Below, in pieces: positions 1 through 64,000 of a stretch of DNA of 64,000 bases. The DNA comes from Mobula birostris. Lineage: Eukaryota. The notes beneath the pieces are model-generated. The model ran no database searches and had not been told where the DNA came from. It saw only the letters and a program-made list of their open reading frames with translations. Position 1 is the stretch's first letter. Each line of letters starts with the position of its first letter. The DNA lies in assembly GCF_030028105.1 (NCBI RefSeq), contig NC_092389.1, forward strand, positions 19,641,180 through 19,705,179, written 5' to 3'. The position numbers and the translations under genes were made by a program.

Positions 1-237
1 AATACCATGTGCCCTAATTTTGCCCACTAATCTCCTATGTGGGACTTTATCACAGGCTTTCTGAAAGTCCAGGTACACTACATCCACTGCCTCTCCCTTG
101 TCCATTTTCATAGTTACATCCTCAAAAAAATCCAGAAGATTAGTCAAGCACGATTTCCCCTTCGTAAATCCATGCTGACCCGGACCGATCCTGTTACTGC
201 TATCCAGATGTGTCGTAATTTCATCAGAGTCAGTGTA
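1..237 (-). mobile_element. CR1-type LINE RT fragment
   Basis: Reverse complement corresponds to the DF.KA.DKV..RL..KI region of CR1 RT. Confidence 0.7.
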
Positions 238-1124
238 TGAAAGTGGGTGGGTTGAGGCAAGAGGCTCATAGGTGATGGGTAGAGCCAGATAAGGAAGGGA
301 TGATGAGCAGATGGAGCCAAGTGGGGAAACAGAGAGGGAGGAGTAAGACAAAGGCTGGTAGGTAATAGGTGCCAGGAACCGGGAACAAGGAAAAGAAGGG
401 AGCATAAAGTGGGTGGAGCAGGTTGGGGGTAGTATGATGCCAACCAGTGAGGCCATGCACATCAAAGCTTCTCTGTCCACAGAAGATATCATTGTCTTCT
501 GCTTAGATCCACAGGTGGTTTGCAGATTAACTAGCACCATGTTGTGTGAGTCATCTGCAGGAAAAGTGATGCCATGCTGATTGAGAGAAGACAGGGCTCT
601 CGGCAAGAATTGGCTGGAGCAGGGAAGCAAAGCCAAACCAAAACTGGTTCAGATAGGAGGGGTGCTTCCTCTTGATGGTGAGAAAAAGCATATCATCAGG
701 TGTGAGGTTCTCAGTATTGTCATATTTGGCTCTCATCTCGCTCCGATGGAGTGGAGTTACTTGAGCCACTTTCCAATTCACCTAGAGCTCCAAGATGGAG
801 CACATCTAATGAACTGCGATGCCCAAGTTCCAAAGACTGGGGAAAGAGTAAGCATACTCTCATCCTAAATGCCACCATCAGGAGAATTCACTGTTACTAC
901 ATGCTGAGTAGTGTTGTTCTGCAATGTTCTACTCAGTTGGATTTTGCCCCAATGCCAATTCTCTGGAGTTTATTGTGGTGAAACAACTTTGGCCACGATT
1001 CCAGTAAGCAGTGGGCAGTATGAAACATCCTGAAGGAGAAGACCTGATGGATCCTCGAGATGGCTGCAGTAGGGACGAGAGAGTCATCTATTGTGGACTA
1101 TACATTTGCAAAGAACATCTCGAA

Positions 1125-1940
1125 AGAGATTTAAAGATTCAAGCATTCAAAGTACATTTATTATCAAAGTATGTATGCAGTATACAACTCAGATATTTCT
1201 CTTTCCACAAGCAGCCACAAAACAAAGAAACACCATGGAACCCATTCAAAGAAAAATATCAAAACCCCAACACACAAAAAAGGAACAAATTGCACAATGG
1301 CAAAAAAAATGAGTGAGAAACACAGAACATAAACCACCAAACCACAAAGTCATTAAAAGAGTCTGGGCATATTCAGTTCAGTTCAGTTCAGTTCCATCTA
1401 GTGCTGTGTTGTTCATTGCCTGCAGGCCACAGAGACAGTCCACCCCGATCAAAAACGCATAAAATAACAACAAAAATAAAGGAGTGACCAGAAGCCAGAA
1501 ACAGATCATAATGTGAACTACAGAGTCCAAACCACAAGCCGTATTGATTAAACCTTGCCCAAGACCTAGAACTCCGGAATCATCGGGCGTGAGGAAGAGA
1601 GAGACCATTCGTACGCAGGCACATTCCTCAGGGAGCAGTGGGCAAGAGGGAAACAGAGCGGTCACACACAGGTAGACGGCACTGAACATCCACCTGCCTT
1701 CGGCTCACGTCCTCGTTGATTACAATCTTCCTCAACGCTTTAATCAGCGAGAAATGGAGTTGATTGTGGGCGTGTACCCCATCTCCAGGCTTCTTGGACT
1801 CCAGGCTGCTACCTTCACTTGAAACCTCACCGAATGCCCTCGGAGACAGCAAAGCGCCAGATCGCTCAAACAGCCTGAAAACACACAACCAAAATGTAGA
1901 TCAACAGCTCCAACAGTAGTGGAACCACACTTGAAAGAAA
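1125..1940 (-). mobile_element. Non-autonomous interspersed repeat, related to the split copy at 44203-44247 plus 45511-45990
   Basis: Shared blocks attcaaa(g/a)tacatttattatcaaagtatg and gcagccacaaaacaaagaaac. No coding capacity recognised. Confidence 0.55.
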
Positions 1941-1969
1941 AAAAGAAAAGAAGTAGTTTCGTGAACACA

Positions 1970-2415
1970 GAAGGATGCTGTGTTATTCACTGGTGTTGCC
2001 CTCTTCTGGAATGCAGGGATCCTTGTTGTGGTTTGTCCCGAGCAGCTGTGTAACAGGACTGTGACCAATGAGCGGTTTTCAGGGACGCATCCTGAGACAA
2101 ACATCAAGTTACTGAGCACCGTCAGCATGGTGAAAGACACCCTTTTGTCTGCCTGAAACTTGTTGGTCTTCCAGTACAATGAGGTGTCTGTGAGTGAGTG
2201 CTGAATATTGACACATTCTTGGATGCAGGAAGATGTGCAAAGGGACACCCTGAAGCTTGATGCAGTCTTTATGGCGAAGATCTGGACTTTGAGGTCCGGC
2301 CACCACTGGGTGCTAAGATACTCGGTCCTGTGTAACAGCCCCACAAATAAAGAGTATATCGTTCACAGAGGCCATGTAAATGCCATTGATGCTTTGTTGG
2401 CAATATTTATTAACT
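1970..2415 (+). mobile_element. Tx1-type (L1 clade) ORF2 C-terminal remnant
   Basis: Stop-interrupted frame SGTHPETNIK..VKDTLLSA*NLLVFQ..SEC*..QRDTLKL. Confidence 0.7.
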
Positions 2416-2432
2416 GAATGGCATTATTAATA

Positions 2433-2594
2433 AAGCAAACACAAGAAAGTCTGCAGATGCTGGAAATTCAAGCAACACACACAAAATGCTGGTGGAACGC
2501 AGCAGGCCAGGCAGGTCTCGGCCCAAAACGTTGACTGTACTTCTTCCTATTGATGCTGTCTGGCCTGCTGCGTTCCACCAGCATTTTGTGTGTG
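2433..2594. mobile_element. Penelope-terminus-derived mini hairpin with a 14-bp TSD
   Basis: Inverted arms cacacacaaaatgctggtggaacgcagcaggccag / ctggcctgctgcgttccaccagcattttgtgtgtg. TSD tggcattattaata at 2419-2432 and 2595-2608. Confidence 0.8.
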
Positions 2595-2711
2595 TGGCAT
2601 TATTAATATATTAATTTGATTAATTTACTGATAGCTTTGTATTTCCTATATTTATATTTTATGAATAAATTTTCCTTTTGAAATAAAAGGAAACAGTGCT
2701 AGTACATCTCT

Positions 2712-3359
2712 TCTTTTTCAATATTTTTATTGATTTCTATACAGAAGAGTTCAAGAGAATACATATTATAAAACAAAAGACAAGAAATAATAATACCAGA
2801 TACAGTATATTGAATCACATTAACGAACTCCTTACTCGATATTCATATGGATTAGATTAATTCGTATATTAGAATATAAACAATTGTATTTAAAAAAAGA
2901 TCTACACCCACTACTCAAGTCGAAGCTGTTTGGGGGAAAAAAGAAAAAAACTTATCAGATAACAAAATACACTATTAACCAACTTCTGTACTTTAACAAG
3001 AAGTCAAAGATTATGAAAATAATTTAAAAACTGCCCCCACAAATTTTAAAAATCTTGGTTAGATTCAGGAATTGAACAACGAATCTTTTCTAAATTGAGG
3101 CATGCCATAACATCCCGTAACCACTAAGCATGATTAGGCGGAACAGCATCCTTCCATTTAGACAAAAGCGCCCTCCTGGCCGTAAGAGAGATAAAAGCCA
3201 GAATGTGCAAATCAGATGTCTTCAAGATGATATCTTTCCTTCCAACAATACCAAATAGGGCAGTCAAAGGATTAGGCTTAAAATTTACTTTAAAGAGTAC
3301 AGAAAAAGTTTGGAATACTTCCTTCCAATATTTTCCAAGACTTGGACACGTCCAAAACA
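2712..3359 (-). mobile_element. 5'-truncated L1-type LINE 3' end
   Basis: ORF 3124-3360 FWTCP..YW..LFG..ARR..L.KWK..PP. Flanked by tagtacatctct at 2700-2711 and 3360-3371. Confidence 0.75.
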
Positions 3360-3373
3360 TAGTACATCTCTAG

Positions 3374-3602
3374 CAAGAGAAAATCTGCAGATGCCCGAAA
3401 TCTGAGCAACACACACAAAATGCTGGAGGAACTCAGCAGGCCAGGCAGCATTTATGAAAAAAAAAGTACAGTTAATGTTTCGGGCCCAGACCTTTCAGTC
3501 TCCTGCCAAGTCCTGCTGAAGGATCTCGGCCCAAAATATTGAATGCACTTTTTTCCGTAGATGCTGCCTGACCTGCTAAGTTCCTCCAGCATTTTGTGTC
3601 TG
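3374..3602. mobile_element. Penelope-terminus-derived mini hairpin with a 12-bp TSD
   Basis: Inverted arms with a degenerate hammerhead-like centre. TSD gtacatctctag at 3362-3373 and 3603-3614. Confidence 0.75.
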
Positions 3603-4084
3603 GTACATCTCTAGTTCTGGTTTCCATGCGATTCAGTCAAAGTCACAACAATTATCAGCATTCAAATGGCTATTAGGTCATATTGTACCGTATGTGACCA
3701 CACCCACGTTAGCTAGCAGATCAGTGTTGTTTAACAACATATTGTGAATGAGTTCCGGTTAAGTCCAATCAGGAGACTTTCTGTTTCTCCACTCCAAAAA
3801 GCTTCAGATCCATAATAACATACATTAAAATTACTCTGAGGGAAAAAAATCAAGTAAAAAATGTTTCCTTCAATTGATCACTTAAATCCATATCTTTATC
3901 TTACCAACATTTGCTAGCTCTGTAAAGTAAACTAGTTTCTGCAGCTGGCCATCTGTTGTTAAAATAGCTACCAAATGAGTAGCTTCAAAACTGAGCTAAT
4001 TTATTACTTCCAAAGTTCATTTTTGTTTACACTGGCTTACTGTGCATCACAGCAACAGCACCACTTGTGAAGAATGGTATACTC

Positions 4085-4480
4085 CTGAATATGAATTCAG
4101 AAGGATGGGGGCGGGGGGAGATCTTATAGAAACATAAAATTAAGAAAGGAATAGAGGCAGGGAAGTCGCTTCCACTGGTGAGAATAGAATTCGGGGACAT
4201 AGTCTCATGATTCAGGGGAGTAGATTTAGGACGGAGATGAGGAGGAACTGCTTTTCCCAGAGGGTGGTGAATCTGTGAAATTCTCTGCCCAATGAAGCAG
4301 TGGAGGCTACCTCAGTAATTATATTTATGCCAAGGTTGGATAGGTTCTTGCATAGTAGGGGAATTAAGCGTTATGGCGAAAAGGCAGATAGGTGGAGATG
4401 AGTCCATAGTCAGATCAACCACGATCTTATTGAATGGTGGATGGAGCCTACCTCTGTTCCTATTTCTTATGTTGTTAAAA
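4085..4480 (+). mobile_element. CR1-type LINE 3' end
   Basis: [20 protein letters not shown] frame followed by the typical 3' UTR ending in ctgttcctatttcttatgtt. Confidence 0.75.
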
Positions 4481-5430
4481 GCCGCAGGCAGGTGGTTAGT
4501 GCTGGAGAATACAGACATAGCCTTGAGTTTAGCTCCTTGTCAGTCAAACCTGGAGATTACTGCAAGGTGCTGAAGTGTTCACACAGTTCCTTCAGTCCAA
4601 ATGTTCCAGCCAGCTCCCTGGCTGGAATTAGGTAACAACATAGCTTTATTTAAATCATACACTAGGTATTACTTTGCAGAAAATGAGCTGTAACTTCTGC
4701 TTTCAATAAAATCTCAGAAATTCCCTCAACTTATGCTTCTCTCAAGCATCACATTCAAATACTATGTGCAGAGAATAGATAGCTCCTAATGTGCTGTGAC
4801 AGAGCAATTTGCATTGGTGCATGCAGTCCCTGAACAATGTGCAAAATGCGTGTGGTGTGATTATTGTGGCATCGCACAAAAGTTATCAGAAAATTGGTGT
4901 TAGAGCAGAAGTCTTAACTTCCATGCTCATTCACTTCCGTACACATCAGCAGGATGTGCATTTTCCCACTCATTTTCTTAAATCAATACATTAAAGCTAA
5001 ATCAACAGACAAATATTGCAGTTGCGCACTTGGCGTCAATTCAAGCAAATATCTGCCACTCAATTATTTCTCAGAACTGTTTGTGATCTAAGATTAAATG
5101 TAATTTTTAAAGGAGAAGATAAAACAGGGATATTGAAAAAGGAAACAAAAGAGACTTTTCAAATTAACCAGTTTTTAAACCAAGGAAATTTTAGTTTACA
5201 ATGAGTTGGGCAACTAGCTCCCACTGACATATTGGGGATGGCACAAGACTAGTTCAACTTGAAGAATATTTGTCACATGTACAAAGTTTGCAGTGAAATG
5301 TGTTACTTTGGATCAAATAAAATCAGTGAGGATTGTGCTGGAGGCTGCCCACAAGTATCGCCATGCTTCCTGCTCCAACATAACATATCAACAACTAACT
5401 AATCCTAACTGAATTTTTCTGGAATGTGGG

Positions 5431-6053
5431 ACATACTTATACTTTTATACTTTATTGTCACCAAACAATTGATACTAGAACGTACAATCATCATAGCGAT
5501 ATTTGATTCTGCGCTTCCTGCTCCCTGGATTACAAATCGATAGTAAATATTAAAAATTTAAATTATAAATCATAAATAGAAAATATAAAAATGGAAAGTA
5601 AGGTAGTGCAAAAAAACTGAGATGCAGGTCCGGATATTTGGAGGGTACGGCCCAGATCTGGGTCAGGATCCGTTCAGCAGTCTTATCACAGTTGGAAAGA
5701 AGCTGTTCCCAAATCTGGCCGTACGAGTCTTCAAGCTCCTGAGCCTTCTCCCAGAGGGAAGAGGGACGAAACGTGTGTTGGCTGGGTGGGTCGTGTCCTT
5801 GATTATCCTGGCAGCACTGCTCCGACAGCATGCGGTGTAAAGTGAGTCCAAGGACAGAAGATTGGTTTGTGTGATGTGCTGGGCTGTGTTCACGATCTTC
5901 TGCAACTTCTTTTAGTCTTGGACAGGACAACTTCCATACCAGGTTGTGATGCACCCTAGAAGAATGCTTTCTACGGTGCATCTATAAAAGTTAGTGAGGG
6001 TTTTAGGGGACAGGCCAAATTTCTTTAGTTTTCTCAGGAAGTAAAGGCACGAC
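5431..6053 (-). mobile_element. Rex1/Babar-type LINE, 5'-truncated
   Basis: ORFs with [27 protein letters not shown] and [14 protein letters not shown]. Nearly identical to 44248-45510. Confidence 0.8.
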
Positions 6054-8159
6054 TGATCTGAACTTGGCCTAAATTTTACTTCTATAGAACATTGCAACAC
6101 AGAGGAAAACCAAGCTGTCACAGATAGAACATACAAATTCCTTATAGACAGTGACGAGAATTGAACCCTGATCTTGCAGTTGCTGCAGTAACCACTATGT
6201 TACTGGGCCTTGTGGGCCTCGTCCTGGTTTTATTGAGATTGTTAGTATGATATTTAATATTATTATTCAATTAATTTATATTGCTGATAAGGGCCTGGAG
6301 TTCTCTGCCAGGGGTTGGAGGAGGCAGATTTAAGTGATAGGTAGGAAACATTTAGACAGGCACATGAACATGAGGAAATGTGGGGTTATGGATCATATGC
6401 AGGCAAATGGGATTCATTGAATGTGACATTATAGTAGGTATAGACATAGTGGGCTGAAGGGCCTATTTCTAACCTTTACTGTTTTATGTTTTGTCACAGC
6501 TATCCACAACCTAGAACAATGCAAAAAAATATCAATGTCACTTTTACATTTTAAGAGCAGCAATTAATACCTGTCTCACATTTCATTTATTTATAATGTA
6601 CTTTAATCATCCCTTGCTTTATTATATAGCTGCTGTGAGGCAGTTCCTGTACAAAAATAAACTAACGCTGAGAATGTGAAATGTTAAATCTGTTTTTCTC
6701 CAGCAGTGCTGCCTGACTTGCTGGGAATTCCCAACGTTATCGGTTTATAGTCAGGTTATTGAATGCAGTGTATTCACTTTCCAGAGTCATTCCATTCTCA
6801 ATATTTTGCATGAACCTGCTACTCAGGTTTGTACAGGTGAGGTTACAGCCAATTCCTGTTAGGTAAAATCCTGAAGAGGGGAACGGGAACAGGCGTACGC
6901 TACTCAGCCTGTCCTTCCTGTTTTGTCATACAATAATGACATGAATGATCTGAAATTGGCCTAAATTTTACTTCTATAGAACATAGAACAGTAGTTCAAC
7001 ACCTGACTAAACAAATCCCTTCTGCCTACATGATGTCTATATCCTACCTTCATTACATTTCCATGTGCCTCGTAAACACCTCTAAGGATTTACCTCTGAT
7101 ACCACACCTAGAAGGGCATTTTAGGCAGCCATCACTTACTGTGGATAAAAAACTTACCACCTCTCACCTTAATGCATGTTCTTTACTATTATATGTACAT
7201 TTAGACCCTGGGAAAATATACTCGCTGTCTACTTTTCTATATCTCTCATAACCTCACAAACTTCCATAAGGTTTCCTGTCAGACTCTGTTGATAGAAAAC
7301 AACCCATATATTTATTCTATGTTCCATTTGCAACTTTCCAAGTTCTGACCTGCTAAGATAGTCAAACAGATATTCATTCCATCTCCAATTTAGAAATAAC
7401 TACCAAAAGCTTTCAAAGAAAGTGAAGTCTTTTGGGATTTCAGTACAAATTTCTTCTAGGTCATTTACAGCAGCACCCAAGAGGTTAGTCTTTAATTGTT
7501 AGTGACCACAGGCCAGTCTTAGAGAGTTGGCAGTCCTAATGGAGACTGGTCCACAATACTTAGCAGTTCTAGTCATTAAATTAAGAATAGAGGTTGTTGA
7601 AGCTACCATGGAATTATGTACCACTGAAAGCTTTCATGTCAAAAGGCAGTAGGTTTCAACAACTGTGTTGACTGTCTTTATGGAGGGTGCTTGCTCAGAG
7701 AAGATTTTTCAAGTTGACAGATAAATATTTAAAACAGTCCTGCAACACTCCCAAGAGCATTTCAGATGCGCTACCCTCAAGGGCTTATCAGGTCACATAC
7801 TCCAAATACCACTTCCACAACTCACAATATAAACTGATCAGAATATATTTCTCAAAGGCATACAAAGCTGATCTTGCATTGTTACAGCTTGTGCTTGTGG
7901 CTTGCAGTAGACTCAACTTCAGGCAAACATGCATGGCTTCAAGTACAACTCCTAGAATAGAATGACGATTGTCAGAAATAAGAAGTGTGCTCTTGAATCC
8001 GTGTGGGACAGTGAGGCCCCATTGTGCAGTATTATCAGTCTTATTAGGGCAATCCTTGGAGGTCTACTCAAATAACTTTCCACCTTCTCCCACTCTGCAG
8101 TCAAGCATATTTTCTTTCAATCTACAATGTTTTCCTCAACTGGTCAAAGCTAGCTAAAA

Positions 8160-10910
8160 ATGACACATCTTCTCCGTAATGCGCGGCCTCTAATTCTGGC
8201 TCCAGTCTGGACCTCAGCCGCCAGCACCTCCTTAATAAGATTTTTCTCGCTGCCGCCAGGCCCCCGGACTCCACTTTCCCCACCATCATTCTCCAGCCCA
8301 GGGTCTCTCGGGCTCCACTGTCACCTCAAGGGTCCTCAGAGCCTCCATCTACCTCCCACCCCACCTTCCCTGAACACCCCAACCCTCCCCTCTCCTCTGG
8401 TGCCACCAACTCTCTTCCCCTCTCTAATCCTTGCTATGCCTTCACCATTTCCTCAGAGCTTGCCCTCTGAGGAAATGTTCAAAGGGCCTTACCTTTGCTC
8501 CCCTTCGCCCACACCTCACTGAGTTCCATGCTCGCCATGACACCAAGCTCTTCTTCCGTCGCCTCTGCCTTCAAGCCTACTTTTTTGGCAAGAATTCCAC
8601 ACTCCACATTGATGACCCCTTCTCCTGTCTCCAACCCTCCTCCTCTTCTTGGACACCCCGCTCTAGTTCTCTGCCTGCTCTGGATCTTTTCATCTCGAAT
8701 TGCCGACGAGACCTCAACTGCCTTGACTTCAGCACTTCCCTCTCCTCCTTGAATCTTACCCCTTATGAATGCACTGCCCTCCACTCTCTCCGCACCAATC
8801 CCAACCTCACTATCAACTTCGCAGACAAAGTGGGTGCTGTTGTCATGTGACGCAACTCTCAGACAACTCCTCATAACTACCTCTTGAATAGGATCCCACT
8901 CCAGGCCATCAGAAACCTGTCTCCGACACCATCGCTGACCTCATCAGCTCTAGAGAACTCCCATCTACTGCCACCAATCTCATAGTTCCCTTACCCTGCA
9001 CTGCTCGTTCCTACCTCCTACCCAAGATCCACACATCGGACTGTCCAAGTTGGCTCACTGTCTTTGCCTGTTCTGTCCTCACTGAACTTGTGTCCTCATA
9101 TCTTGACTCCATTCTATCCCCCTTGATTTAGTCCCTTCCACCTACATCAGCAACACTTCTCATGGTCTCAATCTCCTCAGCAGCTTTCAATTCCCTGGCC
9201 CTGACCACCTCATTTTCACCATGGGTGTCCAGTCCCTATACGCTTCTATTCCCCATCAAGTAGGCCTTGAAGCTCTCCACTTCTTAGTGGAAGAACAAAC
9301 CTGTTCCCCTCCACTACCACTCTCTTCCATCTTGCAGGACTGGTTCTCGCCCTCAATAATTTTTCCTTTGCTCCTTCCACTTTCTCCAGACTCAAGAGGT
9401 ACCCATGGACATCCACATGGGCCCCAGCTATGCCTGCCTTTTCATAGAATAGTCCATGTTCCAAGCTTTCCCTGGAAATGCTCCCCAACTCTTCCTCCAG
9501 TACATTGACAACTGCATTGGTGCTGCTTCATGCACCCATACTGAGCTCTTCAGTTTCATCAATTTTGCCTCCAACTTTTATCCTGCCTTAAATTCACTTG
9601 CTTCATTTCTGACACTTCCCTCCCTTTCTCGATCTCTCTGTTTCCGTCTCTGGAGACACACTGTTGACTGACATCTTGTATAAACCTAATGATTCCTGCG
9701 GTTATCTTAATTGTACCTCTTCCCACCCCGTCTCCTGCAAAAATGCTATTCCCTTTTCTCAATTCCTTTGTCTCTGCTGCATTTGCACCCGGGATTAGGC
9801 TTTCCTTTCCAAGACATCATAGATGTTCTCCTTCTTCAAAGAATGGGGTTTCCCTACCTCCACCATTGATGCCACCCTCACCTGCATCTCCTCCATTTCA
9901 CAAACATCTGTGCTCACCCCATCTTCCCACCACCTTAACAACGATAGAGTTTCTCGTCCTTACCTATCACCCCATGAGCCTCTGCAACCAGGACGTCATT
10001 CTCTGGAATTTCCACCATCTCCAAAGGGATCTTACCACCAAGCATATCTTCACCTCTCCCGCAGCACCCCCCCCCAAACCAATTTCTGTGGCCCTCCCCA
10101 CTTATCTCTCTCCTGGCACTTATCCCTGCAAGCGGCCAAAGTGCTAGTCCTGCCCATTCTCCTCCATTCAAGGCCCCAAGCAGCCTGTACAGGTGAGGTC
10201 ACACTTCACCTGCGAATCTTCTGGGGTTGTCTATTGTATCTGGTGCTTCTGATGTGGCCTTCTGTACATTGGTGAGACCCACTGGAAATTGGGAGACTGC
10301 TTCGTTGAGCACCTGTGCTCCATCCACCAAAAGCAGAACTTCCAAGTGGCCAAACGTTTTGATTCTGATTTCCATTCCAACATGTCGGTCCATGGCCTCC
10401 TCTTGTGCCATGATGACGCCACCACCAGGGTGGAGGAGCAACACCTTATATTCTGTCTGGGTAACCTCCAACCTGATGGCACGAATATCGATTTTTCCTT
10501 CTTGTAAAAATAATTCCCTCCCCCTCCTCCTCCCCCTCCTCCTCCCCCTCCCCTCTTCTTCTATTCCCAACTCTGACCTCTTACCTCTTCTCACCTGCCT
10601 ATCACCTCCCTGTGGGACCCCTCCCCCTTCCCTTTCTCCTATGGTCCACTCTCCCCTCCTATCCCCCTTCCTTCCTCTCTGGCCCTTTACCTTTCTCACC
10701 CACCTGGCTTCACCTATCACCTTCTAGCCATCACCCTTCCCCTCCCCCATTTTTAAATTCTGGCATTTTCCCCCTTCCTTTCCAGTCTAGAAGAAGGGTC
10801 TTGGCCTGAAACATCAATTCTTTATCCATTTTCATAGATGTTGCCTGACCTGCTGAGTTCCTCCAGCATTTTGTGTGTGTTGGTTTGGATTTCCAGCATC
10901 TGCAAAACCT
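8160..10910 (+). mobile_element. Penelope-like element, near full length, degenerate (RT + GIY-YIG)
   Basis: Frameshifted motifs ADKVGAVVM, MGVQSLYASIPH..GLEAL and YIGET; terminal repeat with a mutated hammerhead core at about 10783-10820. Confidence 0.85.
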
Positions 10911-13386
10911 CTCATGTTTACAATTTTCTTCTCTGTAAAGATTATGGGGAAAAGGAGGGAGAATAAGTTTGAGAGGTAGAGAAAACAGTAACGGTCGAAT
11001 GGTGGATCAGACTCAGTGGGTCAAATTCTGCTCCTTTGTCTTATAGTCCTTATATTCTGCTTCAGAGTCCAATCAAGTTAATCTTTAAAGTCTGCTGATT
11101 TCAGGCCAATCCTGTCAGAATAGTAACTCCCGAGAATTTTTCTCCTCCTCAAAATAAACAGAATAATGAAATATTTTTTGAGTGACACCAAGAAGTCCCA
11201 AGACAACTTAATACTATGAAAACTGTATTTTGCACTGTTCAGCATCATTTCCTCTGCCAGACCATTGGATATTTGTTTTGTTGTTTTCACCACAGTAACC
11301 ATGTCAAAAGCAAACTATATAAGGAGTTGGATGCATTGTGGCCACAATTTGCCTTAAGGAAGCAAGCAGATATTCCACTTAAACAGCCTAGACCAAGTGA
11401 TCTCAGAGCAAGTTTTAATTTTCTGTCACAGTTCTGCAAACAAGCCACAAAGCAAATACAATGTGATCCCAATAATTTCAATTACATTTTCTTGTGCCAA
11501 AAAACCTTAACAACTTTCTATTCAGTAGCACAAGACACAGTTATCTTTGATGGCCTGAGTAGAATTTATATCATATCTTTCACATCACTATTATTTTTAA
11601 ACACATAGCAATTCTTTGGTTAGATGGCTTCCTTCTGCAATCCTACTATCTTAGGGAAAAGAATACTTGTACTCTAAATAGTTACATGGGTCAACACAAA
11701 TTAAGTTGCAATTGAATTCAAACAAAGTCACCTGAAAACTCTTTGCACATTAGCAATAATTGTTTTTGGGATAACTTTCATTAATAAGTATTTTGTGTCA
11801 TTCTTCACTGTGGAAGACAAGAACAATACCAGAAATGCAAAAATGTCAGGGGGCAAAAGTGAGTGTCGTTGCCATTGTAGGGTAATATAATGGGGGACAG
11901 ATGACAGTTCAGGTTGTCTGCTGTTGACTTTCTTGGCCAATGCATCTCTGCAGAAGGTGCAAAACCCCTGCCATCAAAAGTCACCGCTATTAAGGATTTT
12001 CCACTGCCCTGCACAACCAAAGCACTGCCAGATTTTTTTTTGAAGTATGGTGAATTTTTATCACTGTTTCTTTCCGCAAGCTGCTGAATTTATGCTCCCC
12101 TTGTATAGTGCCCTTAAAGGCATTGCCCCAATTATATGCTTGAGTGGTCAGCAGACATGACAGCCTCCAACCAACTTCTTCAGCTGGCAGCTCCACCCCC
12201 AAACCCCAACCCACCTCCCCTACAAGAGGAAGTACAGTACGTCTGACCATGAGCTTCTTGGTCTCTCTCTGACCATCTGCCATTTTCATTTTCTACTGGA
12301 GGGTCGGCATTTCACGTCGTTTGTTGACTACAAAACCCCCACGCACAAAGTATCCCGACTCTTGGACTGCACGCCAGCAACTCTACCTGGCTAACATTTC
12401 AAAATTCATGACTGCCATACAGCACATCCAAGGGAAAACTAATGCCGTGGCTGATTGCCACTTGTGGCCCACCATTGATGCCATACACATCAGTGTTGAC
12501 AATGCCGACATGGCAGCCGACCAAGTTGCCAAGCCAGAGGTCCAGGCTTACAAGGCAGCAGTCACGGGCTTGCAGTTGGCTGATATCAAGTTCTGGGATG
12601 CAGGAGTTACTCTCTTGTGCAATGTCTCAACATGTCACCTTTGCCCCATAGTGCCTGCAAACTGCAGATGTATTGTTTGTAACTCCATTTATGGCCTCTC
12701 GCATCCAGGTGGGAAGGCTTCACAGAAAATGGTTGCTTTAAGGTTTGTGTGGCATGGCCTTAGAGAGGCCGTGAGAGAATGGAGTGCAACCTGTGTTGTG
12801 TGTCAGTGAGGGAAAATTAACCGTCACCTTCGGGCACCATCGGCATCTTTTGAGGTGCCTGAGCGATGGTTTGACCACTTTAATGTGGACCTGTTTGGTC
12901 CCCTTTCCCCTCCCGAAGATTCGCTGATCTACTTACCATGGTAGAGCGCATCAAAAATTGGCCAGAGGTTGCCCTTCTAGCATTGACGGTGGCTGTGGAT
13001 GTGGCTCGGGTGTTCATCAACACCGGGATCACACAGTTCTTCCGACCATGTCCCCAAATCATGTCAGACCTCCAGAACCTCAGCATTAAATTACATCACA
13101 CCACAGCATATCATCCACAATCCAGTGGGCTGTGTGAGTGGTTTCATCATTCCTTAAAGGCTGCTCCAAGGGCCTGCTTGATGGAGGAGTTTTGGCACAA
13201 TCATCCTGCTTGGATCCTGCTGGAGCTCAGAGGAGGACATGCAGTCTTCCGCAGTGGAGTTGGTATATGAGCAGCTGTTACAGGTGCCAGGTGATTTTAT
13301 TCCTGCTCCACAATACCTGGTTGGTATCTCAGCAGAGCTCCACAGTAAACTCAGTTCTTTTACACCTATTCCTACCTCCCTCTCTA

Positions 13387-16206
13387 TAGTGCCTATAAAA
13401 AGTATTCAACCGCCCCTTGAAAGTTTTCATGTTTTATTGTTTTACAACATTGAATCACAATGGATTTAATTTGGCTTTTCTTTTTTACCCTGATCAACAG
13501 AAAAAGACTCTTTTGTGTCAAAGTTAGAACAGGTCTCTACAAAGTGATCTAAATGAATTCTAAATATGAAACATAAAATAATTAACTGCATAAGTATTCA
13601 CCCCCTTCAAGTTAGTATTTAGTAGATGCACATTTGGCAGCAATTACAGCCTTGAGTCTGTGTGGATAGGTCTCTATCAGCTTTGCCCATCTGGACACTG
13701 CAAATTTTCCCCATTCTTCTTTACAAATCTGCTCAAGCTCTTGTCAGATTGCATGGGGATTGTGAGTGAACAGCTCTTTTCAAGTCCAGCTACAAATTCT
13801 CAATTGGATTGAGGTCTGGACTTTGACTTGGCCACTCCAGGACATTAACTTTGTTTTTTTTTTTGAGCCACTCCTGTGTAGCTTTGGCTTTATGCTTAGG
13901 GTCATTGTCTTGCTGGAAAACAAGTCTTCTCCCAAGTCACAGTTCTCTTGCAGACTGCATCAGGTTTTTCTCCAGGATTTCCCTGTATTTTGCTGCATTC
14001 ATTTTACCCTCTACCTTCACAAGCCTTCCAGGTCCTGCTGCAGTGAAGCATCCCCACTGCACGACACAGCCACCACCACACTTCACAGTAGTGATCAGGT
14101 GTTTTGATTAGGCCAAACATAGCATTTAGGCTGATGGCCAAAAAAACTCAATTTTGGTTTCATCAGACCATAGAACCTTTTTCCAGCCAGCTTCAGTCTC
14201 CCACATGCCTTTCGGCAAACTTTAGCTGAGATTTCATGCAAGTTTTTTTTCAACAGTGCATTTCTCTTTACCACTCTCCCATAAAGCAGCAACTGATGAA
14301 GCATCTGATCAACAGTTGTTGCATGTGCAATCTCTCCCATCTCAGCCACTGAAGCTTGTAATTCCTCCAGAGCTGTCATTGGTCTCTTGGTGGTCTCCCT
14401 TATTAGTCCCCTTCTTGCACAGTCACTCAGATTTACAGCTGTACCATATTCTTTCCATTTCTTGAATATCCAAGAGATATGCAGTGACTTGGAAAATTTC
14501 TTGTATCCATCCCCTAACTTGTGTTTTTCAATATCCTTTTCACAGAATTGCTTGGAGTGTTCTTTTGTCTTCATGGTGTAGTTTTTGCCAGGATACTGAC
14601 TCACCAGCAGTCCTTCTTCTTCTTCTTCTATTTCCGGCTGTTTGGACGCATCTAGGCATATTACAGCCCTCCGCAGGATGTATAATTAACTATAGAACTT
14701 CAAGGAACTCAAATTCTCGAATACAACCTAGTCTCACGTATAAACTGAATAATAGACTCTTCAATCAGATGTTGATTCTCTTGATGGCCAAACAAAGATT
14801 TAATAGAAAACCAAAATATATTTAAGCCAGATAGCCTCTTGAACAACATGCTTCTTTCAATTTTGTATCGATTACAGCTCAGCAAAACATGCTGGACTGT
14901 CTCTGGACTACCACAGTCACATAATCCAGTAGGATGTTTTCCTATTATCTTTAAATAATAGTTTAACCCACAATGCCCCAACCTAAGTCTTGTAAATTTC
15001 ACCATATCTCTACGACTTAAAAGGTAACAGTCTGAGACCTTTTTAACTAGTGGGCTAGTTAATGCCTGCCCCTTAATTCATTTTTCCAATCCTCCTGCCA
15101 CTTCTTCTCTGTACCTTTTTTAATCCTACTTCTCAATTCTGCTCTGCCTAGGGGAACTCTAATTTCTACTTGTTTGCTCTGTAAGGAAGACTTTGCAATG
15201 CCATCCACAATTTCATTTCCCTCCACCCCAGCATGCTCAGGTATCCATGAAAATCTAACTGCGCAACCCATCTTCCCTACTCTAAACAACACTAAGAGAA
15301 TCTCAATGTCAGGACGAGCTTTTGACTTACTCCCCTTTATAGCCTCTAAGCAGAATCTGAACAGATGATAACCCCACGTGGTCGAGAGTCTTCTATCCAC
15401 CATAAGGCCCAGAGTATTGCTAATAATTCTGTTACAAAGACAGAAACACCATCTGAAACCCAGTGACCAATCTTAACTCCAAGTTCAGACACATACATCC
15501 CAAATCCTGCCCTACTGCTCTCTGGGTCCACTGAGCCATCAGTAAAAATCTTCAGAAAAGACCACTATTTATTATTTAAATATTCAATTGTGATCAACAC
15601 GATGAAATTGCACGGCTTCCTTTAAGCTGAAAAAGGAGGAATAGGTCTACTTCTGGTTCTGGAAAGAGCCAAAAAGGGACGGGTGGCAAGCAAATTTGGT
15701 CAACTATGTCTTCCTCAGTCAGTTTCAATTTCACAGCCCAGTTATTAACCAGATCTAAAAATGGGTATCTTTTAATTTTACTTTGGCGCTCTGACTTCCT
15801 CTGCAAAAGACACTTTGACGGACAGCTGTGATTGAATCCCTCACCAGCAGTTGAACCCTCCAGATACAGGAGTATTTTTACTACAATCAACTGAAACACT
15901 TTGACTGCACACAGGTGATCTCCATTTAACTAATTATGTGACTTCTAAAACCAATTAGCTGCACCAGTGATGATTTGGTGTGTCATATTAAAGGAGGTGA
16001 ATACTTATACAATCAATTATTTTGTGTTTTATATTTGTAATTAATTTAGATCACTTTGTAGAGATCTGTTTTCACCTTGACACAGAAGAGTCTTTTTCTG
16101 TTGATCAGTGTCAAAATAAGCCAAATTAAATCCACAGTGATTCAATGTTGTAAAATAATCAAACTAGAAAACTTCCAAGGTAGGTGAATACTTTTTATAG
16201 GCACTG
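13387..16206 (-). mobile_element. Tc1-like DNA transposon with long IR/DR-type TIRs, decayed transposase
   Basis: Termini (t)agtgcctataaaaagtattca / tgaatactttttataggcactg, TA at 13385-13386 and 16207-16208, inner DRs near 13592 and 16000, ORF MKTKEHSKQ..GYKK.SKSL. Confidence 0.9.
14612..15839 (-). mobile_element. I/Nimb-clade LINE 3' fragment with RNase H domain, nested in Tc1
   Basis: SVF..ELLAILWAL..ICSDS, WIPEHAGVEGNE.VD..AK, RLRLGHCGLN..CDCG..ETVQHVLLSC; (AAG)n tail; 12-bp TSD ctcaccagcagt at 14600-14611 and 15840-15851. Confidence 0.85.
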
Positions 16207-16549
16207 TACCACTTTCATTTTTGTCTGCATGGTACACATCAACAACCCCGTTCTGTGTTTTGGAGCAGAGCAAAAAAACTTTTATTGTAGCTAAGAAGGG
16301 TATTTTTGTAGATCATCTTAAAATGACCCACCAAGAACTGGATGGTTCCACTATCATATCCCCTGCATCACGACATGACCATGTTCATGTCAGTACACCC
16401 CTGGGCAAACCAGAGGCACCTGCTGTTACTTCAACCAAGGCATAGACGATCCATGCCAAGTGGCTCATAAAATTCCAGACAGACTCACAATGTTAGTTTT
16501 AGTGAATTCTGGAAGGGGGTGGGGGCTGTGTAAGATAATATAATAACTG

Positions 16550-16982
16550 GATAACCATATAACAATTACAGCACGGAAACAGGCCACCTCGGCCCTTCTA
16601 GTCCATGCCGAACTCCTACTCCCAACTAGTCCCACTGACCTGTACTCGGTCCATAACCCCCCATTCCCTTCCTGTCCATATATCTATCTAATTTAACTTT
16701 AAACGACAACATCGAACCTGCCTCAACCACTTCTGCTGAAAGTTTGTTCCACACAGCCACCACTCCCTGAGTAAAGAAGTTCCCCCTCATGTTACCCCTA
16801 AACTTTTGCCCTTTAACTCTCAACTCATGTCCTTTTGTTTGAATCTCCCCCATTCTCAATGGAAAAAGCTTATCCATGTCAACCCTTATCAATTCCCCTC
16901 ATAATTTTAAACACCTCAATCAAGTCCCCTCTCAACCTTCTACACTCCAAAGAATAAAGACCTAACTTGTTCAACCTTTCTG
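16550..16982 (-). mobile_element. CR1-type LINE 3' end
   Basis: ORF 16626-16892 GHELRVKG.KFRGNMRGNFFTQ.VV.VWN.L. Confidence 0.8.
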
Positions 16983-17179
16983 GGTGACAGATGGCACATA
17001 TTGTTTGTAATAGAACCTGTTGTACGTAATTCACAAACACTGTCACTGACTGTTGTGTTCACTTTAAGAGACGGTATCTGATATAATGATGTCAGTGACT
17101 GCTTTTGGTTTGTTTGTTATGGAAGTGAGGGCTGCGGCTTTTGTTAAGCACATAAAATGACTTTTACATGTTTTATTCA

Positions 17180-19600
17180 CAAAATCCTACACTATTACTA
17201 AGGAGAAGGTACTTGGGAAGCTGAAAATTCTGAAGGTAGATAAGTCACCTGGGCCAGATGGACTACACCTTAGGGTTCTGAAAGAAGTAGCTGAAGAGAT
17301 TGTGGAGGAATTAGTAATGGTCTTTTGAGAATCACTAGATTCTGGAATGGTTCTGGAGGACAGGGAAATTGCAAATGTCACTCCACTCTTTAAGAAGGGA
17401 GGGAGACAGAAGTAAGGAAATTATAGACCAGATAATTTGACTTCAGTGGTTGGAAAGATGTTGGTGTCTGTTATTAAGGATGAAGTTTCTGAGTACTTAG
17501 TGTCCATGATAAAATAGGCCAAAGTCAGCATGGTTTTTGAAAGGGGATATCTTGCCTGACAAATTTGGTGGAATTCTTTGAGGAACTAACAGTCAGGATG
17601 GACAAAGGAGAGTCAGTGGAAATAGTTTATTTGGATTTTCAGAAGGCTTTTGACAAGGCATTGCACATGAGGCTGATTAACAAGATAAGATGGTATTACA
17701 GAAAAGGCACTAGAACAGAGAGAAGATTGGCTGACTAGCAGGAAGCAAACAGTGGGAATAAAGGAGACCTTTTCTGGTTGGGTGCCAGTGACTAGTGGTG
17801 AGCCACAGATATCAGTATTGGAACCACTTCTTTTCACGCTATATGTCAATGATTTGGTTAAAAAAATTAATGCCCTTGTGGCCAAGTCTGGGGGCAATAC
17901 AAAGGTGGAGGGGCAGGTAGTGTTGAAGAAGCAGGCTGTCAGCAGAAGGACTTAGATTGGAGCAAGGAGCAATGGGCAAAGAGTGGCAGGTGGAATATAA
18001 TGCAGGAAAATGCATGGTCATGCACTTTGGCAGAAGGAATAAAGGCATTGGACTATTTTCCAAATGGGGAGAAAATTGAAAAATCAGAGGTGCAAAGGGT
18101 CCTGGGAATCCTTGTGCTGGATTCCACAAAGGTTAACTTGCAGGTTGAGTCAGTGATAAGGAAGGCAATGTTAGCATTCATTTTGAGATGACTAGACTAC
18201 AAAAGCAACGATGTAAGGCTGCGCCTTTATGCTTTATAAGGCATTGATCAGACCACACTTGGAATATTGTGAGTAGTTTTTGGTTCCTCATCTAAGAAAA
18301 GAGTCAATGAAAATGGTCCAGAGGAGATTCACAAGAATGACCCAGGAATGTAGAGGTTAATATGAGGCGCATTTGATGGTTCTGGGCTTGTACTCATTGG
18401 CGTTTAGAAGAATGAGAGGGGATCTCATTGAAAACTATTCAATATTGAAAGACCTAGATAAATAGTCATAGTCATACTTTATTGATCCCGGGGGAAATTG
18501 GTTTTCGTTACAGTTGCACCATAAATAATAAATAGTAATAGAACTATAAATAGTTAAATAGTAATGTGTAAATTATGCCAGTAAATTATGAAATAAGTCC
18601 AGGACCAGCCTATCGGCTCAGGGTGTCTGACCCTCCAAGGGAGGAGTTGTAAAGTTTGATGGCCACAGGCAGGAATGACTTCCTATGACGCTCTGTGCTG
18701 CATCTCGGAGGAATGAGTCTCTGGCTGAATGTACTCCTGTGCCCACCCAGTACATTATGTAGTGGATGGGAGATATTGACCAAGATAGCATGCAACTTGG
18801 ACAGCATCCTCTTTTCAGACACCACCATGAGAGAGTCCAGTTCCATCCCTACAACATCACTGGCCTTACGAATGAGTTTGTTGATTCTGTTGGTGTCTGC
18901 TACACTCAGCCTGCTGCCCCAGCACACAACAGCAAACATGATAGCACTTGCCACCACAGACTCGTAGAACATCCTCAGCATTGTCCGGCAGATGTTAAAG
19001 GACCTCAGTCTCCTCAGGAAATAGAGACGGCTCTGACCCTTCTTGTAGACAGCCTCAGTGTTCTTAGACCAGTCCAGTTTATTGTCAATTCGTATCCCCA
19101 GGTATTTGTAATCCTCCACCATGTCCACACTGACCCCCTGGATGGAAACAGGGGTCACCGGTACCTTAGCTCTCCTCAGGTCTACCACCAGCTCCTTAGT
19201 CTTTTTCACATTAAGCTGCAGATAATTCTGCTCACACCATGTGACTATGTTTCCTACCGTAGCCCGTGGAGAGGATGTTTCCTATCGTGGAGACTCTAGG
19301 ACCAGGGGGCACAACCTCAGAATTGAGGGATGCCCATTTAGAAAGGAGATGAGGGAAAATTTCTTTAGCTAGAGGGTGGTGAATCTGTGCAATTCATTGC
19401 CACAGACAGCTGTGCAGGCCAAGTCACTGGGTATGTTTAAAGCAGAAGTTGATAGGTTCTTGATTAATCTGGGCGTCAAAGGTCATAGAGAGAAAGCAGG
19501 AAATTGAGGTTGAGAAGGATAATAAATCGGCCATGATGGAATGGCAGAGTGGTCTCAATGGGCTGAATGGCCTAATTCTGCTCCTATGTCTTGCGGTCTT
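17180..19600 (+). mobile_element. CR1-type LINE (degenerate RT), interrupted by a Rex1 insertion
   Basis: SPGPDG.HLR.LKE, DFQKAFDK and SG.PQ.SVL.PLLF motifs; 3' UTR at about 19500-19600. Confidence 0.8.
18462..19260 (-). mobile_element. Rex1/Babar-type LINE 3' portion, young copy
   Basis: Uninterrupted 199-aa ORF 18610-19209 [31 protein letters not shown]. Confidence 0.85.
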
Positions 19601-20516
19601 ATGGTCTCTCTTCTTCACTTTAGCTGACAAAGTTCTCAACCACACTGGCTACATTTCCCACAGTTTTGCTCTTATATTGTGTCCTCCCAACCATGTCTAT
19701 AGAGTTCTTCTTGTCCTTGCAGGGCATTCCCTTTTGTAGACATAATACACTGTAATTGTGGGAATCTGGGGCAACAAGCAATCTGCTGAAGGAACTAATT
19801 GTGTCGAGAAGCATCTGTAGGGGAAGGGTTTGGTGGAAGGAATTGTTGGTGTTTCGATTCAAAACTTTGTATCAGGACTAAGACTTATTCCCTTTTGTGT
19901 ACAAGTGAGGATGGTAGTTCCACAGAGGACTACAAAAACCAGGATCACTGCACAGCATGTGACTCAGCTGCATAGACAGCAAGGAAGAAAGATGAGAGAG
20001 CATTTAGAGTAAGGCACTCAATTGATGGTGACAAACAAATGTTCATGTGGCCATTGACCTGACTTTAAGATGGTGTGTTGCCTTCCTGGTGCCTAAATCA
20101 TGGATGTCACAGGACAAGTATCCTGAAGAGGAAGGGTGAACAATTGGAAGTTGTGGTCCACTTCAGGACCAACAACAGAGACAAACAGATGAGATCCTGC
20201 AAGCAGATTTTAAGGAGATAGGAAAAGGGGCATAACAGCAGGACCCCAAAAGTAGTAGTCAATATAGTCAAGTAATGTAACGTATGGATAATTTCAGAAA
20301 TTTTGGCACAAATCCACAGAAGGATAAGTATATCTCCCCCCAAACCCAAGCCATATCCCCACCGGCTTCTCCTGTCAGTCCTCTTAACATTTTATACATA
20401 CGAAGAACTTTGGTTCTCTCTGGCAATGAAGGAATGCTATATTTTTGGTCAATTTCTAATGTTGTTGTCCACCTTCATTAATGCATGTAAACTCATCCTA
20501 CAGGCATTGCTGCAAT

Positions 20517-20805
20517 GGATGGCACAGTAGCATAGTGGTTAGCGCCGTGCTTATAGTACCAGCGATCTGGGTTCATTTCTCGCTGCTGCCTGGAAGGAGT
20601 TTATCCATTTTCCCCGTGACTATGTGGACCTCCTCTGGGTACTCTGGTTTCCTCACACAGTCCAAAGACATACCAGTTGGCAGGCTAATTAGTCATTGTA
20701 AATTGTCCCTTGTTTAGTTTAGGGCTTAATTCAGCATATTGCTGGACAGCGTGGTTTGAAGGGCTAGAAAGGCGTATATCTCAATGAACAAAAGACAAAC
20801 AAAAT
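20517..20805 (+). mobile_element. tRNA-derived SINE (V-SINE/HE1-like)
   Basis: A-box-like TAGCATAGTGG, B-box-like GGTTCATT, central ggtttcctcacacagtccaaagac domain. Second copy at about 56425-56740. Confidence 0.7.
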
Positions 20806-21465
20806 GTTTATGAAATATGGGAGTTATCTCAGGCTCCTCATTTCTCAATTCTAAGATCATCATAAAATCAACCAGATGGTGGTTGCATTATTTTGCCAAC
20901 ATGTTGAGAGGAGCTTTGACTTTTTATCTCAGAGTACACACAACTGAATCCAGTTCAAGAAGAGATTCAATGAGATAAGGAAACCTTACATCCTCTCTGT
21001 GCCTTTTAAAGCCTATTCCAGCACCCCACTTTAATCTTGTGGGACAACAATCTTTCTTTGCATATTTTCTAAATCACAATATTTCCTCCCAACACTGATG
21101 CTCACATCCATACTCATGTAATATTAAATGAGAGACACAACAGGCTGCAAATTCAATACTCTGCTGGAGGAACTCAGCGGAACTGGCAGCATCTGTGGAG
21201 GCAGAGTGACGGTCGGTATCGCAGCTCAAAATCTTGCTCGTATACTGTAATATCTTTCTCTTATGGTCACTCTCAACAAGCTCTAAGAAATGGTCACATC
21301 TTCCCAATTCTTTCAATCGCAATCATACTTCTGTCCATGTGGATGGCAGCACAGAACTCTGTGGAGAACAGGACAAAGAAGTGACTATGGAACCATTTCT
21401 ATTATATTACATGGTCAGGAGTGGAGAAGCCAAACTAAGTGGACCTTAGTCTCTTCTCACAAAAC

Positions 21466-21724
21466 ATTTCCTGTGTGGTTGTTGATGTGGTTAATTATTG
21501 ATGAACAAAATCATGCAAAGTCAAGAAGATTTTTTCCGCAACCACTGCACTGCAATGAAATTGATGAAAGTAAATATGATTTTTTTTGTTATAAAATACA
21601 ATTCACCAGTATATATACTAAATGCTCACTGTTTTAATGGACATTACAATTGATCTTTGTGGGAGAAAATTTCCTTAAGCATTGCTACCACACCAAGGAA
21701 CAGACCCAAGTACCATCACTTCCT
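21466..21724 (+). promoter_or_regulatory. Candidate promoter: cluster of RUNX- and ETS-type motifs upstream of the putative leader exon
   Basis: ATTTCCTGT 21466-21474, TGTGGTT 21474-21480 and 21486-21492, ACCACA 21687-21692, CACTTCCT 21717-21724, TATAAAA 21590-21596. Short motifs can occur by chance. Confidence 0.35.
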
Positions 21725-21839
21725 TCCTCTGAATTGCAGCAAAGGTCAGATGTGTCAGTTCAACCAATTGCACCCACTCTGAAGCAGTTGTTCATGAGGG
21801 AGTATTGTGCACCAATATTTCTGTAAAGATAGAAAGAAG

Positions 21840-21921
21840 ATGGACCAAATTAAAGGGATGTTGACAACAAGCACGTTATTACAGTTGATAGTGTTCTTAC
21901 AGGAGCAGAGATGTCCAACAG
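21840..21921 (+). CDS. Candidate exon 1, signal peptide [27 protein letters not shown](G)
   Basis: aagATGG Kozak context, second in-frame ATG at 21858, hydrophobic core LLQLIVFL, and phase-1 donor AG|gttagt matching the phase-1 V-exon acceptor. It lies 16.4 kb upstream of the V exon. Confidence 0.6.
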
Positions 21922-24900
21922 GTTAGTGTCTTGATGAATGTATTTGATCCTTCACTGTTTGTCATAAATCAGAGTGTTAAGAGTCAGACAACTGGATTAG
22001 TTTGTGGAGAAATTTACAAAAGTTAACAGTGACAAGCAGCTCAGAACTCAGTCCAGGGATCTGAGCAGTTTGGCTCTATCTCAGCTGAAACATCACAGCA
22101 GAACAGTGGGGGGAGAAAAAGGATATTGTCTATTTCCCTCCATAGATCCTGCCTGACTTGCTGAGTTCCTCATGTGCTTTTGTGCATTGTTACCATTTTG
22201 TATGTTTGGTGTGCAGTTGCCAGAAAGAATTACAATGTGAAGTGTCTGAGTTATAATAGAATGACTTGCATATTTTCTTACTTTACACCAGTTCTCATAT
22301 TGCTATTTTTACTTACATACGGCAAGTTAGTAACAAATGGGCAGATGCGAGCTGATGAGATGGACAGCAGAACCTTCATGCATGGCAAATTGCTTACTGA
22401 ACAGCTCTGTACTGGTAGTAGTTGTAGCTAGGTAATTGTCACGCTGCATTTTTGGACCTAAATGCAGAATGACAGACTTGGAATGGTTTAACAAAACTAG
22501 GAATTTTATCAATAAAAGAGACAAAACAAAACCGCAGAATTGACAAGGTCTAGCACTGCCCCTTTAAATATACTCCAGGGCATGAAGGAATCCGCACCCA
22601 GCTAGTTAAAACCCCAGACTCTCGACAAGCTTACAAGTAACCCTTCTCATAAGAAACAAAAGTCCAAGGATACGTAATTGGATACCTGCAAAGTCTCAAG
22701 GAACATTAATGGAAGTATTCAAGAACAATTGCAACTTAAATGTAAACTACAGAAGACCTAACTACAACACATAAACCCAAAGCGCAACAATATATTACAA
22801 TTATAATTAATGAAATGCAGAGAATACAAAAAACAGCAAAAAAAATCTCAGAGCCCTCAGAAGCCTCTACCAACAACCCAAGGTTGTGACTCAACCCTCT
22901 CCCACTGCGGTCGGTACCTGATGGCCAGGACTATCTGGATGTAAACAATGGAATTCTGAAATAAGGTCGGGATTCAAAGTATCCTTGGAAGGAAACCAAC
23001 ATCGTTCCTTCGGACCATATCCCTCCCAGTCTACTCAGTATCGTAGCTGTTCACTTAACTTCTATGAATAAAATAGTCTACGGACTGTGTAGACAGTTTC
23101 ATAGTCTACAATCCTTGCTGGGGGTTGGGGTGGGTGGCTTGGGAATCAGGGACAATGGGGATGCAAAGTAAGTTTTCAATTTGGATACGTGCCACTGAGG
23201 TACACAAATACGAACTTGTTAAGCATTTCCCTCAGAACTTCATTAATCAAATATCTGGAAGATAGCTGGAGCCAGGAAGGAACTTAAGAGTGAAATTAGG
23301 AGAGCTAGAAGGGGCCATGAGAAGGCCTTGGTGAACAGGATTAAGGGAACCCCCAAGGTATCCTACAAGTATGTGAAGAGCAAAAAGATGAGTTGTGTAA
23401 GAATAGGACCAATCAGATACAACGGTGGAAACATGTGCATGGAGTTGGAGGAGGTAGCAGAGGTACTTAATGAATACTTTGCTTCAGTATTCACCAGGGT
23501 AAAGGACCTTGGCAATTGTGGGGATGACTTACAGCAGACTGAAGTGCTTGAGCATATAGACATTAAGAAAGAGGTTGTGCTGGAGCTTTTGAAATGCATT
23601 AAGTTAGACATGTCGCCCAGACCAGACGAGATGTACCCCAGGCTGCTGTAGGAACCGAGGGAGGAAATTGTTGAGCCTCTGGCGATGATTTTTACATCAT
23701 CAAAAGGGACAGGAGAAGTACCAGCGGATTGGAGGGTTGCAAATGTTGTTCCCTTGTTCAAGAAAGGGAGTGGAGATAACCCAGGAAATTATAGACCAGT
23801 GAGTCTGACTTCAGTAGTGGGCAAGTAGTTGGAGAAGATCCTGAGAGGCATTTGGAGAGACATAATCTGATTAGAGATAGTCAGCATAGCCTTGTCAAGG
23901 GCAGGTTGTGCCTTATGAGCCTGATTGAGTTCTTTGAGGATATAACAAAACACATTGATGAAGGTAGGGCAGTGGATGTAGTGTATATGGATTTCAGTAA
24001 GGCATTTGATAAGGTTCCCCATGCAAGGCTCATTCAGAAAGTAAGAAGACATGGGATCCAAGGAGACCTTGTTTATGGATCCAGAATTGGCTTGCCCACA
24101 GCATGTAAAAGGTGGTTGTAGATGGTTCATATTGTACATGAAGGTCGGTGACAAGTGGTGTTCAGCAGGGATCTGTTCTGGGACCCCTCCTCTTCGTGAC
24201 TTTTATAAATGACCCAGATGAAGAAGTAGAATGGTGGGTTAGTAAGTTTGCTGATGACACAAAGCTTGTGGGGGGGGGGGCGCGGTGTTGTGGATAGTCT
24301 GGAGGGTTGTCAGAGATTACAACGGGACAACGATAGGATGCAGAACTGGGCTGAGAAGTGGCAGATGGAGTTCAACCCAAATAAGTGTGAGATAGTTTAT
24401 TTTGGTAGGTCAAATTTGAAGACAGAATATAGTATCAATGGTAAGATTCTTGGCAGTGTGAAGGATCAGAGAGATCTTGGGTCCTTGTCCATAGGACACT
24501 CAAAGCTGCCACCCAAAAAGCCATTGCTAAGTATTCATAATGACCTGTTGGGGTATTAAAAGTTGTCTTCCACTCATCCCCTTCACAAATACGGATTAAG
24601 TTAAGCCCTCAGGTCCAGTTTTGTGAAAATAGTTGCCTCTTGCAACAATTCAAACGCTGTGTTAATTAGGCGCAAGAGGGTGGGGAGCAATTCTTAATTG
24701 TTGTTTTGTTTAGGTCCCTATAATCTATGCAAGGTCTTATGCTCCCATCTTTTTGGTTACAAAAAAGCACCCCACTCTCGCTGGAGAAGTGGAGGGTCTG
24801 ATAAACCTTTCACTGAATACCTCTTGAATATATATGCCCAATGGCCAGCCTTTCCGGTCCTGATATGGAAAAGAGTCTTCCTCGTGGTGGACAGGTCCCT

Positions 24901-25940
24901 GGCAAGAAACTCTATGACACAATCTTAGCGCCAAAGGGGCAGTAATGCGATTGCCATCTATTTACTGAAAACCTCAAGGATGTCTGAAAACTCAAGGGGA
25001 ACTCTTGAGATCAAAAGTCGCAAACTTGGGAATGTCAGAGGCAGTCTCAGGAACTCAGGAAGCTTCTGGGAGGCAGACCTTATGACAGCTGTAAGCCCAG
25101 CCCAGGACACTGCCATTAGACCAGTCTATAACGGGGCCATCCTAAAATGCGAAGGATCCCAGGGGGAATCTAAGCATTTCAGAATGGTCCCCTACCTGGA
25201 AGCGCAGGGGCTCTGAAACATAACACACCTTTCCTGGCTCAAGTGTTCACCCATCAAGAGACGTGGTATTAAGGGATGATTTAGCTTAGCAATTGGGACT
25301 CATCTGTCTGGACACCCGCAGATTTTAAAGAGTTACTTGCGGAGCCAGAGTCTATAAATTTTCCTTGTCGCCCCAGGCCAATAAAGAGGGCATATGTACC
25401 TCAGAGGTCATAAGATCAGGACCAGCACAGACCTCCCTCTACTAGACGGCCCTTTGAGTTTCCCAACAGTTCTGGACAAGTACGTCAAAGTGCCTTGTTT
25501 CTCTGTAATAAAGGCACAGTCTAGCTCCCTCAATCTCCTGTCCCACTGCACTGGGGAGAGACGGATCCTGCCCAGCTGTGTGATTGCAGGTAAGGTACGT
25601 GGATGAGTAGAAAATGTGGGTGAAGAACGGGGATAGAAGGAACCAAGTCCAGGGAACTCACTGCAGTGCTTCCTCTGATGCCTGGACATCCAATTGTCGT
25701 GTCGGATAGTTAAGTCAGTCAGTCCATCAAGGTCCTGTACCGGTTCATGGGCCGCCAGTTCGTCCTTGAGCTTTTCATTTAGATGTCTGTAGAACATGGC
25801 AATGGGGGCTTCTCCATTCAACCCATTCTCAAGTGCCTGTGTCCTGAACTGGATGGAGTACTTGGCCACACTGCAGGGAAGTCTTGAGCTGCCTGCTACG
25901 CCAGATGGGGTGATAGAAGTCCCTTCTCATGACGTGTGTA

Positions 25941-26021
<81 letters not shown>

Positions 26022-29000
26022 ACAATGAATTTTATTAATAAAAGAGCCAAAACAGTAGCCCTTAAAAGATTATGGATAACTCTGCCAGAACTTCACTTGC
26101 CAAGGAGCAGGACGACCAAGCAAATGAGGGGTTAACACCGCCCTTTAAAATACACTCCAGGGCACAAAGGAATCCATGCCCAGCTAATTTAAACCCCAGA
26201 CTTTTGACGAGCTTACAAGTAACTATTCTGATAAGAGAAAAAAGTCCAAGGATACTTAATTGGACACTTGCAAAGTCTCGAGGAAAATTAATGGAAGTAT
26301 TCAAGGACAATTGCAACTTAAATGTAAACTAGAGAAGACCTAACTGTAACACATTAAAAAAAAATCTGAAGCATGACATATTATAATTAATAAAACTCAG
26401 AAAATACAAAAAAATGCAAAAAATTCGGAGCCTGCAGAATACTCTGCCGACGCCCCAAGGTTGTGACATGTAATAGAGGAATGGATGTAGTGCTCAATTT
26501 TGAAATCTGTAAAACTTCAGAAGTGGGATTTTATTCACTTGGATAAACTAGATAGATCGAGGTTAGTGTGGAGAAAGTTGAAGCATGATTGAGCTGAGTT
26601 GTCAAAAGTATGAAAGGTGTTAATAGATGTTATCTCAATAAGTAAGGAGAGAAGGTTGCTTTTCCTGAACTGAGAGGAAGAAATTTCAGAGAATTGACTA
26701 AAGTGAGAGTTATGACTGAATGAGGATTTTACTGGCTTGAGTGATATAGTGTAGAAACTGGCTCTTCATTCCTCAAGTCCACACTGACATTCAAGTATGT
26801 ATTATTACTCTGATCTTAATGTAATCATCTTTTTCCTCCACATTAACTTATTGTTCTCCATTCCCTGATTCTACCACTCATCTGTACACCGGAGAAATTT
26901 AAAGTCACTCTACAGCCAACCAATTCACACAAATACAAAAACAATACGTTCGAAAAGCTCAGCAGGATGAGGTCTGTAACTCTTCAGGAGAGGTGGGAAA
27001 GAGGTTGTGATTAAACGTAGATGGTTTCTCTTTCCATCAATGCTGCCTGGCGTTCTTCCAGCATATTCTGCTTTCATTTCGGATTTCTAGAATTTGCACA
27101 TTTGTTTTATTTCCATCTTCCAACCCATGTGTTTTATTTTGAAATGAGGGAGCAAACTACAATGTTAGTTGTTGAGACAGCATCAGAGGATGGGACTGAA
27201 CCCAAGTCACTGGAGCTGTGTAGAGGGAGCTGAATATTACAGAACGTATTCTGGAATAGATGAAAGGGCAATAGAAGAAGGTTCTACAGTAAATTTTAAA
27301 AGGAAATTGCAGTTTTGAGTAAAGAGCAAGGAAGTGGTTAGATGTAGCCATGTCTATCAGAAGGCTTGTAAGTTACCATGATTCTATTTCAGCAGAGCAA
27401 GAGATACCAAGATAATAGTGGCATCAGTGGCTAAAAGGGTCAGATTGATATTAAATAGAAGGGCTATGAATACACTGGACAGGGTACAGCAAAGATTCTG
27501 TTAGGTAGTAGGGGATAGTAAATTCATGATAGGGAATAGTGAATTCTTGGTTCTGTAGTACAGTAGAGAGATCGAGGGACAAACATTTGGTAGGGAGATA
27601 AAGGGGGCCCTACAGAGATGGTTCTAGGCAGTGAAAGTCTCAATACTGGCCCAAGCCACGTACTATAGGTTGAAGTGAATCATAGTGAACTGATCTACTG
27701 AGATTTTCTAGCAATTTATAGCATTTTTAGCAAGATTAATAGTATGGACCTCCGAGCAAACAACAGCAAATAGATTGCTAAGTAGAAGGAGGAAGAGACC
27801 ATTGTGAGGATCGCTGTTAAAGACCAACTTCATCGGGTTTGAATTCAAGATGATGTATAAGGAGGAAATCGGATGTCGATGACATCAATTTCCTTAAAAT
27901 TGCAAAACCATGTTGGCATTTTCCTCTCAAACATACTACTGAGGTGAGAATATGACTCATTCACAATGTTGAAAGAAATAAAGTTACTCAGTGTTCCTCT
28001 ATCTTCGGAAAATGTGACTGCATGTGTGTGAGAAAGAGAGGGAGAGAGACACCTGAAAAGGTCATAAGTGTAAGCTCATCTTAAAAATACTTTTGCATCT
28101 GAAGCCATTCTCCTCCAAAAGACCCTCCAAATGCAAAAAAAGTAGATCAGCATAATTGTTCCAAAATAAAGAGGGTGCAGAATAGATTCACAAGAATGTT
28201 GCTGGGACGAGAGGACTTGGGACAGATTGGAGTGGCTGGTATTGTTTTGTGTGAGTTCTCCTAAGTTCTATATGACATGAATGCCTGGGCTTAAAGCACT
28301 GAGAAGTCGTTTTTTTCTGTAAACTGTGTACGTATGAAGGTCAGCAGCCAAGTTCGTGGGTGGTGAGGCACCTGAGAATTGTGGAGAAAGACACTATCTA
28401 TTCAGGAAAAAGATCAGGATCTCTGCATATCAGTGTGGGAGGAGTTTGTCTTCAGCTTTTGGGATGAGGATGAGTCAGGGTCAAGCCCAGTTGGTCATAC
28501 AATTAGATCATGGCTGAACCATTGTTAGCCTTAATATCACTTTTCACAATCTCCCCACACGCCTTGGTTCCATTGTATTTCAAATGTCTGTCAATCTCCA
28601 CTTTTAATGTATTCTACTACTTTACCTCCACAGCTCTTGAGGGCAAAAATTCCAAAGAGTCACAAGCATTCTGAGAAGTAAAATTGCTCGGGCCAGTAAT
28701 GTGCGTCTTCATCCCAAGTTATCTCCAATTGTTGCATTTTCTTTTTGACAATCCCCACCGTTACTTGATGATAAGACCGTAAGACCATAAGATATAGGAG
28801 CAGAATTAGGCCATTTGGCGCATCAAGTCTTTTCAGCAATTTCATCATGTCTGATCCATTTCTCCTCTCAGCCACAATCTTCTGCCTCCCCACCCCCCAG
28901 CTCCGAATCCCTTCATGCCATCTCCAATCAAGAATATATCAACTTCTGCCCTAAATATATATAAAGACTTGGCCTCCACAGCGGCCTGTGGCAAAACAAT

Positions 29001-32000
29001 CCACAGATTCACCACTTTCTGGCTAAAGAAATTCCTCCTCATCTCCATTCTAAAAGGACGCCCCTCTATTCTGAGGCTGAGTCCTCTGGTCTTAGACTCT
29101 CCCACCATAGGAAACATCCTCTCCACATCCACTGTATCAAGGCCTTTCACCATTCAATAGGTTTCAAAGAGGGCACCCCCACCCGCATTCTTCTGAATTC
29201 TAGTGAATACAGTCACAGAGCCATCAAATGCTCTTCGTATGACAAGACATTTAATCCTGGAATCATTTTTGTGAAACTCCTTTGAACCTTCTCCAGTTTC
29301 AGCTCATCCTTTCTAAGATGAGAGGCCCAAAATTGCACACAATACTCCAATTGAAGCCTCACCAGTGCTTTATAAAGTCTCAAAATTACATCATTGCTTT
29401 TATATTCTACTGCTCTTGAAATGAATGTTAACATTGCATTTACCTTCTTCATCACAGATTCAACCTGTAATATACCTTTAGGGTATCCTGCACAAGTACT
29501 CCCAAGTCCCTTTGCACCTCAGTTTTTTGAATTTTCTCTCCATTTAGAAAATAGTCCAACCCTTTAATTTCTTCTACTAAAGTGCGTGACCATACACTTC
29601 CTGACACTGTATTTTATCTGCCACTTCTTTGCCCATTCTCCCAATCCATCTAAGAATTTCTGTAGCCTCTCTACTTCCTCAAAACTACCTGCCCCTCCAC
29701 CTACCTTTGAATTTTCTGCAAACTTTGCAACAAATCCATCAATTCCACCATCCAAATCATTGACATATAACATAAAAATAATCGGTCCCAACACAGACCC
29801 CTGTGGACCACCAGTAGTCACCAACTGTCAACCAGAAAAGGATCCCTTTATTCCCACTCTTTGCCTCCTGCCAATCAGCTGCTGAGTTATCCGTGCTAGA
29901 ATATTTCCTGTACTACCATAGGCCCGTAGCTTGTTAAGCAGCCTCATGTGTTACTTTGTTAAAGGCCTTCTGAGAATCCAAGTTCCTTTGTCTACCCTGC
30001 TTGTTATTTCTTCAAAGAATTCCAACAGATTTGTCAGGCAAGATTTTACCTTGAAGAAACCATGCTGACTACGGCCTATTTTATCATGTGCCTCCAAGTA
30101 CCTTAAAACCACATCCTTAACAAATGACTCCAACATCTTCCCAAACACTAAGGTCAGACTAACTGGCCTATAGTATCCTTCCTTCTGCCTCTTTCCCTTC
30201 TTGAAGAGTGGAGAGACACTTACAATTTTCCAGTCTTCCAGAACCATTCCAGTATCTAAGTGATTCTTGAAAGATCATTACTAATGTCTTCACAATCCCT
30301 TCAGCCACCTCTTTCAGAACCCTGGTGTGTACACCATCTGGTCCACGTGACTTATCTACCTTCAGACCTTTCAGTTTCCCAAGGAACTTCTGTCAATGGT
30401 AACTTCACACACTTCATGACCCCTGACACCTGGAACATCCAGCATACTGCTAGTGTCTTCCACAGTGAACAGTGATGCAAAATGCCTATTCAGTTCATCT
30501 GCCATTTCTTTGTCCCCCATCACTATCCCTCCAGCATCATTTTCCATCGGTCTGATATCCACTTTCACCTCACTTTTACACTTCATGTATCTGAAGAAAC
30601 TTTTGGCAATATTTAATATTATTGGCTAGCTTTCATTTGTATTCCATCTTTACCTTAATGATTTTTTTTAGTTTCCTTCTGTTGGTTTTTAAAAACTTCC
30701 CAATCCTCTAACTTCCCACTAATTTTTGCTCTATTATATACCCTCTCTTTGGCTTTTATGTGGGCTTTGACTTCTCTCGTTAGCCATGGTTGAATCATCT
30801 TGCCTTTTGAATGCCTCTTCCTCTTTGGGATGTATACATCCTTGTGCCTTCCAAATTGCTTCCAGGAATCCCAGACGTTGCTACTCTGCTGCCAGTGTTG
30901 TATTCGACCAATTCTGGCCAACTCCTCTTTCACACCTCTGTAGTTCCCTGATAGATCTGATGTTTGCTTCTCCTTCTCAGATTTTGGGGTGAATTTGATC
31001 ATATTATGATGACTTTCTCTAAGTGTTCTTTTACTTTAAGTTCACTAATCAATTCCAGTTCATTATACTCTGTTGTACAGTGTAATGATAGTTCGGGGCT
31101 ACTATTCCCTGTTACTTCTTATGACCACCCAAACACATATCGAACCAATTTGCCCAAAAGTAATTTGCCCTTTATTAACAGATATTCTCCACCTCGCTTT
31201 CCTCTCAATCTATCATTCTGGAATGTCAATTACCCTTGAAAGTTCAACCGTGAACCTTAGCTACCTTGCAACTGCACATCTACAGCCCTTTGCCATCGAC
31301 TCAAAGTATTTGGGAGCAGGATGACTTGTATTCTAGTCATCTTGAAATGAATGTTAACATGGCATTTACTTACTTTACCTTTAGGGAGTACTCCAAATCC
31401 CTCTGCACCTCTGATTTTTGTATTTTCTCCCAATTCAGAAAATCAGCTATACCTTTATCCCTCCTACCAAAGTGCATTCCCACTCTTTGCCTCCTGCTAG
31501 TCAGAAATCTTCTATCCATGCTAGCAATTTTCCTGTGATATCATGTACTCTTATCTTGCTAAGCAGCTTCATGTGTGGCACCTTGTCAAAGGCCTTTGGA
31601 AAATCCAAGTAAACAACATCCACTGACTCTCCTTTGTCTATCGTGTTTGTTATTACCCCAAAGAATTCCAACAGATCTGTCAGGCAAGATTTCCCCTGAA
31701 GGAAACCATGCTGACTTTGGCCTAATTTATCATGTGCCTCCAAGTACCCTGAAATATTATCCTTAATAATTGACTCCAATATCTTCCCAGCCATTGAAAT
31801 CAAGCTAACTGGCCTATAATTTCTTTTCTTCTACCTCTCTCCCTACTTAAAGATTGGAGTGACATTTTCATTTTTCCAGTGCTCCAGAACTATTTCAGAA
31901 CCTAGTGATTCTTGAAAGGTCATAACCAGTGCCTCCACGATCTCTTCAGAACCATGGGGTATGATACATCTGGTCCAGGTGATTTCTTTCCCTTCAGATC

Positions 32001-35000
32001 TTGCAGCTTCCAAAGCACCCTCTCTTTAGCAATAGCAACTACACACATTTCTGCCCCCGACACTCAAATTTCCAGCACACTGCTAGTATCTTCCATTGTG
32101 AAAATTGATGCTAAATACTTAATAAATTATCTCACCATTTCTTTATCCCTTACTGCTACCAATCCAGCATCATTTTCCAGAAGTCCGACATCTATCCTCA
32201 CTTTTACTTTACTTTTTATATATTTGAAAACACTTTTGGTATCCTCTTTGAAATTATTGGCTAGCTTAGCTTCATATTTCATCTTTTCTTTCCTTGTGGC
32301 TTTTTTAGTTGCCTTCTGTTGGTTTTTTTTTACAGCTTCCTAATCCTCTAACTTCCCACTAATTTTTGATCTGTTTTACACTCTCTCCTTTGCATTTAAT
32401 TAACTTCAGGGGGATTTAGAACCTGAGAAAGGTGCAACTCCTGTTACAAGTAGGTTTGATGTTACAGTGAACAATTTCGAGTTGTAAAGTTTTTGATGTA
32501 AATTAGCTTGCCCATGGAAGGCACATGACTGCAGTAGATGGATACTGTTCCGCCTGGCAGTTGGTGACTTGTGTTCTGCAAGGATCAATCTTGGTGCTCC
32601 TGTTCAGTGATTACTTAGATGAGGATGTGGAGGGCCGGGTTAGTAAGTTTGTAGATGACATGAAGGTTGGAGGCGATGTGGATAGTGTAGATGGTTATTG
32701 TAGATTACAACAGGATATTCACAAGATGCAGAGTTGAGCAGAGCAGTGGCAAATGGAGTTCAGTCTGGAAAAGCATAAGGTGATACTCCTCGGAAGATTG
32801 AACTTGAAGGCAGAGTGCAAGGCCGATAGCAGAGTTCTTAACAGCATGGAGAAACAGAGGAATCTGAGTTCCACATACACAGAGCCCTCAAAGCATTCGC
32901 ACAAGTTGATAGGGTGATTAGGAACTTGTTACATACACCTGTTAGGGTGCATTCTCCAGATACCTTATAAGGCAACCGTAGCCTTCAGCCAGGAGCAGAT
33001 GTCATCAGGTGGTTCCCAACCTTCACCGAGTGTTTCGACCCTTAACCACGGCGCTCTCCAGTTGGTGGGCCGGCAGTAGTGGCCAAATCACTGCCCATCT
33101 GCTCCTGTCTTCCAGTTTCCCTCCTCTCGCCTACTCCAAATCCAACAAGAGGCTCGTTCTGCCTCTTCCCCCATCCTACGAGCTGCTTGTTTTTTGCTTC
33201 TTTCATTCAGGCCCAGATCTGACAACAACCGCCATGCTGATTTGGCTGGGAAACCTCTGCATCCGATCTCCACAGGGAACAACCATGCCTGCCATCGCTT
33301 GTCTACACTCCTGCACTAAGGGCTGGTACTTCAAGTCCTTTCTCTCTCGGGCCTCTTCCCATCCCTCCTCCCACAGCACAGTCAGCTCAACCAGAATTAT
33401 TTTCTCGTCTTCGGTTGACCACAGTACAATGTCTGGGCGTAGGGTTGTGTGCACCACATCCGGGAACTGCAACCTCCTTCCCACATCGACCCTCATATCC
33501 CAGGACCTGGCTGTTAGCAGCAGATTGGGCTTTGGTTGTTTGGTTACAAATGGCCTAGCTCCCCCTTTGATGAAGCTGATGGCCTTCCTCAAATCTGTGC
33601 CAGTCGTCCTCTCCTTGCATCTCTCCCACTCCAGTGTGTCAGCAAGAGCCAGAAGCACCTTATCATGGCGCCACCTATACCATCCTGGAGTTAGAGCTGT
33701 TTTACAGCTGGAGAGTATATGAGCCATTGTCCCCTTTTGACCACAGAGCTTACAGTTCAGGTCCTCTGTCATCCCCCATGTGTACAGATGTAATGGTGAA
33801 GGAAGGGTGTCATACATGGATCACAAGAGGAAGGAAATACGGAAGGGCTCCAGTCTCCATAACTCTGCCCATGAGATCTTGCGCTTAGGCAGATCCCATT
33901 TTGTCCAGGCACCCTGGGACCCTTGTTCCTCTGCCTTTGACATCCGCTTCTCTTCCTTACAGATCCGTACTTCTGCCTGTATCACGTCTAGCCTGTTCCT
34001 TTTGCTTGCATTTCCCCACTGCTGGATGTGAACTGAGGTGAGGCCTTGCCGCCCAATGCAGGGGTTGCCGATGATATCTCGCAGCTTCAGAGAACACACT
34101 GCCTCCTCCACAGCTGCGTTGGCTGCCCACTTGCGCCCAGATCTGGATGTAACGCCTGCTTGCTTTACCAAGACATCAATGGAATCTCTCAAGCTTAATA
34201 TGGCTCTGCATTTTGCCACCTTGAATTCCTCCACAACAGATGACAGGGGAAGCTGCAGTTGCCCAGAACGAATGTAGAGGCCCACTGAAGAGAAGCTTGG
34301 GGGAACTCCCAACCATCTCTGCAGGTGCTTGTTGGTTCTCCTCTCAATGCACTCTACGGCAGTCATGGGGAACTCATAAAGTGTGAAGAGCCAGAGAAGC
34401 CTGGGCAGAATGCCGTATTGGTAAAGCAGGGTCTTGGATTTACCAGGAAGTCCGGATTTGTCGATCTTCTTCAGCCATTCGTCTGTCTGCTTCACAGCAT
34501 TGGTGACATTGGCCCCGTCTGTCAGTGACACATTAAACCACTTCCCCAAGCATTTTATTGGGTTATCTTCGATGGAAGGGATGACCTCACCCTGAACTTG
34601 GAGGCTAAACTTGCTAGTAACTTTGCCCTTTCTGATCACCATGCACCTGGACTTCTTGGCCTTGAAGGACATACTCGCCCAAGTGGCTACATTACGCAGG
34701 GTTTCCAATACCCATCTTGCTTGGACATGTGACACAGTTGTTATAGTGATGTTGTCCATGAACCCTCGTAGAGCCGGCTGAACAATACCCGACTCCAGCA
34801 TTGGGCCATGGGTTATATCTTCTGCTGCTGATAATAGGAGGTTCATTCCCATAATAAATAGGATGGGGGAGATGGTGCACCTTGTTGGAATCGCCTTCTG
34901 GAGGTCCTGCCAACTAGTTGTGAAATGGGCTGATGTAAATCTGAGCTTGAATCCTCCTAGGTAGCTGGTGATCATGTCTCGAATAGCCACTGGGATTTAG

Positions 35001-38000
35001 TAGTGGTCGAGTCCTTCTAGGATGAGGTCACGTGGAATAGACCCGTAGGCGTTCGCGAGGTCTAACCAGACAACTGTTAGGTCGCCTTTTTTCTGCTTGG
35101 CCTCACAGATCAAATGGCTAATCATTGAGGTGTGATCCAGACACCCCGAAAAGCCTGGACTACCGCCTTTCTGGATGGATGTGTTGATATAGTGGCTCTG
35201 TGTCATGTAAGAAGTCAGCCTTCTTGCGAGCACAGAAAAGAAAATCTTACATTCCACATCCAGGAGAGAAATTGTCCTAAACTGGGCAATTGTGGAAGAA
35301 ACCTCTTCCTTTGGAATAAAGCATCCCTCTGCCAATTTCCAACTTGATGAAACAGTACCTTTGGCCCAGATCTTTCTCATGACCTTCCACAGTCTCTGAA
35401 GAAGCTTTGGGCATTTCTTATACACCTTATAAGGTATGCCGCTTGGGCCTGGGGCAGCTGATGCTTTAGCTTTCCGGAGGATGTCCTGGATTTCCTGCCA
35501 TGTAGGCTCCTTCACATTCAGCTCAATTGATGGATTTTCCAGTCTACGCACAGCCCGACTGGTTCCTAGTCCCGGACCCCTCCGTGGGTGGCTGTGTGCC
35601 TCCCGCAGGGACTCCTCTACCTCTGGCTTCGAGCTGGATTGTATACCAGATTTTTGTTGGCCGAGAAGAGTCCTGGTGAAGCTGAATGGATCTCTCACAA
35701 ACTGTGCTCACCTTTTCTCTCTCTTCCTTCTTTGCTGTCACAGATGTTCTGCCCTCCGGAGTTTGCACAGCAGAGTACAAGGCCAATAGCAGAATTCTTA
35801 ACAGCGTGGAGAAATAGAGGGATCTGAGTTCCACGTCCACAGAGCCCTCAAAGTATTCGCGCAAGTTGATAGGGTGATTAGGAATGGATATTGTGTGCCG
35901 GCCTTCATTAGTTGGGCAATTGAGTTCAAGAGTCATGAGGTTATTTTGCGAACTCCATAAAACTCTGGTTAGACCACACAGAGTATTGCGTTCGGTTCCA
36001 GTTGCTTTAGGGAGGGCACAGAGTAGACTTATCAGGATACTGCCTGGTGACGGAATGCCTTATGACGAATTGTTGAGCAAATTTGGGTTTTTCTCTTTCA
36101 AACAACAGAGGATAAGAGGCCACTTGATGGAAGTGTATAAGATTATGAGAGGCATAGGCAGAGTGGACAGCTGGCACCTTTTTCCTAGGGTGGCAATGGA
36201 CAACATGAGAGGACATGCATTCAAGGTGAGTGGAGCAAAGTTTAGAGGAGATGCTGGGGGAAGGCATTTTACACAGGAAATAGTGAGTGCCTGGAAAACA
36301 CTGCCGGGGATTGTGGAAGAGTTTGACACAAAAGGGACACTTAAGAGACTCTTAGGTACATAGATATAAGAAAATTAGAGGGTTATGGGTTGTGTAGGAA
36401 GAAAGGGTCTGAATGATCTTGGAGTACATTTATATAGGTCAGCACAACATCTTGAGTTGAAGGGCCCATAATGTACTGTACTGTTCTATATTCTACCCTC
36501 TAAATGGCAGCCAAGGATGTCTGTGGCAACACTCTAATCCCTTTACTATAGTCTGGACATTTGAAATAACCTCAACTATACCTCTTCCCACCCTGCCACA
36601 TGCAAAAATGCCATTCCCTATTCCCAGTTCCTCTGTCTCTGCCGCATCTGCTCCCAGGATGAGGTTTTTCATTCCAGGACATCTCAAATGTCCTCTTTCT
36701 TTAAGGGTCGTGGTTTCCCTTCTGCCGTCATCAATGATGCCCTCACCCGCATCTCCTTCATTTCCCGCACTTCGGCCCTCACCCCATCTTCCCATCACCA
36801 CAACAGGGACAGAGTTCCCCTTGTCCTCACCTACCACCCCACCAGCCTCCCGATCCAGCACATTATCCTCCACAAGTTCCTCCACCTTCAACAGGACCCC
36901 ACCACTAAGCACATCTTTCCCTCTCCACCCCCCTCCACCCCTCTCCGCTTTCCGCAGGGATCGTTCCCTCCGCGACTCCCTGATCCACATGTCCCTCCCC
37001 ATGGATCTCCCACCCGGCACTTATCCCTGTAAGTGTAAGTGCTATACCTGTCCCTGCACCTCCTTTCTTGCCATCATTCAGGGCCCCAAACAGTCCTTCC
37101 AAGTGAGGCAACACTTCACTTGTGAGTCTGTTGGGGTCATCTATTGCATCCGGTGCTCCCAGTGCGGCCTCCTCTACATCGGTGAAACCCGACGCAGATT
37201 GGGGGACCGCTTCATCGAGCAGCTCCGCTCCGTCCGCCAAAACAGACATGATCTTCCAGTAGCCACCCACTTCAAATCTGCTTCCCATTCCCATTCAGAT
37301 ATGTCCATACATGGCCTCTTCTACTGCCATGATGATGCTAAGCTCAGGTTGGAGGAGCAACACCTCATATACCGTCTAGGTAGTCTCCAGCCCCTTGGTA
37401 TGAACATAGAATTCTCCAACTTCCGGTAATTCCCTCCCCCTGCCTTCCCCCATCCCAGTTTCACTCTGCCCCCTCCCCCAGCTGCCTATCATCTCCCTCA
37501 TGGTTCTGCCTCCTTCTACTACCCATTGTGTTTTCCCCTATTCCTTCTTCACCTTTCCTGTCTATCTCCTCCCTGCTTCCCCTCCCCCACCCCTTTATCT
37601 TTCCCCTTACTGGTTTTTCACCTGGAACCTACCAGCCTTCTCCTCCCCACCCTCCCCCCACCTTCTTTATAGGGCCTCTGCCCCTTCCCTCTACAGTCCT
37701 GACGAAGGGTTCCGGCCCGAAACATTGACTGATCGTTTCCACGGATGCTGAGTTCCTCCAGCGTGTTGTGAGTGTTGCTTTGACCCCAGCATCTGCAGAG
37801 TATTTTGTTTATGAAATAAACTCAGACAGAATATTGAATCCTAAACCATTGCGTAATTTAGAATTAAGTCTGAAAAGGAAACATATTTTGATATATTTCA
37901 TGTAACAGAAAAGCAATCAGCAATTCAGTCAATCCTTACCCACCTGGTTCTATATCTCCATCATCCCCTCCCCATTTTTCTCCAACTATCACCTACAGCC

Positions 38001-41000
38001 TCTGTTCCTGCTCCCTCCCACATCTGGTTCCAGCTGCCCATCATCCTGTCCCCATCTAGTTCCACCATTATCTGTCTCTATCCCACCCAACTCTGTACTG
38101 ATATAAACTGTTCCCCTTCAGTCTTGATGTAGGATCTCAACCTGACATAGTGAATGATACCTTTTGTCTCCAGAGATGTTGCTTAATCGCTGACTTTTTC
38201 AGCATTCTGTTTTCATTTTCCAAGTTAGCATTGTTGAAAGTGAACTTATATCAAACTATCAACTGAAGTCTGACTGAAAATGACAAGCTTTACTTCTTTC
38301 CCATCAGGGGTTCCAGTGGTCTTGGAGGTGAACCAGCCGCGTCTCGTCAGTGTCAGGAGAGGGGAGTCAGTCACGTTAAACTGCAGATTTACTCATAATG
38401 CAACCGAGGATAGCTGGGTCATCATTTTCTGGTACAGGACATCACCAAGGGCTGGAGATGCTCTTTACAAAGTGAATAATTCGCATTGTGTCTTTGATGC
38501 CTGTCTGCATGGATTGAAACACTGTAATGCATCACTGAAGGTTGAACATGTCTCCTTTGGTTACTCTGGTAATCGCTACTCCTGTATCCTGAGGATACCC
38601 AGTGTCTACCCACCATTAGAGGCAAGAGGCCAAGGAACACTGCTGCAGGTTTATGGTAAACTTTTTTTTTGTCATTCTACAAGTATAGTTTCTGCAATAT
38701 GAATCAGTATCAGAATCCGGTTTATTATCACTGACATATGTAGAGAAATTTGTTGTGCTGTGGCAGCAGTATAGTGCAAGACACAAAAATAATAAATATA
38801 AATAGGCATCTGTTAGTCTCATGAGACCATAGATTTGCACCTTGGAAGGTTTCCAGGGCACAGGCCTGGGCAAGGTTGTATGGAAGACCAACAGTTGTCC
38901 ATGCTGCAAGTCTCCCCTCTCCACGACACCGATGTTGTCCAAGGGAAGGGCACGAGGGCCGACACAGCTTGGCATCGGTGTCATTGCAGAGCAATGTGTG
39001 GTTAAGTGCCTTGCTCAAGGACACAACATGCTGCCTCAGCTGAGGCTCGAACTAGCGACCTTCAGATCACTAGACCAAAGCCTTAACCACTTGGCCATAC
39101 GCCAACACATAATATAATATAAGTTAAAGTAAAACTTAAAATAAATAACTAGTGCAATAGAGGAATTGTGAGGTGGGTTCATGGACTGTTCAGAAATCTG
39201 GTGGTTGAGGGAAAACAGCCGGTTTAAAATGTTGAGTGTGTGTTTTCAGGTTCCTGTATCTCTTTTCCAATGCTGATAATGAGAGGAGGGTGTGTTCTGG
39301 ATGGTAAGGGTCCTTTATGATGGATGCTGCCTTTCTGAGGCACCAGCTTTTGAAGATGCCCTCGATGGTGGGGAGGCTGGTGCCCATGATGGAGCTGGCT
39401 GAGTTTACAACCCTCTTTTCATCCTGTGCATTGGAGCATCCATACCAGATACAACTAATCAGAACACTCTTCATAGTACATCTGTAGAAATGTATGCATA
39501 TTAATCACAGTTAATATGACATAAGATAGGTTTGGCAGGATTAAAGAAAATCCAATAAGATTTTATGTACCTTAAGAGAAACAAAGAATAGAGACAGAAT
39601 AGGGCCCCTCAAAGATCAAAATGTGCAGTTTGTGTGAAGACCTAGGAGAAAGGCAGGAATGAAAATTTCTTCTCTATTTTTGCCATGGAAAGTATCATGA
39701 CTATATGGGAAAGAAGGGATGTGAATGGGGGTGTCTTGAGGATAGTCCATATTACTGCAGAGAAGATGCTGGAAGTCTTAAAAATTATATCCTAAAACAC
39801 TGTGGGATGCTAGAGAAGAAATTGTGAGGGTCTTTGCTGAAATATTTGCACAGTTTTTAGCCATGGGTGAGGTGCTGGAAGACTAGGGAGAAGCAAATAT
39901 TGTGCCTTTATTTAAGAATGACTGCAAAGAAAAACCAGGGAACTATAGACCAGTAATTCTGACATTGTTGGTAAGTTATTGGAGAGAATACTGAGGGATA
40001 AGATATGCATGCATATGGAAAGACATGGGTTGATTAGGGATAGTCAGCATGGCTCTGCGTATGGGAGATTATTTCTTATGAGTCTGAATCAGGTTTAATA
40101 TCACTGGCACATGTCATAAAACTGGTTAAGAAGGTGTTGGAGAAGATGGCGGCGTGACGCAGCTCACAGCGACCACTCCGGTGGTGACGTCTGTTATTTG
40201 TCAAGTAGGGTGCCATGCACAATCCTGATTTGATGGAGATGGACGTGAGAGCACGGAGGAACATCTGGTGAAACTTCTGAAATGCCTGCTTCGCTGCTGC
40301 TGCTACTGTGTGGTCCAGAATCACTGGAGGAGAAGACCCAAGTCCTTGGCTTTGCTTGTTGCTCGGTGGCCGGGGCGGGGCCAAAGCACTCGATAGAGGA
40401 TGGTGCTCGGAGAGGCTGTGTCGGAGGGGCTGGTCGGAGGCTCGAAGTTTTTGGACGGACTCAGAGTCCGCTGCGGTCGGGTGCTTCCAATAGTGCTGCA
40501 TCGGCAAGTTGGCGGCACTTGGAGGTTCATGGCAGGGAGAGTTTCTCCCTTCTGCCGCCTGCGTGGAATGATGAGTCTATCGGGACTTTGAGACTTTTTT
40601 TTTTACCGTGCCCATGGTCTGCTCTTTATCAAATTATGGTATTGCTTTGCACTGTTGTAACTATATGTTATAGTTATGTGGTTTTGTCAGTTTTAGTCTT
40701 GGTTTGTCCTGTGTTTTCTTGTGATATCATTCTGGAGGAACGTTGTATCATTTTTTAATGCATGCATTACTAAATGACAATAAACGAGGACTGAGTGTCC
40801 TCACAATCTAATCTATCTTAATGGCAGCAGTACAATGCAATACGTGATGATATAGAAAGAAAAATTAAATAAGTAAATCAATTACAGTATGTGCATATAT
40901 GTATATTAAATAGTTAAATTAAAGATAGTGCAAAAACAGAAGTAATTTTAAAAATTAGGTAGTGTTCATGGGTTCAATGTCCATTTAGGAATCAGATGGC

Positions 41001-44000
41001 AAAAGCTGTTCCTGAATTGATGAGTGTGTGCCTTCAGGCTTCTGTACCTCCTTCCCGACAGTAACAATGAAAAAAGGGCATGTCCTGGCTGATGGGAGTC
41101 CTTAATAATGATGGCATCTTTCCAAAGCACTGCTCCTGAAAATGTCTTGGATACTACAGAGGCTAGTACCCAAGATGGAGCTGACCAATTTTACAGATTT
41201 CTGTAGCTTTTTTTGATCCTGACAGTAGCCCTCCTCCCCCCACCACCTCCCATGTGATGCAGACAGTCAGAATGCTCTCCACGGTGCCTCTGTAGAAGTT
41301 TTCAAGTGTTGTAGGTGACAAACCAAATCTCCTCAAAGTCCTAATGAAGTATAACTGCTGTCTTGCCTTCTTTATAGCTGCATCAACATATACATACATA
41401 AGCATTAGATCCTTTTTTGCATTGATATGTTGGGACCATGTCAGATCCTCAGAGATCTTGACACCCAGGAACTTGAAATTGCTCAGTCTCTCCACTTCTG
41501 ATCCCTCAATAATGTTCCCTCGTCCTACCCTTTCAGAAGTCCATAATTAGTTCTTTCGTCTTATTGACATTGAGTGAAAGGTTGTTGCTGTGACACCACT
41601 CAACTAGCTGGTATATCTTGTTCCTGTACGCCCTCTCGTCTCCACCTGAGTCTCTGCCAACAATGGACGTATCATTTATAGATGGCATTTGAGCTATACT
41701 TAGCACACAGTCTTGAGTATAGAAAGAGCAGAGCAGTGGGCTAAGAACACATCCCTGAGGTGTGCCAATGTTGATCATCAGCAAGGAGTTTTCTTGACCA
41801 AGAATGTCAATGATGACAAGGCATTAGAAGTATGGACTTCAGTAAAGCCGTTGATAAGGTTCTACATGACAGACTGCTCTGGGATATTAGATCACATGGA
41901 ATCCAGGAAGAGCTGGCTAATTGGACACACAATCACACAATTGATTGTGGTGGTAGGAAGCCGAGGGTAATGATGGAAGGTTGTTTCTCACACTGGAGGC
42001 CCGTAACTAATCGGGGTCAGGGGTCAGTGGTCAGTGCTGGGCCTATTGTAGTTTGTCATCTATATTAATAATTTGGAAAAAAGCATGGTTAGTAAATTTT
42101 CAGATGGCATGAAAATAAGTGGAATCACTGACAGGGAAAAATGTTAATAGTAATTGCATGGGGCTCTTGATCAGCAAGATAAGTGGGCCAAGAAACAGCA
42201 AATAGAGTTTAATTCAGATAAATGTAAGATGTTGCATTTTGGAAAGTCAATTCATGGTAGGCCTCTCATAGTAAACGGTAGAACATCTGTGAGTGTTGTA
42301 GAACAGAGGGACCTTGATGTTCAAGTACATGGTGTCCTGAAAGCAGAGTCACAGGTATGGACGCTGGGAAGTTATGGTAAAGTTTACAAGACGCTAGTGG
42401 AGTATCGTGTTCAGTTTTGCTCATTCTGCTATAGGAAAGATGTTATTAAACTAGAAAGAGTGTAGAAAAGATTTACAATGATGTTGCCAGGACATGAGGG
42501 ACTGAGTCATAGGGAGAGATTGACAGGCTAGAACTTTTTCCCCTGGAAAAAAGGGGCTAGAGATGACCTTGTAGATGTGCATGTAATCTTGAGATAGGAA
42601 CTGATATTAATAATGCATTCAACACACATCAAAGTTGCTGGTGAACGCAGCAGGCCAGGCAGCATCTGTAGGAAGAGGTGCAGTCGACGTTTCAGGCCGA
42701 GACCCTTCGTCAGGACTAACTGAAGGAAGAGTGAGTAAGGGATTTGAAAGTTGGAGGGGGAGGGGGAGATCCAAAATGATAGGAGAAGACAGGAGGGAGA
42801 AGGATGGAGCCAAGAGCTGGACAGGTGATAGGCAAAAGGGATATGAGAGGATCATGGGACAGGAGGTCCGGGAAGAAAGACAAGGGAGGGGGGACCCAGA
42901 GGATGGGCAAGAGGTATATTCAGAGGGACAGAGGGAGAAAAAGGAGAGTGAGAGAAAGAATGTGTGCATAAAAATAAGTAACAGATGGGGTACAAGGGGG
43001 AGGTGGGGCCTAGCGGAAGTTAGAGAAGTCGATGTTCATGCCATCAAGTTGGAGGCTACCCAGACGGAATATAAGGTGTTGTTCCTCCAACCTGAGTGTG
43101 GCTTCATCTTTACAGTAGAGGAGGCCGTGGATAGACATGTCAGAATGGGAATGGGATGTGGAATTAAAATGTGTGGCCACTGGAAGATCCTGCTTTCTCT
43201 TTCTTTTGGTGAAAATAAAGCGGTGAGGGCCAGGGAACTTAAAATCATCCAAAAGTTTAAGCGCTTTGCTGAACATCTACGCTCTGTCCGCCAGAGAAAG
43301 CAGGATCTCCCAGTGGCCACACATTTTAATTCCACATCCCATTCCCATTCTGACATGTCTATCCACGGCCTCCTCTACTGTAAAGATGAAGCCACACTCA
43401 GGTTGGAGGAACAACACCTTATGTTCCGTCTGGGTAGCCTCCAACCTGATGGCATGAACATCGACTTCTCTAACTTCCGCTAGGCCCCACCTCCCCCTTG
43501 TACCCCATCTGTTACTTATTTTTATGCACACGTTCTTTCTCTCACTCTCCTTTTTCTCCCTCTGTCCCTCTGAATATACCTCTTGCCCATTCTCTGGGTC
43601 CCCCCCGCCCCCCGTCTTTCTTCCCGGACCTCCTGTCCCATGATCCTCTCATATCCCATTTTGCCAATCACCTGTACAGCTCTTGGCTCCATCCCTCCCC
43701 CTCCTGTCTTCTCCTATCAGTTTGGATCTCCCCCTCCCCCTCCAACTTTCAAATCCCTTACTCACTCTTCCTTCAGTTAGTCCTGACGAAGGGTCTTGGC
43801 CTGAAACGTCGACTGCACCTCTTCCTACAGTTGCTGCCTGGCCTGCTGCGTTCACCAGCAACTTTGATGTGTGTTGCTTGAATTTTCAGCATCTGCGGAA
43901 TTCCTGTTGTTTGCGTTAATAATGCATTCACTCTTTTTCCCAAGGTTGGGAAATCAAGACCAGAGAATATGGGTTTAAGGTGAGAGGATAAAGATTCAAT

Positions 44001-47000
44001 AGCCTGCTAAATTACTCTATGTCTCTATTTATGTACCAAATCCCATTCGGAAACACAAACACGCACTGATAACAAAAATATTCAATGGGAAATCTGGCTA
44101 ATTAAGTAAATTATGTTTCAATTCGGTACAATAAGAGGTATAACAATATTGGTGTTTATAGAACGTTTGCCAAATGGTGTCTTTGATATGTTGTTACATA
44201 GATTCAAGATTCAAAATACATTTATTATCAAAGTATGGATACAGAACTCCTTTTCATTGACTACAGCTCTGCCTTTAATACCATCATTCCAAATAAACTG
44301 ATTCCTAAGCTCCAGAACCTGGGCCTTAGCACTCAGATCTGCAGCTGAATATTCAACTTCCTCACAGACAGGACCCAGGCTGTAAAAATAGGGGACAAGC
44401 TCTCCTCTACAATCACTCTGAGCACCGGTGCCCCACAAGGCTGTGTATTCAGCCCCCTGCTGTACTCACTGTACACCCATGATTATGTAGCCAAGTTTCC
44501 ATTGAACTCAATATATAAGTTTGCTGATGACACAACAATTGTAGGCCGTATCTCGGGTAATGATGAGTTTGAGTACAGAGAGGAAATTAAGAACCTGGTG
44601 GCATGGTGCGAAGACAATAACCTATTCCTCAACGTCAGTAAGACGAAGGAATTGGTTGTTGACTTCAGAAGGAGTAGCGGACCGCACGACCCAATTTACC
44701 TCGGTGGTGCGCAGGTGGAACATGTCAAAAGCTTTAGGTTCCTCAGGGTCAATATCACAAATGACCTGACTTGGTCCAACCAAGCAGAGTTCACTGCCAA
44801 GAAGGCCCACCAGCGCCTTTACTTCTTGAGAAAGCTAAAGAAATTTGGCCTGTCCCCTAAAACTCTCACTAATTTTTATAGATGCACCGTAGAAAGCATT
44901 CTTCTAGGGTGCATCACAACCTGGTATGGAAGTTGTCCTGTCCAAGACTGAAAGAAGCTGCAGGAGATCGTGAACACGGCGCAGCACATCACACATTACC
45001 AAATTTCCCTCAGAATTAATAAAGTATATCTATCTATCTATCTATCTATCTATCTACCTATCTATCAAACCAATCAAACCAATCTTCCGTCCTTGGACTC
45101 ACTCCACACCGCACGCCGTCAGAGCAGTGCTGCCAGGATAATCAAAGACACGACCCACCCAGCCAACACACTTTTTGTCCCTCTTCCCTCCGGGAGAAGG
45201 CTCAGGAGCTTGAAGACTCGTACCGCCAGACTTGGGAACAGCTTCTTTCCAACTGTGATAAGCCTGCTGAACGGATCCTGACCCGGATCTGGGCCGTACC
45301 CTCCAAATATCCGGACCTGCATCTTGTTTTTTTGCACTACCTTACTTTCCATTTTTCTATTTTCTATTCATGATTTATAATTTAATTTTTTAATATTTAT
45401 TATTGATTTGTAATCCAGGAAGTGGGAAGCACAGAATCAAATATCGCTGTGATGATTGTACGTTCTAGTATCAATTGTTTGGTGACAATAAAGAATAAAG
45501 TATAAAGAACACAACTCTGAGATTCGTCCTCCCACAGGCAGCCACAAAACAAAGAAACAGAATGGAATACATTCAAGAAAACATCAAGCACCCAATGTGC
45601 AAAAAAGTTGCGCAAATGGCGAAAAGCGAGTGAACTCCACATAGAATATCAAAACAGTTCAGTTCAGCACTGCCCCGCTAGCTAATGCAGGCCACAGGGT
45701 CATTCTTCACCGAAGTGCCTCATTCTGCATTGATCACCCCGATCAAACTGCTCAAAGACGACACAAAAAAAGAGCAACCTGAACCCAGGAACACGTGCAA
45801 CATGAACCCCAAAATCCCCCAAGATGGGTCTACAGCCTCGTCGCTAAATCTGGGCAACATAGACCCCAGGACTTCTGCAGTTCCTCTGACAGCAGCCTGG
45901 TCAAGTGCAGGCACATGGTGCTGAACTCTTGCCCATCCTCTGCTCCTGTCCTCATTGCCTTTAACATTGCTTGACGCCTCAATCAGACAAAAGCAATGGA
46001 GTTAATCATGGGGCTTACATCCCAACTCCAGGCTACCAGGGTCACAAAAAAAACAAAAAAGATAGAAACACTCAGCAGGTCAGAGTTAATGTTTCTCTCT
46101 CCACAGATTCTCCTGATCTGCTGAGTGTTTCCAACATTTTCTGTTTCAATTCAGAATCCCAGCATCTGAATGTTTATTAGTTTTCATTTAATGTAAAGAA
46201 TCACAAATCAGGTATGAAAACCATAACTGAAATTAATTTGGTGTTGCACTCATTGTTATTAACTGTTCCATTTCTGCCAAGTACAATTCTTCCACTGTCA
46301 GCAGAGTTGAGGTGAGTGGGCACGAGGCAGAGTCGAGGCAAGTGGAGGGGAGGCGGAGCTGAGGAAGAGTCGAGGCAAGTAGAGGCAAGGCAGAGTTGAG
46401 GTGGAGCCCGGGCCTGTCCTCAAGAGCATGGAAAGACACAACAGGTCCAGCTTCACCGCCATTGAGTGACTCGCTGATGGGGTAAACCTGCCGTGCTTGA
46501 TATTCTTAATATCCAGCAGTGCCTTGCAGTCATAAAACAGACATAAAGAACAAACAGTTACACCTTTGTTTTGGACTCGGAGAGGCCGCTGTGGCCGAGT
46601 ATGCTGCCATCTTACCAGCTTCAGTTCAAAACCCAGGAGTGTGAGCTTCTTCAACTATCATTTCCTAATGCTTTTACTGCCCAGGATACAGGATGCACCC
46701 TGGGATTCTTACACGGTGCACAATATGCATTCCACTCATTTAAGGTGCCCTAATGCCTCAAAAGACTATGTTAATTCAACTAATAAAAAGATGATACTTA
46801 AAATCCTACTGGATTTCTCACAGTTTTGGTAATCTGCAAGCAACATTTTTTATTTTCCAGCCATTAGTTTAAATCAACTGCTTGCTTTCACTCACTGTTT
46901 GCGTTGGTCCTTTTAAACTCTTCTTAAGCATTCTGCTGGCATCGCAAAACAGGGATATAAATCAAAAGGAAGCACTGAATATAAATAGATAATCCAGATA

Positions 47001-50000
47001 CTTGCACATCCATCACAAGAACAGAATTCCATGACACAATTGAAGGTGACGCATATTAACTGAATCTGGATTTAAGGAAATCAAATCCACTGGCAATACT
47101 GAAAATAATATTGGGTCATGCAAAATTTGACAAATTCTTCCAAATTAGCAACTATAATACTCATGGGAAAGTGTTCTATGTAAGTCTGCTTGCACAGGTC
47201 CTGTCATCAGCTAAGATTATATTTATGATTCACACTTATTGAAATAGAAATGTGATATAAACTAAGTTTTATTTAGCACTAAAGAACAATATATTTTTAT
47301 CTTGCATTGTTTATTACAGTTCCAGAATCTCCACCAGAAATTTTAATTACTCATGAAGAATTAATAGCAGAGAAGCCGTCCGCTTTGTACTGCCATGCTT
47401 GGGGATTTTATCCTCAGAACATCTCAATGAAATGGCTGCATATCCACAATGCTCAGGCTTCAGAAGCAGATGTTAAAGTTACAACAAGACTCTCCCCTCT
47501 CAAGAGCCTCAATGGTACATTTAATGCCACCAGTCAAATGAATTTTACTCCCACCTCGCAAGACCACAAGACAATCCGTACTTGTCAGGTTCTTCATACA
47601 ACAAGCAAACAATGGATCATAAAAAATATAACACTTAACGTCAATTGTAAGTATGTTCAATTTATGGTCTTAATCATAGTATGAAATGATATAACATACA
47701 GTATTTCTAACTGAGGTAAGTTGGGTGCTAAATATATTATTTCACTTTTTAAATTAGTAGGTAATGTCAATTTAGCAAACTGTCCTTTCACCTTGAATTC
47801 TCAAAAAAAATCAATAACCCTCAATGACTAACTGCTCCTACCTACACAATGTCCATATCCCTCCATCTTCTTCACATTCATGTGCATATCTAACCGTCTC
47901 TTAAAAGCATCTAATGTATTTGTCTCTACCATCATGCCAGGCAGTGCATTCCAGGCATCCATTACTCTCCTCACATTCCCTTTGAACCTCATTTCTCTCA
48001 CCTTCAATGCATGCCCCCTGGTATTGGAAGTTTTAACCCTGGGAAAAAGATACTCCCTATGCACTCTATCTATGCTTCTCATAATCTTATAAAGCTCTAT
48101 CAGATCTCTCCTCAGCCTTCACCACTCTAAAGAAAATACCCCAAGTTTGTCCAGCCTCTTATAATAGCACATGTCCTCTAAACCAGGCAGCATCCTGGTA
48201 AACTTCTTCTGCACCCTCTCCAAAACCTCAACATCCTCCTATAATGGGGCAAACTGAACAGTATGCAATTCTCCAGATGTGTCCTAACCCGAGTTCTATA
48301 ATGTTGCAATATAACCCTTGATTTTTGAACTCATTGCTTCGACTCATAAAAGCAAGTATTCCATCAGCCTTCTTAATCACCCTATCTATCAAACTGGGTA
48401 GCCACTTTCATGGAGATATGAACTTGGATCCCAAAATCTCTCTGCTCCGCAACACGGTTAAGGATCTTGCCCATAACAGTGTGCTGTCTTCTTGTATTTG
48501 CCCTACCAAGGTGCAATGCTTGCATTACATTGTTATTCTTTTTTTCTCAATAAAAGTTTCTTTGCCTAGATGAGTAAGGAACTTTCACAAAACAGTTTTG
48601 TGTCATAAAAAGTAAAAGTAGGAAACACAATGTAGGAACAGGCATGATGATATTTAAGATAGACTTAACCATAGACCATAGGACCATAAGATAAAGGAGC
48701 AGAATTAGGCCATTTGGCCCATCAAGTTTGCTCCACCATTTCATCATGGTTGATCCATTTTTCAAGAATCTATCAACCCCTGCCTTAAATATACATGAAG
48801 ACTTAGCTTCCACAGTTGCCTGTGGCAAAGAATTCCACAGGTTCACCACCCTCTGGCTAAAGAAATTCTTCCTCATCTCCATTCTGAAAGGACACCCCTC
48901 TATTCTTCTGAGGCTGTATCCTCTGGTCTTAGACTCTCCCACGATAGGAAACATCCTCTCCACATCCACTCTATCAAGGCCTTTCACCATTCAATAGGCT
49001 TCAATGAGGTCCCCCCTCATTCTTCTGAAATCCAGTCAATACAGGCCCAAAGCCATCAAACACTCTTCATGTGACAAGCTATTCAATCCTGGAATCATTC
49101 TTGTGAACCTCCTTTGAACCTTTGCCAAGTTTCAGTACATCCTTTCTAAGAAAAGAGGCCCAAAACTGCTCACAATACTCCAAGTGAGGCCTCAACCGTG
49201 CTTTATAAAGCCTACAGCATTAAAGATATTTTTCTTTAAGAAGTATAAAGCCCAGATTGCTTCAGGGCTACTTGAAAATAAAGAGAGGGGGAATGAGATG
49301 GACCAAATCAATCCAATGGTCCCCTTCTACATTATAAGATATGATCTGGTCATGGAGTTAAATGCCACAGTTTTAAAATAAGTAGTTAAGCTTGTTAAGA
49401 CAGGGAGTGTTTTGACAATGAAATAAAATAGAAGAACTTTTAAAAATGGTAATTAATATGTGGATGGACTAACTTGCAGCTAATAACCAGAAACCGGGAC
49501 CACAATGTATTTCTCTTTCAAAGTGGCGGCACTGGTTCAACTGGCCAAATGAACTCAAGTTGCAAGATTTTATAATATAATTCATTATTATAAATCAAAA
49601 TATTGCTTCTGAATCTATAAAATCTACTTATAATAACAGGTTAAAAATGAGACAAAAACACAATGGGGTTATAGTGGACTATTTCTGAAGTTTAAGTGTA
49701 AATAAAATGAAAAGAATTTTGGTAGGGATATTGAGCAAGTGTATTAGATGTGTTTCTGAAAGGAAATCTTGTAAAACTACCATATAGAACCTGATTCATT
49801 GAACTATTTCCCATTTAAATATATTGGTAAATCTTTATATATACTGTATATATAAAAATTTACTAATTTGAAGTGTCTCTAGATAATTGAATATATTAAC
49901 ATGTATGACTTTGTATATAACTTATCATACAAGGTGATCAAGAGAGATATCACTACAGTAAGAGAGGAAGAAAACACAGATATTAAATCAAACTGCTGTT

Positions 50001-53000
50001 CTCTGCTCTCAAGGGAAAAGATTCTTGGTGGGTTTTTTTTGGAGTACATATTAGTAAATTGAATTCCATTTTATAAATCTCTACTTTCATAATTGCAATT
50101 ATGAAATACAATTGCCCAGAGCAATCTTTTCTTTTCAATTTTGTCCCTTGGATAAACATCTAAGTTAAAAATGTATCAGAAGTTGCTGCTTCAATTTCCT
50201 GTCAGTTACATTCTGTCTCTAACTCGCCATATGCAATTCTGTAAGGTTTTGTTGAAACGGCCTTTGTAACTCACATTTTTTCCCTTTTCCATTGTTCTGG
50301 TTGAGATGGTCCACAACCAGTCATGTATTACAGAAATTCTATTTTGGATCACTTCCAGCCACTACTTGAGGACATTATCTACATTGAACCCCAATCATAT
50401 CTTGAACTAAAATGCACCGCGGACAGTAATCCAGTATCCACAGTCATTTGGATGAAATCAGGGGGGCATACTGAAAGGATACAATTAGCCAATGGAGTAG
50501 GCAACTCAGTTTTACTAAACGAGAATACTGATGATTTCTACAGTGGAAAGTACATTTGCAGAGCATTCAATGCATTTGGTTCAAAAGAATATCCTCTGGC
50601 AATATATGTGATATCCGCTTGGAAAAGTAAGTACCATTATACCACCCAAAGTCTATTTTTTTCTGCTTTATTAATTCATAGAGCATAAGCACATGGAATC
50701 TGGATCCGGCACCAAGCTTGATCCCAGCAGCTCATAAATGGGAGAGGTTTGATAACATATAAAACCCATGCTCAAATGCGATAGAGATTGCAAAGGATCA
50801 TGGGAAAGTATTGTAGGAGCAGGAAGAGCAGAGCAATGACTGGAGGAGGTAGCCAGGATAGAAAACATAGAACATAGAATAGTACAGCACAGTACAGGCC
50901 CTTCGGCCCACAATGTTGTTCCGACCCTCAAACACTGCCTCCCATATAACCTCCCACCTTAAATTCCTCCATATACCCATCTAGTAGTCTCTTAAATTTC
51001 ACTAGTGTATCTGCCTCCACCACTGACTCAGGCAGTGCATTCCACGCACCAACCACTCTCTGAGTAAAAAACCTTCCTCTAATATCTCCCTTGAACTTCC
51101 CACCCCTTACCTTAAAGCCATGTCCTCTTGTATTGAGCAGTGGTGCCCTGGGGAAGAGGCACTGGCTGTCCACTCTATCTATTCCTCTTAATATCTTGTA
51201 CACCTCTATCATGTCTCCTCTCATCCTCCTTCTCTCCAAAGAGTAAAGCCCTAGCTCCCTTAATCGCTGATCATAATCCATACTCTCTAAACCAGGCAGC
51301 ATCCTGGTAAATCTCCTCTGTACCCTTTCCAATGCTTCCACATCCTTCCTATAGTGAGGCGACCAGAACTGGACACAATACTCCAAGTGCGGCCGAACCA
51401 GAGTTTTATGGAGCTGCATCATTACATCGCGACTCTTAAACACTATCCCTCGGCTTATGAAAGCTAACACCCCATAAGCTTTCTTATCTACCCTATCCAC
51501 CTGTGAGGTAACTTTCAGGGATCTGTGGACATGTACCCCCAGATCCCTCTGCTCCTCCACACTACCAAATATCCTGCTATTTGCTTTGTACTCTGCCTTG
51601 GAGTTTGTCCTTCCAAAGTGTACCACCTCACACTTCTCCGGGTTGAACTCCATCTGCCACTTCTCAGCCCACTTCTGCATTCTATCAATGTCTCTCTGCA
51701 ATCTTCGACAATCCCCTACACTATCTACAACACCACCAACCTTTGTGCCGTCTGCAAACTTGCCAACCCACCCTTCTACCCCCACATCCAGGTCATTAAT
51801 AAAAATCACGAAAAGTAGAGGTCCCAGAACCGATCCTTGTGGGACACCACTAGTCACAACCCTCCAATCCAAATGTACGCCCTCCACCACGACCCTCTGC
51901 CTTCTGCAGGCAAGCCAATTCTGAATCTACCTGGCCAAACTTCCCTGGATCCCATGCCTTCTGACTTTCTGAATAAGCCTACCGTGTGGAACCTTGTCAA
52001 ATGCCTTACTAAAATCCATATAGATCACATCCACTGCACTGCCCTTAACTATATGCCTGGTCACCTCCTCAAAGAACTCTATCAGGCTTGTTAGACACGA
52101 TCTGCCGTTCACAAAGCCATGCTGACTGTCCCTGATCAGACCATGATTCTCTAAATGCCCAGAGATCCTATCTCTAAGAATCTTTTCCAACAGCTTTCCT
52201 ACCACAGACGTAAGGCTCACTGGTCTATAATTACCCGGAATATCCCTACTACCTTTTTTGAACAAGGGGACAACATTCACCTCCCTCCAGTCCTCCGGTA
52301 CCATTCCCATAGAAGGAGCAGTTTGTTGGACTAGGGGTGAGACTGATTATCTAATCGCTGAGCAGATTATCTGGGAGGTGCAGGCAAATAACCGAGAAGG
52401 ATTAGCACGGTTGTGTTGGGCAGATAATCAGCATGTTTGGGTAGATGAATAGGATGATGAGGTCAGACATATGTTTGGGTATGGGGCTAATAATGAGGCA
52501 GGAAAGATATGTACAAGTCAGATGTTTGCTGGAGATAGCGAAGTAGATTGTGGTGTGGCTTGGGAATTTAGCACGGGGCTAATCATTATAAAGAACAGTT
52601 AAATATGACACAAACCTTGCAGAAGTGGACTGTTGGACTCTGCAGTGACGTCCTATGGATGGACGAGCCTTAAAACTAACCCCAAAGGAGGTCTCCGATT
52701 AAGATATGCTTCAGTGTTTTTACGGGCCTCGAGAGCGTGGAAGAAACTCCCATGAGTAGTGTCAAATAATCACAGGATGTTTGACATTACTACAGCACCA
52801 GGAACCAGAAATGGCAGAAATTTCTGGAACAAAACTGGCCCAGGAACCTCTGTCCCAAAATAAAAAAAGACAAACCTCCACATCAAATGATTGTACTACA
52901 TGAGACAAGAGTAAGTAATATAAAGCAGCTTAAAAATATATCATTTCTTCAAATTACATAATTAAATTAGCAATTGGTAAAATATAATTTTATCTATATT

Positions 53001-56000
53001 ACTATTTAGAATAGTCTAGGGAGCCGAAGTACTAATATCACATTTCTAAGACATTGTAATTTGTTGAAATATGGGCTGGTAGTTTCCTACCTTGTACAAT
53101 AGCTTGGAAAATCCACAACAGCTTAAATGAGAAAATGCAAAAGAATTTACAATTCATAATATTACCAAGATGCTGAGTCAGTATATGAGTTACTATACCA
53201 GGAAGGCGATTTATCTAATATTTGTCAGCATTCTTAGATATTGAAGTAGATAATGATCTGTATGAGCAGTATGCACTGTACTTCAGTAATAATAAACCAA
53301 ATCCAATTCAAATTCCAATTCCAAACATTTTTTTCTTCCTGCTACACAGGATATTTCACTCACCGATTTGTAACGGTGCCAATCTTTGTGATGACTGTCG
53401 TTTTGTTACTGCTCTGGAGCAATAAAGGTAAATTAGATAGATTTAGATTAGATTAGATTATGAGGACACACAGTCCTCTTTTATTGTCATTTAGTAATGC
53501 ATGCATTAAGAAATGATACAATGTTTTTCCAGAATGATATCACAGAAACACATGACAAACCAAGACTGAAAAACTGACAAAAAACACATAATTATAACAT
53601 ATAGTTACAACAGTGCAAAGCAATACTGTAATTTGATAAGAACAGACCATGGGCACGGTAAAAGTCTCAAAGTCTCTCGAAAGTCCCATCATCTCACGCA
53701 GACGGTAAACCTCCAGTGCTGCAAACTTGCCGGTGCGGCATACTAGAAGCATCCGACCACAGTCCGACTCTGAGTCCATCCGAAAACTCCAAGCCTCCGA
53801 CCAGCTCTCCGACACCAAGCACCGAGCACCATCTCTGCCGAGCGCTTCGAACTTGGCCCCGGCAACAGGCAATACGCAAAGCCGAGGATTTGGGGCCTTC
53901 CCCTCCGGAGAATCTCGATCGCACAGTAGCAGCAGCAGCGAAGCGGGCATTTCAGAAGTTTCTCCAGATGTTCCTCCACGCTTCTCATAGCTGTCTCCGT
54001 CAAATCAGGATTGTGCACGGCCCCCTAGTTAACACGAATCGATATCAATTTGGAACGGCCGCGCACGCTGCGTCACACCGCCATCTTATCCTCCCTCTTC
54101 TACTTACTGGAATTCAGAAGAATGAGAGGGATCTCATTGAAAGCTATTGAATGTTGAAAGGCATTGATAGAGTGGATGCGGGGAGGATATTTCCAATGGT
54201 GGGGGAGTCAAAGAGACCACAGCCTCAGAATACAGGTACAGGCATTTAGAACAAAGATGGGGAGGAATTCCTTTCGCTGGAGAGTGGTGAATCTATGGAA
54301 TTCATTGCCACAGGCAGCTGCGGAGGCCAAGTCATTGGGTATATTTAAGGCAGAGGTTGATATATTCTTGACTGATCAGGGCATGAAGGAATACGGGGAG
54401 AAGGCAGGAGATTGGGGCTGAGAGGGAAATGAATCAGCCATGGTGAAATGGCGGAGCAGGCTTGATGGGCCAAATGGCCTAATTCTGCTCCTTTACATTA
54501 TGGTCTTATGGTCTTAAATGATGAAAGAACAAATATGAAGTGGAAGTTTCAATAGGCATTAATGCTCATCACCTGATATGAGTATGTATTTATGTAGGTG
54601 AATTTGGATGGATAAAATAACTCAAGGCACCAAACCTACATGATAATGTATTTCTTCAATGGTCGATTATAGGAAGTGATGGTCAACACCATTATGACAC
54701 TTGTGTAGAATAGTTGCAGGACGCAGTAACTGAAAGGTCAGGGACGTCAAATTGGTGGGTGAGCATTCTATTCACTATTGAATTGTTGAGTCAAATCAAA
54801 TGATAACTTGAAAAGTTGATAGTAAAGTTAAACATTAATTTCAAAAATGCTGTACACCATAGGTTTATTTTTAAATGCAGTAGGAAAAGTTGATTGAGAA
54901 AACTAAAGTATATCATCAAGTCATCTTGGAGGGGTATAGGGGTTTCAAGAGTGGATAGAAATTGACAAGCAGTAACTTGGAAAGGCATGCTAGCATATAA
55001 ATGTTACATTATGGTTAATATCACATTTCAGTAACCTCTCCAGGAAACAATAGATAATATTAATGTATATAATAAATATATGCCATCTGGAATATGTAGA
55101 TCCTGTGACAAAGACAAATGCCTAAAAAATATCTCAGGTGAAATTAAGCCTAATTTCTCACTCTCATGTAAAATTTTCTCCTTCGTTATTGAACCACTCT
55201 GATGGATAAAGCGCTCTGTAAAATGAATTCTTATGTTAAAAAATCAGTAATAAAATAGTAGCAGTTGGCTGGATTGCAGAGACCAAGCAATCTGGGGCGG
55301 TGTTGTTACAATGTAAAGAAAATGCATCAAGCATTAGCATCCATGAGTGTTCCATGAGATGAAAATCTGTATTTTTATGAAGTTACTGCCAGATTCCACA
55401 TAATAAGAGTTGCATTACAGAATTGTCTTAATAGCGTACAATTCTTTTTTATTTCACAGATCGATACTTCTTGTGCAATAGGAGGTAAGTCCCAAAATAG
55501 CCCATTACCCTTTGCATACACATGGAACAGAAACAATTATCTCTGATATTATGCATTAGGTAATAAGCACATGAGGAACAGTTCACAGCCTTTAGTGACT
55601 GCAGTGTTGAGCTGAGGAATTTCTAAACTCAGACTCTGAATGACTAATGTACTTTAACGTTCGACAGCAGGGCTTGGATAAACCACAGGAGAGGGAAGCC
55701 TAGTGACACCAGCCGGCGGGCATGGCATCAGTTCAGACTGGAATTAAGGAAGGTTTAGATTAAAGATTTGTCAGACTATGGAGTAAAATCCACAGAGGCA
55801 GGTGCAGTTAACAGGTCAAACATTTTGTAATCTTTATAATGCATAGAAGATGGAATTCAGATTGCATGCCAAAGTTGCAAACAGTCACATCCAAGCTGCT
55901 CATAAAGAACATCAGGATTTGAAACCGGAAATGGCCGTTCACCACTTGTGCTTCCTCATCTCTTCGATAAGATTATGACTGAACTTCTACCTCAAATCCA

Positions 56001-58927
56001 AATCCTGCACTAACCCTATATACCTTTATCCTCCTATTATCCAAAATACTATCCATCTCTGTCTTGAATATACTGAGATTCCAAAGAATCTGTCTTTGGA
56101 ATGAAGAAATACCTTCTCATCACAGAAAGGCCAAGTCTCCATTCTGCGAATGAGATCCTTGGTTCTGAATACTCAGGCTATGGGAAATATTAACTTCACA
56201 TTCTGATATGAATTTTGAATGAAATCACAATGATATAATATAATAAGCACAGTTCCAATCTGCTTCACCTATCTTCAAATGACAATTTCACCATTCCAGG
56301 AATCAACTGCACTCTCTTCATCACAAGTATATCCGTTCTAAAATTTGAAAACTAATATTCCAAATGTATCTGTTTTTCACTCAAATTTTGTTGCAATAAA
56401 TGGCAACTTACAGGCAGGTCCTAAGGGGCACCACGATAGAGTAGCAGTCAGCTTGACGGTAATACAGCTCTGGATTTCTGAGGTTTGGAGTTCAATTCTG
56501 GTGCCTTTCTGTAAGGAGTCTCTGTATCCTTCCCCATGGAATGCTTGGGTTTTCATCCAGGTGCACTGATTTCCACCCACCGTCCAAAGACGTACCAGGT
56601 AGGTTAATTGGTCATTATAAATTGTCCCCTGATTAGGTTAGGGTTAATTGGATTTGTTAGGGTTGCTGGGGTGGTGTGGTTCGAAGAGCTGGAAGGGTCT
56701 ACTCCATGCTGTATCACTAAATAAATTAAACAAAATAAATAAATGCTGTACCTACATTTAACTTTCTGTGACGCATGTATGTATGAGCCCAGCCAGTCTC
56801 TCTGCGACAGTCGAGGGTAAGCTGAGGATAAAATGGCCAGTGACACGTGCCAGGTAAGCAGAATGATAAAATGGAAGCAGTAAAGCTCATCAGCTTTGTG
56901 TCGCTCCTGTATCTCGGAAGGTTGACTGCAGGTCTTCCCATTGTGTTGCAGGTGAAAAGGAGGAGTGTCCTAAATAGATTCCAAGATGCCTCTGGAAAGA
57001 ATTATTCCAGAGATTAGACTCTAGTCTCTAAAGAAAGGTTACAACAAGGATAAAGGCCATTAAATTTACTTGAGTCTGTGTCAATTGTGTGGAAGAACAA
57101 TCCAGTTAGCTGCAATCACTCGCTCTCTTCAAACTATCCTGCAATTTTTTTTTTTATTTTCATGGAGTTACCCAGTTCCCTTTTCAACACCATGAGATCT
57201 CACTATAGTATCTTCACCACCACCGCTCACTTCTGTCCCAGCCATGTGTTCCAGTTCCCAACCATTTTCTGCTTAAAAGTATTTTTCACTCATGTCACTT
57301 TTGGAACTTGAGCCAGCCATCTTCATTATGTGTCCTCTAGTTCTTGGCTTTTCTCCTCCCAGGACATTTTCTCTCCATCTACTTTTGTCTATCTTTAATG
57401 GCTTCTAATCTGCGTTCCTCTCCCACCCACTATTCTACGCTGTGATCTCCACTTGTCAAAGAAAAAGAACCTCAGCTTCTCCAGTCTCATCACATAAAGT
57501 CACTCGTTTATAGAAACACTTTGCTCTAATCTCTTACTCTCGCCTGAAAGACTTCATATATTTCCTTCTGAATGGTGTCTGGTAGTGGACAGAAGGCTAC
57601 ACATGTGACTAAGTTTTATCAAGGTTCACCATGACTTTTTTCAATGGTCGATGTGCATACTACCAAAGCTCTCCTATCATACACATCTTTAGGAATTTTT
57701 AATCACTTTTCCTTGCTCTTTACTAAAATGTAGCACATCATTTTTGACTGCATTAAAGTTCAGTAGCCATACTGAGCACACATTCCACCAGCTCACCTAT
57801 ACCTCCTTGAGGTCTATGACTATCATTGCCACAATTCTCAACATCTCCAAATTTTGTATCAATTACTGATTTGGAAACTGTGCCCTGTGGACCCAAGTCC
57901 AAGGCATTCATTTTTACATTAAAAAAAGTGCAGTGGTCCATAGTACTGACTCTCATGGACACATCCACTGATCTGAGAAATAATCTAGTGAAAACAATTT
58001 TGGAGGGCACAGTAAAAAACACAGATATAAGAAACAATTATCTTGTTCCAAACTAGCAACATTCATATCATGCTGGAGGAACTCAATGGGTCAGGCAACA
58101 TCTATGGAAGGAAATGGAGAGTTAATATTTTGGGTCAAACCCCTTCATTCAGGCTCTAAACCCAAAATGTTGAGTCTCTAATTCCCTCCATAAATTCTGC
58201 TTGATCTGCTACATTCCCCTAACACCCTGCGTGTTGCTCCAGATTCCAACATTGGCAGTTTCTTACATCATCATCATCCATATCATTCTCATCAGATGAC
58301 AGGCCATTCAGCTTTTAGTAACCTGACTATTTGGTAAGTAAATCACAGAACAATAATGGTTACAAAAACAAACTATCCAAGATATTGGAAAACTGAAATG
58401 TAAATATAAAAAAACTGGGAATATTAGAGGTCAGCAACAGCTGTTGAAACAGAAACATTTAATTTACATTGATGACCTACCACTAAAACCTGATCAAATA
58501 GTTAACCAACTTTTTCAGAGAGCATAATCTTACAATATCTTGTTTTCAGATATTGTCACACATTTGTCACCTTTATATTTGAAACCTCATTGAACTCTGA
58601 GCAGAATTGGCTGCCAATCATTGGTGAATAACCCAAAGTTTATTCAGTAAACAGTAAATGAATTGGGCAGAATAAAGATATCAGTCATTGTGTGTTTGAG
58701 GAAGAAGCTGAGATGATAGATTAAATTATATGCTTGCTCTGGACTTCCTCAGTGGTTCCTAAATGAGCATTACAGAAGAATTATGGAAATCATTCTTCAT
58801 TGATTTGTTGATCTTCTTTCTCATTAGGAATACAAAACAACTCAAGAACCAACGTCAATGGATTAAAGACGACACCTATGAAGATGTTGATAATCAAGAG
58901 GACAGGATAATGACCTCTGAATTCTGA
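21840..58927 (+). CDS. Spliced gene model (7 coding exons): Ig-superfamily type I membrane receptor, leader-VJ-C1-C2/I-TM-Tyr tail, about 426 aa
   Basis: Exons 21840-21921, 38308-38655, 47320-47646, 50306-50626, 53350-53427, 55460-55484, 58828-58927 join in frame (junction phases 1,1,1,1,1,2) with GT-AG sites. They total 1281 nt and end in TGA at 58925-58927 with no internal stop. The leader exon is the least certain part. Confidence 0.85.
23260..24510 (+). mobile_element. CR1-type LINE nested in the chromovirus
   Basis: ORFs with [33 protein letters not shown] and FADDTK. Confidence 0.85.
25941..26012. repeat. Compound microsatellite (TC)10(AC)n
   Basis: Read directly from the sequence. 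Confidence 0.95.
28775..30790 (-). mobile_element. CR1-type LINE(s), degenerate
   Basis: ORFs 28845-29153, 29213-29455, 29564-29824 and 29951-30247 carry CR1 RT and C-terminal motifs. Confidence 0.85.
31300..32400 (-). mobile_element. CR1-type LINE fragment
   Basis: ORF 31501-31803 [30 protein letters not shown]. Confidence 0.8.
32500..36480 (+). mobile_element. CR1-type LINE 3' half, split by the HERO insertion
   Basis: [12 protein letters not shown] before the insertion; [17 protein letters not shown] after 35884. Confidence 0.75.
32925..35770 (-). mobile_element. HERO-clade non-LTR retrotransposon (RT + CCHC + restriction-like endonuclease), 5'-truncated
   Basis: ORFs 34997-35698, 33821-34990 and 33203-33817: [23 protein letters not shown](N)[33 protein letters not shown]. 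Confidence 0.85.
36500..37810 (+). mobile_element. Penelope-like element 3' part (GIY-YIG + terminal repeat)
   Basis: ORF 36608-37429 [30 protein letters not shown]; terminal repeat with a hammerhead-like motif. Confidence 0.88.
37695..37730 (+). ncRNA. Degenerate hammerhead motif at the 3' end of a Penelope element
   Basis: AGTC-CTGACGA-AGGGTTCCGGCCC-GAAAC-ATT-GACT; GTC is replaced by ATT, which breaks stem III. Confidence 0.5.
38308..38655 (+). CDS. Exon: V-set Ig domain with J-like G strand (NKp30/NCR3-like VJ domain)
   Basis: Acceptor ttctttcccatcag and donor G|gtaaac, phase 1-1. Motifs VNQP..G.SVTLNC, FWYR, ASLKV, YSC and RGQGTLLQV. Confidence 0.93.
38806..39108 (-). mobile_element. 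tRNA-derived CORE-like SINE
   Basis: Reverse complement: A box TGGCCAAGTGG, B box GTTCGAGCC, core tgtccttgagcaaggcacttaacc. Confidence 0.75.
39180..40075. mobile_element. Adjacent Rex1-type (-) and CR1 (+) fragments
   Basis: ORF 39190-39474 [15 protein letters not shown]; NYRPV and DSQHG motifs at 39940-40050. Confidence 0.6.
40143..40818 (+). mobile_element. GC-rich non-autonomous retroposon starting AAGATGGCGG and ending AATAAA plus an (ATCTA)n tail
   Basis: Second full copy on the - strand at 53434-54087. Confidence 0.75.
40850..41810 (-). mobile_element. Rex1/Babar-type LINE, degenerate
   Basis: [17 protein letters not shown] and [13 protein letters not shown] motifs. Confidence 0.75.
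42682..42717 (-). ncRNA. Minimal type I hammerhead ribozyme motif (inverted copy)
   Basis: Reverse complement reads AGTC-CTGACGA-AGGgtctcggCCT-GAAAC-GTC-GACT. Confidence 0.75.
43779..43814 (+). ncRNA. Minimal type I hammerhead ribozyme motif in a Penelope terminal repeat
   Basis: AGTC-CTGACGA-AGGgtcttggCCT-GAAAC-GTC-GACT: stem I AGTC/GACT, CUGANGA core, stem II AGG/CCT, GAAA, palindromic ACGU stem III, GUC cleavage triplet. Confidence 0.75.
44248..45510 (+). mobile_element. Rex1/Babar-type LINE, 5'-truncated
   Basis: ORF 44502-44951 [26 protein letters not shown]; flanking AGAAC at 44243-44247 and 45506-45510. Confidence 0.88.
47320..47646 (+). CDS. Exon: C1-set Ig domain
   Basis: Acceptor tttattacag and donor T|gtaagt, phase 1-1. 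Motifs [25 protein letters not shown] and TCQVLH. Confidence 0.93.
47825..49235 (-). mobile_element. Two CR1-type LINE 3' ends
   Basis: ORFs 47828-48082 and 48547-48990 with [14 protein letters not shown]-type C-termini. Confidence 0.8.
50306..50626 (+). CDS. Exon: C2/I-set Ig domain (Siglec/CD22/CEACAM-like)
   Basis: Motifs [14 protein letters not shown] and [12 protein letters not shown]; donor A|gtaagt. The acceptor ttgag at 50305 gives the junction NVN-Y-GP; an alternative in-frame cag ends at 50320. Confidence 0.88.
50862..52310 (-). mobile_element. CR1-type LINE, well preserved 3' 1.4 kb
   Basis: 320-aa ORF 50928-51890 [23 protein letters not shown]; ORF 51927-52310 [20 protein letters not shown]. 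Confidence 0.92.
53350..53427 (+). CDS. Exon: transmembrane segment (R)[25 protein letters not shown]
   Basis: Pyrimidine tract plus cacag acceptor, donor G|gtaaat, phase 1-1, 17-residue hydrophobic run. Confidence 0.85.
53434..54087 (-). mobile_element. Second copy of the AAGATGGCGG-headed retroposon, inserted beside the TM-exon donor
   Basis: ccgccatctt at 54078-54087; (tagat)n tail at 53434-53460. Confidence 0.75.
54110..54520 (+). mobile_element. CR1-type LINE 3' end
   Basis: ORF 54164-54421 [19 protein letters not shown]. Confidence 0.8.
55460..55484 (+). CDS. 25-nt cytoplasmic micro-exon (D)RYFLCNR(R)
   Basis: Acceptor ttttttatttcacag and donor AG|gtaagt. It converts phase 1 to phase 2, exactly as the last exon requires. 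Confidence 0.8.
56425..56740 (+). mobile_element. tRNA-derived V-SINE-like element
   Basis: Homologous to 20517-20805; B-box-like GTTCAATTC. Confidence 0.6.
58828..58927 (+). CDS. Terminal coding exon: [32 protein letters not shown]-stop
   Basis: Acceptor tcttctttctcattag, phase 2, open to TGA at 58925-58927, contains an acidic Tyr motif. Confidence 0.8.
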
Positions 58928-59225
58928 GTATATAATGGCTTTACAGAGAACCATTTAGATTTTTTTTTGTTAAGCTTTCTTGCAGAACCCCAGTTTCCTG
59001 GTGTTTCTCTTTAAAGAAGCCAGCTTTTTTATGGGACAAAAGGATTTCACCTTTTTCTGCTAATATAAATTTTTCATCCACCCCAATATTTCTGGCAAAA
59101 CAATGTTCTCTTCCACAGTATCTTTTCATGAAGATGGATTCTTAGCTGAAAGGTACAAAAATAATGTTTTATTTTTCCTCAATAGATTCTGCTAATTTAC
59201 TTCAGTTCATATCTAGAGCCCCAAA

Positions 59226-59231
59226 AATAAA
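59226..59231 (+). terminator. Candidate polyadenylation signal AATAAA
   Basis: AATAAA about 300 nt downstream of the stop codon. Confidence 0.35.
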
Positions 59232-59989
59232 ATCTAGAGAGGCATGGGATCTAAATGAGGTAACATCTACTTAAGGTATCCGATTAAGTTGTCCACGCAA
59301 TACAGCTTCAGACTTGATCTCCAAAATTTACCTTTGTACACTTGTTTCACCATTTATTCATGACTACTATTCTCCCTTCTGAGCCCCCCCCCCCACTTGA
59401 CCCATGCAAAGAAGATGGTTCCAGTGTGCGTGACTTCTAACTACTGGAAGAGATTGCAAAAGCTAACAAACTCCTTTTGCATTCAACATCCTATGGTTGT
59501 CTGCTGTGATTAAGGAAAACATGTATCTAATTTGACTTTGTTTCCAGGTTACTCCTTCAGATAGACTTGCTACAGTACATTAGTAATCCTGAAGCTGTTA
59601 AAAACAAAGTGGGCTGTGGTGCTGAGTAACATGGCCAATAATCTCCCTATCAGTTTGCGAAGCAAAGTGATGAAATTAGTAACCTAAAACATTGTTAAGA
59701 GCCAAGAATTCAATAATAATCTGCTTTTGTTGTTTTGTTTGTTTTTGAACAAAATGCTTAGCTCTAAACATTACAATATTGATCTAATGCAGACGTGAAA
59801 CTTAGAAGTGCAAATGTACAGTATGACCAAGTATGGCATCACAGTGAAATTGGTTACTGATTATCAGGAGAAGCTCTGTTGTAGCTAGGGTCACCTCTGA
59901 CAAGAAGGAGGACGTAGCAGGGCAGTCATCTCTCTTCAGAACCAGAGAGGAAGGAACTCATTCATGATATGCTGATGCATGACTGCATT

Positions 59990-60680
59990 TCTAGATGCAG
60001 TTCAAAAGTTTGCTGATAACACGACAGTGGTTAGCCTCATCAACAATAATGACAGGACAGCATTCGGAGAGGAGGTAGAGTGTCTGGTACAATGATGCGA
60101 GAACAACTTGAGCCTCAACATGGACAAAACCAACAAGATGATTGTGGACTTCAGGAAGATGCAGGCTGACCACTCCTCACTGCACATACACAGCTCCTAC
60201 ATGGAGAGAGCTAGGAACACCAAGTTTCTGGGAGTGCACATAACAAATGATCTCACCTGGTCCCTCAACACCACCTCTTTGGTCAAAAAGGCATAGCAGC
60301 ATCTCTGCCTCCTGAGGAGATTGAAGTGAGTGAGGTTCACAATGCACCACCCCTCCCCATTTTAACCAATTCTTACAAGAAAGCCATCCCAACCAGCTGC
60401 ATCACCATCTGGTACAGGAATTGCAAGGCATCTGACTGCAAATCCTGACACAGGATTGTGAGGACAGCTTCAACCCATTAGAGATATTTATCAGGAGTGC
60501 TGCATACACAGGATCATTAGAATTTTCAGTGATCTCTCCCATCCGTCCAGCAATCACTTTGACTCCCTACCATCAGGCAGGAGGTACTGTAGCATTAAGA
60601 CACGAATTGTTAGCATGGAAAACAGCTTCCTCCCCCCAGGCCAAAAGGCCTCTGAGCTCCCTGTCACCACCCAGGTCTCA
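59990..60680 (+). mobile_element. Rex1/Babar-type LINE, degenerate
   Basis: [37 protein letters not shown]. Confidence 0.75.
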
Positions 60681-61160
60681 TCATGTATGAAGGGCCAGTT
60701 GCATTAAACTCTTTACCTTTTAACATGTATTGCACAGTACTGTATTTGTCAACGTAGAGTGGAGAGCAAGTTGGTAAATCTGGTGGGAGCAAAGAATGTT
60801 GGGAATGGTGAGGGTGGAGCGCTGAGGGAGGGCTATGGGACAGGTGGCTGAGAAGGAGTGCTGGGGTGGGGGAGAGTGGTGTTGTTGCAGACACACCCAG
60901 CCCTGAAACACCAGGCAAGGTCATTTGATTCCAAACAATTGGTCTTTTGATCATTTTGAATGTCTCTCTGGTGCTTCCCACTCCCTCCTCTCTCACTTTC
61001 CCTTTTCCCAGCCATAATCTCCCTCTCCCTGCCCCCTTCCCACTCTCAGTCCATAGTAGAGACCCATATCAGAATCAGGTTCATCATCTCTCACTTACTG
61101 TATGCCGTGAAGTTTGTTTCTTTTTGTGGCCGCAATACAGAGCAATACATAAAATCACTA

Positions 61161-61226
61161 CAGACTGCGCAAAAGTCTTAGGCACCCCAGCTATATAAAT
61201 GTGCTTAAGACTTTTGCACTGTACTG
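61161..61226. mobile_element. 66-bp Tc1-type MITE
   Basis: TIRs cagactgcgcaaaagtcttaggcac / gtgcttaagacttttgcactgtactg around a 15-bp spacer. Confidence 0.65.
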
Positions 61227-62216
61227 TTTATACACCTTATTATTTGATAATTTATATGTGGTTATATTACTGTATTTGTAATATCTGTGAGTTATATGTA
61301 CTGTGTTGTGCACCTTGGTCTGGAGAAACGTTGTCAGATTTGGTGATTATGCATGTACACTGTTGAATGCCAATGACTTGAACTTAGCATGGCTTCTCTG
61401 ATTTAAAGACAAATCCTCAATACTTGCAATGAGTAAAAATCACAAAGGTATTGAGGAGCAATGGTATTTTCCCCAAATAACATAATGGGTTATGCGAGGG
61501 AGTATTCAGGAGTTATATGAATATAGCAGATGTTAATTCAAACAAGAACCAATTTTCAGTTCTTAACGTTAATTGTAAAAACAAGCTGTAATCAGTTTGA
61601 AGTTAAAAGTACAGCTTTGTAAAGTGTGTTGTTGGCTGCTGGCCCAAGTAGGGGGCTGGCTGTTCAAGAGATATAGTTTGCAAAATGAATTGACGTTCTC
61701 ATCTGCATCAGCCAAACGTAAGACTAAAGGATTGTGTTAATTAGCCTGCAACAAACCAGGCAACACTGGCTAAGTTATTTGCACGATTGTGACTTGAGTT
61801 CAAGATGACAGGCCAAGCTGATGTTGTCACTAAGAATATCAAACATGGTCACATGTATAGATGATCATTCAAGAGCTGCCAATTTGGAGTCAGCCCTAAC
61901 CATTATTTCTGGCATCTGGGTCTCTATCCACAGAAATCTTTAGACCATCTGTGCGAATTACTTTGTCCCAGCAAAGGTGTTTGAACATCCAGAGATGAAT
62001 GCCACTGTAGATGTGTAATTGAAAGAAGGCATTGTCAACCCAAAATATTGAAGTAAACAATGTCATTGTAACTATTGTTATTGTTGTACAATGTCATTGT
62101 AATTACTGTTACCTTTGATCTTAAGGGTATAAAAATGTGATGTACTGAGTTTGGGAGACTCTACCAAGCGTATCTCCAGAAGAATGTCTGCTTGTCATGA
62201 CGAATAAATCCTTTTA

Positions 62217-62914
62217 CAGTGCCTTGAAAATATATTCTGCCCCACAACTATCTTTGCATTTTATTGTCTCATTTTCTAAATTTAAAATATATTTCAGCAG
62301 GATTTTTTGAGCTGATCGACAAAACATGTAAATTCAAAAGAAAAATTCTAAAATCTGTCAACCATTTACAAGAAATTAAAAACTAAAATTGTGAGTCTGA
62401 AAAAGTATTCATCCCCTTTGTAATTACTACACTAACTTTCCTCTGGTGCAATACTGTATATTACCTCACCAACTCACCCAATTTGTTGATGTAGAAAATT
62501 GGAAGATCACCTGAATAAATCCCCTCTCTCTATAAGCTCCGACAGTATGGTAGATTTTCCAAAGACCGAACCAAAATGAAGACAAAAAAGCATTCAAGGT
62601 AAGTCAGGGAAATTATAATAGAAAAACCCAAATCTGGGGAAGGGTACAGGACCATCTCAAAGGCACTGAGCATATCTCGGAGCTCAATGCAGTTCATCTT
62701 GAAAAAGTGGAAAAAATATCAAACTATACCCACACTGCCTCGGTCAGGTCACCCCTCTAAACTTAGTTAACAGAGAAGAAAGGCATGTAAGAGAATGTAA
62801 GAGAAGGTACTGTGATGCCAACAGTCACTCTAAGTGAGCCGCAGGAGTCAGAAAAAAGAGACAAAGGTTTGTGTGAACAAAAGCTTGGGGACTGAATACT
62901 TTCACAATGCACTG
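62217..62914 (+). mobile_element. Internally deleted Tc1-like transposon
   Basis: TA-CAGTGCC left end, inner DR aaaagtattcatcccct, transposase N-terminus MKTKKHS..GY.TISKAL, right end gaatact..gcactg. Confidence 0.7.
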
Positions 62915-63789
62915 TGTATTACCAGCTTCAGTGTCACTCTGGTGACTTGGATCATAGTCACAACAGGTTACAAAAGGTGTTTATAGTGGAAGAAAAAAAC
63001 TTTCACAAATGGTGATTCCACTTAATTTGGGAAAATAGTTAGATGAACCAATGGGAGTGTTGCAGGGCAGTCTATTGTGTGAAAAAACTTCCAGGAATTT
63101 AAGTGATCAAGAGCTGACAACCCACAATAGAACCAATGTGAAAGGCAAAATGCTCAAGTGTGATCAAACAAGGGCCCTCTGCAGTGTCAAGAAATGGTTA
63201 AAAGTCTTAATGGTAACTGCAGCTTCCTGTAATTCATACTTTACTGTAAATTTTGGCTCAGCATAAACCACAAAAACCCATTTATTTCCTGTTGGTGTTA
63301 CTCACCTTCTTTGAACAGCAAGGATTATTATGCAAGAAATTAATGAAAGTAAGATTCAGGGGGAGGGATAAAAATGGACCAAAACCACAATTCATTAAAA
63401 AGATGTAACAAATTCTGCCAAAATATCAAATGTAAACTGGTAAATTGATTTATTATTGTCATGTTTACTGAAAACTTCATACAGTTCACTCCATTACAAC
63501 AGTATATTGAAGTAGTACAAGGTGAAACAAGAAGAGAGTGTAGAATGAAGTGTTGCAGTTATAGAGAAAGTGCAGTGCAGCTAAGTAACAAGGCAGATTC
63601 TGAGGTTAAGAGTCCTTCTTAAATTTTCAATATTAGGAATGTTACTTCATCCTGTTTATATCACCTGGTGAAATGGTACATACTAACACCGATAATCACA
63701 GAAATTCAGGTGCCAGAAATGTGAAATAACAACAGAGAATGTCAGAAGCTCTCGGCAGGTCAGACGGCATAAATATAAACAGAAACATG

Positions 63790-64000
63790 CAGTACCTTGT
63801 AAAAGTATTCAGCCCCCAATCCTTTCTGCACATAAATGAGTATTACAACCACGAATTTTGATCAATTTAACTGATAATTTTCATAGTACAGCACAAAAAA
63901 ACAGGGAAAATTGTAAAGCATGAACTAAAAATTAAAAATAAATTGAAATGTCAGCAGTTCAAAAGTATTCATCCCTCTTTACTCAGTACTTAGTTGAATC
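63790..64000 (+). mobile_element. Left TIR of another Tc1-like element, running off the window
   Basis: cagtaccttgtaaaagtattcagccccc with inner DR aaaagtattcatccct at about 63961. Confidence 0.65.

Follow-up and report, generated by a model that had tools for sequence, protein, structure and literature searches.

A probable SIRP-related VJ-C1-I receptor gene in the ray Mobula birostris

The SIRP family comprises ITIM-tailed members as well as short-tailed members whose membrane span includes a basic residue. Teleost NITRs (V(J)+I) have a non-rearranging V domain with a J motif and occur in inhibitory and charged-transmembrane forms; to our knowledge, they have no C1 domain. What defines a Siglec V-set domain is an Arg that is essential, together with disulfides in an unusual pattern, and we know of no Siglec whose second domain (D2) is a C1-set domain. 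We also know of no J motif in RAGE. UrIg consists of VJ and, after it, three C1-type domains and UrIg2 of VJ followed by 9-11 of them; both assemble into disulfide-linked dimers, UrIg being a secreted protein (PMC12227049). The chicken PRARP family is cited in PMC10751288.

In this study, we analyzed 64,000 nucleotides of M. birostris DNA (contig NC_092389.1; this whole stretch is referred to as the window), in which seven plus-strand exons (21840-58927) splice into one frame of 1281 nt that encodes 426 aa and has a lone terminal stop. All seven exons have canonical AG/GT splice borders and compatible exon-end phases (1,1,1,1,1,2), which bears out the preliminary description of seven scattered exons forming one open frame. 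The encoded protein contains, in order, a leader, a V domain with a J-like GQGT, a C1-set domain, an I-set/C2 domain (D3), a membrane span, a segment from a 25-nt micro-exon and a tail. The V, C1 and D3 exons measure 348, 327 and 321 nt, in agreement with the 116, 109 and 107 aa given earlier for these domains. As had been noted, the exons lie amid transposon debris: the introns (16.4, 8.7, 2.7, 2.7, 2.0 and 3.3 kb, in order) are full of transposon remains, including reverse-transcriptase fragments. Eight N-X-S/T sequons were counted (three in V, five in C1 and none in D3); their earlier assignment to V and C1 holds, but the earlier count of seven does not.

Exon 1 (21840..21921) supplies the start codon and leader (27 codons plus 1 nt; core LLQLIVFL, donor GTTAGT), with a further in-frame ATG at 21858. 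Lying 16.4 kb upstream, it is a predicted exon and the sole part of the gene without orthologue support. Among the listed candidates that run from an ATG to a phase-1 donor within 15-38.3 kb, it has the most hydrophobic core, its choice yields the family-typical Gly at the junction, and the leader is similar to those of relatives (MQLLLKLLFILQTAVQG type). The micro-exon (exon 6, 55460..55484; acceptor TTTTTTATTTCACAG, donor GTAAGT) encodes the juxtamembrane DRYFLCNR(R), which includes a cysteine; matched to the peptide DRCFLCNRR of the stingray Hemitrygon akajei, it scored 44, compared with at most 13 for every other AG..GT or AG..GC candidate. A candidate polyadenylation signal (59226..59231, plus strand) lies ∼300 nt past the stop; it is a consensus match only and the sole AATAAA/ATTAAA within 1.5 kb 3′ of the stop.

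Exon 2 (38308..38655) runs from the A strand of a V-type domain through GQGTLLQVY, so that V and J motifs occupy a single exon. It scored 21.6 bits against Pfam V-set (below the cut-off of 26); the family profile for this exon aligned over its full length with chains of TCR V-alpha, VL and VNAR, which were its best PDB matches, and SIRP V domains were also among the V-exon matches (∼E 4e-4). The AlphaFold2 (AF2) model of the V domain gave TM scores of 0.67-0.71 on LRIG I-set domains and 0.55-0.6 on antigen-receptor V domains, although the latter held the best E-values despite their lower TM. The domain has canonical B and F cysteines (LNC ... YSC) together with an extra cysteine pair kept across the family; a fifth cysteine (38502-38504) was found in rays only. 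No family member departs from the structural cysteines, the tryptophan or the J motif. No RSS-like (CACAGTG-like) heptamer was found in 38201-38760, and the earlier reading of a non-rearranging germline VJ domain is thus upheld.

The two following domains differ in type, and the proposed V + C1 + C2/I ectodomain was recovered. Exon 3 (47320..47646; ...CQVLH), which carries the five C1 sequons, scored 45.9 bits against Pfam C1-set (cut-off 21; 7e-12) and 18.4 bits against C2-set_2, below the cut-off of 21; its PDB matches included MR1 alpha3, SIRP-alpha and -gamma D3, B7-H6, Ig constant domains and UrIg2. Exon 4 (50306..50626; ...GKYICRAFN) matched Pfam Ig_3 (33.2 bits, cut-off 30) and I-set (26.3 bits, cut-off 23.7) with no match to C1-set, and its PDB matches included DSCAM, contactin, nectin-3 D3, MAG and CEA. 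The AG of its acceptor occupies 50304-50305. Across the C1/D3 border the split codon reads NVN-Y-GP, which is the NVxYGP junction noted previously.

Searching shark and ray genomes for orthologues, as had been suggested, was successful in H. akajei, in the carpet shark Hemiscyllium ocellatum and in the sawshark Pristiophorus. The H. akajei locus is collinear with the window and contains the V-to-tail exons in order at 70-84% amino-acid identity (84% for exon 3 and, over the aligned stretch, 79% for the tail); for the 25-nt micro-exon, coverage comes solely from NCBI model P0048 of that species. In H. ocellatum, the V, C1, D3, transmembrane and tail exons occur in the same order with the frame intact, and the Pristiophorus orthologue is full length (408 aa). 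The exon set is not a product of chance: H. akajei and H. ocellatum both have the V, C1, D3, transmembrane and tail exons in matching order. Paddlefish, sturgeon, bowfin and gar also have members with the same exon plan, so the former label of a cartilaginous-fish receptor was too narrow. It should be noted that some of the searches for relatives relied on a word index and are not exhaustive.

The family tree resolved three clades (elasmobranch A, elasmobranch B and actinopterygian), each with support of at least 97/99, and both elasmobranch clades contain sharks and rays. The window gene is the ray orthologue within the short-tailed clade A. Members of the sister clade B have three ITIM-like motifs, with IYAxV, VSYADI and SEYSVV in their tails. 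In paddlefish, an ITIM-ended, C1-bearing gene adjoins the family member. The automatic NCBI/UniProt names of relatives (Siglec-10, -11, -12, -13 and -14, sialoadhesin-, MAG-, syg-2- and SIRP-alpha-like) are misleading, and no name describes the family as such. The claim that the combination belongs to no named family stands in that our literature search found no paper describing the family; it fails in that predicted proteins are already present in NCBI/UniProt and the V-C1 half is SIRP-homologous.

The membrane span (exon 5, 53350..53427) has a conserved Arg at 53364-53366. The motif R-x-V-T/S-x-P-I/L-F-V is common to the ray gene, sawshark, catshark and actinopterygian members; in the carpet shark the Arg is kept and FLVFLV replaces the P-I/L-F-V part. 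The span is helical in the orthologue AF2 model, at low confidence, and the Arg lies in the low-confidence part. Exon 7 (58828..58927; stop 58925-58927) encodes an acidic tail with YEDV at 58877-58888 and a C-terminal T-S-E-F at 58913-58924, and no ITIM was found in this tail. The Tyr-motif tail described before is only partly retained: YEDV is present in two rays and absent in three sharks, and the conserved feature is the C-terminal S/T-x-F/L (five species), which is absent from actinopterygian members.

Profile comparison placed the first half of the protein. When the family profile was aligned to the leader, D1 and D2 of SIRP, hhalign gave a probability of 99.4% and E 9e-22 over 226 columns at 26% identity, with the family GxGT aligned to the SIRP GPGT; the alignment continues through the C1 domain and ends at the D2/D3 border of SIRP. 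There is clear homology between the leader, V and C1 of the family and SIRP D1-D2. SIRPs were also the best named full-length sequence matches among the relatives listed. Thus, the V-C1 half is not an orphan, which corrects the earlier reading. In a fold search with the whole orthologue, SIRP, nectin, CADM, MAG and CD22 were inseparable (E 1e-17 to 1e-19, at most 20% identity).

Taken as a whole, we consider it likely that the locus contains an intact gene of seven exons that does not rearrange and whose product, a type I membrane protein predicted to be glycosylated, is a member of an ancient, undescribed group of SIRP-related IgSF receptors and, as a VJ-C1-I receptor of the short-tailed clade A, would have a non-inhibitory partner role. 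At the cell surface, the SIRP-homologous V(J)-C1 module would be carried on the I-set/C2 domain as a stalk, beyond which lie the strongly conserved span, the juxtamembrane cysteine and the short acidic tail. The fast-evolving V domain at the tip would bind a protein ligand. Since sharks and rays of the sister clade B have ITIM tails, a paired-receptor system is suggested; with no ITIM or ITAM in its own tail, the window protein would act as a non-inhibitory partner of ITIM-bearing paralogues, as SIRP-beta and SIRP-gamma do to SIRP-alpha. Signals may be passed on, or the protein anchored, through an adaptor, a PDZ scaffold or both, the candidate adaptor being one that engages the conserved Arg, which sits close to the outer end of the span, and the candidate scaffold one that is bound by the C-terminal S/T-x-F/L.

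A more far-reaching proposal, which we put forward only tentatively, is that the family is the pre-tetrapod sister or ancestor of SIRPs, a VJ-C1 lineage of membrane-bound, non-rearranging receptors predating the split between cartilaginous and bony fishes. It may already have had ITIM-tailed and short-tailed genes side by side, given the ITIM-ended, C1-bearing neighbor in paddlefish. If so, it would join UrIg and UrIg2 as a third extant VJ-C1 lineage for testing models of antigen-receptor origin, and paired inhibitory/non-inhibitory V-C1 receptors would date to the base of jawed vertebrates.

The gene might instead encode a nectin/CADM-type adhesion molecule (V, C1-like and I domains, a span and a short PDZ-ligand tail) that serves cell-cell junctions rather than immunity. 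Like nectins and CADMs, the ray protein combines an ectodomain of three domains, the third of them I-set, with one membrane span and a short tail that ends in a PDZ-type motif, and S/T-x-F/L is compatible with a class I PDZ ligand. Nectin-1 and CADM3/4 were the top fold matches of the orthologue in Swiss-Prot models, the nectin-1 and Necl-4 ectodomains ranked high among PDB fold matches, and the D3 exon matched nectin-3 D3. Moreover, the gene next to the family member in gar and paddlefish is SPA17-like and does not belong to the MHC, and SPA17 lies at human 11q24, on a chromosome arm shared with NECTIN1 and CADM1. However, D2 of the ray protein is a true C1-set domain (GFYP...W...C.V.H) by the Pfam scores given above, and no nectin/CADM chain was among the best 60 PDB matches of the C1 exon or its profile. 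The ray V has a J-like GxGT and aligns to SIRP D1, the family profile reached SIRPs at 1e-21 to 1e-43 but CADM3 at 1e-9, sequence identity with nectins and CADMs amounts to 16-19%, and ITIMs occur in the sister clade. We therefore consider an adhesion molecule of this type unlikely.

The comparison between the window and H. akajei bears on whether the open frame is merely a relic in 37 kb of transposon debris, that is, a decaying or non-functional copy. The V exon diverged faster than the introns (13.3% and 9.5%, respectively; P=0.013), C1 and D3 were no better conserved than introns between the two rays, the introns are bloated, and the NCBI H. akajei model leaves out the V exon. On the other hand, that exon is intact in the H. 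akajei locus (L001:7446-7792), the frame is open there from V to tail, as are the V, C1, D3, transmembrane and tail exons in H. ocellatum, and all seven window exons, the micro-exon included, retain frame and splice sites. The nonsynonymous rate of V was twice that of C1+D3 (P=0.002), with dN/dS of 1.8 for V, not significantly above 1 (bootstrap 0.88-5.2; Fisher P=0.26), and of 0.53 for C1+D3; the latter value and the invariant structural residues of the family make decay very unlikely.

Membership of the UrIg/UrIg2 lineage, or another direct relationship to rearranging antigen receptors, would fit a non-rearranging VJ that lies in one exon and precedes a C1-set domain in shark and ray genes, the strong match of the C1 profile to UrIg2 (9dmx) and the antigen-receptor chains that head the PDB matches of the V profile. 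Nevertheless, the ray family has one C1 domain, an I-set stalk and a membrane span, in contrast to the C1-type domains only of UrIg and UrIg2, and also occurs in ray-finned fishes; UrIg2 was absent from the best 60 matches of the V profile, and the best named full-length relatives, among those listed, are SIRPs. Such membership appears highly improbable. Several database names of relatives would make the protein a Siglec (a sialic-acid-binding lectin), which is scarcely credible: MAG and CD22 Ig1-3 were among the top PDB fold matches, the third domain agrees with theirs in type and is similar to a MAG domain, the NV.YGP-type junction is common to both and clade B has ITIM tails, but the ray V keeps ordinary B-F disulfide cysteines, the F strand of the family shows no conserved sialic-acid Arg, and D2 is of the C1-set.

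Among other known systems, RAGE (V-C1-C2) resembles the SIRP-related receptor proposed here in how its domain types are ordered and in its short acidic tail, and the RAGE ectodomain (4ybh) was among the fold matches (E 1e-12); yet it ranked only 47th in the fold search, at 15% identity. Teleost NITRs are alike in their non-rearranging V with a J motif and unlike in that the ray gene has a C1 domain. SIRP itself is V-C1-C1, whereas the membrane-proximal domain of the ray gene is I-set/C2 with no alignment to SIRP D3; identity is only ∼26%, and the SPA17-like surroundings in gar and paddlefish are not known to be those of human SIRP genes. Even so, both are type I membrane proteins with a homologous leader, V with a J-like GxGT and first C1 domain, and both families have ITIM-tailed members alongside short-tailed members with a basic span residue.

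The gene at 21840-58927 on the plus strand of the window is a member of a SIRP-related V(J)-C1-I family without prior description, and it encodes a type I membrane glycoprotein. The window is free of N runs, and three long open Ig-domain exons could be identified on its plus strand, each of which has an AG acceptor, a GT donor and phase 1 at both ends. The V exon (38308-38655) gave a weak V-set match (21.6 bits, under the cut-off of 26), the C1 exon (47320-47646) matched C1-set with 45.9 bits (cut-off 21), and the D3 exon (50306-50626) matched Ig_3 and I-set, both over their cut-offs. For D3, an acceptor at 50358 was rejected since it breaks the phase; the phase-keeping acceptor is the AG at 50304-50305, which produces the junction NVN-Y-GP. 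The membrane-span exon (53350-53427), for which hydrophobicity scans alone were ambiguous, and the last exon (58828-58927), both on the plus strand, were settled by orthologue mapping. By scoring every interval bounded by AG..GT or AG..GC for its match to the peptide of the stingray Hemitrygon akajei, we located a 25-nt plus-strand micro-exon (55460-55484; score 44, all other candidates ≤13) with a strong polypyrimidine acceptor and the donor GTAAGT. The plus-strand leader exon (ATG at 21840 to 21921, donor GTTAGT) is the sole exon without orthologue support; it is akin to the leaders of relatives, keeps the family junction Gly, and its core is the most hydrophobic among the listed ATG-to-phase-1-donor candidates upstream of the V exon.

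Once spliced, the seven exons comprise 1281 nt and encode 426 residues with a single terminal stop. The seven-exon gene noticed in the preliminary description is confirmed by its frame, splice sites and orthologues; the domain lengths given there (116, 109 and 107 codons) equal the exon lengths, and its NVxYGP-type junction is found at the C1/D3 border. We counted eight N-X-S/T sequons instead of the seven reported. Reading through the D3 donor (50627-50688) would add about 20 residues before a stop, and the models of Hemiscyllium (P0049) and Scyliorhinus canicula (P0080) finish in the same read-through (SKC...), which hints at a possible secreted isoform.

The introns carry reverse-transcriptase remains, and the upstream DNA (window 1-21 kb) carries integrase and Tc1-type transposase remains, including an integrase zinc-binding fragment (12321-12809) and a Tc1/Sleeping-Beauty-type transposase fragment (14095-14604); transposon ORFs and no cellular gene were seen in this 21 kb. 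A tblastn search with the exons of the gene and 11 relatives detected no paralogous Ig exons in the remainder of the window, and weak minus-strand matches at 11-12 kb and 20 kb were considered noise.

The possibility that such an assembly arose by chance can be dismissed, because its layout and exons are kept in other species. When the V exon was used as query in an exhaustive HMMER search, six relatives (43-50% identity) with an N-terminal V domain were returned, separated by a large gap from generic V domains. One of these, a 408-aa protein of the sawshark Pristiophorus japonicus, shares the V-C1-I-TM-tail layout (50-59% identity); the Hemitrygon akajei protein has an 85% identical C1 and a matching membrane span, micro-exon and tail; and at the carpet shark (Hemiscyllium ocellatum) locus L007, exons for V, C1, D3, TM and tail follow one another in this order. 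The shark and ray orthologues proposed as a search target were therefore found. The stingray locus (L001) aligns collinearly to the window, with ∼90% nucleotide identity that extends through introns and transposons, and holds an intact V exon (7446-7792) that is skipped in the NCBI model (P0048). The gene is real, as chance cannot produce such conservation.

Some database models are unusual. P0048 (L001 10001 onward; window 41832-41948 and 46154-46288) starts in a reverse-transcriptase fragment of the V-C1 intron, which has 92% identity to the window copy, and also adds a second odd exon, reflecting either an alternative start driven by a transposon or an error in the gene model. P0080 joins the end of the V domain straight to D3 and skips the C1 exon; this represents an isoform or else a gap in the annotation. 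Two short Logan contigs (L005 and L006, from SRR089296 and SRR090301) carry a C1 exon of the GFYP type found in the clade of the window gene (clade A below), from another species; these contigs are genomic and not transcripts, and so give no evidence of splicing.

With regard to domain identity, the C1 exon matched MR1 alpha3, beta2-microglobulin, D3 of SIRP-alpha and SIRP-gamma, B7-H6, Ig constant domains and shark UrIg2, with no nectin among the best 60 matches. D3 matched DSCAM, contactins, neurofascin, nectin-3 D3, MAG and CEA. The family profile of the V exon aligned end to end with TCR V-alpha, VL and VNAR; the V residues that are invariant across the family comprise the B and F cysteines, a further pair of cysteines and G-x-G-T. 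No RSS-like heptamer was present in or near the V exon; therefore V and J are germline-joined, as had been proposed. An AF2 model of the window V exon (pLDDT 86.5) gave its best E-values with antibody and TCR V domains, VpreB, IGSF6, NKp30 and CD8-beta, but its best superposition with LRIG I-set domains, so that the model does not settle the fold subtype (V-set versus I-set). Both rays have, and sharks lack, a fifth V cysteine (38502-38504; FDAC, PDVC in Hemitrygon); with this odd number, one cysteine has no partner and could form an interchain bond.

Members of the family were identified in skates, electric rays, stingrays and horn, carpet, whale, zebra, cat and saw sharks, as well as in paddlefish, sturgeon, bowfin and gar, where the gene spans just 3-3.6 kb with an identical exon plan. 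Several gene models are truncated or lack the V exon. A maximum-likelihood tree of 19 rows was rooted on four SIRPs; the transposon-derived N-terminus was trimmed off the stingray row, and P0005 (V only), P0080 and the Logan fragments were excluded. Three strongly supported clades were obtained, whose branching order is not fixed: elasmobranch clade A, which includes the window gene (support 100/99), elasmobranch clade B (99/99) and an actinopterygian clade (97/99). Since sharks and rays occur in both A and B, these two clades are old paralogues. Clade A members keep the classic C1 signature (GFYP..IS..W, C.V.H) and the membrane-span motif R-x-V-T/S-x-P-I/L-F-V, of which carpet shark has a weakened form with the Arg alone retained; they also have a juxtamembrane cysteine, and their tail is short and acidic and ends in TSEF, ITEF, TSEL or TSKL. 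Actinopterygian members have the membrane-span motif and lack the C-terminal motif. In clade B, the C1 is degenerate, the membrane span differs, and the tails are long and contain IYAxV, VSYADI and SEYSVV. Two clade B genes lie in tandem in Rhinoraja longicauda (L004 1-319 and 10001-44363; P0001 and P0055), one short-tailed (380 aa) and the other with a full ITIM tail (491 aa).

Compared with the stingray, 13.3% of bases differ in the V exon versus 9.5% in introns (P=0.013), and the nonsynonymous rate of V is twice that of C1+D3 (P=0.002). The dN/dS ratio was 1.8 for V, an excess over 1 that is not significant, and 0.53 for C1+D3. This pattern fits, but does not prove, diversifying pressure on a ligand-binding tip, as is the case for many immune receptors.

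No ITIM or ITAM was found in the tail of the window gene. The tyrosine motif emphasized in the preliminary description, YEDV, is indeed present, but it occurs in the two rays only and is not family-wide, and a YxxΦ sorting signal would be an equally good reading of it. The function we infer for the window protein is that of a non-inhibitory partner of ITIM-bearing clade B, which would signal or be anchored via other proteins. One candidate is an acidic-TM adaptor that the conserved Arg would hold, this Arg lying towards the outer end of the span, a position like that in FcR-gamma-coupled receptors; the other is a PDZ scaffold, which would bind the C-terminal S/T-x-F/L. We give the paired-receptor reading as a whole somewhat less than an even chance, and within it these two routes are about equally likely.

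In gar (L002 16305-23615) and paddlefish (L003 17563-23068), a RIIa+IQ gene lies directly downstream of the family gene; we take it to be SPA17 from its N-terminal sequence, and SPA17 was also an Atlas lead (score 0.88). The upstream neighbour in paddlefish (L003 1-2587; 524 aa) is an IgSF gene with C1-set, C2-set_2 and I-set domains, whose last exon (ORF 2060-2341) encodes VPYADILI, an ITIM resembling clade B VSYADIVI. Judging from this motif, inhibitory and short-tailed genes may be adjacent in a ray-finned fish too. An ITIM-like match on the minus strand beside the gar gene was spurious. No neighbouring genes were found in the 10-kb flanks, which are too short, of clade A genes in stingray and carpet shark or of clade B genes in skate and whale shark.

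Automatic database names of members include Siglec-10 to -14, sialoadhesin-like, MAG-like, syg-2-like, HMCN2 and SIRP-alpha-like; the Siglec, sialoadhesin, MAG, syg-2 and HMCN2 labels are misnomers. The best named matches of the family profile were SIRPs (1e-21 to 1e-43), with CADM3 at 1e-9, and a profile-profile comparison with a SIRP alignment (99.4% probability, E 9e-22, 26% identity, 226 columns) covered leader, V and C1 and ended at the D2/D3 border. The V-C1 half of the protein is therefore SIRP-like. Whole-ectodomain Foldseek was of no use as a discriminator: with an AF2 model of the sawshark orthologue (pLDDT 78.5), nectin-1, CADM3/4, MAG, CD22 and SIRP-alpha scored about equally at ≤20% identity. 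As a whole, the window protein misses one defining feature of each named family considered. Our searches of the literature on SIRP in elasmobranchs and teleosts, PRARP and VJ-C1 receptors found no description of a V(J)-C1-I family. Thus, the earlier interpretation as an uncharacterised cartilaginous-fish receptor holds in part: the V-C1 half is SIRP-related, and the family is older and more widespread, including ray-finned fishes.

Genes joining an unsplit VJ to C1 are rare and provide raw material for theories on the origin of antibodies and T-cell receptors, a debate that has so far involved NKp30, SIRP and PRARP and, in sharks, UrIg and UrIg2. The present family adds a membrane-bound VJ-C1 receptor that is clearly akin to SIRP and occurs in sharks, rays and early-branching ray-finned fishes, and possibly an ancient inhibitory/non-inhibitory receptor pair. 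The SIRPs returned by family searches were tetrapod sequences only, and our results suggest a SIRP-type V-C1 module that long predates these. With SIRP, the family shares its V-C1 half; UrIg and UrIg2 have C1-type domains only after VJ (PMC12227049), whereas the third domain here is of adhesion or Siglec type.
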